From Alphaproteobacteria bacterium (GTDB lineage Bacteria > Pseudomonadota > Alphaproteobacteria > GM7ARS4 > CBDIDI01): a stretch of 64,000 nt of DNA. The stretch spans positions 14,829 through 78,828 of the forward strand of contig OZ255830.1 of NCBI GenBank assembly GCA_965277685.1, read 5' to 3'. The notes beneath the pieces are model-generated. The model worked only from the letters and a program-made list of their open reading frames with translations. It was not told the DNA's origin and ran no database searches. Of this stretch, positions 1-64,000 are shown one piece after another. Numbering within the stretch: position 1 is the first letter of the stretch; each line of letters begins with the position of its first letter. Made by a program: the position numbers and the translations under genes.

Positions 1-63
1 GATGCCCCCGATAACACAAAGAACGATGCAACGGATGCGTTTGACGATAAGGTTCTCGAGTTC

Positions 64-246
64 TTGGTGTGTCCGGTGACGAAAACCCCGCTGCGTTATG
101 ATCGAGAGGCCCAAGAGTTAATCAGCGATAAAGCGGGATTGGCCTATCCGATAAAGGACGGCATCGCGATTATGTTGATCGATCAAGCGCGCCCGATTTC
201 CCCTAACACATCAACCCGGCCATCGTCTAAATCATCGGCCGAGTAG
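64..246 (+). CDS. Trm112-family small protein (UPF0434/YcaR-like). The reading frame is open back to the window start, so the true start may lie upstream of the TTG at 64.
   Basis: Translation [45 protein letters not shown] matches the Trm112 consensus (VCPxxKxPL...LxYPIxDGIPxMLxDEAR). Confidence 0.75.
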
Positions 247-476
247 GGCATCGATCAAGCCCGGGGGCCGAGCAGGGCATCGATCAGGCCGGGGGCCGAG
301 GAAAACACCCCGCTTCATCGGTTGGGTCTTTTTCGATCGGCACTATTTCGCTTTTGGGTCTTTGTCTAAACCATCGGCCGAGTAGGGCATCGATCAAGCC
401 GGGGGCCGAGGGAAACACCCCGCTCCATCGGTTGGGTCTTTTTCGATCGGCGCTATTTCGCTTTTGGGTCTTTTAT
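232..476. repeat. Intergenic tandem duplication of about 125 bp (two imperfect copies), with a nested about 30-bp gggcatcgatcaXgccgggggccgag triplet.
   Basis: The string catcggccgagtagggcatcgatcaagcc(c)gggggccgagg.aaacaccccgct.catcggttgggtctttttcgatcggc.ctatttcgcttttgggtcttt occurs at about 232-357 and again at about 370-476. Confidence 0.85.
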
Positions 477-1412
477 GTCGCACGATCGGCGGGGGTGCAC
501 ATGATCCAGCATTTCATCCATCGCCGCTTGTATGCGCGCGCGCCATTGCGGACTTGATAGGCGGTGGTCCCCATCTTTAAGCAGGATCAGGCGGGACTCC
601 TTGCTTTGCAATAATTCCATGACGGAAAGGGAATCGCGCCAAGAAACGGCATCATCGGCCGTGCCGTGGATGAAAATGGCCGGACAATCAAGTGGGATTG
701 GCCGGCCAAGCAGGCAATGGCGGCGCGCCTCCTTGATCATATCGATCGATAGGGTAATCGGCGGGGCGATCGATGGGCTGCTTTTATCGGGCGATATTTG
801 CCCCTGTGGTTTTTGCCCGGATGATGTTTGCCCCTGTGATTTTTGGTCATGTGGTTTTTGCTCATGTGATGTTTTGGGGGGGGATGTCCCGGTGGATATT
901 TGAGACGGTTCTCGGGTGCACGGTTTCGGGCAAGGGGATGCCTGCAATACCCATTGCCCGTCGCGTTCGGCTTGCTTTTTTTCTTCCGCGTTGAGCGATT
1001 GCCACAAACGCTGTGTTGCATCGACCGCCGTGGCAATCCCGACAAGGCCATGAATGCGTGTCTTTCTTGCCAGCGCGGCCAGCAGCATAATCCAACCGCC
1101 AATGCTTGAGCCGACAAGAATCTGTGGCCCGCGACTGTGATGGTCGATCATGTCGATCGCATCGTTCAACCAGTCGCCGATGGTGCAATCGGTGAATTTC
1201 CGATCGGATTGACCGTGACCGGAATAGTCAAAGCGCAGATAGTCAAGCCCGCGCCGCCGGCACCATAGGTCAAGCGTAGCGGCTTTATCCCCGTCCATAT
1301 CGGACATCAATCCATGAAGAAAGATAACCCCGGGATTTTCCGGCTTGCCCCGGCGGCGGCGATAGGCCAGTCTATGGCCGTTAGCGCGGGAAAAAAATTG
1401 CAATTGCGTCAT
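453..1412 (-). CDS. Alpha/beta-hydrolase fold esterase/lipase-family protein with an in-frame low-complexity insert.
   Basis: VIFLHGLMSD...GHGQSD...VGSSIGG nucleophile-elbow motif and a C-terminal GDHRL motif. An S/P/Q/K-rich insert is encoded by a DNA tandem repeat at about 776-880. Confidence 0.75.
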   Translation of the reverse strand: MTQLQFFSRANGHRLAYRRRRGKPENPGVIFLHGLMSDMDGDKAATLDLWCRRRGLDYLRFDYSGHGQSDRKFTDCTIGDWLNDAIDMIDHHSRGPQILVGSSIGGWIMLLAALARKTRIHGLVGIATAVDATQRLWQSLNAEEKKQAERDGQWVLQASPCPKPCTREPSQISTGTSPPKTSHEQKPHDQKSQGQTSSGQKPQGQISPDKSSPSIAPPITLSIDMIKEARRHCLLGRPIPLDCPAIFIHGTADDAVSWRDSLSVMELLQSKESRLILLKDGDHRLSSPQWRARIQAAMDEMLDHVHPRRSCDIKDPKAK

Positions 1413-1633
1413 TTAATTTTCATTCCCCTTTTCATTTTCATTCCCCTTGGTGGTAAAAAGGTCGATTGTCGGGGCGGCTTTTTGTCGGCCCGATGATGAA
1501 TAGGCCGTGCGTCCGATCGTCTGCCCTATAATTGGCTGGGTAATTTGCCCGGTAATTTGCTGGTTAGTCTTATGGTAACGCCCGATGATTAATAGGCGAT
1601 TTTTTCAAACGGAGATACGAGAGATAGTTTCTT

Positions 1634-3943
1634 ATGGTTGCATCGGTCAACGATAATCGCGCATTGCCGATCGCGTCTTTCGATTCATCCGGTTCATCCG
1701 TCGGATCGGCAAAAGACGAATGGCCGGCAAATGGCAACGGCCCGGGCCCGGCATCGCCCCCGGGCGCAGCATTGCCCAAGGATGGGGCGGGTGGGGCATC
1801 CGATTCCAAACCGATACGGGTGATGCAGGTCTTGCCGTCCTTGGATGGCGGCGGCGGGGTCGAGCGCGGGTCGCGCGATATCGCCATGGCCCTTCGCGCC
1901 CATGGGATGGGAAGCTATATTGCCTGCCGCTCGGGCAAGGAAGCGGAGCGTTTATCGCGGCAGGGAATTACCCATATCCCGATCGATTTGCATCGGCGCG
2001 GCCCCTTATCGATCGCCACCAATGCCGTTGCTTTGATAAGGGCGATACGGCAATACAAAATCGATATCGTCCATGTCCGTTCACGCGCACCGGCGTGGAG
2101 TTGTCTTGTCGCCCGATGGTGGACGAATGTCGCGGTGGTGACGACATTCCATGGCTTTTATTCGGGGCATGATCGTTTTTTTAAACGTTTTTATAATCAA
2201 ATCATGCTGCGCGCGCAGGCGGTTATTGCGGTTTCACCCTTTATCGCTTCCCATATTCGAAAATATTATCGCTGTGCCGATAACCGATTGCATATGATTG
2301 GGCGCGGGGTCGACCGTCATCTTTTTGATCCCGATCGGGTACGGCCGGAACATGTGCGGAATATGCGCCGTTCCTGGGGGGTGTCGGACAAGGATCAGGT
2401 GGTGCTTTTGGCCGGTCGCGTATCCCCGTGGAAGGGGCATCGTTGGTTGCTTGAAAGTTTTGCGTCATGCGCGTCCAATCAAGAATCGATGGCGGCGCCG
2501 AAAAAAGGGCGTCAACGATTGGTCTGTATCGGTCACGCCGAACAAAACAGGCGGGTCGATGACCTGAAGGCCCGGGCCGGGCGTCTTGGTGTCGATATCA
2601 TTCTGGCCGGTCATTGTTCGGATATGGCAACGGCCTATATGGCGGCGGATGTCGTTGTCGCACCGTCGCTAAAGCCGGAGGCTTTTGGCCGTGTCGCAGC
2701 CGAGGCATTGGTGATGGGAAGGCCGGTCATCGCGGCGGCGCATGGCGGTTTCTTGGATATCGTTGCCGGATTAAGGGACTATGCCGGCACGGCGATGATA
2801 GCCGTTGAACCGGGCAACCACAATCAGCTAAGCGCCGCCTTGGATCGGCTTTGGCATGATCGTCCGGGCACGATTTGCAACGCGCTTCGTGCGCACGTTC
2901 TGGAACGTTACAGCCTGGAATTGATGACACAAAAAACATTGGCCGTGTATCGGCATGTCGGTGCCGAAAAAAACCGCCATGATCGCCATCAACGTGTCGT
3001 TGTCATCCTGTTTGGCGCGCTCGGTGACATAATACGGGCAAGTGGCGCGATGGCTTCGATTCGCCGCCACCACCGCGATGCCCATATCACCTTGGCGACG
3101 ACCAAGCCGTATCTGGATTTAGCCGACCAATTGGCCCTATTCGATGATTGGTGGTCGGTGCGCCGATCCTGGTTCTGGCTTGGGCGAAACGGATTGTGGC
3201 GTATGTTGGGACGATTGCGCCGCCATCGCCCCCATATTGTCTATGATCTTCAAAATTCGCGCAAAAGCCGTTTTCTGCGCCATGCTTTCACCGCAAGCCG
3301 ATGGCCGACGCATTGGTGCGGCCGCGCGCGGCGGCCCGATGACAAAAGCGATGCCCTCGAGCGGATAGGGCGGCAATTACGAGGATGCGGGGTGACGACA
3401 ATCCTCGATCCCGACATCCGCATGATCAAATCGGATTTGCGCCGCTTTGGCGTGTCTTCCCCCTATGTGTTGCTGGCACCGGGGGCGTCCAAAGATAAAA
3501 AGCGTTGGACCGAGGAAGGATACGGTATTTTGCTTGATTTTTTTTCGAAAAGAGGTTTTCAAAGCGTCATTGTCGCCAGTGCGGCCGAGCGATCGATAAC
3601 CCGCCGGATTTGGCGGATGGCACCGCGTGATGTCTTGGATCTTGGGGGACGCACCGGCTTTGCCGATCTTGCGATGCTGGCCGATGGCGCGACCCTTGCC
3701 GTCGGCCATGACAGTGGCCCGTCCCATATTTTCGCAACGCGGGGCTGTCCGTGTCTTCTTTTACTCAATTACCATGACGAATGGTACCGCACGGTGCCGC
3801 GTGGGGATGTGCGCTTTGCTTTTGAGACGAATCTTAAATCGCTCAGTATAAGCAAAGTCACCAATATATTGGATATGATGCTGCGCCAACCTTATATACG
3901 GGCGCGATCGGTCAAAACACCGAAAGACAAAGACCAAGGATGA
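1634..3943 (+). CDS. Bifunctional glycosyltransferase: N-terminal GT4 (GT1-fold) domain fused to a C-terminal GT9 heptosyltransferase-like domain; probable LPS-core biosynthesis enzyme.
   Basis: N-terminal half: RVMQVLPSLDGGGGVERGSRD...EAFGRVAAEALVMGRPVIAAAHGGFLDIV (GT4 signature). C-terminal half: RVVVILFGALGDIIRASG...LLAPGASKDKKRWTEEGY...VGHDSGPSHIFATRGCPCLLL (GT9 RfaF/RfaC-like). Confidence 0.75.
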   Translation: MVASVNDNRALPIASFDSSGSSVGSAKDEWPANGNGPGPASPPGAALPKDGAGGASDSKPIRVMQVLPSLDGGGGVERGSRDIAMALRAHGMGSYIACRSGKEAERLSRQGITHIPIDLHRRGPLSIATNAVALIRAIRQYKIDIVHVRSRAPAWSCLVARWWTNVAVVTTFHGFYSGHDRFFKRFYNQIMLRAQAVIAVSPFIASHIRKYYRCADNRLHMIGRGVDRHLFDPDRVRPEHVRNMRRSWGVSDKDQVVLLAGRVSPWKGHRWLLESFASCASNQESMAAPKKGRQRLVCIGHAEQNRRVDDLKARAGRLGVDIILAGHCSDMATAYMAADVVVAPSLKPEAFGRVAAEALVMGRPVIAAAHGGFLDIVAGLRDYAGTAMIAVEPGNHNQLSAALDRLWHDRPGTICNALRAHVLERYSLELMTQKTLAVYRHVGAEKNRHDRHQRVVVILFGALGDIIRASGAMASIRRHHRDAHITLATTKPYLDLADQLALFDDWWSVRRSWFWLGRNGLWRMLGRLRRHRPHIVYDLQNSRKSRFLRHAFTASRWPTHWCGRARRPDDKSDALERIGRQLRGCGVTTILDPDIRMIKSDLRRFGVSSPYVLLAPGASKDKKRWTEEGYGILLDFFSKRGFQSVIVASAAERSITRRIWRMAPRDVLDLGGRTGFADLAMLADGATLAVGHDSGPSHIFATRGCPCLLLLNYHDEWYRTVPRGDVRFAFETNLKSLSISKVTNILDMMLRQPYIRARSVKTPKDKDQG

Positions 3944-3967
3944 TCGATGGGGGAGAGAAAAAATCGC

Positions 3968-4387
3968 TTATCTGGGGGTGGCCCGGGTTTTTTCCGTCGA
4001 TTCATGCAATTCCTGGGCTTCGATACTCATCGTTGCGATCGGGCGCGCCTCAAGACGCTTGATGCTGATCGGCTCGCCGGAAAACTCGCAATAGCCATAG
4101 GTGCCGTTTTCGATACGTTGCAACGCTTGCTCGATTTTCACGATCAATTTGCGTTCCCGGTCGCGGGTGCGCAGGGTGATGCTGCGCTCGGACTCGGATA
4201 GGGCCTGGTCAAGCGGATCGCTTTCCTTTTGGGTTCCGCGCTGCAATTCGCGCTTGGTGTTATTGCCCTCCTGCAACAGAAGGTCGCGCCATTCGATCAA
4301 CTTCAGGCGGAAATATTCCCTTTGTTGGGCATTCATGAAGGGTTCGGATTGTTTCGGCTTGTAACCGGGGGGAAGTGCTATTTTCAT
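3968..4387 (-). CDS. dksA: RNA polymerase-binding transcription factor DksA. The start is taken as the internal Met (MKIALPP); the longer 231-aa ORF is probably an over-extension.
   Basis: QREYFRLKL...DPLDQALSESERSITLRTRDRERKLIVKIEQALQRIENGTYGYCEFSGEPISIKRLEARP is a DksA/TraR coiled-coil plus C-terminal motif; only one Cys is present in the zinc-finger region. Confidence 0.8.
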   Translation of the reverse strand: MKIALPPGYKPKQSEPFMNAQQREYFRLKLIEWRDLLLQEGNNTKRELQRGTQKESDPLDQALSESERSITLRTRDRERKLIVKIEQALQRIENGTYGYCEFSGEPISIKRLEARPIATMSIEAQELHESTEKTRATPR

Positions 4388-4670
4388 AAGCGGATAAGGG
4401 GGATGAGTAGGGACAATAAAAACAAACGTTAGAGGATGTAAACGGGGCAAAACTATATCCATTTTGAGCGCATTGACAAGCCATAATTGCGTCCGTGCTT
4501 CGATCGCCCGGATCTTAATGCCATCGATATTTTCATCACGGGCATCCGAATGAAGGCCGAATGCCAATGGCATCGTCTTGCCGGTGTGCCTTTTTATATC
4601 GGTGTTTCTTCCTCCCTTTTTTTGTTTTTGCGCCGATCTTCCCAGGCTTTGGTCTATCGGCAATCCGGTA

Positions 4671-5267
4671 TCATTTTTCCGGATGGAGAAGAAAATAGGT
4701 TACGGTCATATTGTCTTCACGCTTTGATTCAATGGAGAGAATTTCATCTTCCCTGGACCAGGCAAGAGACGGCGCTTGGATCCATCCGATATGGGGTAAA
4801 ACGCCGCGGTAATAGGCGTCAACGGCATCGGGGCTATGGTCGGAAAAGGCAATGATTTCAATAATCCGGCCGGCCGGCGTGTCAAAGACGGTCATCATTT
4901 CATCCCGCACCGCAAGACCTTGCATCAAGGGGATGCCGCCGGGCAGAAAATGATCCCGTATATGGTTCGTGGTCGCGTCGATGCCCGCGCCTTTTTCGGC
5001 ATGCGCCCGCCCGTCCAATCCCGGGATAACGGTAAAAACGAGGGCGACCATGATAACCCGATGGATCCCCCGATCAATCAACCGATGAATACCCCGATGA
5101 ATCTTGGCCCATATTCGGTGCATAGGGGCACTATCGAACCACGCGCGCAATCCGATATCGGCATCGCTTTTGCATGGGGCGGATGGGATTCGGGCAATCA
5201 TTTGCGATCCGGCACGGGCGGGGGTACTCATCGTGTGCTTGTATCCTCTTTCTGGCAATTTGGGCAA
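4671..5267 (-). CDS. Hypothetical protein, possibly exported. The N-terminus is uncertain and overlaps the mutM 3' end.
   Basis: Long ORF with a hydrophobic segment MVALVFTVIPGLDGRAHA; no motif recognised. Confidence 0.4.
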   Translation of the reverse strand: MPKLPERGYKHTMSTPARAGSQMIARIPSAPCKSDADIGLRAWFDSAPMHRIWAKIHRGIHRLIDRGIHRVIMVALVFTVIPGLDGRAHAEKGAGIDATTNHIRDHFLPGGIPLMQGLAVRDEMMTVFDTPAGRIIEIIAFSDHSPDAVDAYYRGVLPHIGWIQAPSLAWSREDEILSIESKREDNMTVTYFLLHPEK

Positions 5268-6100
5268 CTGAATGTTGATCGCCCGCCAAAGCGCAAGCGA
5301 ATGATGGTTCGGCGACAGCGCGGACAGGGTTTGCCCGCACGGCCATAGACGACAAAATCATGTTGAAAATATCCGGGGGTTTGATCGGGAAGTTGGTGAT
5401 CGCGCAGGGTCGATCCGCCCGCGGCGATGGCGCGGCGCAGGACGCAGCGCAACGCACGGTGCAATCGGCGGCATTCATCATCATTTAAACCGCCGCCGGA
5501 ACGAAGCGGAGAAATACCCGCGCCGAACAACGCTTCACACGCATAAATATTGCCGATACCGGCAACAATTCTTTGGTCGAGAAGCAAGTTTTTAATCGGT
5601 GCCGCGCGCCCACCGATATCCTTTTGCAGCCGTTGCCAATTCCATCGCGCGGACAGCGGTTCCGGCCCCATTTGACGAATGGCCAAAGGCCAGTGACGCG
5701 TGGATGGGGGAACATCATCGATCCAGCCAAATCGGCGCGGATCGTGATAGATCACATGCCCATGGGATGTGTCCATGATGACGTGATCATGGGTTTTCAA
5801 GGGTGACGTGGGCGAATCGATTCGAATATGACCGGACATTCCAAGATGGATCATCAATATCCGGGATGGCACGTCGTGATTCGCGTTTTGATCGACATCA
5901 TTTCGGCCAAGATATAAAAGCAAGAATTTACCGCGCCGTTTAATATGATGGATCGATAGTCCTTCGACACGGGAGGGCAAAGACCGGGACACCGTTCGGC
6001 GCAGGTCAAAACGCCGGATCGCGACCCGTTTTATGCAGGCCCGATGCAGACGCGCGGCAAGCGCGTTTTTAATGGTTTCAACTTCGGGCAATTCCGGCAT
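5228..6100 (-). CDS. mutM: Formamidopyrimidine-DNA glycosylase.
   Basis: N-terminal MPELPEVE catalytic motif and a C-terminal CPRC...CPNCQ zinc finger. Confidence 0.9.
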   Translation of the reverse strand: MPELPEVETIKNALAARLHRACIKRVAIRRFDLRRTVSRSLPSRVEGLSIHHIKRRGKFLLLYLGRNDVDQNANHDVPSRILMIHLGMSGHIRIDSPTSPLKTHDHVIMDTSHGHVIYHDPRRFGWIDDVPPSTRHWPLAIRQMGPEPLSARWNWQRLQKDIGGRAAPIKNLLLDQRIVAGIGNIYACEALFGAGISPLRSGGGLNDDECRRLHRALRCVLRRAIAAGGSTLRDHQLPDQTPGYFQHDFVVYGRAGKPCPRCRRTIIRLRFGGRSTFSCPNCQKEDTSTR

Positions 6101-6429
6101 TCGATGATTTTTCCGCTTTCATGGTTTTGCCGAAAGGCAGATTGCAACAAGACGGATGCGGCTTTCGGTGGATGGGACAGGTATCGATAGGGTGGGCGCA
6201 CCGGACATGGCAACGCTATACCAAGGGCTTGCCCTGGGTCAATCCATCGGCACCGTCGATGAATCCCATATCGATCGTTCATCTGAACCTTGGGGCGAAC
6301 CTTGGCGGTTTTGGGTGATGGTCGATGCTTTAAAAACATCTTTATCCCCCCTTGCCCCGTGCATATTGACGACGCAAGGCAAGTAAGACTATAAAACCAT
6401 CTTGGTATTCTTCTGACCCTTGGAACATT

Positions 6430-6717
6430 ATGCCCAATATTCAGTCTGCAAAAAAACGCGTTCGCCATACCGAGCGACGCACCTTCACAACCGCGGGACG
6501 ACGCCGTCGGACAGCAAGTTTTGTCAAACAATGCGAAACGGCCTTGGATTCGAGCGATCGGGAAGCGGCGAAAACCGCCCTCGACCGGGCGATTTCGGAA
6601 TTGGCCCGCTCTGCCGGACGGGGGATTATTCCGGCCCGCCGCGCATCGCGCAAAACATCACGCTTGGCGCTACGCTTTGCCAAGATGGATGCATCTGCCC
6701 CCGCCGCCAAAGGATAA
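6430..6717 (+). CDS. rpsT: 30S ribosomal protein S20.
   Basis: MPNIQSAKKRVRHTERRT...; basic protein of 95 aa. Confidence 0.9.
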   Translation: MPNIQSAKKRVRHTERRTFTTAGRRRRTASFVKQCETALDSSDREAAKTALDRAISELARSAGRGIIPARRASRKTSRLALRFAKMDASAPAAKG

Positions 6718-6880
6718 TCGCGCCCGTTAATAAAAGCGGCGCGAGCAATTTGCAGCCCGTTATCGTCGGAAAACATCCGGCAGCGCCTTTAACCAACGCC
6801 GGGTAAAGCGCCCCTTGCCGTCACCGATATGCCGATATCGATGCGATCTGTCTATGGGGCACGCCTATGGGGGGGCACGC

Positions 6881-8230
6881 CTATGGGGCGGTTTCATCGA
6901 GGACATCGGCGAGAATCGATACCATTTGCTCGATCTGACCGGTTGACACGATCAAGGGCGGCGACATGGCAATGACGTTGTGGGTCGAACGGACAAGAAG
7001 TCCCTTGGCAAAGCAACGCCGATAGATATCAAAAGCCCGTATCGCCCCAAAATCATCGCCATTTTCCCCGACCGATCCAATCTCAATAGCGGCGGCAAGG
7101 CCGATATTACGAATATCTTGCACGCCGGGCTTGTCGGCAAGGGAATGGATCTTTTCCTGCCATGGTTTTTCCATTTTTCGGGCGCGGGCGAAAAGATTTT
7201 CATCTTCGTAAATATCCAATGTCGCCATGGCCGCGGCACAGGCAAGGGGATGCCCCGAATAGGTATATCCATGGGGCAATTCAATCGCATGTGGGGCAAG
7301 TGGGCGATCGCCGATCGTATCGGCAATGGTTCGATCAACGGCGACCGCGCCCATTGGCATCGCGCCATTGGTTATGCCCTTGGCAAGGGTCATGATGTCC
7401 GGGGTGATGGAAAAACGCCGGCAGGCGGACACATGGCCCAATCGACCAAACGCGGTGATGACCTCATCGGCGATCAATGGAATGGCGTATTTTCGGCATA
7501 GTGTTTGCAAACGTTCCAAATACCCTTTTGGCGGCACTAAAACGCCGGTTGATCCGGCCATCGGTTCGATGATCAAGGCGGCAATCGCGTCCGGGCCATG
7601 GGCGGCAATCACGCGTTCGAAATCATCGGCGATATCGGCTCCATGTTCGGGTTGTCCCCGGCTAAAGGCATTGCGCTTCGGGTCGTGGGTATCGCGAATA
7701 TGGTCGACATTGGGCAGCATCGGCGCGAAAAGGTCTTTGTTATTGGCCATTCCGCCGACGGAAAGCCCGCCGAAACAAACGCCGTGATAGTCGCGCACGC
7801 GACCGACCAGGATTCCATCTTTGGATGGCGATTGTTTTCCCAAAATACGGTGATAGGCAAGGGCAATTTTCAATGCGGTTTCGACCGCTTCCGAACCCGA
7901 GTTGACGAAAAATAGACGATTTGTATTGTTCGGCAATATCGATGCCAAGCGTTGGGCGCAGGCAAACACACCCGGGTGTCCCATCTGGAAAGCCGGGGCG
8001 TAATCGAGAGTTTTACCGGCGGCAAAGATGGCATCGCGGATGCGTTTGCGTCCGTGTCCGGCATTCACGCACCACAGCCCCGATGTGGCATCGAGAATGC
8101 GATCGCCTTTGTCGTTGATATAATACATGCCATTGGCGGCCACGACATTTCTCGGGTGATGGCGAAAATGACGATTGGCCGTAAACGGCATCCAATACGA
8201 TGGATGCCAATGGGACGAATGATCGGGCAT
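6881..8230 (-). CDS. Class-III (omega-amino acid:pyruvate type) PLP-dependent aminotransferase.
   Basis: GLWCVNAGHG..., VNSGSEAVETALKIA..., LIADEVITAFGRLG..., MTLAKGITNG are the class-III aminotransferase PLP-lysine region motifs. Confidence 0.85.
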   Translation of the reverse strand: MPDHSSHWHPSYWMPFTANRHFRHHPRNVVAANGMYYINDKGDRILDATSGLWCVNAGHGRKRIRDAIFAAGKTLDYAPAFQMGHPGVFACAQRLASILPNNTNRLFFVNSGSEAVETALKIALAYHRILGKQSPSKDGILVGRVRDYHGVCFGGLSVGGMANNKDLFAPMLPNVDHIRDTHDPKRNAFSRGQPEHGADIADDFERVIAAHGPDAIAALIIEPMAGSTGVLVPPKGYLERLQTLCRKYAIPLIADEVITAFGRLGHVSACRRFSITPDIMTLAKGITNGAMPMGAVAVDRTIADTIGDRPLAPHAIELPHGYTYSGHPLACAAAMATLDIYEDENLFARARKMEKPWQEKIHSLADKPGVQDIRNIGLAAAIEIGSVGENGDDFGAIRAFDIYRRCFAKGLLVRSTHNVIAMSPPLIVSTGQIEQMVSILADVLDETAP

Positions 8231-8385
8231 AGCGTATCCTTTTATCCGAACGAAGAGATCACCACCGGCGATGACCCGTTATTTTTATAGGTGGATGACA
8301 CAGGATGATTGACTTTATTTTATTCCTTTTATAAACAAAGCGCACTATAAGAGAAATCCAGACAGGATCCACTGAGGGTAAGAGT

Positions 8386-8520
8386 GTGAAGAGAACGTAT
8401 CAACCAAGTCGATTAGTCCGCAAGAGGCGCCACGGCTTCCGATCCCGCATGGCGACGGTCGGTGGGCGCAAGGTTCTCGCACGTCGTCGCAAACGGGGAC
8501 GCAAGATCCTTTCGGCATAA
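8386..8520 (+). CDS. rpmH: 50S ribosomal protein L34 (GTG start; missing from the ORF track because it is under 60 aa).
   Basis: Translation [44 protein letters not shown]; a GAGGG ribosome-binding site lies upstream; it sits immediately before rnpA. Confidence 0.85.
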
Positions 8521-8538
8521 CAAACGGGCCTTCGCTCA

Positions 8539-8952
8539 ATGATGGAAGCCCTTTCCCGCAAACGGGATTTTCTTTCCCTTTCACGCAATGGAGTTAAACA
8601 TGTGGCACCGGCCTTTGTTCTTCTTGCGCGCAAGCGCGACCAAGAGGAGGGGGCGGACACGGTAAGGGTTGGTTATGCCGTTACGCGCAAACTTGGCAAG
8701 GCCGTCATTCGCAACCGGATCAAGCGCCGTTTGCGGGATGTCATTCGCCGTCGTTTGGCACCGGGGCATCATATCGGGTACGACTTTTTGTTCATTGCCC
8801 GGCAACGCGCTCAAAAATGCCGATTCACCCATCTGGAACGGGATATGGATAAGATTTTTGCCCGTGTTCTGGCGCGCCAAGGCGCGAAGAAAAACACGGA
8901 AAAATCGGCACGCAGGCCACGCAGACCCCAATCATCAACAGCAAAACGGTAG
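8539..8952 (+). CDS. rnpA: RNase P protein component.
   Basis: Basic protein of about 130 aa, KRDFLSLSRNGVKHVAPAFVLLARKR...RNRIKRRLRDVIRR; conserved rpmH-rnpA synteny. Confidence 0.85.
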   Translation: MMEALSRKRDFLSLSRNGVKHVAPAFVLLARKRDQEEGADTVRVGYAVTRKLGKAVIRNRIKRRLRDVIRRRLAPGHHIGYDFLFIARQRAQKCRFTHLERDMDKIFARVLARQGAKKNTEKSARRPRRPQSSTAKR

Positions 8953-8956
8953 GACA

Positions 8957-9343
8957 ATGATACGGATACAATCTTTTGCCGCTTTTATGGCGGCTGTATT
9001 AATGGCCTGTTGGCGATGGCTGGGGGTTCCGCTGTTGCATGTCCTTGTGCCGATTATGCCGCCGGTGCGGCGTTGTCGCTTTGATCCCAGTTGTTCCGAA
9101 TATGCCCGCATGGCCTTGTCCCGCCACGGCTTTATCCGTGGAACCGTTCTTGCGATTTGCCGAATTGCCCGGTGTCATCCGTGGGGTGCATGCGGGCATG
9201 ATCCGGTGCCACGGTCAAGCAATGGCCCCAATAATACCCTCCATCACAAGCGCAATAACGGCCATGATGGCGGTATGACCGGATATAAAGGGGGCGGGGT
9301 TTATCACGCCGACAACGGCACGGGAGCCGACCATGGACGATAA
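8957..9343 (+). CDS. yidD: Membrane protein insertion efficiency factor YidD.
   Basis: CRFDPSCSEYARMALSRHGFIRGTVLAICRIARCHPWGACGHDPVP is the YidD signature; it overlaps the rnpA 3' end as usual. Confidence 0.85.
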   Translation: MIRIQSFAAFMAAVLMACWRWLGVPLLHVLVPIMPPVRRCRFDPSCSEYARMALSRHGFIRGTVLAICRIARCHPWGACGHDPVPRSSNGPNNTLHHKRNNGHDGGMTGYKGGGVYHADNGTGADHGR

Positions 9344-11126
9344 CGGCCGCTTGCTTTTTGCCTGCGCTCTTTCGCTGCTGATTTTTGTCGCGTTTGATTA
9401 TTTCTATTCCCCAGGGAAAAACCCGCCGCCGGGCGTCGTTTCACAAGGGGCGTTGGAATCCGAAAGCGGCGGCTTGGATATTCCGATTCCGGATATCGAA
9501 AATACGGCGATCGACCATGCGTTGCAAAAAGCCACTCCCGAAGTTTTGGGAAAATCCGGACCGGCCCCCAGAATCGCCATTTCAACCCCGCAATTAGAGG
9601 GCAGTTTATCCTTGCGCGGCGCGGTCATCGATGACCTTGTGTTGCGCCGTTATCACCAAACGATAGAGGATGATTCGCCGCCGGTGCGGCTTTTGCACCG
9701 CCGCGGCAGTCCCAATGCGTATTACCTTCGCCAGGGATGGACAAGCCTGGCCAAGGGCTATGTTATGCCGGGGGCCGATACTCTGTGGCAAACCACGGAT
9801 CACACCCTTGGGGTCAACCAACCGGTGACGTTATCGTGGCGCTCGCCGCAAGGGCTTTTGTTCGAGCAAACCATCCATGTCGATGATCAATTTCTTTTTA
9901 CGGTCACGTCAAAGGTGATCAATCATTCGAAAAACACCGTGGCCGTTTCTTCCTATGGCTTGGTATCCCGTCGATCGGCCCCGAAAACCCAAGGGTTTTT
10001 CATCTTGCATGAAGGGCCATTGGGATATCTTGACGGTCAATTGCGCGAATATTCCTATGGCGATTTGCGCGATGATTCATCGGTGTCCCTCAAGAGCCAA
10101 GGGGGATGGCTTGGCATTACCGATAAATATTGGCTCAGCGCGCTGATCCCCGATAGCGAAACGCCGATTGGCGCGCGCTTTTTATATCTGCCGAAGACGG
10201 ATGTGTATCAAAGCGATTATATCGGTCCCATCCATTCCCTTGCCGCGAACGGCGAGGTTTCGGTGACATCGCATATGTTTATCGGGGCAAAGGTGGTTTC
10301 CATCCTTGATCGCTACCAAGATACGATCGGGGCCGATCATCTGGATTTAGCCGTCGATTTTGGTTGGTTCTACTTTCTGACCAAGCCGATTTTCTATGCC
10401 CTTGATTGGCTTAGTTTGTTTTTCGGCAATTTTGGTCTTGGTATATTGGCGTTGACGGTGGTCTCGCGCATATTGCTGTATCCGATCGCGAATAAATCTT
10501 TCGAGACGATGAACAGAATGCGCCATTTACAGCCAAAAGTCCTCGCCCTTCGCGAGCGCCTCGCCAATGATCGACCGGCCATGAGTCGCGAAATGATGGC
10601 ACTTTACCAAAAGCACAAGATCAATCCGGCCGCCGGGTGTCTTCCGATCATTATCCAGATTCCGATTTTCTTCTGCCTCTACAAAGTCCTGTTCGTGACC
10701 ATAGAAATGCGCCACGCGCCGTTCTATGGCTGGATTTCCGACCTTTCGGCGATGGATCCGACCAATCTTTTCACCGCCTTCGGTTTGCTGTCTTGGTCGG
10801 CGCCGTCTTGGCTTCATATCGGCATTTGGCCGCTTTTGATGGGCGCCAGCATGTTTCTCCAGCAAAAACTTAACCCGCCACCGCCCGATCCGATCCAGGC
10901 GCGGATTTTCATGTTTTTACCGATCGTCTTTACCGTTATCATGGCGTCCTTTCCGGCCGGTCTTGTCATTTATTGGACGTGGAATAACGTTCTATCGATT
11001 TTGCAGCAATGGTGGCTGATGCGTAAGATGGATGCGGCCCAAGAAGCCCAAGCGGCCGCGCAAAAGACCCAAGCGGCCGCGCTTAAAAATACGCGCGGTG
11101 GGGCGAAAAAATCAAAAAGGCGGTAA
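9333..11126 (+). CDS. yidC: Membrane protein insertase YidC.
   Basis: N-terminal transmembrane segment, a large periplasmic domain, and a C-terminal Oxa1/60 kDa core (ILALTVVSRILLYPIANKSFETMNRMRHLQPK...CLPIIIQIPIFFCLYKV). Confidence 0.9.
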   Translation: MDDNGRLLFACALSLLIFVAFDYFYSPGKNPPPGVVSQGALESESGGLDIPIPDIENTAIDHALQKATPEVLGKSGPAPRIAISTPQLEGSLSLRGAVIDDLVLRRYHQTIEDDSPPVRLLHRRGSPNAYYLRQGWTSLAKGYVMPGADTLWQTTDHTLGVNQPVTLSWRSPQGLLFEQTIHVDDQFLFTVTSKVINHSKNTVAVSSYGLVSRRSAPKTQGFFILHEGPLGYLDGQLREYSYGDLRDDSSVSLKSQGGWLGITDKYWLSALIPDSETPIGARFLYLPKTDVYQSDYIGPIHSLAANGEVSVTSHMFIGAKVVSILDRYQDTIGADHLDLAVDFGWFYFLTKPIFYALDWLSLFFGNFGLGILALTVVSRILLYPIANKSFETMNRMRHLQPKVLALRERLANDRPAMSREMMALYQKHKINPAAGCLPIIIQIPIFFCLYKVLFVTIEMRHAPFYGWISDLSAMDPTNLFTAFGLLSWSAPSWLHIGIWPLLMGASMFLQQKLNPPPPDPIQARIFMFLPIVFTVIMASFPAGLVIYWTWNNVLSILQQWWLMRKMDAAQEAQAAAQKTQAAALKNTRGGAKKSKRR

Positions 11127-11368
11127 TTCCCGATCGACAATATCCGCCCACAAGGGGGCGGGGGATAGCGTCGGGGATGGTGCAAAAAACTTTGGGAGAT
11201 GGCGCACGATACCCCCGCAAGGGGGCGGGGGATAATGTCGGGGACAAGCATCCTTTTCTTGCGAGGGATCCCGTTGTATCAATAGGCGGCAACGGTGAAG
11301 GATTGCGTAACGATCCTTGTCCGCCTTTGTTTTCTGTGCTTGTTTAAGCCGATTGATGTGCCACCCCG

Positions 11369-12292
11369 ATGGGATACGTGCCGCCTATGTCTTCTACGCC
11401 CCCGGTTGATCGGGACCAACTTGCCGCAAAGGGTGTCGCCCTGGCCACGGCATTGCCTTATATGCGCCAATTCAATGATCGCGTTTTCGTCATTAAATTG
11501 GGCGGGGCGGCGATGGAAAGCGCCGAGTTAGCGGAACTTTTTGCCGCTGATATCGTCTTATTGCGCCAAGTCGGTATTTACCCGATCGTTGTCCATGGGG
11601 GCGGGCCGCAAATCGAACATATGCTAAAGCGGCTAAAGATCGAAACCTCTTTCATCGATGGGCTTCGCATTACCGATCCGTCGACTCTTGAAATTGTCGA
11701 GATGGTGCTTAGCGGGAAAATAAACAAAACGATTGTCGCTTCGATCAATCGTGCCGGTGGCATGGCCCTTGGGATGTCGGGTAAGGACACGGGGCTGATC
11801 ACGGCGCGTAAGTTATCACGGCGGCAAAGGGATCCCGATTCCCATATCGAGAAAATCCTCGATCTTGGCCTTGTCGGGGAGCCGGCAAAAATCAACACCC
11901 ATGTATTCGAAACGTTGCGCCGTTCCCAGATCATTCCGGTCATTGCCCCGATTGGCGTCGACGAGGGGGGCACGACCTATAACATCAATGCCGATACCGC
12001 CGCCGGTGCCATTGCCGCTGCCGTTGGGGCAACGCGCCTTTTTCTGCTTACCGATACCAAGGGTGTTTTGGATTCTTCCGGTCGGCAGATATCCCAATTA
12101 CCGGTGGAAAGGGCACGAAGTATGATTCAAGACGGCACGGTTAGCGGCGGGATGATTCCCAAGCTCGAGACTTGTTTTAACGTTCTTGATCAAAACGTCG
12201 AAGGGGCGGTGATCATGGACGGGCGGGTTCCCCACGCGCTATTGCTGGAAATCTTTACCGAGCATGGGGCCGGCACCTTGATTCATGCGTGA
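11369..12292 (+). CDS. argB: Acetylglutamate kinase.
   Basis: VIKLGGAAMES...IVVHGGGPQI...GMSGKDTGLI...NINADTAAGAIA are amino acid kinase family motifs. Confidence 0.88.
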   Translation: MGYVPPMSSTPPVDRDQLAAKGVALATALPYMRQFNDRVFVIKLGGAAMESAELAELFAADIVLLRQVGIYPIVVHGGGPQIEHMLKRLKIETSFIDGLRITDPSTLEIVEMVLSGKINKTIVASINRAGGMALGMSGKDTGLITARKLSRRQRDPDSHIEKILDLGLVGEPAKINTHVFETLRRSQIIPVIAPIGVDEGGTTYNINADTAAGAIAAAVGATRLFLLTDTKGVLDSSGRQISQLPVERARSMIQDGTVSGGMIPKLETCFNVLDQNVEGAVIMDGRVPHALLLEIFTEHGAGTLIHA

Positions 12293-12348
12293 TCGATCAC
12301 GATCGATCACGAAAATATCTGACTTAAATATCCGATTGGGGAAATCTT

Positions 12349-13239
12349 ATGGGCTTTGAAAAAGAAAAAGAAATCATCGAACGGGCGTATGCCGACAGCG
12401 ACGATGCGTCAAAAACCGATATCGCGCAATGGCGCGAGTGCATCGATCACGTTTTCGCCTCTCTTGATCAAGGGGCGCTTTGCGTGGCCGAGAAAAACAA
12501 CGGTCAATGGATTGTCCATGAATGGGTTAAGAAGGCCATTTTGCTTTATTTTCGTTTCCATCCCAATCGGGTTATGGACAGCGGTGCCATCGACGGCGGA
12601 ATGATGGCCAGCTGGTTTGATAAGGTTGGATTGAAAAGCGCCGGTTGGGATAAGAAACAGTGGGAGCAAGCCGGTTTTCGGGCCGTTCCGGGCGCTTGGG
12701 TGCGCAAATCGGCCTATATTGCCCCAGGGGCGGTTTTAATGCCGTGCTTTGTTAATATCGGCGCGCGTGTTGGTCAAGGAACCATGATCGATACCTGGGC
12801 AACGGTTGGATCTTGTGCGCAAATCGGCCAAAATTGCCATATTTCCGGAGGTGCCGGAATTGGCGGAGTGCTGGAGCCTTTGCAAGCAACCCCTGTGATT
12901 ATCGAAGATCAATGTTTTATCGGCGCCCGTTCCGAAATCGCCGAGGGAGTCATCGTCGAGACCGGATCGGTCATATCGATGGGGGTTTATATCGGGGCAT
13001 CGACCCGCATTATCGATCGCGAATCGGGGAAAATCCATTACGGACGGGTACCGGCCTATTCGGTTGTTGTCGCCGGATCCCACCCCTCGTCATCAACGTA
13101 TTCTACAATGGCGGGGGGGGGGACGGCACCGTCATTATATTGCGCCGTTATCGTCAAGCGAGTCGATGCGCGAACCCGTGCGAAAACATCGATCAATCAG
13201 CTGTTGCGCGAAGACACCCCGACATCGATGGAATCATAA
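12349..13239 (+). CDS. dapD: 2,3,4,5-tetrahydropyridine-2,6-dicarboxylate N-succinyltransferase.
   Basis: Hexapeptide-repeat core [23 protein letters not shown]...[13 protein letters not shown] and a C-terminal [26 protein letters not shown] tail. A G10-11 homopolymer at about 13104-13122 encodes GGG. Confidence 0.85.
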
Positions 13240-13848
13240 CCGGATGACCTTGGCATAGCACCCCCCTTCAAAGTTAAAGATCCCGTCGTCCCCCCAGCCA
13301 TGTTCATCATCGCCGATCAAGGTGCGTGAAGAATCGGCACTAAGGGTGGTTTTACCGGTACCGGAGAGTCCGAAGAAAATGGCCGTATCGCCTTCCACCC
13401 CCATATTGGCCGAGCAGTGCATCGGCATAATGCCGCGTTCGGGTAGGATATAATTCATGATCGAGAAGATCGATTTCTTGATCTCCCCGGCATAGCTTGT
13501 TCCGCCAATCAAGATCAGGCGGCGCGAGAAATGGACGACGATAAAGGTCGATGAGCGGGTGGCGTCCGTTTTCGGATCGGCGAGGCATTCCGGTGCCTGG
13601 ATAACCGTAAAGCCGGGCGCAAAGGAGGCCATTTCGTCCGGCGAGGCACCATGAAACATATTGCGGGCAAACAAAGCGTGCCAAGCATGGGCGGTGATAA
13701 CCCGCACCGGCAAACGGCTTTGTTGATCGGCACCGCACCAACAATCTTGGACAAAGACTTCCTTGCCTTCGAGATGGCGGGTGACTTTGCCGCATAGATT
13801 ATCGAAATGGGCATTCGAGATCGGGCGGGGACAGCCCCCTTCCGGCAT
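13234..13848 (-). pseudogene. pckA: Phosphoenolpyruvate carboxykinase (ATP) remnant: only a central fragment of about 200 codons is retained. The N-terminal roughly 90 and C-terminal roughly 240 residues are absent.
   Basis: The ORF covers [31 protein letters not shown]...[23 protein letters not shown]...[62 protein letters not shown], which is the PckA kinase-1a region, then stops. Its 3' end overlaps the dapD stop and its 5' end runs into a tandem repeat array. Confidence 0.75.
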
Positions 13849-13854
13849 CCGCCG

Positions 13855-14096
13855 GGCTTACTCGGTGGGCTTATCCCGGCGGGCGGAATAGGAAAGATAA
13901 AAACGCCGGGCTTACTCGGTGGGCTTACTTGGCAGGCTTATCCCGGCGGGCGGAATAGGAAAGATAAAAACGCCGGGCTTACTCGGTGGGCTTACTTGGC
14001 AGGCTTATCCCGGCGGGCGCAATGGGAAAGATAAAAACGCCGGGCTTACTTGGCGGGCTTACCCCGGCAGGCGCAATAGGAAAGATAAAAAACGCT
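13855..14096. repeat. Tandem repeat array: four copies of a 54/67-bp unit.
   Basis: Unit ccgggcttactcggtgggctta(cttggcaggctta)tcccggcgggcggaataggaaagataaaaacg. The two inner copies carry a 13-bp internal duplication. There are no unique spacers. Confidence 0.85.
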
Positions 14097-15407
14097 TTAG
14101 CCCGGCGATGAATCAATCACTTTATCGGCGATCAGTCGATCGATCGATTGATCGTCCATTCCCAGGATATCGCGCAAGATTTCGCGGTTGTGCTGCCCTA
14201 AAAGCGGCGGCGGGCGTCGATAGGACACTTTTGAACGGGAATAACGGATCGGGTTGGCAATCACATCGATATGGCGTCCTTTTTTGCGTGGGTGATCCAT
14301 CGGCACCACCCGTTTGCGGGCGCGCACCTGGGGGTCGGCAAAAACTTGGCCGATATCGTTAATCGGCGAGCAAGGGACATTCACTTTGGTAAGGCCGTTG
14401 ACCCAATAATCAATCGGCCGTTGAATAATCAAGGGGTTCAATAATTTGGTTAATTGGCGGCGATGGCGCACTCTTTGCCCGTTATCGGCAAAGCGTTTAT
14501 CGTCGGTCAGGTGCGGACATTGCGCAAATCGGCAAAAGCGGGCAAATTGGGCATCGTTACCGACGGCCAGGACGATCATGCCGTCCCGGGCGGCGAATGT
14601 CTGATAGGGGGCGATGCTGTGATGGGCATTGCCGACGCGTTGGGGGATTTGCCCGGAAACCAGATAGCTTTGACCAAGATAGGATAAAAGCGACACCTGG
14701 GAATCAAGAAGGGCGCAATCGATCATCTGGCCCTTGCCGCTTGCCTCGCGTTCACGCATGGCACCCATGATGGCAATGGTGGCATAAAGTCCGGTCACGA
14801 TATCGCACACGCCGACGCCGACCTTCATCGGTTGGCCGGTGGATGTGCCCGTGACACTCATCAACCCGCCCAGAGCCTGGACCAAATAATCATAGCCACC
14901 GCGATTGGCATACGGCCCATCTTGACCAAAGCCGGTCAAGGAACAATAGATAAGTTTGGGATTATCCTTTGCCAAGCGTTGATAAGACAGGGCATAGCGA
15001 TCAAGAATACCCGCCCGAAAATTTTCAATCAGAATATCGCATTTCGCCGCGAGTTGCCGGGCGATTTTTTGCCCGGGTTTGCCGGTTAAATCCAAAGTAA
15101 GGGAGCGCTTATTGCGATTGACGCTAAGAAAATATGCGCTAAGCGGGTGGGCGTCTTCGTTCTCGTCCAGATAAGGGGGGCCCATAAACCGCGAATCATC
15201 GCCGCGACCGGGGCGTTCTATCTTGATAATATCGGCGCCGAGGTCGCCCAGAATCTGACTGCATGTCGGCCCGGCTAAAACCCGGGTTAAATCCAAAACG
15301 CGCACGCCCCGCAAAGGGCCGTTAGTGGGATCTTTTGCCGAGGTATCTGCCGGATTATCTGCCGGGGTATCTGCCGGAGTGGCGGCGGGCGATGGCGTTG
15401 AATTCAT
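14097..15407 (-). CDS. Family III CoA-transferase (CaiB/BaiF, formyl-CoA transferase-like).
   Basis: LRGVRVLDLTRVLAGPTCSQILGDLGADIIKIERPGRGDDSR... plus the central and C-terminal CaiB-family core. The N-terminus carries an ADTPADNPADTS repeat. Confidence 0.8.
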   Translation of the reverse strand: MNSTPSPAATPADTPADNPADTSAKDPTNGPLRGVRVLDLTRVLAGPTCSQILGDLGADIIKIERPGRGDDSRFMGPPYLDENEDAHPLSAYFLSVNRNKRSLTLDLTGKPGQKIARQLAAKCDILIENFRAGILDRYALSYQRLAKDNPKLIYCSLTGFGQDGPYANRGGYDYLVQALGGLMSVTGTSTGQPMKVGVGVCDIVTGLYATIAIMGAMREREASGKGQMIDCALLDSQVSLLSYLGQSYLVSGQIPQRVGNAHHSIAPYQTFAARDGMIVLAVGNDAQFARFCRFAQCPHLTDDKRFADNGQRVRHRRQLTKLLNPLIIQRPIDYWVNGLTKVNVPCSPINDIGQVFADPQVRARKRVVPMDHPRKKGRHIDVIANPIRYSRSKVSYRRPPPLLGQHNREILRDILGMDDQSIDRLIADKVIDSSPG

Positions 15408-15446
15408 AAAAAGGCGAATATGTGGGTCAAGGCGCGGCCCTGTCCG

Positions 15447-16664
15447 CTACTTGGCTTTTTCCAAACTTGCCAGCATACGCAGCCGCAATCCCTGGAGGCG
15501 GATAAATCCCTCGGCATCGCTCTGGTCATATTCTCCGCCGGACTCGAAGGTTGCCAGCGCGCGGTCATACAGGCTATTGGGCGAGCGCCGACCAAGAACG
15601 ATAACGTTTCCCTTGTGCAGACGAAGGCGTACCTCGCCATCAACATTGGCTTGGGATTGATCGATCATGCTTTGCAGCATCAATCGCTCGGGAGAAAACC
15701 AAAAACCGTTATAGATCAATTCCGCATAGCGCGGCATCATTTCATCTTTAAGGTGGGCGGCGCCGCGATCCAGGGTGATGCTTTCCAAAGCGCGATGGGC
15801 AACGGTCAGGACGCTTGCCCCGGGGGTTTCATAAACGCCGCGTGATTTCATGCCGACAAACCGGTTTTCGACCATATCGACCCGACCGATCGCGTGGGCA
15901 CCGGCGATTTGATTAAGATGGTCCAGCAAGACGGCAGGCGCCATTGCCTTGTCGTTGACGGCGACCGGATCGCCACGAACAAAACGGATGACGATTTCAC
16001 GCCCTTGGTCCGGGGCGTTATCAACGCTGACGCTGCGGCGGAAAATATCTTCATTCGGCGCGCGCCAAGGGTCTTCCAGCGATTTGCCTTCATAGGAAAT
16101 ATGCAACGCATTCGCATCCATCGAATAGGGGGCCTCGCCGTCGCCGTCGGCATCCACCGCGATTTTGTGCCGCCGGGCATAGTCGAGAAGCTTTTCCCGA
16201 CTGTCCAAATCCCATTGCCGCCATGGGGCAATGATATGCAAACCGGGGTCTAATGCCTGATAGGCCAATTCGAAACGAACCTGATCGTTGCCTTTGCCGG
16301 TTGATCCGTGGGAAACGCTGTCGGCACCGGTTTCTTGCGCGATCTCGACTTGGCGCTTGGCAATCAGTGGGCGGGCAATGGCCGTGCCGAGCAGATAAAC
16401 CCCCTCATAGAGGGGATTGGCGCGAAGCATCGGAAAGACATAATCGGCAACAAAGGGATGGCGCAAATCTTCGATAAAGATTTCCCGAACCCCCATCGCA
16501 AGGGCTTTTTCCTTGGCCGGGGCGATTTCCTCGCCCTGGCCGATATCGGCCGTGAAGGCGACAATCCGGCACCCGTAATGTTCCTGCAACCAACGCAGGA
16601 TCACCGATGTATCAAGGCCGCCGGAATAGGCCAGGACGACTTTCTTAATCGGTTCTTTAAGCAC
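15447..16664 (-). CDS. argG: Argininosuccinate synthase.
   Basis: [21 protein letters not shown], the [14 protein letters not shown] region, and the full-length ArgG body. Confidence 0.9.
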
Positions 16665-16730
16665 TATAGATGGCCTTTTGATGGGATGGATGGCCTTTTG
16701 ATGGGCATTTCATCCCGGGTGATGGAAGAA

Positions 16731-17261
16731 TCATGAAGACGATTTTTTAAATGGACATTGCTTTTTCGCGGCGTTCCAAGCCTTGCTAAATCCACTAAGA
16801 GAAAAGCGATCCAGGGTCTTTGTCCCGCGCGACGACGTGCCGTGGATAACGGCGTTTAGCCCGCGTTGCATGGCTTTGACGATGGCCGCATCGGCCTTGG
16901 CATCCTGACTCCACGCGCGTTCGCCCGAAGGAAGAAGCGTAAAGGATTTGCCGTCAATCACAAGTTTTGGCGCGACATTTTCCCGATAGGGATAACCGGC
17001 AACGATACTCATCTCGCCTTTGCGGTTCTGGCTTGGAATGCGACTGATCAAAAGATGCACGTCACCGCGGCGGGTGTATTTTCCTTCCGACTTTTTCGGT
17101 CGCGAGGATAAAATGCAGATACGTGGGTTGTCTTTTTGCAGCCAAACGTTCCAATCCTTGAATGTTTCGATATGGGTGCGTGTATCCTTGCCGTTTCCGG
17201 GCATTGGCACCAGAATAAGGACAAGGACGCAAATCGATATCGTGAAAGAATGAAAAAACAT
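16731..17261 (-). CDS. Invasion-associated locus B (IalB) family secreted protein.
   Basis: Signal peptide followed by TFKDWNVWLQKD...GDVHLLISRIPSQ...KLVIDGKSFTL..., typical of IalB. Confidence 0.7.
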   Translation of the reverse strand: MFFHSFTISICVLVLILVPMPGNGKDTRTHIETFKDWNVWLQKDNPRICILSSRPKKSEGKYTRRGDVHLLISRIPSQNRKGEMSIVAGYPYRENVAPKLVIDGKSFTLLPSGERAWSQDAKADAAIVKAMQRGLNAVIHGTSSRGTKTLDRFSLSGFSKAWNAAKKQCPFKKSSS

Positions 17262-17556
17262 GATCGCAATAAAAGATTTTACAGCCGGATAACCATTGGT
17301 TTCAACCTATGAGAAGAACGGTGTCGAGACAACCCCATATTCCCCCTTTGGTGAAAATCTTTTTCCGATCCGGCCATGTGACCCCAAATAGATACGCCAA
17401 ATGGATGTCCCCAAATGGATAAACCAGGGTTCACGTCTTGGGTCGATGGCCCAAACTGATGCCCCGAATGCTCCAAATGCCCAAATGCTCCAAATGGATA
17501 CGCCCCAAATGGATAGGTATCCCCTATGATCATTATTTCCCTATGATCATTACTTA

Positions 17557-18594
17557 ATGTCGGTCGGCCACGATCTTGCACGGCGCATGGCGCGCCTGTT
17601 TCGTTTGCGTCCAAGCGCGGTCGGTTGGCAGTTATTGTCGATATTTTGCCTGGCGACGATGGCCGCTTTGGTGAAATTGCTTGGCGCGAGTCAATCATTC
17701 CAGGAAATTGTTTTATATCGCTCTTGGCTTGGATGGATCTTGCTTTTACCCCTCTTTGGATGGCGAGTCCGACCCTGGGGCAGGGCGCATGCCACCGATC
17801 CTCAAAACAATAAAGACACGGGGCGCAATCCCGCCGCCCCCGTCCGCATCGGTATCGGCGGGCATATGGGGGTGCGCGCGCAAAAGCGAAGCCCTTGGGC
17901 CCTGGCCGGCAGTCGGGTTATCATCCTTCGCGCTTTTTTCAATATTGCCGCCTTGCTTTGCGGTTTTTATGCGGTGATTCACATCCCGTTGACCGTGTCG
18001 GCGACCATTTCCTTTTCCCGCACATTTTACGTCATCATCCTTGGCGCGTTGGTCCTGGGCGATCCGGTCCACAGACGGCATTGGCTGGCCGCGCTGATAG
18101 GATTTATCGGCATTATCGTGCTGCTTCGACCCGGCATCGGCGATGCCTATATGGATATCGGCATTGCCTTTTCCCTTGCCGGCGCGTTTTTTGTCGCTTG
18201 CGGCACGGTCGCCACCCGTTTTTTAAGCCAGCGGCAAGAGGCCCTATCGATTCTTTTCTGGAACGGTTTTTATGTTGCTCTGTTGGCTTTGCCCTTAATC
18301 GCTTGGCACCAACACGGTCTTGATCCGATCGACGCGCTGATGATGGTGATGATTACCCTTGCCGGAATGGCCGGCCAGTTCTGCAATATCATATCGCTCG
18401 GCAAAGCCAGCATCGGTGACATGGCACCCTATTCCTACCTGCGGGTTTTATTTGCCTCGGTCTATGGTTATTTTTTCTTTTCTTACGTTCCGGATTTATG
18501 GACGTGGATTGGCGCATTGATTATTATCGGCGCAAATATTTACGCAAGCCGCAGTGACACCATCCCCCGGCGCGGACTAACCACCGGCGACTGA
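17557..18594 (+). CDS. DMT superfamily (EamA-like) permease; start uncertain.
   Basis: About 10 predicted transmembrane segments and duplicated EamA-like halves (LLRPGIG...); a hydrophilic insert lies after the second transmembrane segment. Confidence 0.65.
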   Translation: MSVGHDLARRMARLFRLRPSAVGWQLLSIFCLATMAALVKLLGASQSFQEIVLYRSWLGWILLLPLFGWRVRPWGRAHATDPQNNKDTGRNPAAPVRIGIGGHMGVRAQKRSPWALAGSRVIILRAFFNIAALLCGFYAVIHIPLTVSATISFSRTFYVIILGALVLGDPVHRRHWLAALIGFIGIIVLLRPGIGDAYMDIGIAFSLAGAFFVACGTVATRFLSQRQEALSILFWNGFYVALLALPLIAWHQHGLDPIDALMMVMITLAGMAGQFCNIISLGKASIGDMAPYSYLRVLFASVYGYFFFSYVPDLWTWIGALIIIGANIYASRSDTIPRRGLTTGD

Positions 18595-18670
18595 TATTGC
18601 CCCCATAAACGGATGGGGTATGCGGTGTGGGCAAGCGCGCAGGCATAAAAGATCAAACACGGATAGAAAC

Positions 18671-19249
18671 ATGAATCCTCATAAAGACACGGATCATCAT
18701 CGATCATCGGCGGCCCATGGCATTCTTTTCATCTGTACCGGTAATATCTGCCGGTCACCAACGGCCGAGGCCGTGCTTGCCCATATGCTCGATCGGGATC
18801 GGCAATTATCGCCCCTTGTCCGTGACGGGCGCATCGTGATCGATTCGGCCGGGATTAGTAATTACCATGAAGGGGAAGTGGTCGATCAACGTTCGATGGA
18901 TGTCGCGGCCCGTTCGGGATATGACATGTCGCCATTGCGCTCACGCATGTTTCGTCCGGATGATTTCGATCGTTTTTCCGACCTGATTGCCATGGGCGGC
19001 GATCATTTGACCCATATGCAATCAATGTCCCGGGCAATGTCCCGGGCAATATCCCGGGATACGCACCGATCCCTGCCGCAACGGGTGCGCATGCGATTGT
19101 TTATGGATTTTCCCGGCGGTTCCGGCGGGGATGTTCCCGATCCTTATTACGGTGGATCCCAAGGATTTGATCAGGTGCTTGCGATGATCGAAGACGGCTG
19201 CGGTGCCATCGTCCGTGAACTGCGCGCGCGTTTTATCCCGACCGATTGA
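18671..19249 (+). CDS. Low-molecular-weight protein-tyrosine-phosphatase.
   Basis: ILFICTGNICRSPTAEAV P-loop (CX5R) and a downstream DP motif; a small MSRA tandem peptide repeat. Confidence 0.8.
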   Translation: MNPHKDTDHHRSSAAHGILFICTGNICRSPTAEAVLAHMLDRDRQLSPLVRDGRIVIDSAGISNYHEGEVVDQRSMDVAARSGYDMSPLRSRMFRPDDFDRFSDLIAMGGDHLTHMQSMSRAMSRAISRDTHRSLPQRVRMRLFMDFPGGSGGDVPDPYYGGSQGFDQVLAMIEDGCGAIVRELRARFIPTD

Positions 19250-19281
19250 CGCCATTTTCGCAATTTTTTTTGATTATCGCG

Positions 19282-20526
19282 TCAGGACGGATCGATGTTT
19301 TCTTGGCGGCGTTTGTGTTCGCCCTCGCCATCATGGCGCAATGGCGCCAATGTCGAGAGAAGAATAAAAGCGGGAATAAGTAAAAAAGCGGTAACGATAT
19401 AGAGAACGCCGTATCCGACATCGTAAATATCGGCGAGCTTGAAAACCCCATGGGCAAGAAGGGGGCCAAGAATACGGGCCAATGAGGAACTCGATTGCAA
19501 TGCCGATTGAATCGATCCTCGGCTACCGGACGAGCAAATGCGACTACTCCACGATTTCAGACAGGGATTGTGCAAACCCATGGCCATTCCGATCAAGGAT
19601 AAAACAATCACGGCGATCCATGCGTTGGAGGCAAAGGCAAGGCCGATATAGGAAAGGGCAAGAAAGCCGACCGCGAACATCAATAAGTGTTTTTCGCCAA
19701 CCTTGCGGGCGGCGATACCGACAATAATGCCTTGGGTGCAAACGGCCACGATCCCCGATATGATAAGGGCCACCGACACCAGTGCCGGGCCTGCGTTAAA
19801 ATGCTCATTGGCCCAGGTGGCAAAAGTGCTTTCCAATCCGGAAAAGGCACTTAGCCCAATCAGGTAAATCAGAATAAGCCGCCAACTCGTCCAACGAAAC
19901 CGCAAAAAGGACGACAGGGCCGGGCGCCGGGTCGAATGGGATGACGGGATTTTGGGAATGCGCAAACAAATCAACAACGACAAAAGGCAAAGGATCGACG
20001 ATACGGTAAAGGCGGTGCTATATACCTGGGTCGCTTGATCGGGGGCGGACAAGATCAGGTTGATCAATCCCCCCGTTGCCACCCCGACAAGGACACCACC
20101 GCCAAGGGACGCGCCAATGACACCCATTGCCCGGGTCCGTTCTTTTGGTTCGGTCACATCGGAAGCCAGGGCATGAAAGATCGAAATCCAACCGGCGCTG
20201 CACCCGGTTAGAAAAAGGGCCCAATAAATATCGACAAGAGAATCGGCCCGGGCCAGATACAGATATGCGCCCGAACTGATTAACAAACAGGCATAGAGAG
20301 CCGGTTTGCGCTGAAATTTATCGGAGAACGCCCCCCATAACGGCGCACAGAGAAAGGCGCCAACGGCGTAGCAAGCAAAAACAAGCGGAACCTTGTCCGG
20401 GGTCGCGCCTTGGATTTTTGCCTGAAACGGAAGCAACGGAAACAATATCCCCATCGCGGCCATTGCCGTCATACAGGCAAGGGCAAGCGGGATGAGCCGC
20501 TTGAAAAAGGAAGGTTGATCGCGCAT
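19282..20526 (-). CDS. Major facilitator superfamily transporter.
   Basis: 12 predicted transmembrane segments; MFS motif GAFSDKFQRKPAL after the second transmembrane segment. Confidence 0.75.
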   Translation of the reverse strand: MRDQPSFFKRLIPLALACMTAMAAMGILFPLLPFQAKIQGATPDKVPLVFACYAVGAFLCAPLWGAFSDKFQRKPALYACLLISSGAYLYLARADSLVDIYWALFLTGCSAGWISIFHALASDVTEPKERTRAMGVIGASLGGGVLVGVATGGLINLILSAPDQATQVYSTAFTVSSILCLLSLLICLRIPKIPSSHSTRRPALSSFLRFRWTSWRLILIYLIGLSAFSGLESTFATWANEHFNAGPALVSVALIISGIVAVCTQGIIVGIAARKVGEKHLLMFAVGFLALSYIGLAFASNAWIAVIVLSLIGMAMGLHNPCLKSWSSRICSSGSRGSIQSALQSSSSLARILGPLLAHGVFKLADIYDVGYGVLYIVTAFLLIPAFILLSTLAPLRHDGEGEHKRRQENIDPS

Positions 20527-20635
20527 CCGGGAATTCCAAGAAGTAGAGGCAGCGTCAGACTACGCTTTGAATGGCTCGACCAGCAAGCTATTTCATCATT
20601 ATTCGCCCATTCCGGCCCCATCCCGACAACGGGGC

Positions 20636-20880
20636 AGGGGGATTTTTGCCGATGGATGCAAAGGCAAGGGGCAAAACGGCGCATCCATGAAAGACCCCTT
20701 GAATCAATGAAACGAATGCATGGAACGCCAATCTATGGCGCAGGGGGATTTTTGCCGATGGATGCAAAGGCAAGGGGCAAAACGGCGCATTCATGAAAGA
20801 CCCCTTGAATCAATGAAACGAATCAATGAAACGAATGCATGAAACGCCAATCTATGGCGCAGGGGGATTTTTGCCATTGA
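20636..20880. repeat. Tandem repeat of about 115 bp (two copies plus a partial third) in the divergent intergenic region.
   Basis: gggggatttttgccgatggatgcaaaggcaaggggcaaaacggcgcat.catgaaagaccccttgaatcaatgaaacgaatgcatggaacgccaatctatggcgca is repeated. Confidence 0.85.
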
Positions 20881-21032
20881 CAGAATATATCCCGCCCATC
20901 CATTCTTAGGACTCGCCTTAGAGCCATGCGTTGCGCTATCCCTCACGTTTCATGCCCCCGATGGCTTGGCGATAAAGTCCGATGGTTCCATAAGCGGGCT
21001 TTTTTGCGGCCTTTATTCAACCGGGGACGTTA

Positions 21033-21515
21033 TTGTCCGATCGTGCCAAAGGAATCGATATCGTGAGCCTGTTTCAACATCATGACCGGCGGGTCTATCC
21101 CTATCGATCCGAAGACCTATTCGCGATGGTGGCCGATGTCGAGCGTTACCCCCAATTTCTTCCCTGGTGTTTACGGGTCGATATGCTTGCCCGTAATGAC
21201 GACGGGTTCAGCGCGGTTCTTCACGTCGGCAAGGCCTTTATGTCCGAGAGCTTTACCTCCCATGATCGCCTGTTTCGTCCGGGGGCGGATGGCGGGGATT
21301 GGAAAATCACGGCCAATTCCCAAGACGGGCCGTTTCGTTGGCTTCGTTCCGAATGGATATTTCGGGATCAAGCCGATGGCGCTTGTGTCGATTTTTCGAT
21401 CTCGTTTGATTTGAAATCATCCCTTTTCGCCATTGCTCTGGGTCGTTTTTTCCATACATCGATCGCCCGGTTAAGCCTCGCTTTTGAAGAACGGGCCCAT
21501 ATTCTGTATCGCTAA
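21033..21515 (+). CDS. SRPBCC-fold protein (RatA/Coq10/polyketide-cyclase family).
   Basis: AMVADVERYPQFLPWC...W...ISFDLKSSLFAIALGRFFHTSIARLSLAFEERA is the RatA/Coq10-like START domain pattern. Confidence 0.7.
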   Translation: MSDRAKGIDIVSLFQHHDRRVYPYRSEDLFAMVADVERYPQFLPWCLRVDMLARNDDGFSAVLHVGKAFMSESFTSHDRLFRPGADGGDWKITANSQDGPFRWLRSEWIFRDQADGACVDFSISFDLKSSLFAIALGRFFHTSIARLSLAFEERAHILYR

Positions 21516-21582
21516 ATTCCGTATCGCCGATTTCTTTACCCTTAATCCCGGCAAGGGGAAGGGGGGTATCATCAAGTCCCCC

Positions 21583-22074
21583 TCAAGGGGGTGATTCTTG
21601 CACCATGGCCAGGGCCAAACGCAGGGCCTGTTCGACCCCGGCCCGGCGAATTTGTGTTCGGGTGCCGCGAAAACAATGCCGTTGACAGGTGATGGTGTTG
21701 GCGCGGGCACCGCCGATATAGACCAATCCGACCGGTTTTTCCGCATTCCCGCCGGAAGGCCCGGCAATCCCGGTTAAAGAAATGGCAAAATCGGCCCGGC
21801 AAAGACGCAATGCCCCCCGCGCCATGGCTTGCGCGGTGTGTTCGCTGACGGCACCAAAACGGGCAATGGTCGAGGGATCAAGGCCAAGAATCGATGCCTT
21901 GCTCCAATCGGCATAGACGACAACGCCACACCCGAAAACGGACGACGCCCCGGCAATATCGGTCAGGGCCGCCGCCAATAATCCCCCCGTGCATGATTCG
22001 GCCGTGCCAATCGTTTGGCCATTCCGGCGCAGTACGCCGACCAGCGTCGCGCTAAGGTCTTTAATCACGGACAT
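21583..22074 (-). CDS. pncC: CinA C-terminal domain protein (nicotinamide-nucleotide amidohydrolase PncC-like).
   Basis: GQTIGTAESCTGGLLAAALTDIAGASSVFGCGVVVYADWSK...VSEHTAQAMARGA is the CinA signature. Confidence 0.8.
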   Translation of the reverse strand: MSVIKDLSATLVGVLRRNGQTIGTAESCTGGLLAAALTDIAGASSVFGCGVVVYADWSKASILGLDPSTIARFGAVSEHTAQAMARGALRLCRADFAISLTGIAGPSGGNAEKPVGLVYIGGARANTITCQRHCFRGTRTQIRRAGVEQALRLALAMVQESPP

Positions 22075-22078
22075 GCAC

Positions 22079-22711
22079 TCATTGCTTTTCTATAAAACGA
22101 CTATCCTGAATCCACTCTAACTTTTCCTGAATCCACTTTAACGCGTCGTTCATGATTTGTGTGGAATCGACCATCCAAGATATAACGTCATAGGTTATCC
22201 CCAGCATCACGATGAGAAACCACAAAAACACCGCCGTGAAAAGAGCCGCGACAATATCATCGACCATGATGGCAAGGCCGGCCGGGTGCAGATTTTCAGA
22301 CCATGCTATCAGTGAAGGTTTTTCGATATCGAAAAACCGAAATAAAACAAAGGCGGCAATATAATGGCCGTAATAAGGGACATTATTCCCATTGCCGCCG
22401 GCAGGGGCGGTCCACCATTCGATAAGAAGAATGACCAACCATTGCCCAACCCATTCATCGATGACGCATGTGCTTGGATCGGGATCATCCTCCGAGGTGA
22501 TGATCGCGCCGGCCCATAGGCCAAGGACAAACATAACGAGAATGGCATAGGCAAAAATGGTGATCGGAATGTTGAAGTCAAAAAGCAGCCATGCGCTTAT
22601 GGTTGCGATCGCACTGGCCCATGTTCCCGGTGCAATGGGAAGTCGGCCAATTCCGCCAAGATCGGCAATCCATCGGGCGGCGGATACTACTTCTTTGGGC
22701 GCGCTTGCCAT
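22079..22711 (-). CDS. pgpA: Phosphatidylglycerophosphatase A. The start is placed at the internal Met; the longer ORF would overlap ispDF by 120 bp.
   Basis: LGGIGRLPIAPGTWASAIA is the PgpA motif; membrane protein. Confidence 0.7.
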   Translation of the reverse strand: MASAPKEVVSAARWIADLGGIGRLPIAPGTWASAIATISAWLLFDFNIPITIFAYAILVMFVLGLWAGAIITSEDDPDPSTCVIDEWVGQWLVILLIEWWTAPAGGNGNNVPYYGHYIAAFVLFRFFDIEKPSLIAWSENLHPAGLAIMVDDIVAALFTAVFLWFLIVMLGITYDVISWMVDSTQIMNDALKWIQEKLEWIQDSRFIEKQ

Positions 22712-22766
22712 GACGTTTTTCCCGTGGATGTTTCTGGGGATGTTCCTGGGGATGTTCCCGGGGATC

Positions 22767-24230
22767 TTATCCGGTCGTTGCCCGCATGGCGAGGGTGACG
22801 CACGCCATCGCGGCGATTCCTTCTCCGCGACCGGTAAAGCCAAGTCTTTCACTGGTGGTGGCCTTGATGCTGACACGTGACCGATCAAGGTTAAGCCACC
22901 GGCTTAACCGTTCCACCATGGCATCGCGATAGGGGCCTAATTTCGGGGTCTCGCAAATAAACGTCATATCGATATGGTTCAATCGCGCGGCCCGTCGGCT
23001 AAGCTGTCCATAGGCAAAGTCGAGGAAGATTTTCGAATCGGCCCCCTTGAAGCGATCGTCATCGGGCGGGAAATGGGTGCCGATATCGCCCATTGCCAAG
23101 GCGCCGAGAATGGCATCGGTTAGGGCATGCAGACCGACATCGGCATCGGAATGACCGCTTAACCGATATGGATGATCAATCGGAACGCCGCACAAAATCA
23201 TACCGCTGCCGCGGACAAGTCGATGCACGTCAAAACCATGGCCGACACGAATATCATAATCGCGAGAAGCGAGCATATGGCGCGCCCTTTCCAAATCATC
23301 TCGAGTTGTGATCTTTTGATTATGATCGCTATCGTCGATCGCGACAACGGTCAAGCCCGATGCCAGGGCAACACCGGTATCATCGGTATAGTCGCTATGG
23401 TCGGCATTTTTATGGGCGCGATAAAGGGCGTTAAAGCAAAACCCCTGGGGCGTTAGACTGCGCCGCAACGGGGCGCGGTCGATCATGTTTCGGATTTGCC
23501 CCCGCATTTGACCCTGAATTTGACCCTGAGTTTGATCGAGGCGTTGACCCCGGGTTTGATTGGGGCGTTGATCAGAATGTTGACCAGAATGTTGACCCCG
23601 GGCGGGTGCATGGATTTTGGGCGATGGCGCTATACCGTCCGCGCTTTTCGTCGTTGCCGCGATCGGCGGCGACAAGGGCGGATCGATTGCCGGATCAAGC
23701 GTTATAACACTATCGTGTACCATGGCGCAGGCAACGGCACCGTCAATACGATCATCGTCAAGAGCATCCAATACACGGGTGATAATAGCGTCGCCGACAA
23801 AGGGCCGGGCACCGTCGTGGATTAAAATCTTGTCGATATGATCGCCTTTAAGGACTTCCATGCCGCGCATGACCGATTGCTGTCGGCTGTCGCCACCGAT
23901 GATGGGGGGCAGAATTTTTGCCGTCTTGCGTTTTATATTCTTATCTTTTGCCCCCTTGCCTTGGGGGTCGCGCACGATATGTGATTCATTTCCCGATATT
24001 TCATTTATTGGGGTTTCATTTTCCAGTGTTTCAATGACGTCGGCACAGGCCTTTTCGTCGTCCTTATGGATGACGATTTGAATCCGATCGATTTCTGGAT
24101 GGTCGATAAAGGGGGTCAAGGCCCGGGCCAGAACACTGCGTCCGGCAAGGTCGACATAGGGTTTGTGAATGCCCGATTCCATGCGCCGTGAATGGCCGGC
24201 CGCAACAATCAAAGCCGCATTTTTGAGCAT
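22767..24230 (-). CDS. ispDF: Bifunctional 2-C-methyl-D-erythritol 4-phosphate cytidylyltransferase / 2,4-cyclodiphosphate synthase (IspDF) with a repeat-encoded linker insert.
   Basis: N-terminal ALIVAAGHSRRM...(IspD); C-terminal IRVGHGFDVHRL...GHSDADVGLHALTDAILGA (IspF). The G/Q-rich linker is encoded by a ttgaccc-type DNA repeat at about 23490-23620. Confidence 0.85.
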   Translation of the reverse strand: MLKNAALIVAAGHSRRMESGIHKPYVDLAGRSVLARALTPFIDHPEIDRIQIVIHKDDEKACADVIETLENETPINEISGNESHIVRDPQGKGAKDKNIKRKTAKILPPIIGGDSRQQSVMRGMEVLKGDHIDKILIHDGARPFVGDAIITRVLDALDDDRIDGAVACAMVHDSVITLDPAIDPPLSPPIAATTKSADGIAPSPKIHAPARGQHSGQHSDQRPNQTRGQRLDQTQGQIQGQMRGQIRNMIDRAPLRRSLTPQGFCFNALYRAHKNADHSDYTDDTGVALASGLTVVAIDDSDHNQKITTRDDLERARHMLASRDYDIRVGHGFDVHRLVRGSGMILCGVPIDHPYRLSGHSDADVGLHALTDAILGALAMGDIGTHFPPDDDRFKGADSKIFLDFAYGQLSRRAARLNHIDMTFICETPKLGPYRDAMVERLSRWLNLDRSRVSIKATTSERLGFTGRGEGIAAMACVTLAMRATTG

Positions 24231-24621
24231 ATTTTTGGCCCCATTTCTAGCCCCATTTTTAACTGGATTTTCGGTGACGTTTTTGGGCATGTTTTCAGAT
24301 ACTACGGTCGGTGATCGCGGCGTGGTCGATTATCGTATGATGAACGATGGGTCTATCATCGGTTTCCTATGATCATCGTCTCGTATAATCGCCCTGGCAT
24401 AATCACAAGGGCATAATGACAAGGGTATGCCTTTGCCGATTCGGTTGCAAGTCGATCGGGTGATTTTTCGATCGATCCCGCGTGCCATGATCGCTTTAAT
24501 CGCATCGGGAATCATATCAAGCACGGGCGGAATTATCCCGCGGCGCATAGCGGTCACGAAAACGGCACGATCGCAAGATGATTCTTGCCCCATAGGCGCG
24601 GGCAGGCATAATGACACCCGT

Positions 24622-25653
24622 ATGCAACACGGTCACGACATAGGAATCATCGGTGCCGGTGCCTGGGGTACGGCTTTGGCCTTGGTCTGCGCCCGAGCGG
24701 GCGGGCCGGGAACATCGGATCGCGGACGGGTTCTTTTACAAGCGCATGACCCCGGTCTTGCCGAATCGATACAATCGCGCCGTTGCAACGATCGCCATCT
24801 GCCCGGGCAGACATTGCCTAACCGTATCGAGGCGATTCATGACATATCGCAAATGGCCGGGTGCCGATTGATTTTAATCGCATGTCCGGCCCAGCGTCTG
24901 CGCACGGCCTGCCTTGCGCTTCGCCCTTATCTTGGCCCCGTTCCGGTTGTGCTGTGCGCCAAGGGGGTTGAGGACAAGACCGGGTTATTCATGCACGAGG
25001 TGGCGCGCCAAGTATTGGGGGACAAAGCAACGCTAATCGCGTTATCGGGGCCGAATTTTGCCGCCGATATCGCCGCCGGTCGCCCGGCGGCGGCATCCGT
25101 GGCCTGCGTCGATATCGACGTTGCTCTGAACGTTGCGACCATGCTTCGTACCGATGATTTTCGCCCCTATGCGCACAACGATATCATCGGGTGCAGCGTC
25201 GCGGGGGCCCTCAAAAACGTCATTGCGATCGGCTGTGGCATTGTCGCGGGGAAAAATATGGGGGAAAACGCGGTTGCGGCATTAATGACCCGTGGGTACG
25301 CCGAAATGGTGCGACTTGCGGTTGCCTGTGGCGCGAACGGGACGACGATGGCCGGACTTGCCGGTATCGGTGATTTATGCCTGACCTGTTCAAGCCGGAC
25401 GTCACGCAATACGTTATTCGGGTGGCATCTGGGTCAAGGATGCACGCCCAGCGTTGCCAAAGAACGGATAAATTCCGTGGTTGAAGGGGTGATAAGCACC
25501 AAAAGCATTGGATTTCGGGCTAAAAAATTGGGTATTGATATGCCGATTTGCGCCACCGTTGAAAAAATCTTGTGGCATGAAGCGAATATTGACGCTATGA
25601 TCCGCGAACTTCTTATGCGGCCGCTGAGGGAGGAATTCCCGCCCCGCCAATAA
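24622..25653 (+). CDS. gpsA: NAD(P)H-dependent glycerol-3-phosphate dehydrogenase.
   Basis: IGIIGAGAWGTALALV Rossmann motif plus the GpsA C-terminal catalytic region (GLKNVIAIGCGI...GDLCLTCSS). Confidence 0.88.
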   Translation: MQHGHDIGIIGAGAWGTALALVCARAGGPGTSDRGRVLLQAHDPGLAESIQSRRCNDRHLPGQTLPNRIEAIHDISQMAGCRLILIACPAQRLRTACLALRPYLGPVPVVLCAKGVEDKTGLFMHEVARQVLGDKATLIALSGPNFAADIAAGRPAAASVACVDIDVALNVATMLRTDDFRPYAHNDIIGCSVAGALKNVIAIGCGIVAGKNMGENAVAALMTRGYAEMVRLAVACGANGTTMAGLAGIGDLCLTCSSRTSRNTLFGWHLGQGCTPSVAKERINSVVEGVISTKSIGFRAKKLGIDMPICATVEKILWHEANIDAMIRELLMRPLREEFPPRQ

Positions 25654-25974
25654 GTGACGGCATTGCTTGGCGATCCGATGTGGATCTTCGGGTGATCGCA
25701 CCGATTGGCACAAGCAGGGTTCGGGCGGGACTTGGCCGGTGGCTTGGAAGTCGGCGTGTGTATCCGTGGAAAAGCGGTGTGCGCGCCATCGGACGATACC
25801 CATCACGGGTCTTGTCCCCGGCAATGGTCACCAAAGGGCCTGCGCCGCCGTTAGTGAGTAGGGCTTGCGCCAGCGGGTTTTGCGGGGCGAGGGTCACCGG
25901 TAACGGGGCATTGTGGTTGGGACGCGGACGGTCAAAAGGGAGGTAATTTTAAGGATTCGGGAGGAATCGCTTAA

Positions 25975-26286
25975 ATGTATTTCATCATTGACTGTACCGA
26001 TCATGCCGATCGCGGCGATGTTCGGCGCGCGGTTCGTCACCGCCATCTGGAATGGCTGGCAACGGTTAAGGATAAAATCCTCAGTGCCGGGCCAAAATTG
26101 GACGACACGGGGAAGCATCCGATCGGCTCTCTTCTTATTATCGATTTTCCCGACCGGCAGGCGGCCCGACATTTTGCCGATCGCGATCCGTATGCCTTGG
26201 CCGGGCTGTTTTCCGGCGTTGTGATCCACCGCTATCGGCAAGTATTGCCGGTTTCCGGCGATCGGATAACCGACACAAAAGGTTAA
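25975..26286 (+). CDS. YciI-like protein (Dabb fold).
   Basis: About 100 aa: YFIIDCTD...RHRHLEWLA...GP.L.D....GS.LIIDFPD...A..FA..DPY, the YciI family pattern. Confidence 0.65.
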   Translation: MYFIIDCTDHADRGDVRRAVRHRHLEWLATVKDKILSAGPKLDDTGKHPIGSLLIIDFPDRQAARHFADRDPYALAGLFSGVVIHRYRQVLPVSGDRITDTKG

Positions 26287-26288
26287 TC

Positions 26289-26708
26289 ATGGCATTTTGG
26301 CTCTTTAAATCGGAACCTTCGACATGGTCATGGGATGATCAAAAGCGCGATGGCGTGGCCGAATGGGATGGGGTGCGCAATTGGCAGGCCGCAGCGAATA
26401 TGAAAAAAATGGTGATTGGCGATCATGGTTTTTTCTATCATTCGGTCAAGGAAAAGCGGATTGTCGGCATTGTCCGGGTCGTGCGGGAATATTATCCCGA
26501 TCCGACCGATGCAAGCGGACGGTTCGGCATGGTCGATGTCGAGGCCTGCGTGCCGTTGCTAAAACCGGTTTCCTTGCAACAGATCAAAGACGATCCGGCC
26601 TTTGCCCATTTGGCATTGATTCGTCAATCCCGCCTATCCGTGTTGCCTGTCGACGGCGAATCGTGGCACAAGATATGCCGTATGGGCGGGGTTGATGGTA
26701 ATTTTTAA
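26289..26708 (+). CDS. EVE (PUA-like) domain protein.
   Basis: FWLFKSEPSTWSWDD...GVRN.QA.N.MK.M..GD..FFYHS...IVGI..V is the EVE domain signature. Confidence 0.75.
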   Translation: MAFWLFKSEPSTWSWDDQKRDGVAEWDGVRNWQAAANMKKMVIGDHGFFYHSVKEKRIVGIVRVVREYYPDPTDASGRFGMVDVEACVPLLKPVSLQQIKDDPAFAHLALIRQSRLSVLPVDGESWHKICRMGGVDGNF

Positions 26709-26808
26709 TCATATCCAATCGTATGGCGATAATGCGATCATCGGCTCGATATGAATCACAAGAGGGATCATACCAAGGATCACAACCGACAAGCAGGGAG
26801 GAAAAATC

Positions 26809-28740
<1,932 letters not shown>

Positions 28741-28741
28741 G

Positions 28742-28866
28742 ATTACCCGAAATTGCACCCCGAATACGCCGAGGCCCGCTCGCTACATTACCCGGAATTG
28801 CGCCTCGAATACGCCGAGGATTGCTCGCTACATTACCCGGAATTGCCCCCCGAATATGCCGATTAT
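28742..28866. repeat. Tandem repeat: about 46-bp unit, about 2.7 copies, starting immediately after the acs stop.
   Basis: attacccg.aattgc.cc.cgaatacgccgagg...gctcgctac is repeated. Confidence 0.8.
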
Positions 28867-29160
28867 AAGGCGGATTAAGGCATCGATCACGATTCCGATG
28901 CCGTCATCCTATCGGGTGATTATCGGCGCCGCCCAATGGAATGGATTATGACGGGCAAGGGCAATGCCGGGAACCTTTGTCAATGCGACCGACATCAAAG
29001 GCGGCACCAAGGTCGATGTAGCGCGACAGATAGAGTGAGAGCACTCAGGATCCGGGATAAAGCGGGTCCGTTAGGGGCGCGGTGGGACAAGGAATCTATT
29101 GGTGGGGGCGGGTTACGGGGCGATGGTGCGGTGCCCACAGGGCATCAAAACAGGTCCATC

Positions 29161-29218
29161 CCCGCGACAGATGGTTTGATAGCACTTTTACCGACCGCGA
29201 CAGATGGTTTGATAGCAC
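29161..29218. repeat. Left-end transposase-binding-site-like repeats: two direct copies of cgcgacagatggtttgatagcac, inverted relative to the right-end copies.
   Basis: cccgcgacagatggtttgatagcac at 29161-29185 and ccgcgacagatggtttgatagcac at 29195-29218. The reverse complement matches 20 of 24 bp with the 53401-53446 copies. Confidence 0.7.
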
Positions 29219-29539
29219 CCCGATCGGCGCAACGCCCGATGGGATAAGGGCTAGAGGGTGATTTTCGGCCCGACCGAACAACGAAGAAAAACGTAGCTGT
29301 TCCGAATCGACTTATTACTTCACCTGTGAGGCGCGGTTTTCTGCCATTTCCATCAAAACCCGATGCACAAATACCCCGGACTTGCGGCATTTGTGAATTA
29401 AAAGGGGTATAGAGCGATGGATATACAATCATAAATATATCCAAGGGCAAAATCGGCCAATAAGGAAGAATGGGAATGTCCATGGACGAATGACCATCAT
29501 ATCATGGCCGCTATGTCACCGATGAAGGTTCAAGGAACG

Positions 29540-30105
29540 CTATTCGACCGGGCGCGAGCCAACCGAACGGCGATCTGGGCCCGAATGGTTGCCTTGTCCG
29601 ATGGTGCCGCCGCGGGGTTCTGGGCGTTGTATCCGCGTTGACGGCGGCGTTAGACCGGTGATTGAGAATCGGCGAATCGGCCTTTCGACCGGGCGCGAGC
29701 CAACCGGGCGGCGATCTCGGCCCGAATGGTTGCCTTGTCCGATGGTGCCGCTGCGGGGGTCTGGGCGTTGTATCCGCGTTGACGGCGGCGTTGGACCGGT
29801 GATTGAGAATCGGCGAATCGGCCTTTCGGACCGGGCGCGAGCCAACCGGGCGGCGATCTGGGCCCGAATGGCTGCCTTGTCCGATGGTGCCGCCGCGGGG
29901 GTCTGGGCGTTGAATCCGCGTTGACGGCGGCGTTGAACCGGTGATTGAGAATCGGCGAATCGGCCTTTCGACCGGGCGCGAGCCAACCGAACGGCGATCT
30001 GGGCCCGAATGGTTGCCTTGTCCGATGGTGCCGCTGCGGGGGTCTGGGCGTTGAATCCGCGTTGACGGCGGGCGTTGAACCGGCGAATCGGCCGTGATTG
30101 TGGGG
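29540..30105. repeat. Minisatellite: unit of about 130-140 bp, about 4.3 tandem copies, between the element's left end and the repressor gene.
   Basis: cggcgaatcggcctttcgaccgggcgcgagccaacc recurs at about 29541, 29681, 29811 and 29951 with near-identical intervening sequence. The repetitive minus-strand ORFs across it are artefacts. Confidence 0.85.
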
Positions 30106-30249
30106 GCGCACGATATGGGCTTAACTTCCAGGTGAATGGACGATGCCTCCTGTATCGCGCGCCCCCTGACATCTTCTCCTAACGGCAATATAAACCGTGA
30201 CGGGAAATATCAACCCCGCGCGCCTTATTATCGCCTTATTATTTTGGGG

Positions 30250-30879
30250 TTAATCGGTTTTGGCCTTTGGCGGGGTGTTTTCTTCTTCCCGGGGCTTCTC
30301 ATCTTTATTTTTCAGGAACTTCTCATCTGCGGACAGAAAGCGACGCACGTCATGTTTCTTGCCGGTGGATATTTTATGTTTTCGTAATTCGCGGATTTTC
30401 TTAATCTCAATATCCAGCTTTTCCTGAAATTCTTCCCAGCAATGTGCGGCAAACTTGGGATAATCGAGGGGGTGGTGGCGAAATAATTTCAGCCTGACCA
30501 GGATCATCAAGAATTGCCGCAAGGTTTCCTGGAACCAGTCTTTCGACATCGCTTCGCGCCAATCATCAGGTGCCCCGTCCGGCTTGAGGGCCTGGGGAAT
30601 GCCGTCACCGTCCGCCGGGGGCGTCGATTGCGATCCGGCCGGGCGCATCTCACCCTCGCCCGTGGCCAGCCACTCCAGAGACACACCCACAGCACCGGCC
30701 AAACGTGATAACGCGGTGAAAGATGGCGTGCTTTCCCCTTTGCAATAGCGGTTCAGCTGCTCAACGGTAACACCGGCAACTTCACTCGCTTGCTTTTTCG
30801 ATGAGAAAAGATTGATTGCATCTTTAATGCGAGAATTTAGCCCACTATCACGAAATAATGTCTTGACCTTATGTCGCAT
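30250..30879 (-). CDS. Phage repressor-like HTH (XRE/Cro-C1 family) transcriptional regulator, transcribed leftward like Mu c.
   Basis: HTH segment QASEVAGVTVEQLNRYCKGESTPSFTALSRLAGAVGVSLEWLATGEG; divergent from the Ner-like gene. Confidence 0.7.
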   Translation of the reverse strand: MRHKVKTLFRDSGLNSRIKDAINLFSSKKQASEVAGVTVEQLNRYCKGESTPSFTALSRLAGAVGVSLEWLATGEGEMRPAGSQSTPPADGDGIPQALKPDGAPDDWREAMSKDWFQETLRQFLMILVRLKLFRHHPLDYPKFAAHCWEEFQEKLDIEIKKIRELRKHKISTGKKHDVRRFLSADEKFLKNKDEKPREEENTPPKAKTD

Positions 30880-30913
30880 TTATGCTGTTTATCCAAATCT
30901 TGACGAAGAAAAG

Positions 30914-31198
30914 ATGACAAAGGGTCGCATTAAAGCGTTTATAGAGGATGCTGGCATGACACTTCATGGGCTATCAACCCGACACGGACTGCGCCCTGAT
31001 GCGTGTTCAGTGGCCCTTCGTAAGGGACACCCTGAAGGCGAGGCGGCGATAGCAACTGTGTTGGGGATAGCGGCGGCGCGGATATGGAAGGAGCGCTATG
31101 GCCCCGACGGGCGGCGGTTAAAACCGCAACCATGGGCGAATGATCGGCACGATCGGGGTATTCGATCGACCGCGGCGGACCGACAACGGGCGGCATAG
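30914..31198 (+). CDS. Ner-like (Mu Ner/Nlp family) DNA-binding regulator.
   Basis: GLRPDACSVALRKGHPEGEAAIATVLGIAAARIWKERY closely parallels the Mu Ner C-terminus (GYAPTTLANALERHWPKGEQIIANALETKPEVIWPSRY). Confidence 0.7.
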   Translation: MTKGRIKAFIEDAGMTLHGLSTRHGLRPDACSVALRKGHPEGEAAIATVLGIAAARIWKERYGPDGRRLKPQPWANDRHDRGIRSTAADRQRAA

Positions 31199-31203
31199 TC
31201 ATC

Positions 31204-31623
31204 ATGAATGGAATTCCTATCACACCAACACATATACAAGCGCATTTTAGCGCGTTTGGTGTGATGTGGAAAGGGGGAACGACGTTTTCTTTAAGTTGTA
31301 ATGCCGTTCCCCGACTTATAAATGTCTGCCCCTTTGGCGAGTGGACGGGGCGCAAGGCGAATGTTTCGGGTGATCTTCCTCCCCGGAACCGGGCGCGCGG
31401 GGAGTTGAAGACGTCACCCGCCGCCCACTTTAATTTTTCCCACGTCGACCCGATCGGCGCGGGAATAACGAATGGCCGGTTAGGCTTTGTGTTCTTAGCT
31501 GCCGGTCGGGTCGGGGGGCGCACCCCTTCTGCAATATCGCGTTGCGGCCCTCGATCGTTTTTTTCGCGTGTGATCGATGTCATGAAGGCGTTGTTCGCAC
31601 GTCTTTTTGCCGCCCCGGCATGA
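31204..31623 (+). CDS. Hypothetical protein (Mu-like early region). An alternative minus-strand ORF, 30939-31673, covers the same DNA.
   Basis: Position and spacing (6 bp after the Ner-like gene, same strand as the operon); no motif recognised. Confidence 0.3.
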   Translation: MNGIPITPTHIQAHFSAFGVMWKGGTTFSLSCNAVPRLINVCPFGEWTGRKANVSGDLPPRNRARGELKTSPAAHFNFSHVDPIGAGITNGRLGFVFLAAGRVGGRTPSAISRCGPRSFFSRVIDVMKALFARLFAAPA

Positions 31624-31693
31624 AACAAGCGGAATTCTCTCCCGTTATGAGGCCGTGGGCGGATTCCCGGCATGAAACCTTTGGTGGTTTTTA

Positions 31694-31933
31694 ATGTCGC
31701 GCATTGATAGCTATATAACCCGTCCGAACGGCACCTTGAAAAAGGCCCATGCCGAGCCTATCAACGCATGCGGCGGGCTTGAGGCGGCGGCGGAAATGTG
31801 CCGCGTGTCGGTGCGTTCATTATCCAATTATTGCAACCCGGAACAGGCCAAGGCGCATATGCCGGTTGAGGTGGTCCAGGCGCTGGAGTGGGTATCTAGG
31901 AAAAATCCCGTATCGAGCTATCTGGCGGTATGA
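31694..31933 (+). CDS. Small hypothetical protein (Mu-like early region).
   Basis: 79-aa ORF whose stop overlaps the start of the ParB-like gene. Confidence 0.4.
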   Translation: MSRIDSYITRPNGTLKKAHAEPINACGGLEAAAEMCRVSVRSLSNYCNPEQAKAHMPVEVVQALEWVSRKNPVSSYLAV

Positions 31934-32877
31934 GTGGCGTTGTCGATATTGCCCTTGACCGGATCGAAATTGTCGATCGGGCCCGGCCGGTGGCATCGGC
32001 GCGGGTCGATCGGCTTGCCGCATCGATGGCGACGGAAGGGTTGCGCGCGCCGGTTCTTTTAAAGCCGATTCGCACCCGCAATATTGGCACGGGCAAGGTC
32101 GGTAAGGCAGTGATGCCGTCATCCTATCGGGTGATTGTCGGCGCGGCCCGGGTCGAAGCGGCCCGGCAATTGGAATGGAAAACGATAAGGGCCGAATTGC
32201 GCGATGGTATCAAAGTTGCCGATGCCGCCGCCCTTGAAATTGACGATAATTTATCCCATAGCGACCTGACCAAACTGGAATCGGCCCTGATGCTCGCCGC
32301 GCGCAAGCGGCTGTATGAGCAAGAAAACCCGGAAAGCCGCAACGGCGCGTGGGGAAGTCCCGCAAAATACAGAAATGAGAACGACAATTTGTCGTTCTCA
32401 AAGTTTATGGCGGATCGGATCGGTGTCCATCACCGCACGATCGAGCGCATGGTGCGCCGCGGTCAGGAAATCAGCCGCGCGGCGGCCGATACCCTTATCC
32501 TTAACGGGTCACCGGTGGCCGATTGCGATGTTGACCTCGATAGTCTTGCCGGACTTGCGGCCAATCATCAAATCGAGGCGGCGCAATGGGCGGTCGCGGC
32601 CGACACCGGCGAGCGGCGCCGGATACGAAAATGGCGCGAAGAACATGCGGGCAAACCGGCCGGCAATGTTCATGATTTCCCGAAAAAGTCACCATTAACG
32701 AAGAAAGACCAAGAAAACCTTGGCCTGACCCGCCTGCAAGGGGTGTGGTTTGAAACGCAGGTCGAGGATCGGTTGAAGTTTGCCGATTGGCTGCACGAGC
32801 GCGGGGAAATCACCGCCGCGCAAGCCGAGAAAATAAAAATCGCGGCCCGGCGCGATCCGGTCGTGTCATGTGGATGA
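31930..32877 (+). CDS. ParB-like nuclease domain protein.
   Basis: IALDRIEIVDRARP...RVDRLAASMATEGLRAPVLLKP...YRVIVGAARVEAARQL is a ParB N-terminal domain pattern, as in the early regions of transposable phages. Confidence 0.7.
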   Translation: MSGVVDIALDRIEIVDRARPVASARVDRLAASMATEGLRAPVLLKPIRTRNIGTGKVGKAVMPSSYRVIVGAARVEAARQLEWKTIRAELRDGIKVADAAALEIDDNLSHSDLTKLESALMLAARKRLYEQENPESRNGAWGSPAKYRNENDNLSFSKFMADRIGVHHRTIERMVRRGQEISRAAADTLILNGSPVADCDVDLDSLAGLAANHQIEAAQWAVAADTGERRRIRKWREEHAGKPAGNVHDFPKKSPLTKKDQENLGLTRLQGVWFETQVEDRLKFADWLHERGEITAAQAEKIKIAARRDPVVSCG

Positions 32878-33075
32878 CGGCGCCAGCGAACCGCCCGGCA
32901 ACGCCGCGTGGGCGTTCGCGTGTGAGCGTCCCAAAGGGGGACGCGTATTCAAAAATGAGGATGCCGTCATGTCGATGACGGCACCGGCGAACCGCCCGGG
33001 GCGTTCGCGTGTGAGCGTCCCAAAAGGGGACGCGTATTCAAAAATGAGGATGCCGTCATGTGGATGACGGCATCC
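32862..33075. promoter_or_regulatory. Tandem repeat of about 95-100 bp (two copies plus a partial third) carrying three copies of a perfect 22-bp palindrome tgccgtcatgt(c/g)gatgacggca. The last palindrome contains the transposase start codon. Candidate operator or enhancer.
   Basis: Direct repeat gtcatgtggatgacggc.ccagcgaaccgcccgg...gcgttcgcgtgtgagcgtcccaaa.ggggacgcgtattcaaaaatgaggatgccgtcatgt.gatgacggca. The palindrome was confirmed by reverse-complementing by eye. Confidence 0.6.
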
Positions 33076-35235
33076 GAGATTGCGACTTTGCGGTTGCCGG
33101 AATTACCGGCAACGGATGTCGGCATTCGAGCGCGGGCGCAAAAAGACGCATGGCGGTCACGCCGGCGGGCGGGGCGCGGCGGCGGCGTGGAATTTGCCCT
33201 TGAAAGCCTACCGGCCGAAGCGCGCAAGGCGTATCTCGGCACCGATCCGACCCCGGCCATCGACGGCAACCGCCACGATCCGGACAAGATGGATGCGAAA
33301 CTGACCATCATTCAGGTGGCGGCGGCGTGGCGCAAGGCGCAAAGCCTGTCCCTGCGCCGGGGCGAGGCGCAATTTTCGACCCTTTATAATGAAGGCTTGA
33401 TCGATGTGCCGGACTGGACCCGGCGGATTGTGCCGCATTTAAGCGCGGCGAGCCTGGCCCGGTGGCGCAAAATCAAGGATGCGGGGGGATATCGCCGCCT
33501 TGGTGGTGATTATGGCAATCGTTCCGGCACGTCACGCATCGAGCGGGCGGCCAGCGGCGCGGTGGCCGTGAAAATCGCCGCCCTAAAATGCAAGCAACCC
33601 CATTTGACCGCTTATAATATCAAAAGCATTATTTTAAGTGAGTTTAAGGGTGTTTTTGGTAAAAACCCGCCGCCGGTGCGCGCTTTTCAGCGTTTTATTG
33701 CCGAATGGAAAGATAAGAACGCCGAATCGTATCTTTACCTGACCAATCCCGATAAGTGGAAGGGCAGTCGCCGTTTTGCCACCGGGCGGATGTATGATCA
33801 TATCACCACGCCCAATCAGCTTTGGGAAATCGATGCATCCCCGGCCGATGTCATGACGACCGAAGGGCGGCGCAATCTGTATATGGTGATTGATATTGCG
33901 ACCCGGCGGGTCATGGTATCGGTGACGAAAACGGCGCGTAGTGACGCGATGCTTGCCCTTATCCGGCGGGCGATGCTGGTATGGGGGGTGCCGACCACGA
34001 TTCGCACCGATAACGGCAAGGATTTTGTATCGCGGGCGGCAAAGCGGGTCTTTACCGCCCTTGATATTCATCAGGATATCGCGCCGCCCTTCACACCGGA
34101 GGCCAAAGCGGCGGTCGAGCGGGCATTTCGGACATTACAACACGATTTAATGCCGCTGATCCCGGGCTATGTCGGGCATAACGTGGCCGACCGGCAGGAA
34201 ATCCGCGCGCGCAAGAAGTTTGCCCGGCGGCTTGGCGAGGACAATCGGAAAATCTTTCACATCGATACGGATGCGGCCGGTCTGCAATCGACCATCGATG
34301 CCTGGATTGCCAAGAAATACGAACATAAACCCCATGCCGGACTTGGCGGCAAAACGCCCTTTGCGGTGGCGGCGGCCTATGACGGCGTTATTCGCAAGAT
34401 CGAGAACGAGCGGGCGGTCGATATGCTGCTTGCGCCGGCGGCCGATGGCGATGGTTATCGCCAGGTGACCAAGCGCGGCATTCGGGTGGCGGGGGCTTAT
34501 TTTATCGGATCGGGATTAACGCCCGGCATGCGGGTTTTTGTCCGTTTTGACCCGGTCGATTTAGGGCGGATTTACGCCTTTACCGATGAATACGGCGATT
34601 TTATCGCCGATGCGATATGCCCGGAGCGGGCCGGTGTCGATCGGGTGGCGGCGGCAAGGGCGGCAAGGGCCGAGCAAGGGCGGCGAATAAGGCAAGAAGT
34701 CCGGCCACTCCAACAGGAAATCAACCGGATCAAGGACACCGATATGGTGGATGCGGTTCTTGGCGAGGCAGAGCGGCAAAACGGCAATATCACGGCGTTT
34801 CCACAGCGGGTCGATGCCCATACGACGCCCGCCCTTAAAGCAGCAGGGGAAGCGGCCAGGGAGACAATAGGGGAAGCAGCCGGGGACGCGGCCCGTGAAA
34901 CAATGGGGGAAGCGGCCCTTGAAGCGACCGGGGAAGCGGCCGGGGAGGTGGCCGGGGAGACAATGGGGGAGACAATGGGGGATGGGGCGCGGCAACACCT
35001 TATCGCCGATATGGCAACGGCCAAGCGGGCCCGCACCGATCCGATGGCGGATAAGGAAAGACGCTTTGCCCGGTGCCGCGATTTACAAAAAAAGCAGATA
35101 AACGGCGCCGCGATTAGTGATGATGACGCGCGCTGGCTGGAAAATTACGAAACCACGCCGGAATACCACGCGAAAGCGGCGATGGAGTCCGATTTTGCCG
35201 TTTTGGAAAAACCACGGGTGGCCGCGCATGGATAA
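33058..35235 (+). CDS. Mu-type DDE transposase A (rve/integrase-core superfamily).
   Basis: N-terminal DNA-binding region; catalytic core WEIDASPADVMT...YMVIDIATRRVM...IRTDNGKDFVS...ERAFRTLQ (D, D, E triad context). The C-terminal low-complexity GEAAGE repeat is encoded by a DNA repeat at 34850-34990. Immediately followed by a B-like ATPase. Confidence 0.8.
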   Translation: MWMTASEIATLRLPELPATDVGIRARAQKDAWRSRRRAGRGGGVEFALESLPAEARKAYLGTDPTPAIDGNRHDPDKMDAKLTIIQVAAAWRKAQSLSLRRGEAQFSTLYNEGLIDVPDWTRRIVPHLSAASLARWRKIKDAGGYRRLGGDYGNRSGTSRIERAASGAVAVKIAALKCKQPHLTAYNIKSIILSEFKGVFGKNPPPVRAFQRFIAEWKDKNAESYLYLTNPDKWKGSRRFATGRMYDHITTPNQLWEIDASPADVMTTEGRRNLYMVIDIATRRVMVSVTKTARSDAMLALIRRAMLVWGVPTTIRTDNGKDFVSRAAKRVFTALDIHQDIAPPFTPEAKAAVERAFRTLQHDLMPLIPGYVGHNVADRQEIRARKKFARRLGEDNRKIFHIDTDAAGLQSTIDAWIAKKYEHKPHAGLGGKTPFAVAAAYDGVIRKIENERAVDMLLAPAADGDGYRQVTKRGIRVAGAYFIGSGLTPGMRVFVRFDPVDLGRIYAFTDEYGDFIADAICPERAGVDRVAAARAARAEQGRRIRQEVRPLQQEINRIKDTDMVDAVLGEAERQNGNITAFPQRVDAHTTPALKAAGEAARETIGEAAGDAARETMGEAALEATGEAAGEVAGETMGETMGDGARQHLIADMATAKRARTDPMADKERRFARCRDLQKKQINGAAISDDDARWLENYETTPEYHAKAAMESDFAVLEKPRVAAHG

Positions 35236-36010
35236 TAGAGGGGATAGTCGAGGGGATAGTCGAGGGGATAATATGGAGCGCACAATACACGGGACAACCG
35301 CACCGGTGAGAAATGTCGCCCTATTCAATGAATTGGCCGAGCGCGTCATTCGCCGTCCCGGCCATCTTCCCGGGATGGCCGTTTTTCACGGGCCCAGCGG
35401 CTTTGGCAAGACGTTCAGTGCCACGTACGCCGCGAACAAGCATCTGGCTTGCTATGTCGAGGTCGGCGCGAGTTGGACGCGCAAGAAATTCTGTCAAGAA
35501 GTTCTTCGCCAATGCGGCGGTGATCTGCACGGTCGCCGGACGACATGCGACATAATGGACACGATTATCGGCACATTGGCCGATGAAGAAAGGCTTTTGA
35601 TCATCGATGAGGCCGATTTTGTCATGGACAAGGGCTTTATGGACTATGTGCGGGAGATTTACGAAAAATCCGGCGCGCCGATCATCTTGATTGGCGAGGA
35701 AACCCTGCCCGGCAAGATGCGGGTCGCGGATCGCTGCCATAACCGAATTATGGACTGGGTGCAGGCGGTTGCCGCCAACGGCGATGATACTCGCTATCTG
35801 GCCGGGCTATACGTGCCGGGGCTTCGTATCGATGACGGATTGCTGGCGCGCATCAACAAGGTATCCCATGGAAGGATACGGCGGATTTGCGTCAATCTCG
35901 AGCGGGTGCGGGAAGCGGCCGCTTTGGAGGGGTGGAAATCGGTATCATTGAAGGAATGGGCGGATCGCCCCCTGTTTACCGGCGAGCCACCAAAAAGGCG
36001 GGTTTTGTAA
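35228..36010 (+). CDS. MuB-like AAA+ ATPase (transposition target-capture protein).
   Basis: Walker A FHGPSGFGKTFSA and Walker B LLIIDEADF; its start overlaps the transposase stop. Confidence 0.75.
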   Translation: MDNRGDSRGDSRGDNMERTIHGTTAPVRNVALFNELAERVIRRPGHLPGMAVFHGPSGFGKTFSATYAANKHLACYVEVGASWTRKKFCQEVLRQCGGDLHGRRTTCDIMDTIIGTLADEERLLIIDEADFVMDKGFMDYVREIYEKSGAPIILIGEETLPGKMRVADRCHNRIMDWVQAVAANGDDTRYLAGLYVPGLRIDDGLLARINKVSHGRIRRICVNLERVREAAALEGWKSVSLKEWADRPLFTGEPPKRRVL

Positions 36011-36720
36011 TGGCCGGCGTGTCGGTATCGGAAGAAATCCGCCTCGACCTTCGCATTCCCCGCGGGGCGCAAGGATATTGGGATGTGATCCGGGTGATCG
36101 GCCGTTCCGGCCGCACCTTCGCGATGAGAGACATAAAAGACGTCTTTCACCTGATTAATCGGTGGGTGGTCGGCGACAATGGCCATTGCCCGGGTCAAGA
36201 TGACATCAGTGAGTATATTTCACGCTTGGTCAAGGGCGGCTATATCACGAAAAAAAACGGCATGATGGAATTGGTCAAGGATGCCGGGCAATGCGTTCCC
36301 CGTTTAAAGCGGGACGGATCGCCGACCCGCGCCGCGACCGGGCAGGATTATATGTGGCGGGCGATCCGAATGAACAAGGTATTTTCGCCCAAAGAGTTGA
36401 TGATCGCCGCATCCACCGATGCCGTTAAAATCACGATGCAAACCGCGAAAGACTATATCAAGCACCTAAAAGCGGCCGGGTATCTAAAGGTTGTCACACC
36501 CCACCAAGGGGGACGAAAGGCGGCCGTATATCGCCTTTATCCCAATCGGGCGACCGGCCCGGCCGCGCCGCAAGTGATGCGCGATAAGCGGGTCTATGAT
36601 CCCAATATCAAGCGGGTGATGACGCCGCAGGCGGCGAAGGCACCTAAAGTGACGGGCAAAACAACCGGCAAGATGACGGATAAGATGGCCAATAAGATGA
36701 TGGGCAAGGTCGCGGCATGA
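36010..36720 (+). CDS. Hypothetical phage protein (position equivalent to the Mu semi-essential early region).
   Basis: Start overlaps the stop of the B-like ATPase gene; lysine-rich repetitive C-terminal tail. Confidence 0.5.
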   Translation: MAGVSVSEEIRLDLRIPRGAQGYWDVIRVIGRSGRTFAMRDIKDVFHLINRWVVGDNGHCPGQDDISEYISRLVKGGYITKKNGMMELVKDAGQCVPRLKRDGSPTRAATGQDYMWRAIRMNKVFSPKELMIAASTDAVKITMQTAKDYIKHLKAAGYLKVVTPHQGGRKAAVYRLYPNRATGPAAPQVMRDKRVYDPNIKRVMTPQAAKAPKVTGKTTGKMTDKMANKMMGKVAA

Positions 36721-36953
36721 GTGCACCGACCTTAATTGACAATATCCGCAATTGCGCGGGGGTCATGGCGCAATTGGAACGCGATGGCGGCGGGCGTTTG
36801 ACGCAAAGGGCGGCCCAGTTGTTATCGGACGCCCTGGCCGATGCCGCCGATCAGGTCGAGGGGTTGATGGATATCGCGATCGAGCGGGCGCTCGCCCCGG
36901 ATTTACAACGGGTGGAGCAAGACGTTGAGGCGGATTTGCACGGCGATGGTTAA
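36717..36953 (+). CDS. Small hypothetical phage protein.
   Basis: 78-aa ORF whose start overlaps the preceding stop. Confidence 0.4.
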   Translation: MSAPTLIDNIRNCAGVMAQLERDGGGRLTQRAAQLLSDALADAADQVEGLMDIAIERALAPDLQRVEQDVEADLHGDG

Positions 36954-37102
36954 GATTAATCCCATTCTTTTAGCGATGGCACTACACAGGGCGACGCCAA
37001 AACGCCGCCGAAGGGGTATATGGGCATGGCTCCTTTTACGGCCCGGCAACGGCATTTTATCGATGGTATTGCCGAGAAACCACGCAAAGCGGGGGCGTTA
37101 AT

Positions 37103-37291
37103 ATGAAAATCATCTTAATTATTGTCGTGCTGTCGTTGCCGCCGGGGCATCCGATGCGCGAATCGGCGCAGTTGTTTGACGACATCCATGCCTGCGAGGC
37201 GGCAAGGGACGAGTTGCTTGCCCGTTATGGGCGCAAAAAGCGTTTGCGGTTGGGCTGCTATGGCTTGATTAAATTTGGGGATAAGGCGTGA
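37103..37291 (+). CDS. Small hypothetical protein with an N-terminal hydrophobic segment.
   Basis: MKIILIIVVLSLPPG...; 62 aa. Confidence 0.35.
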   Translation: MKIILIIVVLSLPPGHPMRESAQLFDDIHACEAARDELLARYGRKKRLRLGCYGLIKFGDKA

Positions 37292-37343
37292 TGGCGTTTT
37301 GGACATTTAGCCTCGGTATAATGATGGGCGGCGCGATGGCCGT

Positions 37344-37808
37344 ATGGTTGCGATTGCACGCCGATCGGCGAAAGCAGAACCGGCGATGACCCGCAAAACC
37401 CTGATGGCGCGTGTCCATGTCGGCGCCAAGACCCTTGGCATGGATGAGGATACGCGCCGCGCTTGGATGGAAAATCTTGTCGGACAGCGCTCGTGCATCG
37501 ATTGCACCGATGGGCAATTAAAGCGGCTTGCCGATGATATGAAGCGGCAAGGGGCAACGACCGATCGATGGCGGCCGTCACAAAAACGCTATGTGCGCAA
37601 AATTTGGGCCTTGTGGGGCGATATGAAACGGCGCGGCCTATTGGCCGATGCCAAAGATCCGCGCGCCTGGCTTGTCGGCTTTGTCCGGCGTCAAACCGGC
37701 GTTGATAATCCCGAATGGCTAAGCCCGGATCAGGCAAACAAGGTGATTGAGGGGTTAAAATCGATCATTGATCGCGCCCCCTTTGGGGATGCCGATGCCG
37801 GATCGTGA
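37344..37808 (+). CDS. GemA-like (Mu gp16, DUF1018) protein.
   Basis: TRKTLMARVHVGAKTLGMDEDTRRAWMENLVGQRSC..LTDGQLKRLADDMKRQG matches the gp16/GemA family pattern; it lies between the transposition module and the Mor-like gene, as in Mu. Confidence 0.65.
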   Translation: MVAIARRSAKAEPAMTRKTLMARVHVGAKTLGMDEDTRRAWMENLVGQRSCIDCTDGQLKRLADDMKRQGATTDRWRPSQKRYVRKIWALWGDMKRRGLLADAKDPRAWLVGFVRRQTGVDNPEWLSPDQANKVIEGLKSIIDRAPFGDADAGS

Positions 37809-38136
37809 CGAATATAAAGATATGCCGCGCTCGATGCAGGATATTGTCTCACTTATCGGGCGTGAAGCAACGTTGAAATTGCTTTTTCACCACGGCGGTG
37901 AGCGTTTTTACGTATCCGTATCGACCAAGGATCAAATTGCTCATGCCATTGGACAAGAGGCCGCGGATACGCTGGTAGAGAATTATAAAAGGGATTTTTT
38001 AGAATTGCCGCATGCAAAGCGAGCGGTCGCTGAATTCTTGTTCGCTCAAGGCTGGGAAAAGAAAGCAATTCAACAACATTTGCAAATTAATCGCCGCACT
38101 CTTGCCAGGTGGTTTAGAGGGGCAGATGCCCCATGA
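37768..38136 (+). CDS. Mor/C-family transcription activator (Mu middle/late activator homologue). The true start is probably an internal Met at 37789-37834.
   Basis: RSMQDIVSLIGREATLKLLFHHGGERFYVS...; C-terminal HTH AIQQHLQINRRTLARWF, typical of the Mor family. Confidence 0.6.
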   Translation: MIAPPLGMPMPDRDEYKDMPRSMQDIVSLIGREATLKLLFHHGGERFYVSVSTKDQIAHAIGQEAADTLVENYKRDFLELPHAKRAVAEFLFAQGWEKKAIQQHLQINRRTLARWFRGADAP

Positions 38137-38168
38137 CGCTTTAATTCTTCAAGTGCTAAGACGGGTTC

Positions 38169-38582
38169 ATGGCTACCCCACGCGGCATACGAAACCATAA
38201 TCCCGGCAATATCGAGCGCACCGGCACGCCGTGGCGCGGCATGGCCCACGATCAGTCCGGAGATGAGCGCTTTATCGTTTTTGAAAAGGTGGAATACGGC
38301 ATTCGGGCGATGGCGCGGATTTTACGTGTTTATCAGAAGAAGCATGGATGCCGGACGGTGAGGGATATTATTAACCGATGGGCGCCGCCGGTGGAAAACA
38401 ACACGCAAAGCTATATCAACCATGTCGCCGAGGTTTGCGGCGTTGACCAAGATCAACCGATTTCCCTTTATGACGATCGCGTGGTGGCGCGCCTGATTAA
38501 GGCGATCATTCATCATGAAAACGGCGATCAGCCCTATGATAACGCCACGATCCATCGCGGTATTTTGATGGAGGAATCCTGA
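38169..38582 (+). CDS. Conserved phage protein; candidate endolysin or peptidoglycan hydrolase, based on position immediately upstream of the holin.
   Basis: 137 aa, IRNHNPGNIE...W.G motif, which I recall seeing in phage lysis or virion-associated proteins but cannot assign to a named family. Its stop overlaps the holin start. Confidence 0.35.
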   Translation: MATPRGIRNHNPGNIERTGTPWRGMAHDQSGDERFIVFEKVEYGIRAMARILRVYQKKHGCRTVRDIINRWAPPVENNTQSYINHVAEVCGVDQDQPISLYDDRVVARLIKAIIHHENGDQPYDNATIHRGILMEES

Positions 38583-38989
38583 TGCCGGGCGGATTGCTTG
38601 GCGGATTGCTTGGTGGCGGCGTGGTATCGGCGGCCGAGGGCGTGGCCAATATCATCGACAAGTTCGTTGAGACCGACGAGGAAAAGAAAGCGGCCGCCTT
38701 GTTGCGGGCCAAAATCCAATTAAAGCCGTCCTTGGCCCAGATCGAGCTTAATAAGATCGAGGCCGGGCATCGCTCTATCTTTATTGCCGGGTGGCGGCCG
38801 TTTATCGGTTGGGTCTGCGGTGTGGCCTTGGCCTGGCAATTTATCCTCTATGACTTGATGCGCTGGGTATTTCCCCATACCGCGCCGCCGGATTTGGGCG
38901 GCACGGAAACCCTGACGACAATCGTTTTATCCTTGCTTGGCCTTGGCGCATTGCGCACGGCCGAGAAATTTGGCGGCAAGTCGAAATGA
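38582..38989 (+). CDS. Phage holin, 3-TM type (DUF3154-like, as in gene-transfer-agent and phage lysis cassettes).
   Basis: Gly-rich N-terminus, IELNKIEAGHRSIFIAGWRPFIGWVCGVALAWQFILYD, and three hydrophobic segments. Confidence 0.6.
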   Translation: MPGGLLGGLLGGGVVSAAEGVANIIDKFVETDEEKKAAALLRAKIQLKPSLAQIELNKIEAGHRSIFIAGWRPFIGWVCGVALAWQFILYDLMRWVFPHTAPPDLGGTETLTTIVLSLLGLGALRTAEKFGGKSK

Positions 38990-39125
38990 TCACGGCGGGG
39001 ATGCCGGGGCACGGCGGCGAGAACACGGCGGGGATGCCGGGGCACGGCGGCAAGAACACGGCGGGGATGCCGGGGCACGGCGGCAAGAACACGGCGGGGA
39101 TGCCGGGGCACGGCGGCAAGAACAC
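38990..39125. repeat. 33-bp tandem repeat, four copies.
   Basis: atgccggggcacggcggc.agaacacggcgggg repeated four times. It would encode an HGGDAGARRQE repeat if the long ORF 38937-39446 were used. Confidence 0.85.
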
Positions 39126-39149
39126 ATCCAGTCCCTTGGCGTGGTCGAA

Positions 39150-39446
39150 ATGATTTTCGATCCGGATGTCGTTCATCTTATCTGGAGCGTGACAACGACA
39201 ATCATTGCCGGGCTCGCGGCGTTCTATGCCTGGCAAGTCAAACGGACCGGTGCCAACACATCGGCAATTGATGGTTTGGACCGGCGCTTGATAAGGGTTG
39301 AAGAACAGGCCAAGGCCTTTGCCTATCGTAGCGAAGTCACGGAAATGGCGGCAACGCTGAAGGGTTTTGGCAATGCACTGACACGGATCGAGACGCAAGT
39401 GGGCCAGATCACCGAATCGCTTTTGTCGGGAAGGGGCGAGAAATGA
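39150..39446 (+). CDS. Putative spanin-like lysis protein (N-terminal transmembrane segment plus coiled coil).
   Basis: MIFDPDVVHLIWSVTTTIIAGLAAFYAWQV transmembrane segment followed by a helical region with heptad periodicity; it follows the holin. Confidence 0.4.
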   Translation: MIFDPDVVHLIWSVTTTIIAGLAAFYAWQVKRTGANTSAIDGLDRRLIRVEEQAKAFAYRSEVTEMAATLKGFGNALTRIETQVGQITESLLSGRGEK

Positions 39447-39646
39447 ACCTTGAAACCATCAAGCGTGAAGACCGCCGCCGGTCGAACGGCTTGCTATTTT
39501 GGGCCCGACAGCCGGCGCCGTCGGCTATGAGGGGAATCGCATTGCCCCGGTTGATGCCCCCGTTGATGCCCTGGATGAATTGGGGTTTATGGTCGGCCAA
39601 TCGATCCATTGATCGCCTCATTTTACATGGGGCAGGTGCCCCATGA
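39443..39646 (+). CDS. Small hypothetical protein.
   Basis: 67-aa ORF translationally coupled on both sides; no lipobox is seen, so an o-spanin role is not supported. Confidence 0.25.
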   Translation: MNLETIKREDRRRSNGLLFWARQPAPSAMRGIALPRLMPPLMPWMNWGLWSANRSIDRLILHGAGAP

Positions 39647-39960
39647 CGCAACGAGAAACATCTCTTTATAACGGGGGCATGTCGATTGTTTTTGCCGATA
39701 TAACACGTGCTTTGGAACGCCGAGAGGTGAAGGCGCAGGGTTTTACGCCACCGGCAAGCGATGGGCATCTAATGGAATCGATTGCCCGGCCGTCGGATGG
39801 TGACACGATTCAGGTGGGCACGCCGTTAGTCTACGGCGCGGTGCATCAATTTGGATGGGATGAGAAAAATATCCCGGCCCGGCCATTCCTTGGACTATCG
39901 ACAGAAAACGAAGCCGATCTGCACGATACACTCAACCGCTTTATCGAGGGCATCCAATGA
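39643..39960 (+). CDS. Phage virion morphogenesis / tail completion protein (P2 gpS / Mu G family).
   Basis: ...TPLVYGAVHQFGW......IPARPFLGLS..... pattern of the virion-morphogenesis family; it immediately precedes the baseplate genes, as in P2 (S-V). Confidence 0.55.
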   Translation: MTQRETSLYNGGMSIVFADITRALERREVKAQGFTPPASDGHLMESIARPSDGDTIQVGTPLVYGAVHQFGWDEKNIPARPFLGLSTENEADLHDTLNRFIEGIQ

Positions 39961-40463
39961 CGAACGGAACGACGATCCTTGACACCCGCGCGGCGGTGGT
40001 ATCCGACGTGGAGGCATTTTTGCCGGATTTGCAAGAATGCATCGCCCATCCCGGCCGCTTTAACGCGGAAGAATTACAGCTCTTTGTCGCCCGACCGCCC
40101 GCCGTTCGGATCGCGGTGCTGGGCATTGCATCGGGCACGCGCACCCCGGATGACGCGCTGCGCGTGGTGGCTTCCTTCGCCGCCTTTATTGTCACGGGAG
40201 ACGCGCCGGGACTGCCCAGGGACGCGGCCGCCATCAATCTGGTCGAGGCCGTAGCCGGCCGGGTGAATACGCGCATATGGAATGAGGCGTGCGAACCGGC
40301 CGAAAACATCCGGGCCGAAAATCTTTATTCCAGTCAGGTCAACAATAATAACCTTGCTCTATGGGCCGTGACATGGGGACAACCGATCATCCTTGACCGG
40401 CGCGATGATGATGCCGGCGCGTTGCCGCGGAAACTCTACGTAACGGGGGGGTTATCGTGTTAA
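39957..40463 (+). CDS. Hypothetical tail-module protein. It sits where gpR / pyocin PA0615 would be, upstream of the spike gene.
   Basis: Translationally coupled between the S-like and V genes; no motif recognised. Confidence 0.4.
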   Translation: MTNGTTILDTRAAVVSDVEAFLPDLQECIAHPGRFNAEELQLFVARPPAVRIAVLGIASGTRTPDDALRVVASFAAFIVTGDAPGLPRDAAAINLVEAVAGRVNTRIWNEACEPAENIRAENLYSSQVNNNNLALWAVTWGQPIILDRRDDDAGALPRKLYVTGGLSC

Positions 40464-40975
40464 CCGACCAATCTTTCACACTTGCCGATGTCGAGCGCAT
40501 GATCGCCAATCTGATCCGGATTGGCACGGTCGAGCGCGTCGATCTTGCCCGGGCCCGGGCCCGGGTGCGTCTGGGCAACGATCTTGTGACCGATGATCTT
40601 GCTTGGCTATCGGCGGCCGGTGACACAAAGACTTGGCGCCCGCCAACGATTGGCGAGCAGGTTATCGTCCTGTCGCCATCCGGGGAACTTGCGGCCGGGG
40701 TTATCTTGGCCGGGATGTATCGCGCGTCAAAACCCGCGCCGTCAACGATGCCCGATAATCAAGTCGTCTTTGCCGATGGATCGAAAGTCACCTGGGAAGA
40801 TAGCAAGTTGCGCATTGAAGCGGCCGGTGACCTGACGATCACGGCCGTGGATAACCTGACGATCGAGGCCGGCGGCGATCTTGTTGTCCGCGCGGCCGAT
40901 ACCACGGTCGAGGGGGAGAATATCAATCTTGAAGGGTCAAGCATTAACGCCAATCGCCGGATTGACCAACCATGA
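40457..40975 (+). CDS. Baseplate assembly protein V (central spike).
   Basis: IGTVERVDLARARARVRLGNDLVTD.LAWL...G...TWRPPTIGEQVIVLSPSGEL..GVIL is a gpV OB-fold pattern with a C-terminal beta-helix repeat. Confidence 0.75.
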   Translation: MLTDQSFTLADVERMIANLIRIGTVERVDLARARARVRLGNDLVTDDLAWLSAAGDTKTWRPPTIGEQVIVLSPSGELAAGVILAGMYRASKPAPSTMPDNQVVFADGSKVTWEDSKLRIEAAGDLTITAVDNLTIEAGGDLVVRAADTTVEGENINLEGSSINANRRIDQP

Positions 40976-41322
40976 GGGGGATGTCCGCAGTAAACGGCAC
41001 GGCATTGGAAGGGCTGGCCCACGTGGTGCAATCGGTGCGCGATATTTTGCTGACGCCGATCGGCACGCGGGTGATGCGGCGCGATTACGGATCGCGCGTG
41101 GACGGGCTTCTGGATCGTCCCATGGGAAAGAACGCCATCGTCGAGTTCACCCAAGCCATCGCCGAAGCATTGGATCGGTGGGAACCGCGCTTTGACCTTG
41201 ACCGGGTTAGCGTGTCCGAAATGACACCGGATGGACGCATTAGCCTTTTGGTCATTGGCTATCATATCGAAGGCGCACGCCGCGAGCCAATCACCATCAC
41301 CATGACGGGGTCAAGAGCATGA
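40972..41322 (+). CDS. Baseplate wedge protein gpW (GP25 lysozyme-like fold).
   Basis: SIGDILLTPIGTRVMRRDYGS parallels P2 gpW (SIGDILRTPVGSRVMRRDYGS). Confidence 0.8.
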   Translation: MRGMSAVNGTALEGLAHVVQSVRDILLTPIGTRVMRRDYGSRVDGLLDRPMGKNAIVEFTQAIAEALDRWEPRFDLDRVSVSEMTPDGRISLLVIGYHIEGARREPITITMTGSRA

Positions 41323-42293
41323 GCATCACTTCCCATATTGATATGGCCCGCTTGCCACCCCCCGATGCGGTGGAAGAGTTGGACTTTGAACAGGTGCTTG
41401 CCGCCATGAAAACCGAGTTCACCGCCCGTTATCCGGAAATAAACACCTTGAATCTGGAATCGGAACCGGTGGTTAAGGTTTTGGAGGTTGCCGCTTATCG
41501 CGAAGTGATGTTGCGCGGGCGTGTCAATCAAGGTGTGCGCGCCTGCATGCTTGCATCGGCAATCGGCACCGATCTTGATAATCTTGCCGCGCTTTATGGT
41601 ATCCGCCGCCAGGTCGTCACCCCGGCCGACCGGCAAGCCAATCCACCCGTCGATGCGGTCATGGAAAGTGACGCGGCCCTGCGCCGGCGCACCCAACTGG
41701 CCCCGGAAGGAATGTCGGTTGCCGGACCGGGCAGTGCCTATTTATTCCATGCCTTATCGGGCGGCGACCGTCCGCTTAGCATCGATGTCACGACACCAAA
41801 GGCGGGTGAGATCGTCCTAACCTATCGCTTTGACCCGACCGGCACCGGCGGCAAGATAAAGGACGCATCGACCGCGTCCCCCAAAGCGGGGGAAGTCGTG
41901 GTGACCTTGCTTGGCCGTGACGGTGACGGCACCCTTGATCGAGATACCCTTGACAGCGTCCTTGCCCATATCGGATCGGATAATATCCGGCCATTGACCG
42001 ATAAGGTATCGGTGCGCAGCGCCACCATCAAACGCTTTAGCATCCGCGCGGCAATAGCGATTCAAAACGGACCGGATCGCGACGTCGTAATGAAAGTCGC
42101 GCGCCAAAGTCTTGATGCCCACATCGCCGATTTGCACGCGCTGGGGCGCTCCGTGCACATTAACTCCATCATCGCCGCCCTGCACGTCGACGGGGTCGAG
42201 AACGTCATCGTCACCCTTCCCAGCGCAGACATTACCGTCGAGGACACCGCCGCCCCTTACTGCAGCGCGGTCAATTTACAGGTGGCGACATGA
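41319..42293 (+). CDS. Baseplate protein J.
   Basis: Baseplate_J-like length and position between W and I. Confidence 0.7.
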   Translation: MSITSHIDMARLPPPDAVEELDFEQVLAAMKTEFTARYPEINTLNLESEPVVKVLEVAAYREVMLRGRVNQGVRACMLASAIGTDLDNLAALYGIRRQVVTPADRQANPPVDAVMESDAALRRRTQLAPEGMSVAGPGSAYLFHALSGGDRPLSIDVTTPKAGEIVLTYRFDPTGTGGKIKDASTASPKAGEVVVTLLGRDGDGTLDRDTLDSVLAHIGSDNIRPLTDKVSVRSATIKRFSIRAAIAIQNGPDRDVVMKVARQSLDAHIADLHALGRSVHINSIIAALHVDGVENVIVTLPSADITVEDTAAPYCSAVNLQVAT

Positions 42294-43468
42294 TAGCCGA
42301 CAACAATAAACAATCGCTTTTACCGCCGCATTCGACGCCGCTAGAGCACGCCCTGGCGGCAACCACATCGCGTATCGACACCATACCGGTGCCGGTGCGC
42401 AATTTATGGAACCCGGACTTATTGCACGTGGACTTTTTGCCTTTCCTGGCATGGGCGCTTTCGGTGGACGCTTGGGACAGCAACTGGACGGAAGATAGAA
42501 AACGCGACGTTATCAAGGCCGCGATCGCCCTGCATCGGGTCAAGGGCACCCCGGCCGCCCTCAAATCGGCACTCAACGCCCTGGGACTGGGCGTCCAGGT
42601 CAAGGAATGGTTTGAATATGGCGGCAAGCCCTATCACTTTCGTTTGGATGTCGAATTATCGGACACCGGGCTTAGCCGCAAGGAAGTTGAAACAATCGAG
42701 GCGGTGGCACTGGCGGTGAAGAACGAACGCTCGAAGCTGGAGGTCTTGAAAGTCTGGCTATCGGGCAGGGGACGGATACGCTTGGCCGCCCATGGATCGA
42801 TGCGTGAAGATGGGCTGGTCTATCCCCGGAAGGCAACGGAATTATCCCAAAGCGGGCATCTGCGCACCGGCGCCACCATCAGCATGCTGGAAATCGCCAC
42901 CCTGAACCGCCATCGCACACCGCCCGAAAGCGGCAATGATGACCCGACCGACAAAACCGCGCCGCCCCAACCGATCGTGTTGAACAAAGCCTCGGCACTA
43001 TCGTCCGCCCCGGGAGAGAGTGCCGATAATCCATTTATCCTGACACCGGATATGGACAGGGGCGGCTGGATACCGATCGAGCCACCGGCCATTATGATGG
43101 GCCGGGAATCCTATACGACACGGGCGGGTTACTTTTATTATGAAGTGCCGCGAGGGGTCGAGGTTCCGATATTAATAATCGACGGCTATTTTAATTTTGG
43201 CGAGGTCGTGGTGATTACCAACTACGGCCGGATTATCGGGAGTGACTATGGCATTACTAATCTTTTCAGCGATGATAGCACCGATATCATTGTCCATAAT
43301 CACGGCACTATTCACGGGGATTTTTCGGCGCTGCATGCGCAAATATCTAGTGCGCGGATCGATTATTATCCCCATCCCGGCGCGATCCTGACAAGCGATG
43401 GCAGCAAGACATATGGCCCGGTCACGATCCACCCGCCCCGTCAAGCAGACGCACCCCCCATTCCCTAA
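42290..43468 (+). CDS. Tail protein I (P2 gpI family) with a C-terminal extension of about 215 aa.
   Basis: N-terminal 175 aa: LPPHSTPLEHALAATTSRIDTIPVPVRNLWNPD...LPFLAWALSVD.W...W.E..KR.VI.... is the gpI pattern. The remaining 215 aa is unassigned. Confidence 0.7.
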   Translation: MIADNNKQSLLPPHSTPLEHALAATTSRIDTIPVPVRNLWNPDLLHVDFLPFLAWALSVDAWDSNWTEDRKRDVIKAAIALHRVKGTPAALKSALNALGLGVQVKEWFEYGGKPYHFRLDVELSDTGLSRKEVETIEAVALAVKNERSKLEVLKVWLSGRGRIRLAAHGSMREDGLVYPRKATELSQSGHLRTGATISMLEIATLNRHRTPPESGNDDPTDKTAPPQPIVLNKASALSSAPGESADNPFILTPDMDRGGWIPIEPPAIMMGRESYTTRAGYFYYEVPRGVEVPILIIDGYFNFGEVVVITNYGRIIGSDYGITNLFSDDSTDIIVHNHGTIHGDFSALHAQISSARIDYYPHPGAILTSDGSKTYGPVTIHPPRQADAPPIP

Positions 43469-43487
43469 CCCATAAGAAGGATATTGC

Positions 43488-45020
43488 ATGGCTTATTACA
43501 CCCTGATTACCGATAAAGGCAAAGCGGCCCTCGTCAAGTCGTCGAGCACCGGGGACAAGTTAAACCTGACCCATATTGCCGCCGGCGATGGCAAGGGCGG
43601 GGAGTATGAACCGACCGAGGCCGCCACCGCCCTTAAAGGGGAAGTATGGCGCGGCCCGGTCGCGCGGATCTCCCCCCATGATGACGATCCGGCCTGGCTT
43701 GTCATCGAGACGGTCATCCCCCAATCGGCCGGATCCTTCACGGTGCGCGAGGTCGGGGTCTATGACAGTGACGGCGCTCTGTTCGCGATTGGTAAATATC
43801 CCGAAACCTACAAGCCGCAAATATCGGACGGGGCCGGCAAGGAATTGCTGCTGCGAATCATCCTGCAAGTATCGAACGCGGCCAGTGTTAATTTGACCCT
43901 GTCCAGTCGGGCGGTGGCGACCCATCGCTTTGTGACCGATAAAGTGATCGAGCATAATACCGATTTGCTTGCCCATGCCAATCTTGCCGTGCCGGACGCC
44001 AGCACAGAAACCAAAGGAAAGGTGGAGCTTGCCACCTACGATGAAGTATACGCGGGCACCGATGAATTCCGCGCCGTTACCCCGTACGGATTGAAATGGG
44101 CCTTGCCGGCCTTGATGCCGGACGCCGACACATCAATCAAAGGCAAGGTGGAACTGGCCACGTCTGCCGAGACCACAACCGGCACCGATGCCGTTCGCGC
44201 CGTTACCCCGGCCGGATTGAAAGCGGCCTTGCCGATCTTGGTGCCGGACGCCGGCACGGAAACCAAAGGCAGAGTGGAACTTGCCACCGGCACGGAGACC
44301 ACAACCGGCACCGACGCCGTCCGCGCCGTCACCCCGGCCGGATTGAAAGCGGCCTTGCCGACCTTGGTGCCGGACGCCGGCACAGAAACCAAAGGCAAGG
44401 TGGAACTGGCCACGTCTGCCGAGACCACAACCGGCACCGACGCCGAACGCGCCGTCACCCCGGCCGGATTGAAATCGGCCTTACCGACCTTGGTGCCGTC
44501 CGCCAGCACATTAACCAAAGGCAAGGTGGAGCTTGCCACCGGCACGGAGACCTCAACCGGCACCGATGCCGTTCGCGCCGTTACCCCGGCCGGATTAAGA
44601 TACGCCCTGCCAAAGATGGCCAAGGAAGAAGCCTTTGATATCCCCTTTATGGCGGGCTTTTCGTCCTTGACGATGGAACCGGAAGATCTCGAGGTTCGCA
44701 CTTACGGCATAATGGTAGCTGCGCGCAATTTTCAGATCGTCGGTGCCACCGCGCTACTGCACAGTCAAGCGCGAGACACCACGTTTGACGTCATTGTAAA
44801 AAGAGGCGTTGATGACAACCGCAGCGCGGATCATACATCCATTTTTAACGAGACAAAACCGACATTTAACAATGCGACAACACCATCCGACATATCGATT
44901 GACGGTCGTAACGATGGGCGTGTCAGCGCCGGTAACGTCATCATCTTCAAGGTGATTTCGGTATACGCAACCAAGCCGGGAAAGGGACTTTTGCTTGGGC
45001 TTAAGGGGAAGGTTGTATAA
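43488..45020 (+). CDS. Tail fiber protein (P2 gpH-type N-terminal domain) with five internal repeats of about 40 aa.
   Basis: N-terminus MAYYTLITDKGKAALVKS...LNLTHIAAGDGKG....PTEAATALKGEVWRG...DPAWLVIETVIP.....REVGVYDSDGALFAIGKYPETYKP matches the conserved gpH N-terminal domain. The repeat unit is TKGKVELAT..ETTTGTDAVRAVTPAGLKAALP.LVPDAGTE. Confidence 0.75.
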   Translation: MAYYTLITDKGKAALVKSSSTGDKLNLTHIAAGDGKGGEYEPTEAATALKGEVWRGPVARISPHDDDPAWLVIETVIPQSAGSFTVREVGVYDSDGALFAIGKYPETYKPQISDGAGKELLLRIILQVSNAASVNLTLSSRAVATHRFVTDKVIEHNTDLLAHANLAVPDASTETKGKVELATYDEVYAGTDEFRAVTPYGLKWALPALMPDADTSIKGKVELATSAETTTGTDAVRAVTPAGLKAALPILVPDAGTETKGRVELATGTETTTGTDAVRAVTPAGLKAALPTLVPDAGTETKGKVELATSAETTTGTDAERAVTPAGLKSALPTLVPSASTLTKGKVELATGTETSTGTDAVRAVTPAGLRYALPKMAKEEAFDIPFMAGFSSLTMEPEDLEVRTYGIMVAARNFQIVGATALLHSQARDTTFDVIVKRGVDDNRSADHTSIFNETKPTFNNATTPSDISIDGRNDGRVSAGNVIIFKVISVYATKPGKGLLLGLKGKVV

Positions 45021-45835
45021 TGCTTTACGCCGAGCCAAGAAATCTGTCCGCTCAAGGGTTTGACGCTATGCTCACCCTTGATGGTGGCCTCAATAAAATC
45101 ATCAAGACAGCCCTGGGCAAGCGTGACGATTGGTTCGACCTCCCACGGTTTGTCTATGTCCACGTGCCCGCCGGGGTCAAGATCGGGTCGGAAAAACCCG
45201 CATGGGCCGGGCTTACCACCGGCAGTGGCTGGTCGGCAGGCAGTCGCATCCTTCTTGTCAATGACGGCAAAGTATTGGGCGCCGGCGGCAAGGGGGCTAA
45301 TCCGGACGACAACGGGCAGGATGGCGGGACGGCTTTACGTATCCACCAGGGCATCCATGTGGTTTTAGAAAATTCAGGGACGATTGCCGGCGGTGGCGGC
45401 GGCGGCGGTAGTCAGGGGGGCACATGGTGGGATCGCAAATGGGGCAATATTGGACATGGATGCGGTGGCGGCGGTGCCGGATACCAACCCGGGTTGGGGG
45501 GATACCCCATTGGCACCGGGACGGAACGCGACCATGACCGTAACGTGAATGGGCGGCGGGTTCGCTACCAGGAAGGTGACCCCGGCACGGAAACCACCGG
45601 CGGTGGTGGCGGGCGAAGGGACCTTCGTGGACGCGGTTCCGGTGGCGGCCGGCGTGGTGGCGACTTGGGGATGGCGGGGGAACCAAACCGCGACGGAAGA
45701 AATGGCGCTGCCGGGGCTTGGGTGGAAATACGCACGGGCGCAGAATTAATCGTTCGCGAAGACGGGCAAACCCTGGGCACGCGCAAAACCGACGTTGCAG
45801 CATTCCGCAGCGCGGATTTGGCACCCAACGAATAA
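45020..45835 (+). CDS. Glycine-rich hypothetical protein downstream of the tail fiber gene.
   Basis: 271 aa with multiple GGGGG tracts and a GxGxxG-type low-complexity core; occupies the P2 gpG / pyocin chaperone position. Confidence 0.45.
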   Translation: MLYAEPRNLSAQGFDAMLTLDGGLNKIIKTALGKRDDWFDLPRFVYVHVPAGVKIGSEKPAWAGLTTGSGWSAGSRILLVNDGKVLGAGGKGANPDDNGQDGGTALRIHQGIHVVLENSGTIAGGGGGGGSQGGTWWDRKWGNIGHGCGGGGAGYQPGLGGYPIGTGTERDHDRNVNGRRVRYQEGDPGTETTGGGGGRRDLRGRGSGGGRRGGDLGMAGEPNRDGRNGAAGAWVEIRTGAELIVREDGQTLGTRKTDVAAFRSADLAPNE

Positions 45836-45855
45836 TAACGAAAGGATAGATCATC

Positions 45856-46476
45856 ATGCCTTTATACGCACATCTAAAAAACGGCGAGGTCTTTGACATA
45901 AAACCCAACGCCGCCACTATCGCGTCGGCGGATATACCGCGCGATCAGGATAGGCGGCCAACGATGCTGCCCTATCAAGAAGAGGGGCTGGATGGGGATA
46001 AGGACAATGCCCCAGACCTGTGGACAAGGAGCAAAACCAACCAAGTGGGCGCGGCAAAAGTCGTCGGACTTTATAGCTATGCTCTCAAAAACGATATTGA
46101 AGAGGCTTTGCTGCGCCGTGTTGATGTCCACGTAAAGGTTATCCACGCCGATATTGCCGGCAGCGACAATCTTTGCGCGCTACGCGTTCTAATTTCTTGC
46201 GAGGGCGAGGCGCGCCGCTACCTAGCGGCCGATAATCCCGTCGCCGGCGACTACCCCTTGCTGGCACAAGAAGTGGGGCAGCATCCCGATACGGCTGATC
46301 TGGCGGCGGCAGCGCGCCAATGCCTTGCCGGCTATGCGGCCTTCGCGCGCAAGGTGCAAATGGTGAATATGATGGCAGCCGGCATCAAGCAAGCCATTCG
46401 TGACGCAAATGATAGCGTGGCAAAATTGGCGGCGTATCAGGATGCCGATTTCACCCGGTGGGAACAGAATCTTTAA
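45856..46476 (+). CDS. Hypothetical protein (tail module, between the fiber region and the sheath gene).
   Basis: 206-aa ORF in operon context; no motif recognised. Confidence 0.45.
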
Positions 46477-46516
46477 CCAACCAACCAAAGAACTTTTAAC
46501 CAATAGGAGTAACATC

Positions 46517-47947
46517 ATGACAACATCTTATTTACACGGTATCGAGACACTCGAACTTGACCAAGGGGTGCGACCGGTTCGCACGCTGAAGTCCAGCATT
46601 ATCGGTCTCATCGGCACGGCCGATGACGCCGATGCAAAGGCGTTCCCTTTGAACACGCCGGTTTTGGTCCGCGCCCAAGATATGAAGGCGGGACAAAGCA
46701 AACTTGGCGATTCCGGCACCCTTAAAAACGCCATGGACGGAATTGCCGACCAGGGCGGCGCCCAAGTGGTGCTGGTCCGGGTTGCCGGCGGGGGCAGCGA
46801 ATCCGCGACCATCGCCAATATCATCGGCGAGCGGGGCAATCGCACCGGCGTGCATGCGTTTGCCGCGGCACAATCCACGGTCCATGTAACACCGCGTATC
46901 TTGGTCGCCCCGGGCTTTACCCACCAGCGTCCCAAAGCCGTAGCGAGTGTGACCGTTAGCAACCAAGGCAGTGGTTATACATCTGCCCCGACCGTGTCCT
47001 TTTCCGGTGGCGGTGGCTTCGGCGCGCAAGCAACCGTGACCGTGACCGATGGTGAAGTGACCGCCATCACCGTCACCAAATCGGGCAATGGTTATACATC
47101 CGCCCCCACCGTCACCCTATCCGGCGGGGGTGGCACGGGTGCGAGCGTAACGGCCGTGCTTGGCGATAGTGCCAATCCGGTCGTGGTCGAACTGACCGGC
47201 ATTGCCGATCGCTTAAAAGCGGTCATCATCGCCGATGGACCAAACACAACCGATGCGGCGGCCATCACCTACCGCAAAGACCTTGGTTCCCCTCGCGTCT
47301 TTGTTGTCGATCCGTGGGTCAAAGTGGCCCGTGGCATCGACATGCAAGATGAGGGCGCATCGCCCCGGGTTGCCGGATTGATCGCCAAGATGGATGAGGA
47401 CAAGGGCTTTTGGCACTCGCCATCCAATCAGGTCATCAATGGCATTGTCGGCGTGTCCCGGGCGGTGGATTTTGCCCTTGATGACGCGAACTCGGCGGCG
47501 AACCATCTAAACGCCAACGAAGTTGCGACCATCATCCATCGCGATGGCTATCGCCTGTGGGGCAATCGCTCTTGCAGCAGCGATGCGCTATGGGCATTCT
47601 TGGCGGTGCGGCGCACGGCCGATATGGTTTACGAATCGGTCACGGCCGCCCATGCCTGGGCCTTGGATCGTCCTTTCAGCACGCAGTTGCTGGAAGATAT
47701 TGCCGGATCGGTGAACGCCTATCTGCGCGAACTTGAATCGCGCGGTGCAATCATCGGCGGATCATGTTGGCTTAACCCCGACAAGAATACGGCCGCATCC
47801 CTGAAGGACGGACACTTGCATGTCGATTTCGACATCGAGCCACCGGCACCGATGGAACGGCTGACCTTCACCGCCGCGCGCAATGACGGCTACTACGACG
47901 AATTGGTCGCGAGCGCGTCCATCAACATCCGCCGCACCGCGGCCTAA
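46517..47947 (+). CDS. Contractile tail sheath protein (P2 FI family).
   Basis: AGGAGT ribosome-binding site. N-terminus [48 protein letters not shown] parallels P2 FI ([47 protein letters not shown]). Confidence 0.85.
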
Positions 47948-47986
47948 GCCATCCATAAGACCCATCCATAAGAAAGGAATCAAACC

Positions 47987-48499
47987 ATGGCACAATATCC
48001 GAAAATACTGAAAAACTTCACGGCCTATGTCGACGGCATCGGCTATGCCGGTAGAATCGAGGAAGTGGAACTTCCCAAACTGGCCGTCAAGACCGAGGAA
48101 TACCAAGGTGGCGGCATGGCCGCGCCGGTTGAAATCGACATGGGCACGATGGACAAGTTGGAAGCAACGTTGACCTTTGCCGAATACGACCCTGATTTAT
48201 ACAAGCAATGGGGGCTGATCGGCAAAGAGATCGGCATGACCCTTCGCGGGGCCATCCAACAACCCGGCCCGGCGGCGGCAACGCCTTATGTGGTCGAGTT
48301 GCGCGGCAAGTTCCGTGAACTGGATAGTGGTTCATGGAAAGCGGGCGAGAAAGCCCAGCTTAAGGCGACCATCGCTGCCCGTTACTACAAGCTAAGCATC
48401 GATGGCACGGCGGTCATTGAGATCGATCCGGTCAATATGAAGCGGGTTGTCGGTGATACCGACCAGCTTGCCGACCAGCGTCAAGCTCTTGGTCTCTAA
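47987..48499 (+). CDS. Tail tube protein (P2 FII family).
   Basis: VELPKLAVKTEEYQGGGMAAPVEIDMGTMDKLEATLTF is the FII conserved core. Confidence 0.8.
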   Translation: MAQYPKILKNFTAYVDGIGYAGRIEEVELPKLAVKTEEYQGGGMAAPVEIDMGTMDKLEATLTFAEYDPDLYKQWGLIGKEIGMTLRGAIQQPGPAAATPYVVELRGKFRELDSGSWKAGEKAQLKATIAARYYKLSIDGTAVIEIDPVNMKRVVGDTDQLADQRQALGL

Positions 48500-48584
48500 C
48501 CGGGGGCCTCTAATAGGGCGTCTAATGAGGCCTCTCACGGGGCCTCTAACGGCGTGTCTAACGGGCGTCTAACGGAACCGTGTA

Positions 48585-48863
48585 ATGAGAAAGAAACAGA
48601 CAATGAGCGATAACAAAACCATCACCCTTAAATATCCGTTTGAGCATGATGGAATGAATATCACCGAGTTGCCTTTGCGCCGTCCCAAGGTCGGCGATAT
48701 GGAAGCGATGGAAAAGAACGGCAGTTCCGAAATGGCCAAAGCCATTGGACTAACCGCGCGCTTGTCGGGATTAGCACCCGATGCCGTGCGCAAGATTGAT
48801 GGCGAGGACTTTATCGCCATCAATAAGGTGCTGTCCGATTTTTTGGACATGGGCGGGGGATAA
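48585..48863 (+). CDS. Tail assembly chaperone (P2 gpE / Mu gp41 family).
   Basis: 92 aa, immediately before the tape-measure gene and followed by a short ORF in the -1 frame. Confidence 0.65.
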   Translation: MRKKQTMSDNKTITLKYPFEHDGMNITELPLRRPKVGDMEAMEKNGSSEMAKAIGLTARLSGLAPDAVRKIDGEDFIAINKVLSDFLDMGGG

Positions 48864-48871
48864 GGGATGCC

Positions 48872-49003
48872 ATGGCCGACATCGCTTTTGCTTTTCACTG
48901 GTCGCCGGATGCTATGCGGGACATGACGCTGGACGAATTATCCGATTGGCACGCCCGGGCCATGACCCGGATTAAAGCGGCTTATTCTTTGGGCGCGAAG
49001 TAA
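48872..49003 (+). CDS. E'-like ORF (-1 frame extension of the chaperone). It is probably expressed only as an E+E' fusion by programmed frameshifting. Coordinates are uncertain by a nucleotide.
   Basis: 43 codons (MADIAFAFHWSPDAMRDMTLDELSDWHARAMTRIKAAYSLGAK) in the -1 frame relative to E. Its stop overlaps the tape-measure ATG (tAATGg). Confidence 0.45.
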   Translation: MADIAFAFHWSPDAMRDMTLDELSDWHARAMTRIKAAYSLGAK

Positions 49004-51171
49004 TGGCCAATTTTAATGTGTCCATCATCGCCCGGCTAGTCGACCGGATGACGCCCGCCATCAAGCGGATATCGACGTCGATCGGGCGATGGGACAAGCA
49101 AACGCGCAAGACCGAAAAAGGGTCGGATCGCCTATATCGGGCAACGGCACGGACCAACGACCGTATCGGTCAATATACCCGTTCTGCGCGCAGGGCCGCC
49201 AACGCGACGAATGAAATGGCGGCGGCACAGGGTTCCTTTATGAGAAGCATCGATGCTCAAGGCAAGGCGTTAAGACGGGAGTTGTCGGCATTATCGCTTG
49301 GCCGTGCAATCAACCGCAGCGCCATGGCATCGATCCGTGCCCTTGGTGAGGTAGAGCGCGCCACCGGTGCGTTGGCCACGATCGGGGTGAAAAATCTAAC
49401 CATGATGACCAAAGCCGGACAGGACATGGAACGTCAATGGGCGGGGATCACCGCCGCCGATTTTATCCGGGCCGCTTATGATATTAAATCCGGCATATCG
49501 ACCCTCGATGATGCGGGGGTGGCATCGATGACCCGTGCGGCGGCCCTTACCGCCAAGGCAACCAAAAGCCAAGTCACGCAGATGACGTCTTTGTTCGCTG
49601 CATCGTATGGGATATTCAAGCGCCAGTTTTCCGAACTATCGGACGGTGATTTCGGCCATCTGTTTGCGGCGGCGCTGGCCAAATCGGTGCAGCAGTTCAA
49701 AACCGGCGCCAGCGCTATGCAGAGTGCTATTGAGAGTGCCGGGGCAGGGGCGGCCAATATCGGCATGGCAATGGACGAGCAGCTGGCCGTGTTGGGTATG
49801 ATGCAGGCCCAAATGCAGCCCGGCGAGGCAGGGACATCGTTGCGTGCCTTTGCCACCAATGCGGCCAAAGCCCACCAAGCGTTTCAAGAACTGGGTGGTG
49901 ACGTCGCCATCCTCGACGAAGACGGCATGTTACGGGCCATGCCCGCCATTTTGGCCGACCTTGGATCCCGCTACGGCAAGACTTTGGACGCCATCGAAAC
50001 CGATGAAATCCAAAAGGCCTTTGGCACCGATGAAGCGATGAAGCTGATCCGCGCCCTGTGGGGGCAAGAGGCAGCGCTGCGCGGCAATGCGCGCGCCCTG
50101 AACATGGCAGCCAAGGAAGGATTGCCATTCGTCGATAGGATGGCGCGATTGGCCGATAATAGCTTCCAGTCACGTCTGGATCGGATAACGCAAAGCTTCA
50201 ACGTCATGAACCAACGCATTGGCAAAGCCTTGGTGCCGACCTTCGACAAGTTGATCCCCTTAGTGGAAAAGGTGACGATGTTCATTGCCGATTTTGCCGA
50301 AGCGCATCCCGGCTGGACTGCGGCGATCGGGGCTTTGGCAATGGCGATTGGTGCCGTCGCCAGCGTGGTCGGCAACTTAATCATGGTCCTTGCGGGGGCA
50401 AAGACACTGGGGTTTTCTTTCACCGGCGCCATGAGGGGGGTCGGAAGATCGGTGATGGGTGCCGTGGGTGCCTTCCGCTCTTTAAGCATCTGGACCTTGA
50501 CCCTTGGCCGCAGCTTTGCCGTTTTTGCGTTCACATCGGTCGTCTCGATGGGCGCGTCCCTGCTCGGTCTTGCCCGGGGTGTCATTCCGATGGTGATTGC
50601 CGGCTTGCGTATATTGACGGTGGCGATGATGACCAACCCGGTCGGCCTGGTCATTGGCGGGATTGCTTTGGCGGCGGGGTTGATCATTGCCAACTGGGAA
50701 AAGGTCAAATCGTTCTTTGCCACTATTTGGGATGCCGTCAAGCCGGTCTGGGAAGTCTTTGCTAAATGGCTTGGCACTTTTTTTGATATCATTCTGGCCC
50801 CGTCCCGGTGGATCTGGGACAAGCTTTCGTCCCTCGGTGGCCTTGTCTCCGGCCTCGATGGTGGAAGTAACGACGAGAAACCACCATCCACCGCGATGAA
50901 TGACCGTCCTTGGGCAAATGACGCGAAACCACCATCCACCGTGATGGCTGACAGCCCTTGGGCACCCGGCAACACGACATCCTCGACAATATCGAACACA
51001 TCCCAAAACACATCCCGGAATACGTCCCAAAACACATCCCAAAACACATCCCAGTCCAATCACTTTACGATCAACGCCGGGCCGGGCCAGGACGTGCGAT
51101 CGATCGCCGATGAAGTGGCCCGTATCTTGCGCCACGATCGTTTGGCGGCGGGTCACGACGGGGCCTATTGA
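49003..51171 (+). CDS. Tail tape measure protein.
   Basis: 722 aa, alpha-helical, with central hydrophobic segments, in the position after E/E'. The C-terminal NTSQ repeats are encoded by a DNA tandem repeat at about 50870-51060. Confidence 0.75.
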   Translation: MANFNVSIIARLVDRMTPAIKRISTSIGRWDKQTRKTEKGSDRLYRATARTNDRIGQYTRSARRAANATNEMAAAQGSFMRSIDAQGKALRRELSALSLGRAINRSAMASIRALGEVERATGALATIGVKNLTMMTKAGQDMERQWAGITAADFIRAAYDIKSGISTLDDAGVASMTRAAALTAKATKSQVTQMTSLFAASYGIFKRQFSELSDGDFGHLFAAALAKSVQQFKTGASAMQSAIESAGAGAANIGMAMDEQLAVLGMMQAQMQPGEAGTSLRAFATNAAKAHQAFQELGGDVAILDEDGMLRAMPAILADLGSRYGKTLDAIETDEIQKAFGTDEAMKLIRALWGQEAALRGNARALNMAAKEGLPFVDRMARLADNSFQSRLDRITQSFNVMNQRIGKALVPTFDKLIPLVEKVTMFIADFAEAHPGWTAAIGALAMAIGAVASVVGNLIMVLAGAKTLGFSFTGAMRGVGRSVMGAVGAFRSLSIWTLTLGRSFAVFAFTSVVSMGASLLGLARGVIPMVIAGLRILTVAMMTNPVGLVIGGIALAAGLIIANWEKVKSFFATIWDAVKPVWEVFAKWLGTFFDIILAPSRWIWDKLSSLGGLVSGLDGGSNDEKPPSTAMNDRPWANDAKPPSTVMADSPWAPGNTTSSTISNTSQNTSRNTSQNTSQNTSQSNHFTINAGPGQDVRSIADEVARILRHDRLAAGHDGAY

Positions 51172-51172
51172 T

Positions 51173-52141
51173 ATGGCCGATATTATGTTAGCACTGGGGG
51201 AATACCGCTTTTCCATAGACCACGCCGCCTATCAGTCACTCCGGCGCACGGCGCGATGGAAATGGGCGGCGCAAGATAGAATTGGCCACGCGCCAAGTTT
51301 GCATTACACCGGTAATGGGGCTGAAGAAATCGAGCTGTCGGGCACGATTTACCCCCATTTTCGCGGCGGCACCGGTCAGATTGAAAATATGCGGGCGATG
51401 GCCGGCGAGGGACAGCCTTTGGTCATGTCGGGCGGCAGTGGCCGGCATCATGGCAATTGGGTGATAGAGGAAATCGAGGAAGACGAGGCGGCGTTCTTAA
51501 AAGGCGGCACGGCGGCAAAAGTGGGCTTTCGTCTGCGCCTTAAACGCTATGTCGGCCAAGCCCATTCAACCGGAAAGCCCGCATCATCCGCAGGTGTTGG
51601 CCAATTATCGCGGATGGCACCGCTATCGCCACCGATTGCCGATTTACCGGAACGCCTTCGCCCCGTGGCGAATGACCTTCCCCTTGGCACGGATGTGGTT
51701 GCCTTGGAACAATCTTTGTATCGGGTTCGGCATATCCGGGGCGGTGATGAAATGGCGGCGATAAACTGGGTGCGCGGGCAGGCCAATACGCTTGGGCTTG
51801 GTGGCTTTAACGCCATGTTGGGCAATCTGGCCAATGATACGCCGCTATCGGTGGCGCAAGATATGGGGATTGCCGAATGGACCGGCGCAATACGGGCGCT
51901 ATCGTCCTTTACGGATCGTCCCGGCACGGCGGCCGGGCGACTGTTGGCCAAGCTTCCGGCCGTTTCTCGTGTGATGGGACTCCGCGCGGCGGCAACCAAC
52001 ACGCGGACACGTCTGCAATACGTCCGCCGCCATTGGAATGACCGTGATTGGCTCTCTCGACCCGGTTGGCCTTACGGCAAGGACGATCATGACCTGATGG
52101 GCTTGCTGTTGGCCCGGATGATGATGGGCGGTGCGTCATGA
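51173..52141 (+). CDS. Tail protein U (P2 gpU family) with a C-terminal extension of about 200 aa.
   Basis: MADIMLALGEYRFS...RIGHAPSLHYTGNGAEEIELSGTIYPHFRGG....ENMRAMAGEGQPLVMSGG.G...G.WVIEEIEE.E.AFLKGG.AAKVGFRLRLKRY follows gpU over about 140 aa. The ORF then continues without a stop to 52141. Confidence 0.75.
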   Translation: MADIMLALGEYRFSIDHAAYQSLRRTARWKWAAQDRIGHAPSLHYTGNGAEEIELSGTIYPHFRGGTGQIENMRAMAGEGQPLVMSGGSGRHHGNWVIEEIEEDEAAFLKGGTAAKVGFRLRLKRYVGQAHSTGKPASSAGVGQLSRMAPLSPPIADLPERLRPVANDLPLGTDVVALEQSLYRVRHIRGGDEMAAINWVRGQANTLGLGGFNAMLGNLANDTPLSVAQDMGIAEWTGAIRALSSFTDRPGTAAGRLLAKLPAVSRVMGLRAAATNTRTRLQYVRRHWNDRDWLSRPGWPYGKDDHDLMGLLLARMMMGGAS

Positions 52142-52344
52142 TGTATTATCGGACAAACGATGGCGACATGCTGGACGTGATTTGTTGGCGTCACTACGGC
52201 CGCACTTCCGGCGTCGTCGAACAGGTGATGGAAGCAAACCCGGGGGTCGCATCGATGGGCGCGGTATTGCCGACCGGAATGGTGATTATGCTGCCGGATA
52301 TTACGCCCGCGCGCGAGACCACTATCGTGCGCCTCTGGGACTAG
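52138..52344 (+). CDS. Tail protein X (P2 gpX family, LysM-like).
   Basis: YRTNDGDMLDVICWRHYGRTSGVVEQVMEANPGVASMGAVLPTGMVIMLPDI compared with P2 gpX FALQGDTLDAICVRYYGRTEGVVETVLAANPGLAELGAVLPHGTAVELPDV. Confidence 0.85.
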   Translation: MMYYRTNDGDMLDVICWRHYGRTSGVVEQVMEANPGVASMGAVLPTGMVIMLPDITPARETTIVRLWD

Positions 52345-52347
52345 GCC

Positions 52348-53307
52348 ATGCGCCCGGCCTGGACGATACGCGCCGACAGCACCGACATCACGGCGGCGAT
52401 CCGCGATTATTTAAGCGAAATGCGGATTGAGGACGGTATTGGTGACAAGCCGGATTCGATCACCTTGACCATAGATGGCGATGGCGTGACCGTGCCGCGC
52501 ACCGGCGCATTGCTGGAAGCGTCCATCGGTTATCGGGATACGCCCTTGGTCAAGCAGGGCCTTTATAAGGTTGACGAGATCGAGGTCAGTGGCCCGCCAA
52601 CCCGGATTCGCATTACCGCAGGGGCGGCCAATTATCGGGAAAAGATGAAAGCCCATAAATCCCGGTCGTGGCGGGGCCGCACCTTGGGCGCAGTGATTAA
52701 TGTCATTGCGGCCGAACATGGATTAAAGCCCAGGATCGATGCGGAACTTGGCGCCATTGAACTGCCCCACAAGGATCAGGTCGGGGAAAGCGATCTGCAT
52801 TTCTTGCGCCGGATCGCCCGTGATTATGGCGCGGTCGTCAAACCGGCCGATGGCAATCTTATCTTGGCCAAACGCGGCCAAGGCAAAAGCGTGTCGGGTA
52901 AATCGATCCCATCGATCACTCTCAATGCCAACGACGTCACGACCTGGCGGGGGGCCTTTAGCGAACGCTTGCGCTTTACCGCCGTCACCGCCCGTTGGCA
53001 TGACACGGACGCGGGGCATGATATCGATGTCAACGTGGGCGATCGATCCGGGCCTATCTATACCCTGAAGCAAGTCTATCGTGACGCGAGCGCCGCTCGC
53101 CATGCGGCCCAGGCTAAAATGGAGGCGCTTAGGCGGGGCAAAGCAAGCCTGTCTATCACCATGCCCGGCCGTCCGGCCATCCAGGCCGAAAGCCTTCTTA
53201 CCATTACCGATATCGCTGTCATCCGTGGCTCTTGGACCATCACCAAAACCACCCATGCCATCACCTCATCCGGCTTTACCACAAGCATCGAGGCCGAAAG
53301 CGCATAA
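52348..53307 (+). CDS. Late control/tail protein D (P2 gpD family).
   Basis: 319 aa; the gpD pattern includes DITAAIRDYLSEMRIEDGIGDKPDSITLTIDG and C-terminal ITMPGRPAIQAESLLTITDIAVIRGSWTITKTTHA. Confidence 0.8.
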   Translation: MRPAWTIRADSTDITAAIRDYLSEMRIEDGIGDKPDSITLTIDGDGVTVPRTGALLEASIGYRDTPLVKQGLYKVDEIEVSGPPTRIRITAGAANYREKMKAHKSRSWRGRTLGAVINVIAAEHGLKPRIDAELGAIELPHKDQVGESDLHFLRRIARDYGAVVKPADGNLILAKRGQGKSVSGKSIPSITLNANDVTTWRGAFSERLRFTAVTARWHDTDAGHDIDVNVGDRSGPIYTLKQVYRDASAARHAAQAKMEALRRGKASLSITMPGRPAIQAESLLTITDIAVIRGSWTITKTTHAITSSGFTTSIEAESA

Positions 53308-53400
53308 ATACCGCCAAGGCGAACCTTGCGCCGGGCAAAGCGATCATCACCAACACCACCTAAAAGCAGTGCCAAAACGACAATTTCGGTGGGTGAAAAG

Positions 53401-53446
53401 GTCGCAAACCATCTGTCGCGTGCTCGCAAACCATCTGTCGCGCTAC
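53401..53446. repeat. Right-end transposase-binding-site-like repeats: two adjacent copies, tcgcaaaccatctgtcgcg(t/c)(g/t)c.
   Basis: They are the reverse complement of the left-end repeats at 29161-29218. Confidence 0.7.
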
Positions 53447-53481
53447 ATACAATCCCGATGGGCCCGATATGCCCGATATAA

Positions 53482-53558
53482 TGGTAGCGGAGGAGGGACT
53501 CGAACCCCCGACCTAGTGATTATGATTCACCCGCTCTAACCAGCTGAGCTACTCCGCC
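53482..53558 (-). tRNA. tRNA with a CAU anticodon: elongator tRNA-Met, or tRNA-Ile2 if modified to lysidine. Its 3' CCA end faces the right end of the mobile element.
   Basis: Minus-strand sequence GGCGGAGTAGCTCAGCTGGTTAGAGCGGGTGAATCATAATCACTAGGTCGGGGGTTCGAGTCCCTCCTCCGCTACCA has a 7-bp acceptor stem, a D-loop AGCTCAGCTGGTTAGAGC, an anticodon loop ATCATAA, and a T-arm GGTTCGAGTCC. Confidence 0.85.
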
Positions 53559-54036
53559 ATCGTTCGGTATCGGTTGAGAAATAAGGCTTTTATCGTATTT
53601 TTCTTCCGACCTTATTTTCCGGTGTGGCTCCATCTTTTAGTGCGTGGCGCCGATTTGTAAAGCCTCGATGTTCCTTGATGGGTCAATTTTCGCCGATTCG
53701 CGTCCTGCGAAGGGTGCGCCACCCGCCGCCGATTGGCCCACCGATTGACCCGTCGATTGACCGGTGATGGCCCAAGCCCGCGCGATGGTCACGCCCGGAC
53801 AGCGCCTTGATTGCCGATCGGCATATCCCACATTCGGCATTCCATCGACAAACCGCACCGCATCTTTGCCGTTCAATAGCACAAAAGGGACTTTTGGGCC
53901 TAATCTTAATTGCGTGGAAATCGGCAAATAACCGATAAGGAATATGCCCGATGGGGACGGGTCGCAAAGCCGGGTAAGGGAAGGCCACCGATCGATGGTT
54001 GGTCATGTCCGAAAGACATGGATCGATCCGTGATGA

Positions 54037-55329
54037 TTAATAATCTGGGGGCGATGGATTGCCGTCGGCGGTGGGGCGGGGTGAACGGCCATCGGCAGGC
54101 ATGGGGTGCGCGTGGCGATTGACGCTTTTTGCGATCCAGCCACCGCCAAGCAGGCGATCGCCATCATAAAAAACACAGGCCTGGCCCGGGGAGACCCCAA
54201 AAAGAGGAATGGTCGCGGTAACGCGAAAGGCGTGCCGCTTTTCCGATAGCCGATCCGAAGATGGGGTTCCGGAAGATGGGGAACCGGACGATGGAAACGT
54301 TGCCGATAACGACGGGCGATCGGATGGATCGGCAAGATCGTCAATGGGGCATTTTTCAACGCGAACGGGAATGGGTTCTTGGGACGATCGAAATTGCATA
54401 TGCGCGCTAAAGGGGAAATCCGGCAACGCCGTGTCTATCCAATCGATCGATCGCAAAAGAATCCCGGTGCAGGCCAAGGCGCGGCGGGGGCCGACGACAA
54501 CCCGGCCCTGCCGCGCATCGATGGCGATAACGTAAAGGGGCTCTTCCGGGCGATTTTGATCGCCGCCAATACCAAGTCCCCGGCGCTGTCCGACGGTAAA
54601 ACGCGAAATGCCATGGTGGCGACCCAAAACAGTGCCGTCCAGATGGACAATATCACCATCGTCTTCCTTGCCGGCAATGCCGTCGATCAAAGAAGCATAG
54701 CGCCGATCGGGAACAAAACAAATATCTTGGGAATCCGGTTTTTCAGCAACCGGAATATTCCATTGGCGGGCAAGATCACGCACGTCCTTTTTTAGCATAT
54801 CACCGATCGGAAAGCGTAAAAAGCGAAGCTGTTCTTGCGATGTGTTGAAAAGAAAATAACTTTGGTCACGCCGGTGATCACGGCCGCGCCAAAGCTCTGC
54901 CCTATGATTGGCACCGATCCGGCGGCGGACATAATGTCCGGTGGCAAGCGCGGTGGCACCAAAACTGCGGGCATGGATTAAAAGATCACGGAATTTAATC
55001 TTTTGATTGCATTGAATGCATGGAATCGGGGTTTCACCGCGCCGATAGGCGGCAACGAAATCGTCGATCACCTCCCGGCGGAAACGTTGTTCGTAATTCA
55101 GGACATAGTGGTCGATGCCGATGGCATCGGCCGCCCGACGGGCATCCTCGATATCAACCCCGGCACAACATGTGCGGCTGCGGGTCGATGTTGCCCGACC
55201 GGCATCGTAAAGTTGCAGGGTAATGCCGATAACGGTGTATCCTTCTTTTTTGCACCAAGCGGCAGCCAAGGCCGAATCAACCCCGCCGGACATGGCAACA
55301 ACGATTTTTTCATCTTTTTTTCCTACCAT
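54037..55329 (-). CDS. mnmA: tRNA-specific 2-thiouridylase MnmA with a Ser/Gly-rich repeat insert near the C-terminus.
   Basis: VVAMSGGVDSALAA PP-loop, CCAG...IPCIQCNQKIKF; the insert is encoded by a DNA repeat at about 54240-54300. Confidence 0.85.
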   Translation of the reverse strand: MVGKKDEKIVVAMSGGVDSALAAAWCKKEGYTVIGITLQLYDAGRATSTRSRTCCAGVDIEDARRAADAIGIDHYVLNYEQRFRREVIDDFVAAYRRGETPIPCIQCNQKIKFRDLLIHARSFGATALATGHYVRRRIGANHRAELWRGRDHRRDQSYFLFNTSQEQLRFLRFPIGDMLKKDVRDLARQWNIPVAEKPDSQDICFVPDRRYASLIDGIAGKEDDGDIVHLDGTVLGRHHGISRFTVGQRRGLGIGGDQNRPEEPLYVIAIDARQGRVVVGPRRALACTGILLRSIDWIDTALPDFPFSAHMQFRSSQEPIPVRVEKCPIDDLADPSDRPSLSATFPSSGSPSSGTPSSDRLSEKRHAFRVTATIPLFGVSPGQACVFYDGDRLLGGGWIAKSVNRHAHPMPADGRSPRPTADGNPSPPDY

Positions 55330-55423
55330 AATCGTCCCTTTTGACGCGGTGTTTTATCGATCGGGCGGCAATGGCATCGCCGATTGCCGCGAGCGGGCGC
55401 CGATAGTGATATTATCGGCGATA

Positions 55424-56857
55424 TCATGACTTCTTTTTTTCCGCCAGAACCTTGCCCGGATTTAGAATGGCCAATGGATCAAGGGCATCCTTCAATCGAT
55501 GCATAATATCCATGCTGACATCGCTTTTATAGCGCGGTAAATCATCCCGGCGCAATTGTCCTATGCCATGTTCGGCACTGATCGATCCGCGCATACGGGT
55601 GACAAGATCATAAATGGGCGCGGCAAAACGAGACTGGAGGGAAAGAAAGCGATCCCCATCCATATCGACCGGGCGCTGCAAATTATAGTGGATATTACCA
55701 TCGCCGATATGGCCAAAGGCAACAATGCGAACATCGGCAAGAATGGCACGCACCAATGGCTCGGCCCGCTTTAGGAAAAGAGGCACATCGGCCGGCGCAA
55801 CCGATATATCATGTTTCAAACTGCCCTGTTCGCGTTGCTCGGCCTCGGTAATCGTTTCACGAAGACGCCACAACTTCTTTTGTTGGGCGATAGCGGTTGC
55901 AAAGACGGCATCGCGACCCCCGCCCTTGCCGCAATAGGGGGCAAGATGGTCTTCGAGGGCATGGAACATGGTATCGCGCGGATCATTGGATTCCACCCGC
56001 ATCAGGACATAGGCCCGGGCGGGCTTTGCAAAGGGCAGGGCGGTGCCCGGAATATGTTTGAGCACCAATTGGATGGCGATATCGGGGATATATTCAAAAG
56101 CGCTTGGCCAAATTCCGTGCGCGGTAAGTGTTTCAAGCATGTTTCGGGCCATGGCCGCATCATCCACCCCGATCATGACGCTTTGTTGCCGTTGGGCAAG
56201 CGGCCGAAGGGATAATGTCGCGGCCGTGATCAAGCCCAAGGTTCCTTCCGATCCGATAAACAGCTGTTTTAAGTCATAGCCGCTGTTGTCCTTGCTGAGG
56301 GTGCGCAATCCGTCAAAAATGCGCCCATCGGCCAAAACGACCTCGAGTCCAAGGACGAGGCGGCGGGTCATTCCATAGCGCAAGACATTAAGCCCACCGG
56401 CATTGGTGGCGATATTGCCACCGATTTCGCAACTGCCCTCGGAGGCAAGGGCAAGGGGAAAAAGAAATCCGGCTTTTTCGGCGGCGGTCTGAATATCCTT
56501 AAGGATACAACCGGCCTCGACCGTGATAACGGCGTTATGCCGATCCATCGAGCGAATGCGGTTCATGCGACTCATGTTAATCAAAATCTCGCCCTTGCCC
56601 GGACGTGGCACCGATGCCCCGGTCAATCCCGTATTCCCGCCCTGGGGCACGATACCGATCCCCGCTTTGGCGCAGATTTTAACGATATCCGCCAATTGAT
56701 GGGCGGTGCGCGGCCAGATTAAAAAGGTGGTTTCGCCGGGGAATTGACGCCGATGGTCCAGGCAATAGGGGGCGATAACGTCGGGATCGTCACTCCAGTC
56801 TTGATCCGGTGTCAAGCGCTTGATTTGCCGGATGGCGGCGGGGCGGGATAATGGCAT
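55424..56857 (-). CDS. FAD-linked oxidase (GlcD / D-lactate or D-2-hydroxyacid dehydrogenase family).
   Basis: FAD-binding PCMH domain (VPQGGNTGLTGASVP...) and a C-terminal FAD-oxidase_C domain. Confidence 0.8.
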   Translation of the reverse strand: MPLSRPAAIRQIKRLTPDQDWSDDPDVIAPYCLDHRRQFPGETTFLIWPRTAHQLADIVKICAKAGIGIVPQGGNTGLTGASVPRPGKGEILINMSRMNRIRSMDRHNAVITVEAGCILKDIQTAAEKAGFLFPLALASEGSCEIGGNIATNAGGLNVLRYGMTRRLVLGLEVVLADGRIFDGLRTLSKDNSGYDLKQLFIGSEGTLGLITAATLSLRPLAQRQQSVMIGVDDAAMARNMLETLTAHGIWPSAFEYIPDIAIQLVLKHIPGTALPFAKPARAYVLMRVESNDPRDTMFHALEDHLAPYCGKGGGRDAVFATAIAQQKKLWRLRETITEAEQREQGSLKHDISVAPADVPLFLKRAEPLVRAILADVRIVAFGHIGDGNIHYNLQRPVDMDGDRFLSLQSRFAAPIYDLVTRMRGSISAEHGIGQLRRDDLPRYKSDVSMDIMHRLKDALDPLAILNPGKVLAEKKKS

Positions 56858-56907
56858 TCGATATAAAGGGGAATGGAAACGGGGATCTATGATGGAATGA
56901 CGGGACG

Positions 56908-58005
56908 TTAACCACCGGCCGCGCGTTGCAGTCGATCATTGATGGCAATGCCAATCCCGATATGCGGAATGGGAGAAACGGCAATTTGCCGAACGGATGG
57001 GCGATCGAGGCGGCGCATCATATGGTATAAATTGGCGGCGGCCTCGTCCAGGTCACCGCGGCGGCTTAATTGGGCCGTTGCCGGGCAATGGGGTGGCGGA
57101 TCGGCCGCAAAAAGCAAAGCGGCTTCGTCGGCTTCAAAATGCCGAACATCCAATCGCACGGGCCGAGACGGCGCGTAATGGCGCCGATATTGTCCCGGCG
57201 CATTCGGATAGTCATTCGAGAAATAGTCATTGGGCGGACAATCCTTGGCCGAATGGTCGTCCGGGGGGGCACAATCGGGGGCACCGTCACGGTAAAGGGT
57301 GGGGGCGTGAATATCGGCATTGACACCGCGATCGGAAAGAATGCGCGCAATCGCCCCACGATCAATCGGCCCGGGGCGCAATATAGCGACACACGCCCGG
57401 TCGTTACGGCCGCTTGCCGATTGCGGCGAAACGGCAATAATCGTCGATTCAATACCATTCGCACAAGACCCGCCATCCAACACGCCAAACAGATTGGGAT
57501 CATCGGGAAAGACGACGTCCTTTGCCCGGGTTGGACTGATTTGACCGGATATATTGGCACTTGGCGCGGCGATTGGACAATCGCAATAATCGAGCAATCT
57601 TCGGGCAATCGGATTGGCCGGCACCCGTAGGGCAACCGTATCAAGACCGGCGCAAACACCCTTTGCGATATGGCTTCCTCGCTTCATGACCAATGTGAGC
57701 GGCCCGGGCCAGAAGGCATGTGCGAGAAAGCGGGCGATATTATCGGCGCAATCATCAAAATCGGCGATGCGTTCGGCATGGGCAAGATCACGGCAATGGA
57801 CGATCAATGGGTTGCCTTTGGGACGCTTCTTGATGGTGAATATATGCGCGATTGCATCATCATTCCCGGCATCGGCCCCGATTCCATAGACCGTTTCCGT
57901 TGGAAAAATGACCAATTTTCCACCGTGCAATGCCGCGGCCGCGGCGCGCAGACCATCGTCATCGGCGGCAATGGGCGATATGTGCGGCACGGAAATGGGC
58001 GTCAT
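56908..58005 (-). CDS. tsaC: L-threonylcarbamoyladenylate synthase (Sua5/YrdC/TsaC family, long form with a Sua5 C-terminal domain).
   Basis: GKLVIFPTETVYGIGADA...NPLIVH...SANISG is the YrdC domain; a low-complexity insert lies before the C-terminal domain. Confidence 0.8.
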   Translation of the reverse strand: MTPISVPHISPIAADDDGLRAAAAALHGGKLVIFPTETVYGIGADAGNDDAIAHIFTIKKRPKGNPLIVHCRDLAHAERIADFDDCADNIARFLAHAFWPGPLTLVMKRGSHIAKGVCAGLDTVALRVPANPIARRLLDYCDCPIAAPSANISGQISPTRAKDVVFPDDPNLFGVLDGGSCANGIESTIIAVSPQSASGRNDRACVAILRPGPIDRGAIARILSDRGVNADIHAPTLYRDGAPDCAPPDDHSAKDCPPNDYFSNDYPNAPGQYRRHYAPSRPVRLDVRHFEADEAALLFAADPPPHCPATAQLSRRGDLDEAAANLYHMMRRLDRPSVRQIAVSPIPHIGIGIAINDRLQRAAGG

Positions 58006-58175
58006 GATTAAGATGGGGGATTAGAGTGAGGGGTTAAAGCGAGCGGCAAAACAAGTGGGTAGGCACGCCACGGAAAAGACCGCCAGGATACGGATGGCGC
58101 CCATAGGCAAAGCGGATCAAGACCGGATCAAAGAAAAGCAAAGCGCGATCCTTAATGATGATGGCGGCAATGAGT

Positions 58176-58937
58176 TTAGATCTTTTGGTTGCGGATAACA
58201 CAATCGCGGATCGATGCGTGGCCGGCGGCAACGAAATGCGGGTTTTGGAATGTCGTCTTTCCATAAAGAAATTCTTTTCCGTCCAGACCGGACATGACTC
58301 CGCCGGCAATTTCCAAAACCGCTTGCCCGGCCGCCGTATCCCATTCGTTGGTTGTCCCTATTCGAATATATACATCCTCTTTTCCTTCGGCAATGTGACA
58401 AAATTTAATCGAGCTGCTGCGCGCTTCAATCGACCGCACCGGCGTGGGCTGCAAAAGCGCGCGCACCTGATCCTTGTGTCCGGTCGTACTGATCAACGCG
58501 CGCACCGATCGGGGCGGCAAGGATGGAACCGCAATCGGGTGAAAGTCCTTATCCTGCCGTGAACACAAGGCCCCGACCGGTTGACTTGCGGCATAGCAAT
58601 CGCGATAAGCCGGGGCATAAACGACGCCAAGAATCGGTTTGCGCCCATGGATAAGGGCAATATTCACGGTGAAATTATCACTGCCGCGGATGAATCCGTT
58701 GGTTCCGTCAAGGGGATCGAGAAGCCAAAACGGCATCGATGCCAGGGGGGCATCCGGATCGGCCTTGGGCCCGCCTTCTTCCTCGCCAACAATGGGAAAG
58801 CGATTGCCGAGCGCGGCCAATCGTTCCCGGATGGCGCGCTCGGCCGCTTTATCCGCTTTTGTCACGGGGGTTCCGTCGGATTTATCCCGAACGTCCAAAT
58901 TTCCGGCCTTCCTGGTGGCAAGAATATCCCGCCCCAC
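58176..58937 (-). CDS. cysQ: Inositol monophosphatase family enzyme, probably 3'(2'),5'-bisphosphate nucleotidase CysQ.
   Basis: VTKADKAAE...IVGEEEG...WLLDPLDGTNGFI...GG are IMPase/CysQ motifs. Confidence 0.75.
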   Translation of the reverse strand: MGRDILATRKAGNLDVRDKSDGTPVTKADKAAERAIRERLAALGNRFPIVGEEEGGPKADPDAPLASMPFWLLDPLDGTNGFIRGSDNFTVNIALIHGRKPILGVVYAPAYRDCYAASQPVGALCSRQDKDFHPIAVPSLPPRSVRALISTTGHKDQVRALLQPTPVRSIEARSSSIKFCHIAEGKEDVYIRIGTTNEWDTAAGQAVLEIAGGVMSGLDGKEFLYGKTTFQNPHFVAAGHASIRDCVIRNQKI

Positions 58938-59026
58938 ATCAACGGCAATGGCCGCAATCGACTCTAAAGAAGCCCTATCGTCGGGAAAGAGAGACAGAAC
59001 GCCTTCCTCCTTTTGCTTGCCGGGGA

Positions 59027-60421
59027 TCAGAGCTCATAGCCCTTTTCGCCATGATGGCTGATATCAAGGCCTTCGATTTCCTGATAGCGGGTAACGCCGA
59101 GAGGCCCGAAAAAGCGGATAAAGGCGACGATAAGAAGGGTTGCAACGACACTCCATGCAATCACGGCAAGGGTGCCGATGATCTGGGTCTGCAGTTGATC
59201 CGATATCGAAATATCGACTCCAATTCCGCCAAAAGCGGCACTGGCGAGCGGGGCGATCAAAATCGTTCCGGTGATGCCGCCGACGCCATGGACGGCGAAA
59301 ACGTCCAAAGAATCGTCAATCCGCAATTTTTGTTTAAAAAGAATAACCGCGCCATAGCAGAAAAGCCCACCGATGGTACCAATCGCCATCGCGCCGATCG
59401 GCGATACAAAACCGGACGCCGGGGTGATCGATGCCAGTCCGGCAATGGTGCCCGTGACAAGTCCTATCAAGGTTGATTTGCCAAGAATAATCCGGTCGCA
59501 AATAACCCAGACGAGGGATGCCGCCGCCGCCGATATATGGGTTGCGACAAGCGCCGATCCGGCAAGTCCGTCCGCGGCCAAGGCACTGCCGCCGTTAAAA
59601 CCGTACCACCCGACCCAAAGCATGGACGCCCCGGCCATGGTCATTCCCGGCGAATGGGGCAAGGAAAGGCGGGTTGGAAAGCCCTCGCGGCGGCGCAGGG
59701 TCAAAGCCAGAATCAATGCGGATGATCCGGCCGTTGCATGAACCACAAGACCACCGGCAAAGTCGAGCACCCCCATTTCGGCAAGCCAGCCACCGCCCCA
59801 TATCCAATGGGCGACGGGAAAGTAAATCAGAGTCAAAAATCCAATCGTGAAAAGAACGACGGCAAAAAGGGATATTCTTTCCACCCAAGCGCCAATGACA
59901 AGAGCCGGCGTGATGATGGCAAAGGTCATCTGGAAAAGAAAGAAGACGTATTCGGGAATGCCCGAAGGCATAAGGGTGTTGTGGTCTATTCCGGAAAGAA
60001 AGAGATTGTCCAAAGATCCGATCCAATGTTGATATTCGCCCCCATCCGAGAATGATAAGGAATAGCCGAAAGCGAGCCATAAAATCGAGGCAATGCAGGC
60101 AATCACGGCACCATGAAACATAACGGAGAGGACATTGCGCGATCGCACCAGACCGGCATAGAAAAAAACCAATCCGGGCAGGGTCATAAAAAGGACAAGG
60201 GCGCTGGCCGTGATCATCCAAGCGGTGTTCCCGCTATCGAGGAGGAATTCTTCCGATCCCGCACCGGCATCGGTGCCGAGCAATGCAAAAAATCCGGCGA
60301 TAAAAGCAAAAAGAAATGATTTGACCATGACCGTGGACCCCATGCCGACAAGAGGAACCACGTCGAGAGCGTGACCCCGAATTATTGCAACGCAACACTC
60401 ATAACGGAAAGCACCCGCCAA
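59027..60421 (-). CDS. amtB: Ammonium transporter.
   Basis: DSGNTAWMITASALVLFMTLPGLVFFYAGLVRSRN and 11 predicted transmembrane segments are Amt family signatures. Confidence 0.9.
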   Translation of the reverse strand: MAGAFRYECCVAIIRGHALDVVPLVGMGSTVMVKSFLFAFIAGFFALLGTDAGAGSEEFLLDSGNTAWMITASALVLFMTLPGLVFFYAGLVRSRNVLSVMFHGAVIACIASILWLAFGYSLSFSDGGEYQHWIGSLDNLFLSGIDHNTLMPSGIPEYVFFLFQMTFAIITPALVIGAWVERISLFAVVLFTIGFLTLIYFPVAHWIWGGGWLAEMGVLDFAGGLVVHATAGSSALILALTLRRREGFPTRLSLPHSPGMTMAGASMLWVGWYGFNGGSALAADGLAGSALVATHISAAAASLVWVICDRIILGKSTLIGLVTGTIAGLASITPASGFVSPIGAMAIGTIGGLFCYGAVILFKQKLRIDDSLDVFAVHGVGGITGTILIAPLASAAFGGIGVDISISDQLQTQIIGTLAVIAWSVVATLLIVAFIRFFGPLGVTRYQEIEGLDISHHGEKGYEL

Positions 60422-60424
60422 TGC

Positions 60425-60512
60425 AATCCATCAAAGCGGGATATTAAAGTTATCCATCAAGCAAAGCGGGCTATCAAAGTGATCCATCAAGCAAAGCGGG
60501 ATATTAAAGAGG
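60425..60512. repeat. Triple tandem repeat of about 30 bp immediately upstream of the amtB start; candidate regulator binding sites.
   Basis: catcaaagcgggatattaaag / ccatcaagcaaagcgggctatcaaagtgat / ccatcaagcaaagcgggatattaaag. Confidence 0.7.
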
Positions 60513-60762
60513 GCCATTCACACGCGCATGGTCATGGGGAGGGAAATGGGGCGGAAAATAACGACCGTATATCGGTGAAGATGAACCTGCCGGCCATCCA
60601 TCCGGTCGATATGAACGATCCGCCGGAAACCCAATAGGGAAAATCAACAGGATAAAGCCATATCGAGCGCGCGGGCCGCATCGATACTATTTGGATAAAA
60701 CCCCGTAGTATTTGAACAAAACCCCATACTATTCGGATAAAACCACGATCGGCGCGTAACGA

Positions 60763-61767
60763 TCATCGGATTTCATTGATAAAGGCGAGGTATTTGCACA
60801 ATTCCTTTTCGCCGCTGGCCGTCAGACGCACCAATATGCGCCGCTTATCGGCCGGGTCATGATGCCGCTTTAGAAAACCGTCTTGTTCCAGTGATTCAAG
60901 CCGCCGCAATGCCGTCGTTTGTGCCGTTCCCGAAGAATAACACAAAGCGGTCACGGGCATTTCGTGTTCTTTTTCCTGCACTTTGTATAACTCCAAAAGC
61001 ATGATCAAGGACGCGTCGGAATCGATCTTTTTGAAGAAAAATTGTTTTTTGGCATTGATGATGCGATAGGCCTTGGTGATATAGTTATTGTCGATATGGG
61101 TATTCGAATTCCCTTTTTGATCATTGTCGGCACGTTCTTGGGCGATACGATGGAGGGAATGATCTTTGTCCGTCGGCGCCGTCCGGATATTAGAATTGCG
61201 GATGTAATCCATCCCATTGACCGACCCGCCTGCGGCCACATCCGCTAGCTGCTCGGCCATCGAACGAAGCATCGATTGTATATGAAGGACAAGATTGGCA
61301 TTCGGATCGACGCCTTGATCGCCCCCGCGCGCGCCATTGACCGGCGTATGCCGTCCGGCCAGACGCCTTGCGGCAAGATCGATGCTTCCGACCAGAAGCT
61401 TTGAATCAAAGGGTAAATGAATAAAATCGCAAGCCTGCATACGCAATGCCCGTAACAGCTGCTTTTGATTGGCTTTTTGCGAAAAAAAGATAACCTCAAA
61501 ATCCCGTTCACGATTTCTGCGGTCGAGAATATCATCGGCAAAATGAAAATAATCCCGTTGCTCCGAGGCCGAGGCCAGCAGAATGGCAATATTTGCGTGT
61601 CGGGAAATCAGACCGGAGGCGGAACGCGCGTCAAAGGACGCATAGCAAGGGTATCCCGATTGACGAAGGCACGCGTTTGCCTTTTCAACGCTTTGGCGAT
61701 CATGATCAAGGATAAGAACGGCAGGCTTGGTGTCTTCGCGGACAAGATCATTAGGCGCGGGTATCAA
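60763..61767 (-). CDS. Transcriptional regulator with an N-terminal receiver-like (apparently pseudo-receiver) domain and a C-terminal MarR-type winged helix.
   Basis: N-terminal alpha/beta segment AVLILDHD...EVIFFSQKANQKQLLRALRMQACDFIHLPFDSKLL resembles a REC domain without an obvious phospho-acceptor Asp. C-terminal MLLELYKVQ...MPVTALCYSSGTAQTTALRRLESLEQDGFLKRHHDPADKRRILVRLTASGEKE is a MarR HTH. Confidence 0.6.
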   Translation of the reverse strand: MIPAPNDLVREDTKPAVLILDHDRQSVEKANACLRQSGYPCYASFDARSASGLISRHANIAILLASASEQRDYFHFADDILDRRNRERDFEVIFFSQKANQKQLLRALRMQACDFIHLPFDSKLLVGSIDLAARRLAGRHTPVNGARGGDQGVDPNANLVLHIQSMLRSMAEQLADVAAGGSVNGMDYIRNSNIRTAPTDKDHSLHRIAQERADNDQKGNSNTHIDNNYITKAYRIINAKKQFFFKKIDSDASLIMLLELYKVQEKEHEMPVTALCYSSGTAQTTALRRLESLEQDGFLKRHHDPADKRRILVRLTASGEKELCKYLAFINEIR

Positions 61768-62256
61768 TGGACTCTCTCACTTGAATGAGTGGATATTCGC
61801 CATCAAAGTGCGCAATTTTGTGACCAATCCCTTTAGGCCGCCCTTTATGCCACCTGTCGGCGGTGTCATTGCGGGTGTCGGGTGATGGTCCATAATGGAG
61901 TAAAATTCGGAAAAACAGGCTAGTGCGGCCGGTCAATACGACGGAGGAAAAAGATGCATTCGGGATACATCGGCAAGAATGCCTCTTGCATGATGCGACG
62001 AATTTTGCACAATATCCTGCTATATTGCGGAACACATAAGTGGTGGCCGATGCCTTTGCCGATGATCATAGAGAGCGCTAAGATTCCAACTTCACCTAAG
62101 CACAAGATCGCTCCGATGGGGGGGGACCGTATAGGAGCGATCCTGTGGCTGTGGTTCTCTTCAAAGGATGAAGTATTGCCACGTGGCTAAGTATATTCAC
62201 CCTTATGGGGGTATCCAATTAGGATTCGTTCTATTTTGGAGTGATTTTATCCATCT

Positions 62257-63213
62257 TTGCCGTATCCCTCGCTTATGCTTGACCCGCGCGCGGGTGAAGG
62301 AAGGGCCATTGTGGAAATAAAAAATCAAAAGAAAAACCACCCATACCACGCGGGTGTATCGCCGTCCGGGGATCGGGCATCGACCGTCGATCGATCCTTA
62401 CAATCATCCACCTTGGCATCCACCTTGGCATCCACCTTGGCATCCGCCTTACCATCCGACTTATCATCCGCCTTATTATCTCCCGGGCACCGGATTTTTT
62501 GCGCCATTGACCACGATGATATCGTGAAGGCGGAAAAGTTGGCGTCGCTCGTGGGAAAGGATATTGCCGGGCTAAAGTTAGGAAGCGCGTTCTTTGCCGC
62601 CCATGGGCCGGATGGGGTGCGTCGTCTCGCCGATAGCGGCGTGGCGATATTTCTTGATTTAAAATTCCACGATATCCCGAATACGGTGGCCCATTCGATT
62701 GACAAAATCGCGCGTCTTCCGGTCACCATGTTGACGATTCACGCATCCGGCGGCGCGCTTATGATATCGCGGGCAATGGACGCTATTGAAAACGCGTCCG
62801 ACCGATCGACCCGACCGAAAATATTGGCCGTTAGCGTCCTGACCAGTTTTAATGACGATGATCTGTCCGGCATTGGCGTGGATAAAAGTTGTCGCGACCA
62901 AGTATTGAACCTTAGTTCATTGGCCCTAGCGCAGGGGGTCGATGGTATCGTTTGCTCTCCATTTGAGATTTCTTTGTTACGGCAAGAACTGGGCAAGGAT
63001 TTTTTAATCGTCACACCGGGAATCCGACCGGCAGGGTTTCACGACACGGATCAAAAGCGTTTCACGAATTTAGCCCAAGCCCTGGATTGGGGGGCCGATT
63101 ATGTCGTGATCGGACGCCCGATCGTTGCCGCGTTAGATCCGGTTGCGGCATTGGCCCGCATTGTGCGTGAGAAGCCGGATAACAAGGAAACGGCGCAAGG
63201 GGTGAATCCGTAA
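62257..63213 (+). CDS. pyrF: Orotidine 5'-phosphate decarboxylase with a repeat-containing N-terminal extension.
   Basis: FCAIDHDD...GLKLG...LDLKFHDIPNTV...VSVLTSF...TPGIRP are OMP decarboxylase motifs. The N-terminal STLASTLASTLAS tract is encoded by a DNA repeat at 62405-62450. Confidence 0.85.
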   Translation: MPYPSLMLDPRAGEGRAIVEIKNQKKNHPYHAGVSPSGDRASTVDRSLQSSTLASTLASTLASALPSDLSSALLSPGHRIFCAIDHDDIVKAEKLASLVGKDIAGLKLGSAFFAAHGPDGVRRLADSGVAIFLDLKFHDIPNTVAHSIDKIARLPVTMLTIHASGGALMISRAMDAIENASDRSTRPKILAVSVLTSFNDDDLSGIGVDKSCRDQVLNLSSLALAQGVDGIVCSPFEISLLRQELGKDFLIVTPGIRPAGFHDTDQKRFTNLAQALDWGADYVVIGRPIVAALDPVAALARIVREKPDNKETAQGVNP

Positions 63214-63232
63214 CAAAAGGAGCTTATTAGCC

Positions 63233-63382
63233 ATGTCAAACGGGGGAAATATATTAAAAAAAATGATGCACGGCATCTGGCGATGGGCAAAGCCTTATAT
63301 GGAGTCCTTGATCATTACTTGCATTAGTATTGCTATAATGGCGTTTTTCTATGCGCTGATTATCGGGCATTTCTGGAAATAG
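63233..63382 (+). CDS. Small hydrophobic protein of 49 aa (missing from the ORF track).
   Basis: AAAGGAG ribosome-binding site 10 nt upstream of the ATG; MSNGGNILKKMMHGIWRWAKPYMESLIITCISIAIMAFFYALIIGHFWK has one transmembrane helix. Confidence 0.4.
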   Translation: MSNGGNILKKMMHGIWRWAKPYMESLIITCISIAIMAFFYALIIGHFWK

Positions 63383-63635
63383 TCTTTAGTGGGTCTGATC
63401 CTTCAATTGGAAAAGGCCGCATGGGGCGGGAATCGGCAAGGCTTCCCTTGCCGCCGGAACCCCCACTATAATATGCACCCACGTCACACAATGGCATTAA
63501 TGGCACCATATCTTTGGGCAGGCCCGGGGCTTTGGACAGGATTGGGGCTTTGGATGGGCCGGGGGCCGGATTGTATCAAAAATCGGGTCATTAACGGCCA
63601 ACGCATTAAAGATCGGGTCATTAAAGATCGGGGGA

Positions 63636-64000
63636 ATCATCGCGCCGAAAGTTAAAATTTGCGGTATCAACGAGCGATCGGTAGCCCAAGAATTGACCGG
63701 TGTCGATTATGCCGGATTGGTCTTTTATCCACGCTCGCCACGCTTCGTCAAAGCCGATCGCGCGCGCGCGGTTGCCGATGCCCTGCCGCCCACGGTGGCA
63801 AAGGTCGGCTTGTTTGTCGATTCGGGAAATGACGTGATCTCCCATATCCTTGAGCATGTGCGCCTCGATTGGTTGCAATTGCACGGGGAGGAGAGCGTCG
63901 ATCGGGTGCAATCCATTCGGCGGCAATTCGGCATAAAGATCATCAAGGCCATTCGCGTGGCCGACGCTTTGGATCTGGCCGTGGCCCGGGACTATGCCGA
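63636..64000 (+). CDS. trpF: N-(5'-phosphoribosyl)anthranilate isomerase; 3' end truncated by the window and start codon uncertain (no ATG; frame open from 63501).
   Basis: KVKICGINERSVAQELTGVDYAGLVFYPRSPRFV...VGLFVD is the TrpF N-terminal pattern. Confidence 0.7.
   Translation, partial: MIAPKVKICGINERSVAQELTGVDYAGLVFYPRSPRFVKADRARAVADALPPTVAKVGLFVDSGNDVISHILEHVRLDWLQLHGEESVDRVQSIRRQFGIKIIKAIRVADALDLAVARDYA

Follow-up and report, generated by a model that had tools for sequence, protein, structure and literature searches.

The pckA fragment locus

The window analysed here is a 64-kb stretch of DNA from a deep-branching alphaproteobacterium, whose source sequence is a single contig of 1,633,338 bp. 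A 204-codon open reading frame (ORF) related to the PEP carboxykinase gene pckA lies in it between two intact genes, dapD and a CoA-transferase gene, with a tandem repeat array filling the whole gap between the CoA-transferase gene and the fragment (Table 1).

Table 1. Coordinates of the pckA fragment, its neighbours and other features of the window.
Feature	Position	Strand	Description
dapD	12349..13239	+	intact; above the TIGR00965 equivalog cut-off; 9-aa insertion and 8-codon non-homologous tail
left (dapD-side) junction	13213..13236		24 nt that encode the DapD tail DTPTSMES, without counterpart in DapD homologues
pckA-fragment ORF	13234..13848	-	204 aa; the ATG, the first 3-7 codons and the TGA stop are non-pckA sequence
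pckA-homologous segment	13237..13839	-	approximately E. coli PckA residues 95-292; contains the P-loop, IGDDEHGW and FEGGCYAK
right junction, pckA homology/repeat array	13840..13849		edge of homology against start of array
tandem array, 4 units	13850..14096		58, 67, 67 and 55 nt in register; 247 nt in total
family III (CaiB/BaiF) CoA-transferase gene	14097..15407	-	intact; same strand as the fragment and upstream of it; array sets in at its stop codon
tandem arrays in the window	237-473, 11142-11244, 13850-14096, 20631-20875, 28729-28862, 29543-30083, 32895-33072, 60432-60509		
Mu-like prophage	~30250-53300		HTH repressor-like ORF 30250..30879 (-); Mu transposase 33058..35235
tRNA gene	53485-53558	-	just beyond the prophage

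Intact genes of the window include argB, argG, dapD, ispDF, acs and amtB. A Mu-like prophage is also present, carrying baseplate J, P2 gpI, sheath, tape-measure and gpU functions and a tail fibre with 126-nt coding repeats (43929-44684); the only ORFs of at least 700 aa in the window encode a glycosyltransferase, the Mu transposase and the phage tape-measure protein. Apart from the fragment, no pckA, ppdK or ppsA was found in the 64-kb window. Short intergenic tandem arrays are numerous (at least eight in 64 kb), with units of 30-141 nt that are unrelated in sequence to one another, and several of them begin on a stop codon or no more than about 20 nt from one (a hydrolase ORF, yidC, the CoA-transferase gene, acs and a ParB-like ORF). 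The roughly 1.4 kb between acs and the prophage (28863-30249) has no ORF with a Pfam match and is dominated by an array of 3.8 copies of a 141-nt unit; it is only the repeat that keeps ORFs open there on both strands.

An internal segment of PEP carboxykinase

The family assignment of the fragment is unambiguous. Pfam places it in PEPCK_ATP (PF01293; E = 1.6e-90), with residues 8-204 aligned to profile positions 64-261 of 465, and a phmmer search of PDB sequences aligns it to residues 95-292 of E. coli PckA (1aq2) and to residues 75-276 of Thermus thermophilus PckA (1j3b; E = 1.7e-78, about 65% identity). Together with the ORF call, these searches confirm the residue range (roughly 95-290), the P-loop and the coordinates reported in a first-pass annotation of this DNA. 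Both the P-loop (kinase-1a) motif GLSGTGKTT and the metal-binding motif IGDDEH(GW) are kept, and both are invariant. The same annotation held that the N-terminal region and the whole C-terminal half of the enzyme were missing; the N-terminal part is indeed gone, but about the first 60 residues of the C-terminal nucleotide-binding domain, the P-loop among them, remain in the fragment.

The NCBIfam PckA models recognize the fragment with E-values down to 6e-98, over positions 81-277 of 529 or 82-280 of 532, yet in all six models it scores below the curated whole-protein cut-off (287-329 bits, against cut-offs that span 369-815 and, for the models matched over these positions, 590-815): 287.3 vs 590 for TIGR00224, 328.7 vs 636 for NF006820, and 306.1 vs 806 for NF006822. 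The 197 positions that are present, of roughly 530, would give a product amounting to 37% of the enzyme.

The edges of the homology are sharp. When 62 full-length PckA proteins, taken from pckA loci fetched by a genome scan, were run by tblastn against the 64-kb window, every one of them (62/62) gave one strong segment; all segments end at 13237, and they start at 13806-13839. Homology ends with the codon TTA (Leu), which corresponds to L292 of the E. coli and L276 of the Thermus enzyme, and TGA comes next on that strand. At the opposite edge, residues 1-3 of the fragment (MPE), and possibly those through residue 7, are unlike PckA, with Pro at a position where Asn is conserved in at least 95% of homologues; residues 4-7 align poorly, and the true right break could be further inward, down to about 13826. 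The fragment thus carries non-homologous sequence at both of its ends and is shorter than functional homologues.

What lies outside these edges includes much of what the enzyme conserves. Of 71 invariant PckA columns, 34 fall in the absent regions, 5 of them N-terminal and 29 C-terminal, and the part beyond the fragment's end holds 71 columns conserved at 95% or more. The N-terminal substrate-site motif TGRSPxDKFxV belongs to the missing part and has no significant match anywhere in the window, and the C-terminal motifs TENTR, DAFGVLPP, QAMYHFLSGYT, AGTE and NTGWxGG are missing from fragment and window alike. No other piece of pckA in the 64-kb window scored better than E = 0.01 with the 62 queries. 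The missing parts were also sought elsewhere in the window at E ≤ 10 with the same 62 queries, and nothing above chance was returned. Because 34 of the 71 invariant residues are missing and the scores fall below every curated PckA cut-off, the fragment is predicted to be unable to work as a PEP carboxykinase; a product that comprises 37% of the enzyme and straddles its two domains would not be one.

The dapD junction

The overlap of the fragment's end with the dapD stop on the opposite strand, already remarked upon from the sequence, measures 6 nt: TCATAA at 13234-13239, which on the plus strand is the final sense codon plus the stop of dapD. The TGA of the pckA frame occupies 13234-13236, and the dapD stop TAA (13237-13239) is antisense to the last pckA codon, TTA.

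Comparison with relatives indicates that this end of dapD is not the usual one. The closest DapD homologues are 63-67% identical to the DapD of the window. In the three relatives whose contigs were read (DapD identity 64-67%), dapE follows dapD in the same direction after 3-16 nt, and DapD ends in INELLR plus a single D, N or S before the stop, i.e. one residue past LLR; solved DapD structures end 0-3 residues past LLR. The DapD of the window reads INQLLRE and then runs on through DTPTSMES, 8 extra codons for which there is no homologue, and dapE was not found in the 64-kb window. Given a DapD tail without homologue and no dapE in the 64 kb, this comparison places the break of the dapD-dapE pair, and the loss or replacement of the usual dapD stop, at the very point where homology to pckA ends.

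Two further observations concern the same gene. A G10 homopolymer (13113-13122) lies in frame within the 9-residue insertion of dapD, which solved DapD structures lack; such a run could be a hotspot for slippage or for sequencing errors, in a gene that is essential. In addition, argB and dapD are adjacent in the window, and in the locus of one relative (L081) they are split by DUF2336, GGDEF and HAD-hydrolase genes (region 12292-13239 compared with loci L081-L083). The absence of dapE and the argB-dapD adjacency suggest that local gene loss or reshuffling may have been extensive.

The tandem array and the CoA-transferase gene

At its other end the fragment had been described as abutting a 54/67-bp tandem array, and it does: its ATG occupies 13846-13848 and the array runs from 13850 or 13854, which leaves the ATG one base from the first array unit and from an 8-bp GC stem. 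Tandem Repeats Finder (TRF) resolves periods of 67 nt (3.1 copies, 95% matches) and 54 nt (1.9 copies), and the difference between the two lengths is one extra copy of the 13-nt sub-repeat GGGCTTACTYGGY. The array runs up to 14096 and stops one base short of the CoA-transferase stop codon. Within the window its 54-nt core is confined to this place, with 3 matches when up to 3 mismatches are allowed (0 expected).

Every unit has, on the minus strand, a CGCCGGG/CCCGGCG stem, with TTTTT following three of the stems and the fourth abutting the fragment's ATG. The array is like an intrinsic (Rho-independent) terminator in that three units offer a 7-bp GC-rich stem plus TTTTT directly past the CoA-transferase stop, and unlike canonical terminators in its loops of 18-31 nt, which are far larger. 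A terminator scan called no hairpins in the array, the 18-31-nt loops being above its loop limit; the array folds no better than shuffled sequence (z = +2.0), and it has no Rfam match at the gathering threshold or at E ≤ 1. From the stems and T-runs we would tentatively suggest that the array could be a multiplied terminator. A scan for the sigma-70 consensus found no promoter-like site between the CoA-transferase gene and the ATG. With three modules of hairpin plus T-run ahead of it and no promoter of its own that could be recognised, the fragment is unlikely to be expressed.

A degraded 5' region of pckA was considered as a source of the array and rejected, since DNA comparison with relatives did no better than shuffles: blastn-short matches of the array to the 5' DNA of relatives' pckA genes reached at most 20.3 bits, against 20.3-26.3 bits for shuffled sequences. 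A tblastn extension does align the array-encoded RFYLSYSARRDK with RFIVEEDATKDE in frame, for a gain of only about +2 in raw score after the gap penalty.

The CoA-transferase itself has 436 aa here, compared with 413 aa in homologues; its N-terminal extension of 23 aa derives partly from a short direct DNA repeat (15340-15385), three copies of TATCTGCCGG that encode the peptide PADTPADNPADTSA. Other ORFs in the window also seem longer than their families (GpsA 408, IspDF 507, the DksA ORF 231 and MnmA 430 aa), which may in part reflect the calling of ORFs from their first start.

A native gene piece, probably truncated recently

Codon usage, GC content and alphaproteobacterial nearest homologues for PckA, DapD and the CoA-transferase led us to reject a foreign origin. 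The GC content is continuous across the region, with a GC3 of 0.64 for the fragment; the fragment's codon-usage score of 0.231 stands at the top of the host range (0.106-0.230 in 21 host genes); and its nearest homologues (Rhodospirillales, Thalassobaculum) show the level of identity found for DapD and the CoA-transferase. By these measures the fragment is to be regarded as a piece of a native gene.

Within the span that it covers, the fragment is as well conserved as a working enzyme. Aligned with 62 homologues, it retains 37 of 37 invariant columns, 56 of 57 columns conserved at 95% or more and 87 of 90 conserved at 80% or more; by this count the average functional homologue does no better, in a set whose choice by similarity to the fragment biases the test slightly. 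The interior has no stop, no frameshift and no change at an invariant position. Were 15 or more replacements scattered at random over the 201 homologous codons, all 37 invariant sites would escape less than 5% of the time (0.816^15), and the untouched state of these sites points to small divergence since inactivation. An open frame, unchanged invariant positions and host-like codon usage together argue that the truncation was evolutionarily recent, and we interpret the missing signs of relaxed selection as a mark of that recency and not of function.

Function would be the alternative reading of the same data, with the 204-aa product expressed and put to a new use, perhaps in regulation or as a nucleotide-binding P-loop protein; for this speak an ORF that is open across exactly the homologous span, its ATG, and the retention of every invariant residue, including the P-loop and DDEH. 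Such a role is nevertheless extremely unlikely. Aligned to 1aq2 and 1j3b, whose domain limits we take as a guide, the product spans parts of two structural domains and is not one folding unit; its start and stop both derive from junction sequence; there is no promoter-like site or well-spaced Shine-Dalgarno sequence, and the ATG sits one base from the GC stem. Nor was a similarly truncated homologue from a closer relative found, the best match being 65-66% identical and the named short matches being labelled partial.

An undamaged interior between two non-ancestral flanks would also suit a single recent capture, in which an ectopic partial copy of pckA was taken up as filler during repair of a break between dapD and dapE, the intact gene lying elsewhere and no function being lost. 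When the 204 aa served as query in a protein search, no listed target was longer than 356 aa, and a length bias may have hidden a full-length paralogue. Among the matches listed, however, the fragment itself is the sole one from the source contig, and the next best is 65-66% identical; other proteins of the source genome are present in that collection, and the 64 kb contain no further pckA sequence. We regard a captured copy as improbable and continue to read the fragment as what is left of the organism's own gene.

Gene order in relatives

It had been proposed to find the deletion endpoints by aligning the locus with relatives. This succeeded in locating the dapD-dapE break, but not in recovering synteny for the pckA locus, and the relatives of the CoA-transferase gene have pyrB-pyrC downstream of it, not pckA. 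Within 10 kb of pckA, neither dapD nor this CoA-transferase gene nor argG occurs in any of the 80 loci fetched (0/80), and the closest CoA-transferase homologues (60-62% identical) lie in a ruvX-Mem_trans (permease)-CoAT-pyrB-pyrC context. Because dapD, CoA-transferase and argG are absent from the 80 pckA loci and the CoA-transferase relatives keep to a ruvX-pyrBC context, neither flank of the fragment is likely to be a conserved pckA neighbourhood; all comparators are distant, with best homologues 60-67% identical, and the gene order they share may not represent the ancestral order in this lineage. Collections of billions of sequences hold no relative above about 67% identity for the PckA fragment, DapD or the CoA-transferase.

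Unfamiliar joins of this kind could come from assembly, the contig being a chimera at either junction or at both and pckA being intact in the actual genome. The homology ends sharply, on one side next to a tandem repeat, the interior resembles a working gene, and the source may be a metagenome-assembled genome (MAG), as are its closest relatives in the collections. Against this, the array is only 247 nt long and the dapD-side junction is without a repeat; there is no step in composition or codon usage across the region, the genes on either side are whole, and the contig is a single 1.63-Mb piece. A chimeric join would, moreover, leave the absence of both missing parts of pckA unexplained. We consider an artefact very unlikely.

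A probable remnant of the organism's own pckA

We conclude that the fragment is, in all likelihood, a non-functional remnant of the organism's own pckA, silent or useless to it. The earlier proposal that a deletion or rearrangement destroyed pckA is supported: the homology ends abruptly, the dapD-dapE adjacency and the normal DapD end are lost, 34 of 71 invariant columns are gone, an array has expanded out of an unrelated gene's 3' end, and all PckA cut-offs are failed.

Two breakpoints would have removed the first ~80-95 and the last ~250 codons of pckA. At the 3' breakpoint, which follows the Leu that matches E. coli L292, the middle of pckA would have been fused head-on to the very end of dapD, and the event may have put another stop in place of the usual one of dapD and displaced or deleted dapE. 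At the 5' breakpoint the fragment would adjoin the CoA-transferase gene's 3' untranslated segment, amplified in tandem. Such a history is somewhat unexpected under slow decay, as a two-sided truncation with a pristine interior needs two structural events, or one complex event, to come first.

The undamaged interior, the break at the dapD-dapE split and the many arrays at gene ends leave room for structural, repeat-associated gene loss. It is conceivable, although we hold it doubtful, that such loss is active in this lineage, with illegitimate recombination and tandem amplification of stop-proximal intergenic segments outpacing decay by point mutation.

For annotation, the ORF should be flagged as a pckA pseudogene and not as a 204-aa protein. 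The finding also suggests that PckA may not serve this organism as a route from oxaloacetate to PEP. A reduced or host-associated lifestyle had been proposed along with the loss; a reduced genome is plausible from the 1,633,338-bp contig, but host association is unsupported, the biosynthetic genes in the window being intact. The fragment alone matters little, as one more dead gene, and its modest added value is evolutionary: the remnant marks a recent structural event, one that also split dapD from dapE, in a small-genome lineage without close sequenced relatives.

Truncated gene remnants are known from shrinking genomes such as those of Mycobacterium leprae, Rickettsia and recent insect symbionts, and the fragment is like them in being an enzyme gene cut at both ends, in a small genome of 1.63 Mb with disrupted gene order. 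It is unlike them in its setting, a gene-dense window with no other obvious remnants where checked, and unlike typical old pseudogenes in having no internal stop, frameshift or replacement at an invariant site. The fragment adds one more truncated pseudogene to a familiar class, ordinary but for its undamaged interior.

Follow-up and report, generated by a model that had tools for sequence, protein, structure and literature searches.

R-type tailocins such as R2 pyocin, BceTMilo, carotovoricin, and R-type syringacin are encoded by a tail operon and lysis genes, with no head genes. The described tailocins are conserved chromosomal loci that have lost the genes for replication, integration, and transposition, and they are often regulated by the host. 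Mu-type tails have been co-opted as tailocins (carotovoricin and R-syringacin; PMC13566846, PMC4542187), and BceTMilo illustrates that deleting the head from a P2-like phage is enough to give a tailocin (PMC5411513). Mu and BcepMu have an early module that includes MuA, MuB, GemA, and Mor; TG...CA ends, in which L1 stands away from L2-L3 and the R sites are contiguous; and full head modules. In both phages the sheath and tube genes lie ahead of the baseplate genes, and the tail proteins of BcepMu are P2-like. We found no description in the literature of a tail-only module that is still coupled to Mu transposition genes.

The window that we analyzed, a 64-kb stretch of alphaproteobacterial DNA, contains a Mu-type transposable prophage of 24.4 kb (29017–53447) from which the head and DNA-packaging genes are absent (Table 1). 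As in Mu-like prophages, a MuA-type DDE transposase is accompanied by a MuB-type AAA+ partner, and the TG...CA termini have several transposase-binding repeats at each end (L1–L3 and R1–R2). As in R-type tailocins, there is a complete set of contractile tail genes (baseplate, fiber, sheath, tube, chaperones, tape measure, and hub) without head genes, linked to a lysis cassette. Unlike the described tailocins, the element is not a domesticated stable locus without mobility genes: MuA, MuB, its own repressor, and functional-looking transposon ends are all intact. Pfam and PHROGs upheld the original prediction of the gene content: a Mu-style early region (repressor, Ner-like, ParB-like, MuA, MuB, GemA, and Mor), endolysin and holin, and a full contractile-tail operon. 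(One gene of the lysis cassette had been described as spanin-like; it encodes a transmembrane and coiled-coil protein of phrog_736 and is at most a candidate spanin. In the Phreatobacter element described below, a member of this family also comes after the endolysin.) In the databases the element is a singleton, and the contig of the nearest relative has no orthologous locus. Both flanks consist of housekeeping genes.

Table 1. Features of the element and of its right flank, with positions in the window.
Feature	Position	Strand	Evidence or remark
Left terminus and L1, a putative MuA-binding site (TGTAGCGCGACAGATAGAGTGAGAGCAC)	29017–29044	+	Inverted repeat with 53420–53448
L2 and L3 sites	29162–29218	+	Two exact copies of CCGCGACAGATGGTTTGATAGCAC, 33 bp apart (29162–29185 and 29195–29218)
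Tandem repeat, 141 bp x 3.8 copies, non-coding	29543–30083	.	Between left-end sites and repressor; no Rfam match; overlapping ORFs without Pfam family
Repressor, HTH_3 / phage CI-type HTH, no S24 peptidase domain	30250–30879	-	Pfam; homologous to relatives' repressors
Ner-like winged-HTH protein	30914–31198	+	PF13693 HTH_35, E=2.6e-15; ORF opens at 30812
Small early protein, weak CII-like match	31694–31933	+	phrog_101, E=2.7e-5; conserved in Azospirillum and Roseomonas relatives
ParB-like early protein	31930–32877	+	phrog_3264, E=5.6e-33
MuA-type DDE transposase, 725 aa	33058–35235	+	PF02316 (HTH_Tnp_Mu_1), PF00665 (rve), PF09299 (Mu-transpos_C)
MuB-like AAA+ ATPase	35228–36010	+	PF13401 (AAA_22), E=5.5e-16; ORF opens at 35117
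Conserved early protein after B	36010–36720	+	phrog_2030 "transcriptional regulator"; follows B in nearly all relatives
GemA	37344–37808	+	PF06252, E=2.8e-27
Mor-like late transcription activator	37768–38136	+	phrog_836, E=1.3e-17; C-terminal HTH
Endolysin / transglycosylase-like hydrolase	38169–38582	+	phrog_873, E=1.1e-59; 52% identical to lysis gene of relative L011
3-TM holin	38582–38989	+	PF11351, E=3e-12; phrog_3427 holin, E=9e-25
TM and coiled-coil protein, lysis-associated position	38937–39446	+	phrog_736; N-terminal 33-bp repeat x4
Orphan ORF, 67 aa	39443–39646	+	In head-module place of relatives; no Pfam/PHROG family, no similarity to relatives
S-like tail completion / Neck1 protein, 105 aa	39643–39960	+	phrog_26; PF05069 match limited to model positions 75–145
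Mu Gp37-like protein	39957–40463	+	phrog_490/phrog_1072; PF08873 weak
Baseplate V, W, J, I	40457–40975, 40972–41322, 41319–42293, 42290–43468	+	PF04717, PF04965, PF04865, PF09684
Tail fiber (126-bp repeats), Gly-rich fiber/adhesin-like protein, further protein	43488–45020, 45020–45835, 45856–46476 (region 43488–46476)	+	PF12571, E=1.5e-46; phrog_11439
Sheath FI, tube FII	46517–47947, 47987–48499	+	PF04984, PF17482, PF04985
Tail chaperone E, E'	48585–48863, E' to 49003	+	PF10109; E' via predicted -1 frameshift
Tape measure protein	49003–51171	+	PF10145
U, X, D	51173–52141, 52138–52344, 52348–53307	+	PF06995, PF05489, PF05954; U extension (~190 aa) without Pfam/PHROGs family
R2 and R1 sites, right terminus (...ATCTGTCGCGCTACA)	53398–53447	-	Terminal CGCGCTACA common to four other elements
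Host tRNA-Met	53482–53558	-	Flank, outside element; 3' end 34 bp from right terminus

The genes for transposition and tail assembly seem to be preserved. The catalytic triad of MuA (D259, D318, and E354) is intact and lies in columns that are invariant across 24 homologues. The likely start of MuB overlaps the stop of MuA, and its translation includes Walker A (GPSGFGKT) and Walker B (LLIIDEAD) motifs. The late operon runs S-gp37-V-W-J-I-H…FI-FII-E/E'-T-U-X-D and retains the conserved slippery site of E/E' (T_TTT_TTG at 48839–48845); the E' peptide matches a tail protein (phrog_6416/1756), and its gene ends in TAATG at the start of the tape measure gene. S is short, with 105 amino acids vs. 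141–168 in the relatives, and its alignment shows internal gaps and no clean truncation. Either the short S or the core of L1, which deviates at 3/16 positions, could be a defect.

The boundaries had been placed at 29161 and 53446. The Mu-type inverted-repeat ends are real and the right terminus is at 53447, but the left terminus lies at 29017, where the element begins with TGTAGCGCGACAGAT..., and the site just inside the proposed boundary is the internal L2 site. The terminal TGT..CGCG is common to the left ends of the relatives, and the spacing between L1 and L2 (141 bp) resembles that in related elements (161 bp). The 16-nt core of the sites is present in four exact copies and one copy (L1) that has 3 mismatches to the others, all at the ends, while 0.76 matches would be expected by chance; the sole other match, with 3 mismatches, is in acs. 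Furthermore, conserved forms of these termini are found on five other Mu-like elements, whose flanking sequences differ. We did not find a 5-bp target-site duplication around the element (the flanks are GTCGA vs. TACAA, and no alternative placement works).

That the element lacks ORFs for terminase, portal, head protease or scaffold, and capsid was borne out across the 64 kb by tblastn, Pfam, and PHROGs. With tblastn against the entire window, we compared TerS, TerL, portal, F, protease, capsid, and gp36 from BcepMu, along with the head proteins of three relatives, and only S and gp37 were matched. Pfam and PHROGs identified no head or packaging genes (terminase, portal, Mu F, protease/scaffold, or major capsid), that is, no virion module, and the remaining ORFs belong to no Pfam family. 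Nor are head genes hidden in stretches that had been considered non-coding: none of the gaps within the element is large enough to hold a head module.

In Alphaproteobacteria, full-length Mu-like prophages that have Mu-type heads (for example, L031+L030, L384+L034, L032, and L386 from Roseospira visakhapatnamensis) show exactly this late order, S-gp37-V-W-J-I-fiber-FI-FII-E-T-U-X-D. They also share the early order (repressor, Ner, ParB-like, A, B, phrog_2030, GemA) and the termini (TGT..CG... on the left and ...CGCGCTACA on the right). The sheath of the window element is 59–61% identical to those of full-length prophages, and its MuA is 42% identical to that of L031+L030 and 42–47% identical to those of its nearest relatives, in which TerL is seen downstream. 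Unlike the window element, the full-length prophages are 36–39 kb; they encode Gp27/TerS, TerL, portal, Mu F, protease/scaffold, decoration, capsid, and Gp36; their early accessory region is longer, and D is followed by Dam/Com-type genes; and both of the two that we checked have perfect 5-bp target duplications. Compared to them, the window element is missing the entire packaging and head module from Gp27/TerS through Gp36 (roughly 9 kb), most of the early accessory genes, and the accessory genes after D. Because the late order is identical in prophages with heads, we infer that the window element is a head-deletion derivative of this clade; on gene content and synteny, it has the clade's architecture minus the head module, and its early region is shorter. 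A head-module deletion was one of the alternatives in the original prediction, and the parent can now be placed in an alphaproteobacterial Mu-like clade. The original prediction also noted, correctly, that the orders U-X-D and V-W-J-I-H match R2 pyocin and P2 (V-W-J-I-H...FI-FII-E-T-U-X-D) and not Mu. The order does not, however, support a Mu/P2 mosaic or a kinship to pyocins: this is the normal late order in full-length alphaproteobacterial Mu-like prophages.

Beyond the window element, we found one headless case among about 160 MuA loci that we screened. This element, of 27,087 bp, is in Phreatobacter stygius (CP039690.1, 3,355,498–3,382,584; a single 7.35-Mb genome record from a cultured isolate that belongs to another order). 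It has the same design: the same gene set is kept, the early region is compact, D is last, the left end and the repressor are separated by a non-coding stretch rich in repeats, and there is no target duplication. However, the repressor of this element includes an S24 peptidase domain, the endolysin belongs to Peptidase_M15_4, a radical SAM gene is part of the 9-kb fiber region, S has no detectable homologue, and no tRNA gene is nearby. The two elements' proteins are just 38% (MuA), 29% (J), or about 30% (sheath) identical. Both lack close relatives: the best identities for MuA are 44–47% (window element) and 57% (Phreatobacter element), and in both cases these nearest relatives lie on full-size contigs (37–39 kb), although TerL was not seen downstream in the nearest relatives of the Phreatobacter element. 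Since each headless element resembles full-length phages more than it resembles its counterpart, the two, as judged from protein similarity, are not sisters and heads were lost independently, twice. The distance from MuA to GemA is 2109 bp in the window element and 1906 bp in the Phreatobacter element, which are the two shortest that we measured; in the other loci, the minimum was 3132 bp and the median was 4350 bp (96–97 locus records, some of which are the same contig twice).

We propose, with moderate confidence, that the window element is a headless, non-infectious derivative of an alphaproteobacterial Mu-like prophage that is probably competent for transposition and is a putative producer of tails. 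Once repression is lost, the early operon would be turned on, and MuA and MuB, acting at the intact ends, would raise the copy number by replicative transposition. Mor would then turn on the lysis and tail genes, and DNA-free contractile tails would assemble, leave by lysis, and act like an R-type tailocin. No infectious virions would be possible; the element would spread only within the genome by transposition, or passively. In favor of this proposal we counted the intact ORFs, the invariant DDE columns, the sites that are only at the ends, the conserved termini, the preserved E/E' cassette, the absence of head genes, and the synteny with full-length relatives. In favor of maintenance, as opposed to fresh damage, we counted the gene set of the Phreatobacter element, the non-sister status of the two elements, their short MuA-GemA distances, and the missing duplications. 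The rarity of headless cases, the lack of close relatives, the short S, and the deviant core of L1 count against our proposal.

We also considered that the element might be a recently crippled prophage without a function of its own, in which one or more random deletions took the head module and other DNA and the rest is intact for want of time to decay. This is possible but doubtful. Synteny with the full-length relatives does indicate derivation by deletion, but the element underwent no fewer than three separate reductions (of early accessory genes, the head module, and post-D genes), all of them in functions that are dispensable for transposition, lysis, and tails. The G+C content of the element (~58% vs. 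~54–55% in the flanks) suggests no amelioration, and S is short, but the losses have spared the 2.2-kb MuA gene, MuB, the full set of about 15 tail genes, and the frameshift site. And while headless relatives are rare and the junction contains the orphan ORF, the same retained set and the same early compaction are seen in an independent element from another order. Furthermore, a fresh deletion in situ should leave the 5-bp duplication, which is absent from both headless elements (the contrasts in duplications and early regions are between two headless and two full-length elements). The second headless element, the shared early compaction, and the missing duplications argue against a trivial fresh deletion. 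The absence of a duplication could also reflect rearrangement or age instead of transposition.

Alternatively, the element might be satellite-like: it would supply its own tail and host-range genes and be packaged in the heads of a co-resident full-length Mu-like helper, which would use the left-end (pac-proximal) region. That region has been kept together with both ends, S, and the Gp37-like gene (neck or tail completion), and 24–27 kb would fit a Mu-type headful. However, no helper phage is visible within the window, and the source contig contributes only one of each to the 120 best matches listed for MuA and the sheath; we consider this explanation improbable. Even less plausible is that the head module was dropped during assembly, such as by collapse between related prophage copies: the source does look like a metagenome-derived contig (1.63 Mb), but the junction is in unique sequence with continuous overlapping ORFs, and the same architecture is present in the genome record of the P. 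stygius isolate.

More tentatively, headless Mu-like elements could be a recurrent class, "transposable tailocins," that arose at least twice in Alphaproteobacteria and that persist and move by replicative transposition instead of infection. They may be streamlined to a repressor, MuA/MuB, the ends, Mor, lysis genes, and tail genes, and replication by MuA/MuB would amplify the dosage of the tail genes before lysis. Persistence via replicative transposition would explain why target duplications are absent from both headless elements but present in full-length relatives, and this contrast yields a concrete prediction as to how such elements move. Since one example is in a cultured strain, P. stygius, the question is directly testable. 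The tailocins known so far are end-products, immobile tail clusters under host regulation. If our proposal is correct, then a tail-only element with working-looking Mu machinery would be a missing intermediate in the domestication of tailocins, or else a self-mobilizing, self-amplifying bacteriocin.

The left end of the element in the window is at 29017; here, TGTAGCGCGACAGAT... repeats in inverted form the right terminus, ...ATCTGTCGCGCTACA, which lies at 53447. The length of the element is therefore 24,431 bp. The original prediction had put the left boundary at 29161, which is an internal pair of sites (L2 and L3). A 16-nt site core is present in four exact copies (L2, L3, R1, and R2), while L1 deviates from these four at 3 of 16 positions. 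L1 lies 141 bp from the adjoining L2-L3 pair and the R sites are contiguous, which we take to be the layout of Mu itself. Elsewhere in the window, the core has a single three-mismatch match, in acs (0.76 matches are expected by chance). In metagenomes, the core had mostly chance single matches, yet scanning them recovered five related Mu-like loci. Four of the five had left ends that were useful for validating the left terminus; these read TGTGACGCGACAGATGGTTTG, in three different flanks. (MuA identity was 34% in the two loci that reach the MuA gene.) The right-terminal CGCGCTACA is common to the window element, an element from Phreatobacter stygius that we describe below, and three full-length relatives. 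The proposal that the element is bounded by Mu-type ends was borne out: the core is confined to the ends, bar the match in acs, and the termini are common to related elements. On this comparison of sequences, we consider the ends to be genuine.

Genes identified with Pfam and PHROGs are listed in the table (tail genes have their phage Mu or P2 names). D259, D318, and E354 of MuA are in invariant columns of an alignment across 24 homologues, and the translation of MuB contains Walker A and Walker B motifs. The tail chaperone retains a canonical slippery site, and its -1 frame codes for a recognisable E' peptide and reaches a TAATG overlap with the start of the tape measure gene. For the extension of the U protein, neither Pfam nor PHROGs has a family. 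(The U proteins of the relatives have 129–142 amino acids; U of BcepMu is likewise long, with 296.)

Features of the headless element, its flanks, and the loci compared with it (positions are in the window unless another locus is named)
Feature	Position	Details
acs, EVE-domain gene, gpsA, ispDF		left flank; housekeeping genes
45-bp tandem repeats, three	28729–28862	from acs stop codon, just outside left end
141-bp unit, 3.8 copies	29543–30083	between left-end sites and repressor
HTH_3/CI-type repressor	30250–30879	leftward
Ner-like HTH_35 protein, ParB-like protein		early region
89-bp tandem duplication	32895–33072	ParB/MuA junction; copies 90–97% identical
Transposase MuA, 725 aa	33058–35235	Mu DNA-binding, rve, and Mu C-terminal domains
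12-nt repeats	34838–34991	MuA C-terminus
12-nt repeats	35230–35270	MuB N-terminus
AAA_22 MuB-like ATPase, conserved phrog_2030 protein, GemA, Mor-like activator		early region
Endolysin, 3-TM holin, phrog_736 membrane protein		lysis region
33-nt repeat, 4 copies	38991–39125	phrog_736 gene
S, Gp37-like, V, W, J, I, fibre, two fibre-region ORFs, sheath, tube, E, tape measure, U, X, D		tail region, in order
126-nt repeat, 4.8 copies	43976–44596	fibre
12-nt repeat, 6 copies	48494–48575	between tube and E
Slippery site T_TTT_TTG	48839–48845	tail chaperone
12-nt repeats	50872–51053	tape measure C-terminus
U extension, ~190 aa	51557–52141
Right terminus by tRNA-Met	53447–53558
tRNA-Met, mnmA, others		right flank; housekeeping genes
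Right terminus by tRNA-Ser(GCT)	18592–18764	L030, full-length prophage
Right terminus by tRNA-Ser(GCT)	18617–18811	L034, full-length prophage
Right terminus by tRNA-Val	18857–18998	L032, full-length prophage
Phreatobacter stygius element	3,355,498–3,382,584	CP039690.1; 27,087 bp; ~69% G+C in the stretch examined
13-bp-type repeats	~6760–6880	Phreatobacter locus (L383), reverse strand
Azospirillum doebereinerae tail locus	13874–35289	RZIJ01000002.1
AAGGGCCATTAAATCCG x2, GAAAATCTAAGCCC x2	7504–7890	L036, contig of the nearest host relative; downstream of acs

The original prediction that genes for terminase, portal, and capsid are absent was upheld by tblastn across the entire 64 kb and by Pfam searches of the leftover ORFs. 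BcepMu TerS, TerL, portal, F, protease, capsid, and Gp36, along with the head proteins of three relatives, had no match except for S and Gp37, and the leftover ORFs belong to no Pfam family. The element contains no unassigned stretch the size of a head module, and tblastx found no remnants of head genes at the junction. A 67-aa orphan ORF occupies the former position of the head. The adjacent tail gene S encodes 105 amino acids, as compared to 141–168 in relatives, and matches the Pfam model of its family in the C-terminal half only. We considered a breakpoint within S and dropped it, as an alignment with three homologues showed scattered internal gaps and no clean truncation. The short S, the orphan ORF, and the deviant core of L1 are weak points of the element.

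Among the matches listed, the element stands as a singleton, with 44–47% identity to the nearest MuA and 60% to the nearest sheath. The nearest relatives by MuA (42–47% identical) include some with TerL downstream, and several relatives are complete prophages of 36–39 kb with the same synteny. These encode repressor, Ner, ParB, A, B, phrog_2030, accessory genes, GemA, and lysis; then a head module (Gp27, terminase, portal, Mu F, protease/scaffold, decoration protein, capsid, and Gp36); then S, Gp37-like, V, W, J, I, fibres, sheath, tube, E, T, U, X, and D, followed by Dam/Com-type genes. The window element has the same architecture but without the head module (~8.9 kb in the closest full-length relative), without ~2–3 kb of early accessory genes, and without the genes after D. 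(We ruled out BcepMu as the closest architecture, since its tail genes follow the order of Mu.) The original prediction had likened the tail order to that of R2 pyocin and P2. Full-length Mu-like relatives with heads have the same order, so the P2-like order is the norm for this clade and is no sign of a special Mu/P2 mosaic or of kinship with pyocins. The original interpretation is partly supported: the element is headless and has Mu-type ends, and it is a head-deletion derivative of a known phage clade.

The host is a Rhodospirillales-like alphaproteobacterium that branches deeply, and no close relative of it has been sequenced: its best Acs match, on L036, is 79% identical, and named matches are 69–72% identical. 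L036 is syntenic with the window upstream of acs and stops 387 bp past it; over this short stretch, it has nothing in common with the element or its right flank, and it gave no empty site for comparison. Besides short tandem motifs of its own (see table), L036 has at its end a leftward ORF whose C-terminus is rich in Lys and Glu; this DNA is unrelated by sequence to the element.

To find other headless elements, we looked in ~160 MuA loci for baseplate genes that follow MuA at a distance of no more than 10 kb. The one positive was from Phreatobacter stygius, an isolate of the Hyphomicrobiales. This element encodes an S24-type repressor, Ner, ParB, A, B, a phrog_2030-like protein, one ORF, GemA, Mor, endolysin, and phrog_736; an unknown ORF, a weakly Gp37-like ORF, V, W, J, I, and a 9-kb fibre region; and sheath, tube, chaperone, tape measure, U, a 75-aa ORF in the X position, and D. 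It contains no head genes, and its ORF g2 has no detectable homology to S. The two MuA proteins are 38% identical, while the MuA from Phreatobacter is 57% identical to that of an element on a full-size contig of 38,957 bp. Similarly, the sheath and J of the window element are 59% and 44% identical to those of a full-length phage, versus ~30% and 29% for Phreatobacter. The two headless elements are not sisters, and therefore heads were lost at least twice. Both have long I proteins, which we put down to coincidence, as the similarity is limited to the N-terminal Tail_P2_I domain. When MuA loci were scanned again with ranking on the Phreatobacter protein, no additional headless loci came to light. 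Viral contigs scanned with J were mostly P2-like phages unrelated to Mu, and none of them was another headless Mu element.

The following features of the two headless elements point to more than a single fresh deletion. The distance from the end of MuA to the start of GemA is 2109 bp in the window and 1906 bp in Phreatobacter, the shortest of all loci measured (elsewhere, minimum 3132 and median 4350 bp; the 96 locus records include some contigs that were fetched twice). In both elements, the reductions left the large MuA and MuB genes, every tail gene, and the lysis genes in place. Both full-length relatives with both ends recovered have perfect 5-bp target duplications (ACAGG and ATATC) beside TGT...ACA termini. 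The original prediction had suggested a search for such duplications. The flanks of the window element, GTCGA/TACAA, do not match; the Phreatobacter flanks, GTACC/GGTGC, do not match either, and alternative placements gave no duplication in these two headless elements. For Mu, unmatched flanks are expected from unresolved replicative transposition, adjacent deletion, or recombination between two copies. One unequal recombination between two copies could have taken the heads and the matching flank together. The samples are small, with two elements of each kind, and age or rearrangement is an alternative cause.

In both headless elements, moreover, the non-coding DNA that separates the repressor gene from the left-end sites is long and rich in repeats, with 1233 bp in the window and 673 bp in Phreatobacter. 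The same interval is just 169–215 bp in two full-length relatives. The 141-bp repeat region of the window has no match in Rfam or Pfam. The window element has an unusually high density of tandem repeats, both in-frame and intergenic. Each copy of the 89-bp duplication has a hairpin-like GGATGCCGTCATG(T/G)(C/G)GATGACGGCA, and the second copy includes the start codon of MuA, so the translation-initiation region of the transposase is duplicated. Each 45-bp unit outside the left end holds CGCTACAT, whose similarity to the right-terminal CGCTACA|T is probably a coincidence.

In four of six elements of the clade, a tRNA gene lies close to the right terminus, on the opposite strand and with its 3' end 34–103 bp away; there is no tRNA near the right terminus in Phreatobacter or in the full-length prophage of Roseospira visakhapatnamensis. 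The target duplications differ between the two tRNA-Ser cases, so these are separate insertions. The adjacency is far above that of random Mu-type insertion, which suggests that insertion is targeted, in a specific orientation, to sites downstream of tRNA genes. The control that we took for this adjacency was the Azospirillum locus, whose P2-order tail cluster comprises a PAAR/DUF6402 protein, W, J, I, fibres, sheath, tube, E, E', T, U, X, and D, with a lysozyme gene directly after D and then host genes. Its sheath is 57% identical to that of the window element. No head or Mu genes are present in the 21 kb seen, and it looks like a conventional R-type tailocin locus.

Tailocins with Mu-type tails are already known: carotovoricin has been described as a "Mu-type tailocin" in defective prophages (PMC13566846), and the R-type syringacin is another (PMC4542187). 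Also, deletion of the head from a P2-like phage is considered enough to make a tailocin (PMC5411513). The clusters for carotovoricin reportedly have no dedicated repressor, R-syringacin is encoded at fixed chromosomal loci, and Mu transposition genes are reported for neither. In full-text literature searches, we found no report of a tail-only element that retains MuA, MuB, and transposon ends.

Recurrent, streamlined, and without target duplications, the window element is best read as a maintained, transposition-competent tail producer; as to its function, we lean modestly towards this reading. The early operon would come on with derepression, the element would transpose replicatively from its ends by means of MuA and MuB, Mor would switch on the genes for lysis and tail, and lysis would release DNA-free contractile tails. 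In Mu, transcription of the middle and late genes requires replication. If this is true here as well, it would give a tail-only element a reason to retain A and B.

What the first reader, a model, noticed from the sequence alone, without database searches (positions are those of the whole stretch)
29161..29218. Terminal inverted repeats delimit the element
A 20 to 24-bp sequence, cgcgacagatggtttg(atagcac), occurs twice in direct orientation about 1.1 kb upstream of the repressor gene. Its reverse complement, gcaaaccatctgtcgcg, occurs twice just after gpD at 53401-53446.

Inverted ends, each with two direct copies of a binding-site-like motif, are the architecture of Mu attL/attR transposase-binding sites. 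This pins the element at roughly 29.16 to 53.45 kb. It also implies that the 135-bp minisatellite at 29.5-30.1 kb lies inside the left end.
Basis: seen in the sequence. Interest (0 to 1): 0.7.

Follow-up and report, generated by a model that had tools for sequence, protein, structure and literature searches.

The report
Mu-type transposon ends, headless prophage
The repeated motif is real and marks the transposase-binding ends of a Mu-like transposable prophage (29,017-53,447) that has lost its head genes but keeps a full P2-like tail and lysis module; ends like these are expected in such a prophage, the element around them is unusual.

Summary
Observation confirmed. The 16-mer CGCGACAGATGGTTTG occurs exactly four times in 64 kb: 29163 and 29196 (+), 53405 and 53427 (-).

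Interpretation supported, with corrections:
- The element encodes a MuA-family DDE transposase, a MuB-like ATPase, GemA, Mor and a divergent CI-type repressor.
The element therefore runs 5'-TGTAG (29017) to CTACA-3' (53447), not from 29.16 kb.
- The site layout is Mu-like. On the left, L1 is terminal, L2 lies 141 bp on and L3 a further 33 bp. On the right, R1 and R2 abut at 22 bp.
- The terminus TGTA(A/G)CGCG and the L1-L2-L3 spacing recur in about 35 related alphaproteobacterial prophages and in Rhodovulum phage RS1.

Points against current mobility: there is no 5-bp target duplication (GTCGA vs TACAA), L1 is mutated in the otherwise invariant TGGTTTGA block, and a relic of a related element lies just outside the left end. 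The element is probably immobilised.

It has no capsid or packaging genes, but it has an apparently complete P2-like tail (all tail ORFs open) and a lysis cassette, like a tailocin.

By-product: this transposase family inserts close to tRNA genes (9 of 36 left ends; here tRNA-Met lies 34 bp from the right end).

The parts
29017..53447 (+). Whole element (24,431 bp): a Mu-like transposable prophage derivative with termini 5'-TG...CA-3'.
   Evidence: Inverted terminal match ATGTAGCGCGACAG / CTGTCGCGCTACAT (pair I4). The terminus TGTAGCGCG is conserved in relatives L007, L010, L085 and in phage RS1. GC is 57.8% against 54% in the flanks.
29017..29043 (+). Left terminus TGTAG plus site L1 (29022-29043, CGCGACAGATAGAGTGAGAGCA). 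L1 is degenerate in the TGGTTTGA block.
   Evidence: The TGGTTTGA block is unchanged in every other site of this subtype, in the window and in L005, L007, L010, L074 and L085.
29163..29184 (+). Site L2 (CGCGACAGATGGTTTGATAGCA), 141 bp start-to-start from L1.
   Evidence: In relatives L2 lies 113-138 bp from L1.
29196..29217 (+). Site L3, identical to L2 and 33 bp start-to-start from it.
   Evidence: (family D18). In relatives a third site lies 32-44 bp after L2.
53399..53420 (-). Site R2 (CGCGACAGATGGTTTGCGACCT on the - strand).
53421..53447 (-). Site R1 (53421-53442) plus right terminus CTACA (53443-53447). R1 and R2 abut with a 22-bp period.
   Evidence: The same layout, TGTAG followed by two abutting 22-bp sites, occurs in L007, L010 and L085.
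30250..30879 (-). CI-type repressor, transcribed towards the left end.
   Evidence: Pfam HTH_3 (3.9e-9) and Phage_CI_repr (4.5e-5).
31930..32877 (+). ParB-like early protein.
   Evidence: phrog_3264, 5.6e-33. Present upstream of the transposase in 24 relatives.
33058..35235 (+). MuA-family DDE transposase (725 aa). It is the protein predicted to bind the five sites.
   Evidence: Pfam rve 1.8e-13, HTH_Tnp_Mu_1 1.3e-10, Mu-transpos_C 5.7e-8. The N-terminus aligns to the MuA enhancer-binding domain 1TNS. Residues D259, D318 and E354 are invariant in a 24-sequence alignment. Its length matches that of its homologues.
35117..36010 (+). MuB-like AAA+ ATPase (the true start codon is probably later than 35117).
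   Evidence: Pfam AAA_22, 5.5e-16, with a weak TniB match. Conserved directly downstream of the transposase in 74 relatives.
37344..38136 (+). GemA (37344-37808) and the Mor-type late activator (37768-38136).
   Evidence: Pfam GemA 2.8e-27; phrog_836 late transcriptional activator 1.3e-17.
38169..53307 (+). Lysis cassette (endolysin, holin, spanin-like ORF) followed by a P2-type contractile tail module with all expected components, in the order R, S, V, W, J, I, H, FI, FII, E, T, U, D. There are no capsid, portal or terminase genes.
   Evidence: PHROG and Pfam assignments. The sheath is 54% identical to that of P2-like myophages.
29543..30083 (.). 141-bp minisatellite (3.8 copies) inside the element, between L3 and the 3' end of the repressor gene.
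   Evidence: The ORF that spans it has no Pfam match.
53482..53558 (-). Host tRNA-Met (CAT). Its 3' end faces the right terminus 34 bp away. It is a flank, not part of the element.
28896..28934 (+). Relic fragment of a ParB-like gene, 85-120 bp outside the left terminus. It is a flank, not part of the element.
   Evidence: 36 of 38 nt identical to 32112-32149.

Best explanation
The repeats are the end-binding sites (attL and attR) of a Mu-type transposable prophage.

Five 22-bp sites with consensus CGCGACAGATGGTTTG(A/C)(T/G)AGCA are arranged as in phage Mu. On the left, L1 starts 5 bp inside the terminus, L2 lies 141 bp further in and L3 33 bp after L2. On the right, R1 also starts 5 bp inside the terminus and R2 abuts it at 22 bp. 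The left and right sets are in inverted orientation, and the element ends 5'-TG...CA-3' at 29017 and 53447.

By analogy with MuA (inferred, not tested), the element's 725-aa DDE transposase would bind these sites through the region between its N-terminal Mu-type winged-helix domain and its catalytic core. It would pair the two ends in a transpososome, nick after the terminal CA and, with the MuB-like ATPase, join the ends to target DNA 5 bp apart.

This copy is a 24.4-kb derivative. It has lost every capsid and packaging gene and much of the early region, and keeps a Mor-controlled lysis cassette and a P2-like contractile tail module with all components present as open ORFs.

It is most likely no longer mobile, for three reasons. 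L1 is mutated in the block that is invariant in all other sites of this type. No target duplication flanks the element. The left flank carries a relic of a related element, which points to rearrangement after insertion.
For: Shown by the sequence:
- Four exact 16-mers plus one degenerate copy, found only at the two ends and in inverted orientation.
- TG/CA termini and the 22-bp R1-R2 period.

Shown by gene content:
- Transposase with HTH_Tnp_Mu_1, rve and Mu-transpos_C domains; MuB-like AAA ATPase; GemA; Mor; left-end repressor.
- Conserved D259, D318 and E354, and normal length.
- N-terminus aligns to MuA domain 1TNS.

Shown by comparison:
- TGTAGCGCG plus two abutting 22-bp sites at prophage/host junctions in L007, L010 and L085.
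- TGTAGCG(C/T)GAC at both ends of Rhodovulum phage RS1, the characterised phage with the most similar transposase, 36% identity.
- About 40 relatives found through transposase homology have TGTA(A/G)CGCG... 3-7 kb upstream of the transposase. In nearly all of them a second site lies at +113 to +138 bp, and in eleven a third site follows L2 by 32-44 bp.
- A relative has a 5-bp duplication, GGCAT, at both ends.

No integrase gene and no att-core repeat was found.
Against: - No 5-bp target duplication: GTCGA at 29012-29016 against TACAA at 53448-53452.
- L1 carries 3 changes in the TGGTTTGA block.
- Only two right-end sites were found; there is no R3.
- Binding and cleavage are inferred from homology alone.
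- The 1.63-Mb source genome could not be searched for further copies. Its proteins are singletons in the collections and it is absent from the GTDB representative set.
- Full-length MuA itself was not retrieved by sequence search of the PDB; only its N-terminal domain was. The transposase is therefore a distant family member.
Confidence: 0.88

Rival explanations
1. The sites are the same as in the best explanation, but the element is still active. It would be a transposable, head-less tail producer (a mobile tailocin): on induction the transposase and MuB-like protein replicate it by transposition, Mor turns on the tail and lysis genes, and tails are released without capsids.
For: - Transposase, MuB-like protein, repressor, GemA and Mor are full-length ORFs with a conserved DDE triad.
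- L2, L3, R1 and R2 are perfectly conserved.
- Every tail and lysis ORF is open.
- The tandem repeats inside coding regions all have periods that are multiples of 3 (126, 48, 36, 33, 12 bp), whereas two of the three non-coding arrays (141 and 89 bp) do not. This suggests that reading frames are under selection.
Against: - L1 is degenerate in the invariant block. In Mu, L1, R1 and R2 form the core of the transpososome (established knowledge of Mu).
- There is no target duplication, and the left flank is rearranged.
- No second example of this architecture was found: none of 80 relatives has P2-like tail genes within 10 kb downstream of the transposase.
Confidence: 0.22
2. The repeats are arm-type binding sites of a tyrosine integrase, and the element is a site-specifically integrated prophage at tRNA-Met.
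For: A tRNA-Met gene lies 34 bp beyond the right end with its 3' end facing the element. Arm-type sites in lambda-like and P2-like attP regions are also short repeats found on both arms (established knowledge).
Against: - No integrase or recombinase domain in any ORF of the element or its flanks.
- No direct repeat of the tRNA 3' end or of the right flank at the left end.
- The motif sits at the ends of transposase-encoding elements inserted at many different loci.
Confidence: 0.02
3. The repeats are operator or centromere-like sites for another element-encoded DNA-binding protein (the CI-type repressor or the ParB-like protein), not for the transposase.
For: The element encodes a repressor and a ParB-like protein. 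Binding specificity was not tested.
Against: - The sites lie at the extreme termini, starting 5 bp from a conserved TG/CA end, not in the repressor/early-promoter intergenic region at 30.9-31.7 kb.
- They are not palindromic.
- Their asymmetric left-versus-right arrangement matches Mu end sites and is conserved across the family.
Confidence: 0.05
4. The 16-mer is a genome-wide dispersed repeat (REP-like) that happens to flank the prophage.
For: The whole source genome could not be searched.
Against: - About 40 kb of flanking host DNA in the window contains no copy with 2 or fewer mismatches.
- The inverted orientation, the TG/CA termini and the 22-bp phasing are those of transposon ends.
- The same motif occurs at junctions of Mu-like elements in unrelated genomes.
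Confidence: 0.03

Closest known systems
Phage Mu attL/attR (L1-L3, R1-R3) with MuA, MuB and the left-end repressor
   Same: - 5'-TG...CA-3' termini.
- About 22-bp transposase sites in direct orientation within an end and inverted between ends.
- L1 at the terminus, separated from an L2/L3 pair; R1 and R2 abutting.
- Transposase with a Mu-type N-terminal HTH, a DDE core and the Mu C-terminal domain, followed by an AAA+ partner.
- Repressor gene at the left end; GemA and Mor present.
(. The Mu site layout is from established knowledge.)
   Different: - The site sequence is unrelated to the Mu consensus.
- Only two right-end sites are seen.
- The repressor is CI/HTH_3-type rather than Mu c.
- There is no 5-bp duplication here.
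- There are no head or packaging genes.
- The tail is P2-type.
- The element is 24.4 kb, against about 37 kb for Mu.
Rhodovulum phage RS1 and Rhodobacter phage RC1 (alphaproteobacterial Mu-like siphophages)
   Same: They are the characterised phages with the most similar transposase (36% identity over 81% of the protein). The gene order is the same: CI-like repressor, transposase, transposition ATPase, regulator, then Mor and endolysin. RS1 carries the terminal sequence TGTAGCGCGAC at its left end and TGTAGCGTGAC at its right end.
   Different: RS1 is 40 kb with a full terminase, portal, protease and capsid module and a siphovirus tail. The inner half of its end sites differs. There is no nucleotide-level similarity between the window element and any record in the phage collection.
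Uncharacterised Mu-like prophages of Alphaproteobacteria (80 genome loci; IMG/VR contigs L005, L007, L010)
   Same: Transposases 35-47% identical. Left terminus TGTA(A/G)CGCG..., with the L1, L2 and L3 spacing conserved. Sites of the TGGTTTGA subtype occur in Azospirillum (L074, L085) and in L005, L007 and L010.
   Different: Their contig sizes (about 38-53 kb) and wider gene spacing point to full-length phages. GemA lies 5-9 kb downstream of the transposase in most of them, against 2.1 kb here. None has P2-like tail genes within 10 kb downstream.
R-type tailocins (for example R-pyocins), which are domesticated P2-like tails
   Same: A contractile P2-type tail gene set with all components, plus holin and endolysin, and no capsid or packaging genes. 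The comparison with pyocin organisation is from established knowledge.
   Different: To my knowledge, known tailocin clusters carry no transposase, no MuB-like protein and no transposon ends. A literature search for tailocin together with Mu-like and transposase found no such case. Tail production by this element is untested.
BcepMu and KS10 (Mu-like transposable myophages of Burkholderia)
   Same: They combine Mu-type transposition with contractile tails related to P2. This is from my own knowledge. The KS10 paper (PMC2628397) appeared in the search but I did not read it.
   Different: They keep Mu-like head genes and are full-size phages. I made no sequence comparison with them here beyond the phage-collection searches.

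Membership tests
Mu-like transposable (pro)phage | MuA-family DDE transposase (Mu N-terminal DNA-binding domain, RNase-H-fold core, Mu C-terminal domain). | tested here: met
   Pfam HTH_Tnp_Mu_1, rve and Mu-transpos_C, all above their curated cut-offs. D259, D318 and E354 invariant. 1TNS match.
Mu-like transposable (pro)phage | MuB-like AAA+ ATPase encoded directly downstream of the transposase. | tested here: met
   AAA_22, 5.5e-16. Syntenic homologue in 74 relatives.
Mu-like transposable (pro)phage | Inverted termini ending 5'-TG...CA-3'. | tested here: met
   TGTAG at 29017 and CTACA at 53447. Conserved in relatives and in RS1.
Mu-like transposable (pro)phage | Several about 22-bp transposase-binding sites per end, arranged differently at the left and right ends. 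| tested here: met
   L1, then 141 bp to L2, then 33 bp to L3. R1 and R2 at a 22-bp period. The spacing is conserved in relatives.
Mu-like transposable (pro)phage | 5-bp target-site duplication flanking the element. | tested here: not met
   GTCGA against TACAA. A relative has GGCAT on both sides. The left flank here carries a relic of a related element.
Mu-like transposable (pro)phage | Head and headful-packaging module (terminase, portal, Mu F-like protein, protease/scaffold, major head protein). | tested here: not met
   Every ORF between 29017 and 53447 was scanned; none is a capsid or packaging protein. One label, 'portal protein' (phrog_490), falls on a 168-aa ORF in the position of P2 gpS, which is too small to be a portal.
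Mu-like transposable (pro)phage | Transposase actually binds the sites and the element transposes. | not testable with these tools
   Needs footprinting or strand-transfer assays, or induction followed by junction sequencing.
Integrase-type prophage at a tRNA gene | Tyrosine or serine recombinase gene at one end. | tested here: not met
   No such domain in any ORF of the element or in the neighbouring host genes.
Integrase-type prophage at a tRNA gene | Direct repeat (att core) of the tRNA 3' end at the far end of the element. | tested here: not met
   No match between 53440-53700 and the left flank. No such direct repeat.
R-type tailocin | Complete contractile-tail and lysis genes without capsid or packaging genes. 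| tested here: met
   R, S, V, W, J, I, H, FI, FII, E, T, U and D plus endolysin and holin are present as open ORFs, with no head genes. Completeness is judged from gene content only.
R-type tailocin | Produces bactericidal tail particles and is fixed in the host chromosome without mobility genes. | not testable with these tools
   Particle production is untested. The presence of a transposase, a MuB-like protein and transposon ends departs from known tailocins.

The most novel reading that the evidence does not exclude
The element is a functional, self-mobilising tail-only element: a Mu-type transposon whose cargo is a complete P2-like contractile tail and lysis module with no capsid. On induction it would amplify itself by replicative transposition and release tailocin-like particles.

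A second, separate novelty that the data do not exclude is that its transposase family targets the neighbourhood of tRNA genes when it integrates.
Probability: 0.2. Interest if true: 0.7.

Novelty: new member of a known kind. Interest (0 to 1): 0.4.

Why it matters
The ends fix the exact limits of the element (29,017-53,447). They show that it entered by Mu-type transposition, not by integrase action at the adjacent tRNA gene. That matters for annotation, because tRNA-adjacent prophages are routinely assumed to be integrase-borne.

They also define a conserved end signature, TGTA(A/G)CGCG plus the L1, L2 and L3 spacing. This signature can be used to delimit a large and mostly undescribed family of alphaproteobacterial transposable prophages.

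Two side results could be worth more than the repeats themselves:
- A Mu-type transposon that carries only a P2-like tail and lysis module. This may be a route from phage to tailocin, or simply decay.
- A strong statistical association of this family's insertions with tRNA genes. If real, it is an unusual target preference for a Mu-family transposase.

Tried and rejected
- **Empty-site comparison.** Exact-protein look-ups of Acs, MnmA and the transposase found no contigs. All five proteins looked up (the transposase and four flanking housekeeping proteins) are singleton clusters on one 1.63-Mb contig. The source genome is not among the GTDB representatives retrieved.
- **Nucleotide search against phages.** Megablast of the whole element against 50,697 phage records gave no match.
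- **14-mer scan of IMG/VR.** Only 12 of 120 loci were real ends.
- **Integrase and arm-site hypothesis.** Rejected: no recombinase gene and no att core repeat.
- **Alternative left boundary.** I considered that the degenerate site at 29022 belongs to the older relic and that the element starts at 29163. I rejected this because the L1, L2 and L3 spacing fits the family pattern and the ATGTAG extension pairs with the right terminus.
- **Target duplications of other lengths or offsets.** None found.
- **RS1 left flank.** It looks like the 3' end of a tRNA by eye, but ARAGORN did not call it, so I do not count it in the tRNA statistics.

Full report
**1. The observation**

- The 16-mer CGCGACAGATGGTTTG occurs exactly at 29163 and 29196 on the + strand and at 53405 and 53427 on the - strand.
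- With up to three mismatches the window holds six matches. The mean in 100 dinucleotide-preserving shuffles was 0.76, and no shuffle reached six.
- The two left copies are identical over 24 nt (family D18). The two right copies are spaced exactly 22 bp apart.
A degenerate site at 29022-29043 is preceded by ATGTAG. Together these form a 29-nt inverted repeat, 86% complementary, with the outermost right-hand sequence (29016-29044 vs 53420-53448, pair I4).

**2. What lies between the repeats**

The genes, in order:

| Coordinates | Strand | Product |
|---|---|---|
| 30250-30879 | - | CI-type repressor |
| 31930-32877 | + | ParB-like protein |
| 33058-35235 | + | 725-aa transposase (HTH_Tnp_Mu_1, rve, Mu-transpos_C; all above Pfam cut-offs) |
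| 35117-36010 | + | MuB-like AAA ATPase |
| 37344-37808 | + | GemA |
| 37768-38136 | + | Mor-type late activator |
| 38169-39446 | + | endolysin, holin and a spanin-like ORF |
| 39643-53307 | + | P2-order contractile tail module: R, S, V, W, J, I, H, sheath, tube, E, tape measure, U, D |

- The transposase N-terminus aligns to the solved MuA enhancer-binding domain 1TNS.
- D259, D318 and E354 are invariant in an alignment with 23 homologues.
- The flanks are ordinary host genes: ispDF, gpsA and acs on the left; tRNA-Met, mnmA and an FAD oxidase on the right.
- No ORF in or next to the element has a recombinase domain.

**3. The anatomy of the ends**

Aligned in register, the five sites read:

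| Site | Preceding bases | 22-bp site |
|---|---|---|
| L1 | TGTAG | CGCGACAGATAGAGTGAGAGCA |
| L2 | | CGCGACAGATGGTTTGATAGCA |
| L3 | | CGCGACAGATGGTTTGATAGCA |
| R1 | TGTAG | CGCGACAGATGGTTTGCGAGCA |
| R2 | | CGCGACAGATGGTTTGCGACCT |

- The element therefore runs from TG at 29017 to CA at 53447.
- L1 and R1 both start 5 bp inside their terminus.
- L2 lies 141 bp start-to-start from L1, and L3 33 bp from L2. R2 abuts R1.
- This is the asymmetric layout known for Mu: L1 separated from L2 and L3, with R1 and R2 contiguous 22-bp sites (established knowledge of Mu).
The left boundary moves from about 29,161 to 29,017.

**4. Comparative evidence**

- A scan of IMG/VR for the 16-mer recovered Mu-like junctions with the same construction:
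  - L007: ...cag|TGTAGCGCGACAAATGGTTTGAGATCT-CGCGACAGATGGTTTGAG.
  - L010: ...gag|TGTAGCGCGCCACTTGGTTTGACCCAT-CGCGACAGATGGTTTGACCCAT.
  - L005: encodes a transposase 34% identical to the window's and a MuB homologue. It has a terminal site and a second site about 165 bp in.
- The closest characterised phages by transposase similarity are Rhodovulum phage RS1 and Rhodobacter phage RC1, at 36% identity. RS1 carries TGTAGCGCGAC at its left end and TGTAGCGTGAC at its right end.
- The transposase has 249 homologues at E of 1e-20 or better. The best non-self hits are only 44-47% identical.
- A profile-guided scan of species-representative genomes returned 80 loci, nearly all from Alphaproteobacteria.
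  - In about 40 of them a terminus TGTA(A/G)CGCG(C/A)(A/C)A... lies 3-7 kb upstream of the transposase.
  - In nearly all of these a second copy of the site lies 113-138 bp inside the first. In eleven a third copy follows L2 by 32-44 bp.
  - An Azospirillum locus, L085, shows TGTAG plus two abutting TGGTTTGA-type sites.
- The terminal sequence and the site spacing are therefore family characters that travel with the transposase. This is the strongest available argument that they are its binding sites.
- Actual binding remains an inference.

**5. Target duplication and state of the element**

- The 5 bp outside the ends differ: GTCGA at 29012-29016 and TACAA at 53448-53452. No other register gives a duplication.
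- The family does make 5-bp duplications. In IMG/VR contig 2706794534_000003 both ends of one element are flanked by GGCAT.
- Three observations suggest that this copy has been rearranged and is probably immobile:
  1. L1 differs at three positions within TGGTTTGA. That block is unchanged in every other site of this subtype, both in the window and in L005, L007, L010, L074 and L085.
  2. Positions 28896-28934, which lie 85-120 bp outside L1, match 36 of 38 nt of the element's own ParB-like gene in the same orientation. This is a relic of a related copy.
  3. The element is only 24.4 kb. In most of the 80 relatives where GemA was found, it lies 5-9 kb downstream of the transposase, against 2.1 kb here. 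None of the 80 has P2-like tail genes within 10 kb.
- No close strain exists in the collections, so an empty-site test was not possible.

**6. Rival explanations**

- **Integrase prophage at tRNA-Met.** Excluded: there is no recombinase gene and no att core repeat.
- **Repressor or ParB operators.** Unlikely, given the terminal position, the lack of dyad symmetry and the conserved Mu-like asymmetry between the ends.
- **Dispersed host repeat.** Not supported by the 40 kb of host DNA in the window, and contradicted by the motif's occurrence at Mu-like junctions in other genomes. The full source genome was not searchable.

**7. The head-less architecture**

- There is no terminase, portal, protease/scaffold or capsid gene between the ends.
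- The tail and lysis genes are all open reading frames.
- The sheath is 54% identical to that of P2-like myophages.
- All tandem repeats inside coding regions have periods divisible by three (126, 48, 36, 33 and 12 bp). Two of the three non-coding arrays, at 141 and 89 bp, do not; the 45-bp array does. This hints that the reading frames are still under selection.
- Two readings remain:
  - A decaying prophage. I favour this reading.
  - A tailocin-like module that still sits in a Mu-type transposon. I put this at about 0.2.
- A literature search for tailocin together with Mu-like and transposase found no described case.

**8. A by-product: insertion next to tRNA genes**

- In the window the right terminus lies 34 bp from the 3' end of tRNA-Met.
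- In L007 the terminus lies 122 bp from the 3' end of a tRNA-Ser gene.
- Among 36 relatives with an identified left end and at least 350 bp of outside flank, nine have a tRNA gene 27-307 bp outside that end: Met, Arg, Ser, Ser, Gln, Thr, Phe, Gly and Met. Seven have the tRNA 3' end facing the element and two the 5' end.
- Only 11 tRNA genes lie anywhere in the 188 kb of outside flank, so nine within 350 bp gives a binomial P of 1.3e-9.
- Near-identical elements in four Stappia genomes sit beside different tRNA genes, so these are independent insertions.
- What the literature shows:
  - Site-biased lysogenic integration is reported for Mu-like phages of Citromicrobium (PMC12486242).
  - Replication hotspots 55-61 bp from hairpin-forming BIME repeats are reported for Pseudomonas saltoviruses (PMC5977238).
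  - I found no report of tRNA proximity.
- A terminator hairpin or a transcription-linked target preference is a plausible cause, but this is untested.

**9. Verdict**

- The left boundary moves to 29017, and the expected target duplication is absent.
- As transposon ends these repeats are an ordinary, expected feature of a Mu-like prophage, and a new member of a known kind.
- The modest interest comes from the head-less P2-tail cargo and from the tRNA-proximal insertion pattern of the family.

Noticed in passing
window 53448-53558; loci L028, L030, L046, L047, L052, L053, L059, L069, L080, L007: Elements of this transposase family sit next to tRNA genes. Here tRNA-Met is 34 bp from the right end. 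Nine of 36 relatives have a tRNA gene 27-307 bp outside the left end (binomial P = 1.3e-9), beside different tRNA genes even for near-identical elements. I found no report of this in the literature searched.
   Followed up: partly
window 36000-53307: The element has no capsid, portal or terminase genes. It keeps a Mor activator, an endolysin and holin, and a P2-order contractile tail module with every component present, all as open ORFs. This is a tailocin-like cargo inside Mu-type transposon ends. None of 80 relatives shares this arrangement.
   Followed up: partly
window 28896-28934 vs 32112-32149: A 38-nt stretch 85-120 bp outside the left terminus matches 36 of 38 nt of the element's ParB-like gene, in the same orientation. 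Its translation, PMPSSYRVIIGAA, resembles the gene's VMPSSYRVIVGAA. It is a relic of a related copy and evidence that the left flank has been rearranged.
   Followed up: partly
window 28673-28690 vs 29007-29024: An 18-nt inverted repeat (17 of 18 matching) pairs the host/L1 junction (CCAAGGTCGA|TGTAGCGC) with a sequence inside acs that encodes the conserved GDTSTL motif, 316 bp away. It could be chance or a scar of rearrangement.
   Followed up: no
window 28729-28862, 29543-30083, 32910-33072, 34838-34958, 38991-39125, 43976-44596, 48494-48575, 50872-51053: The region is unusually rich in tandem repeats. Arrays inside coding regions all have periods divisible by 3 (126, 48, 36, 33, 12 bp). The non-coding arrays have periods of 141, 89 and 45 bp. 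The 89-bp duplication repeats the ribosome-binding site and start codon of the transposase; the second copy carries the real start at 33058.
   Followed up: partly
window 29044-29100; left ends of L030, L046, L047, L052, L053, L060, L093 and others: Just inside L1, both the window and its relatives carry GGGA(T/A)-type motifs repeated about every 11 bp (for example CCGGGATAAAGCGGGTCCG...GGTGGGAC here and CCGGGATTAGGTGGGAATAGG in Stappia). They are absent from the right end. They might be a pac-like or host-factor site; this was not tested.
   Followed up: no
L151 (6891/6898), L156 (9345/9396), L206 (14011/14031), L085 (about 6087): In several relatives, ends of two elements lie back to back within 7-51 bp. 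In L151 a left end begins 1 bp after the 5-bp duplication that flanks another element's right end. This suggests repeated use of the same insertion spots, or insertion next to a resident element.
   Followed up: partly
window 29017-53447 vs flanks: The element has 57.8% GC against 54.4% and 53.9% in the flanks. The host housekeeping proteins are singletons at 90% identity in a collection of 15 billion proteins, so the host is a poorly sampled lineage with a 1.63-Mb contig.
   Followed up: no
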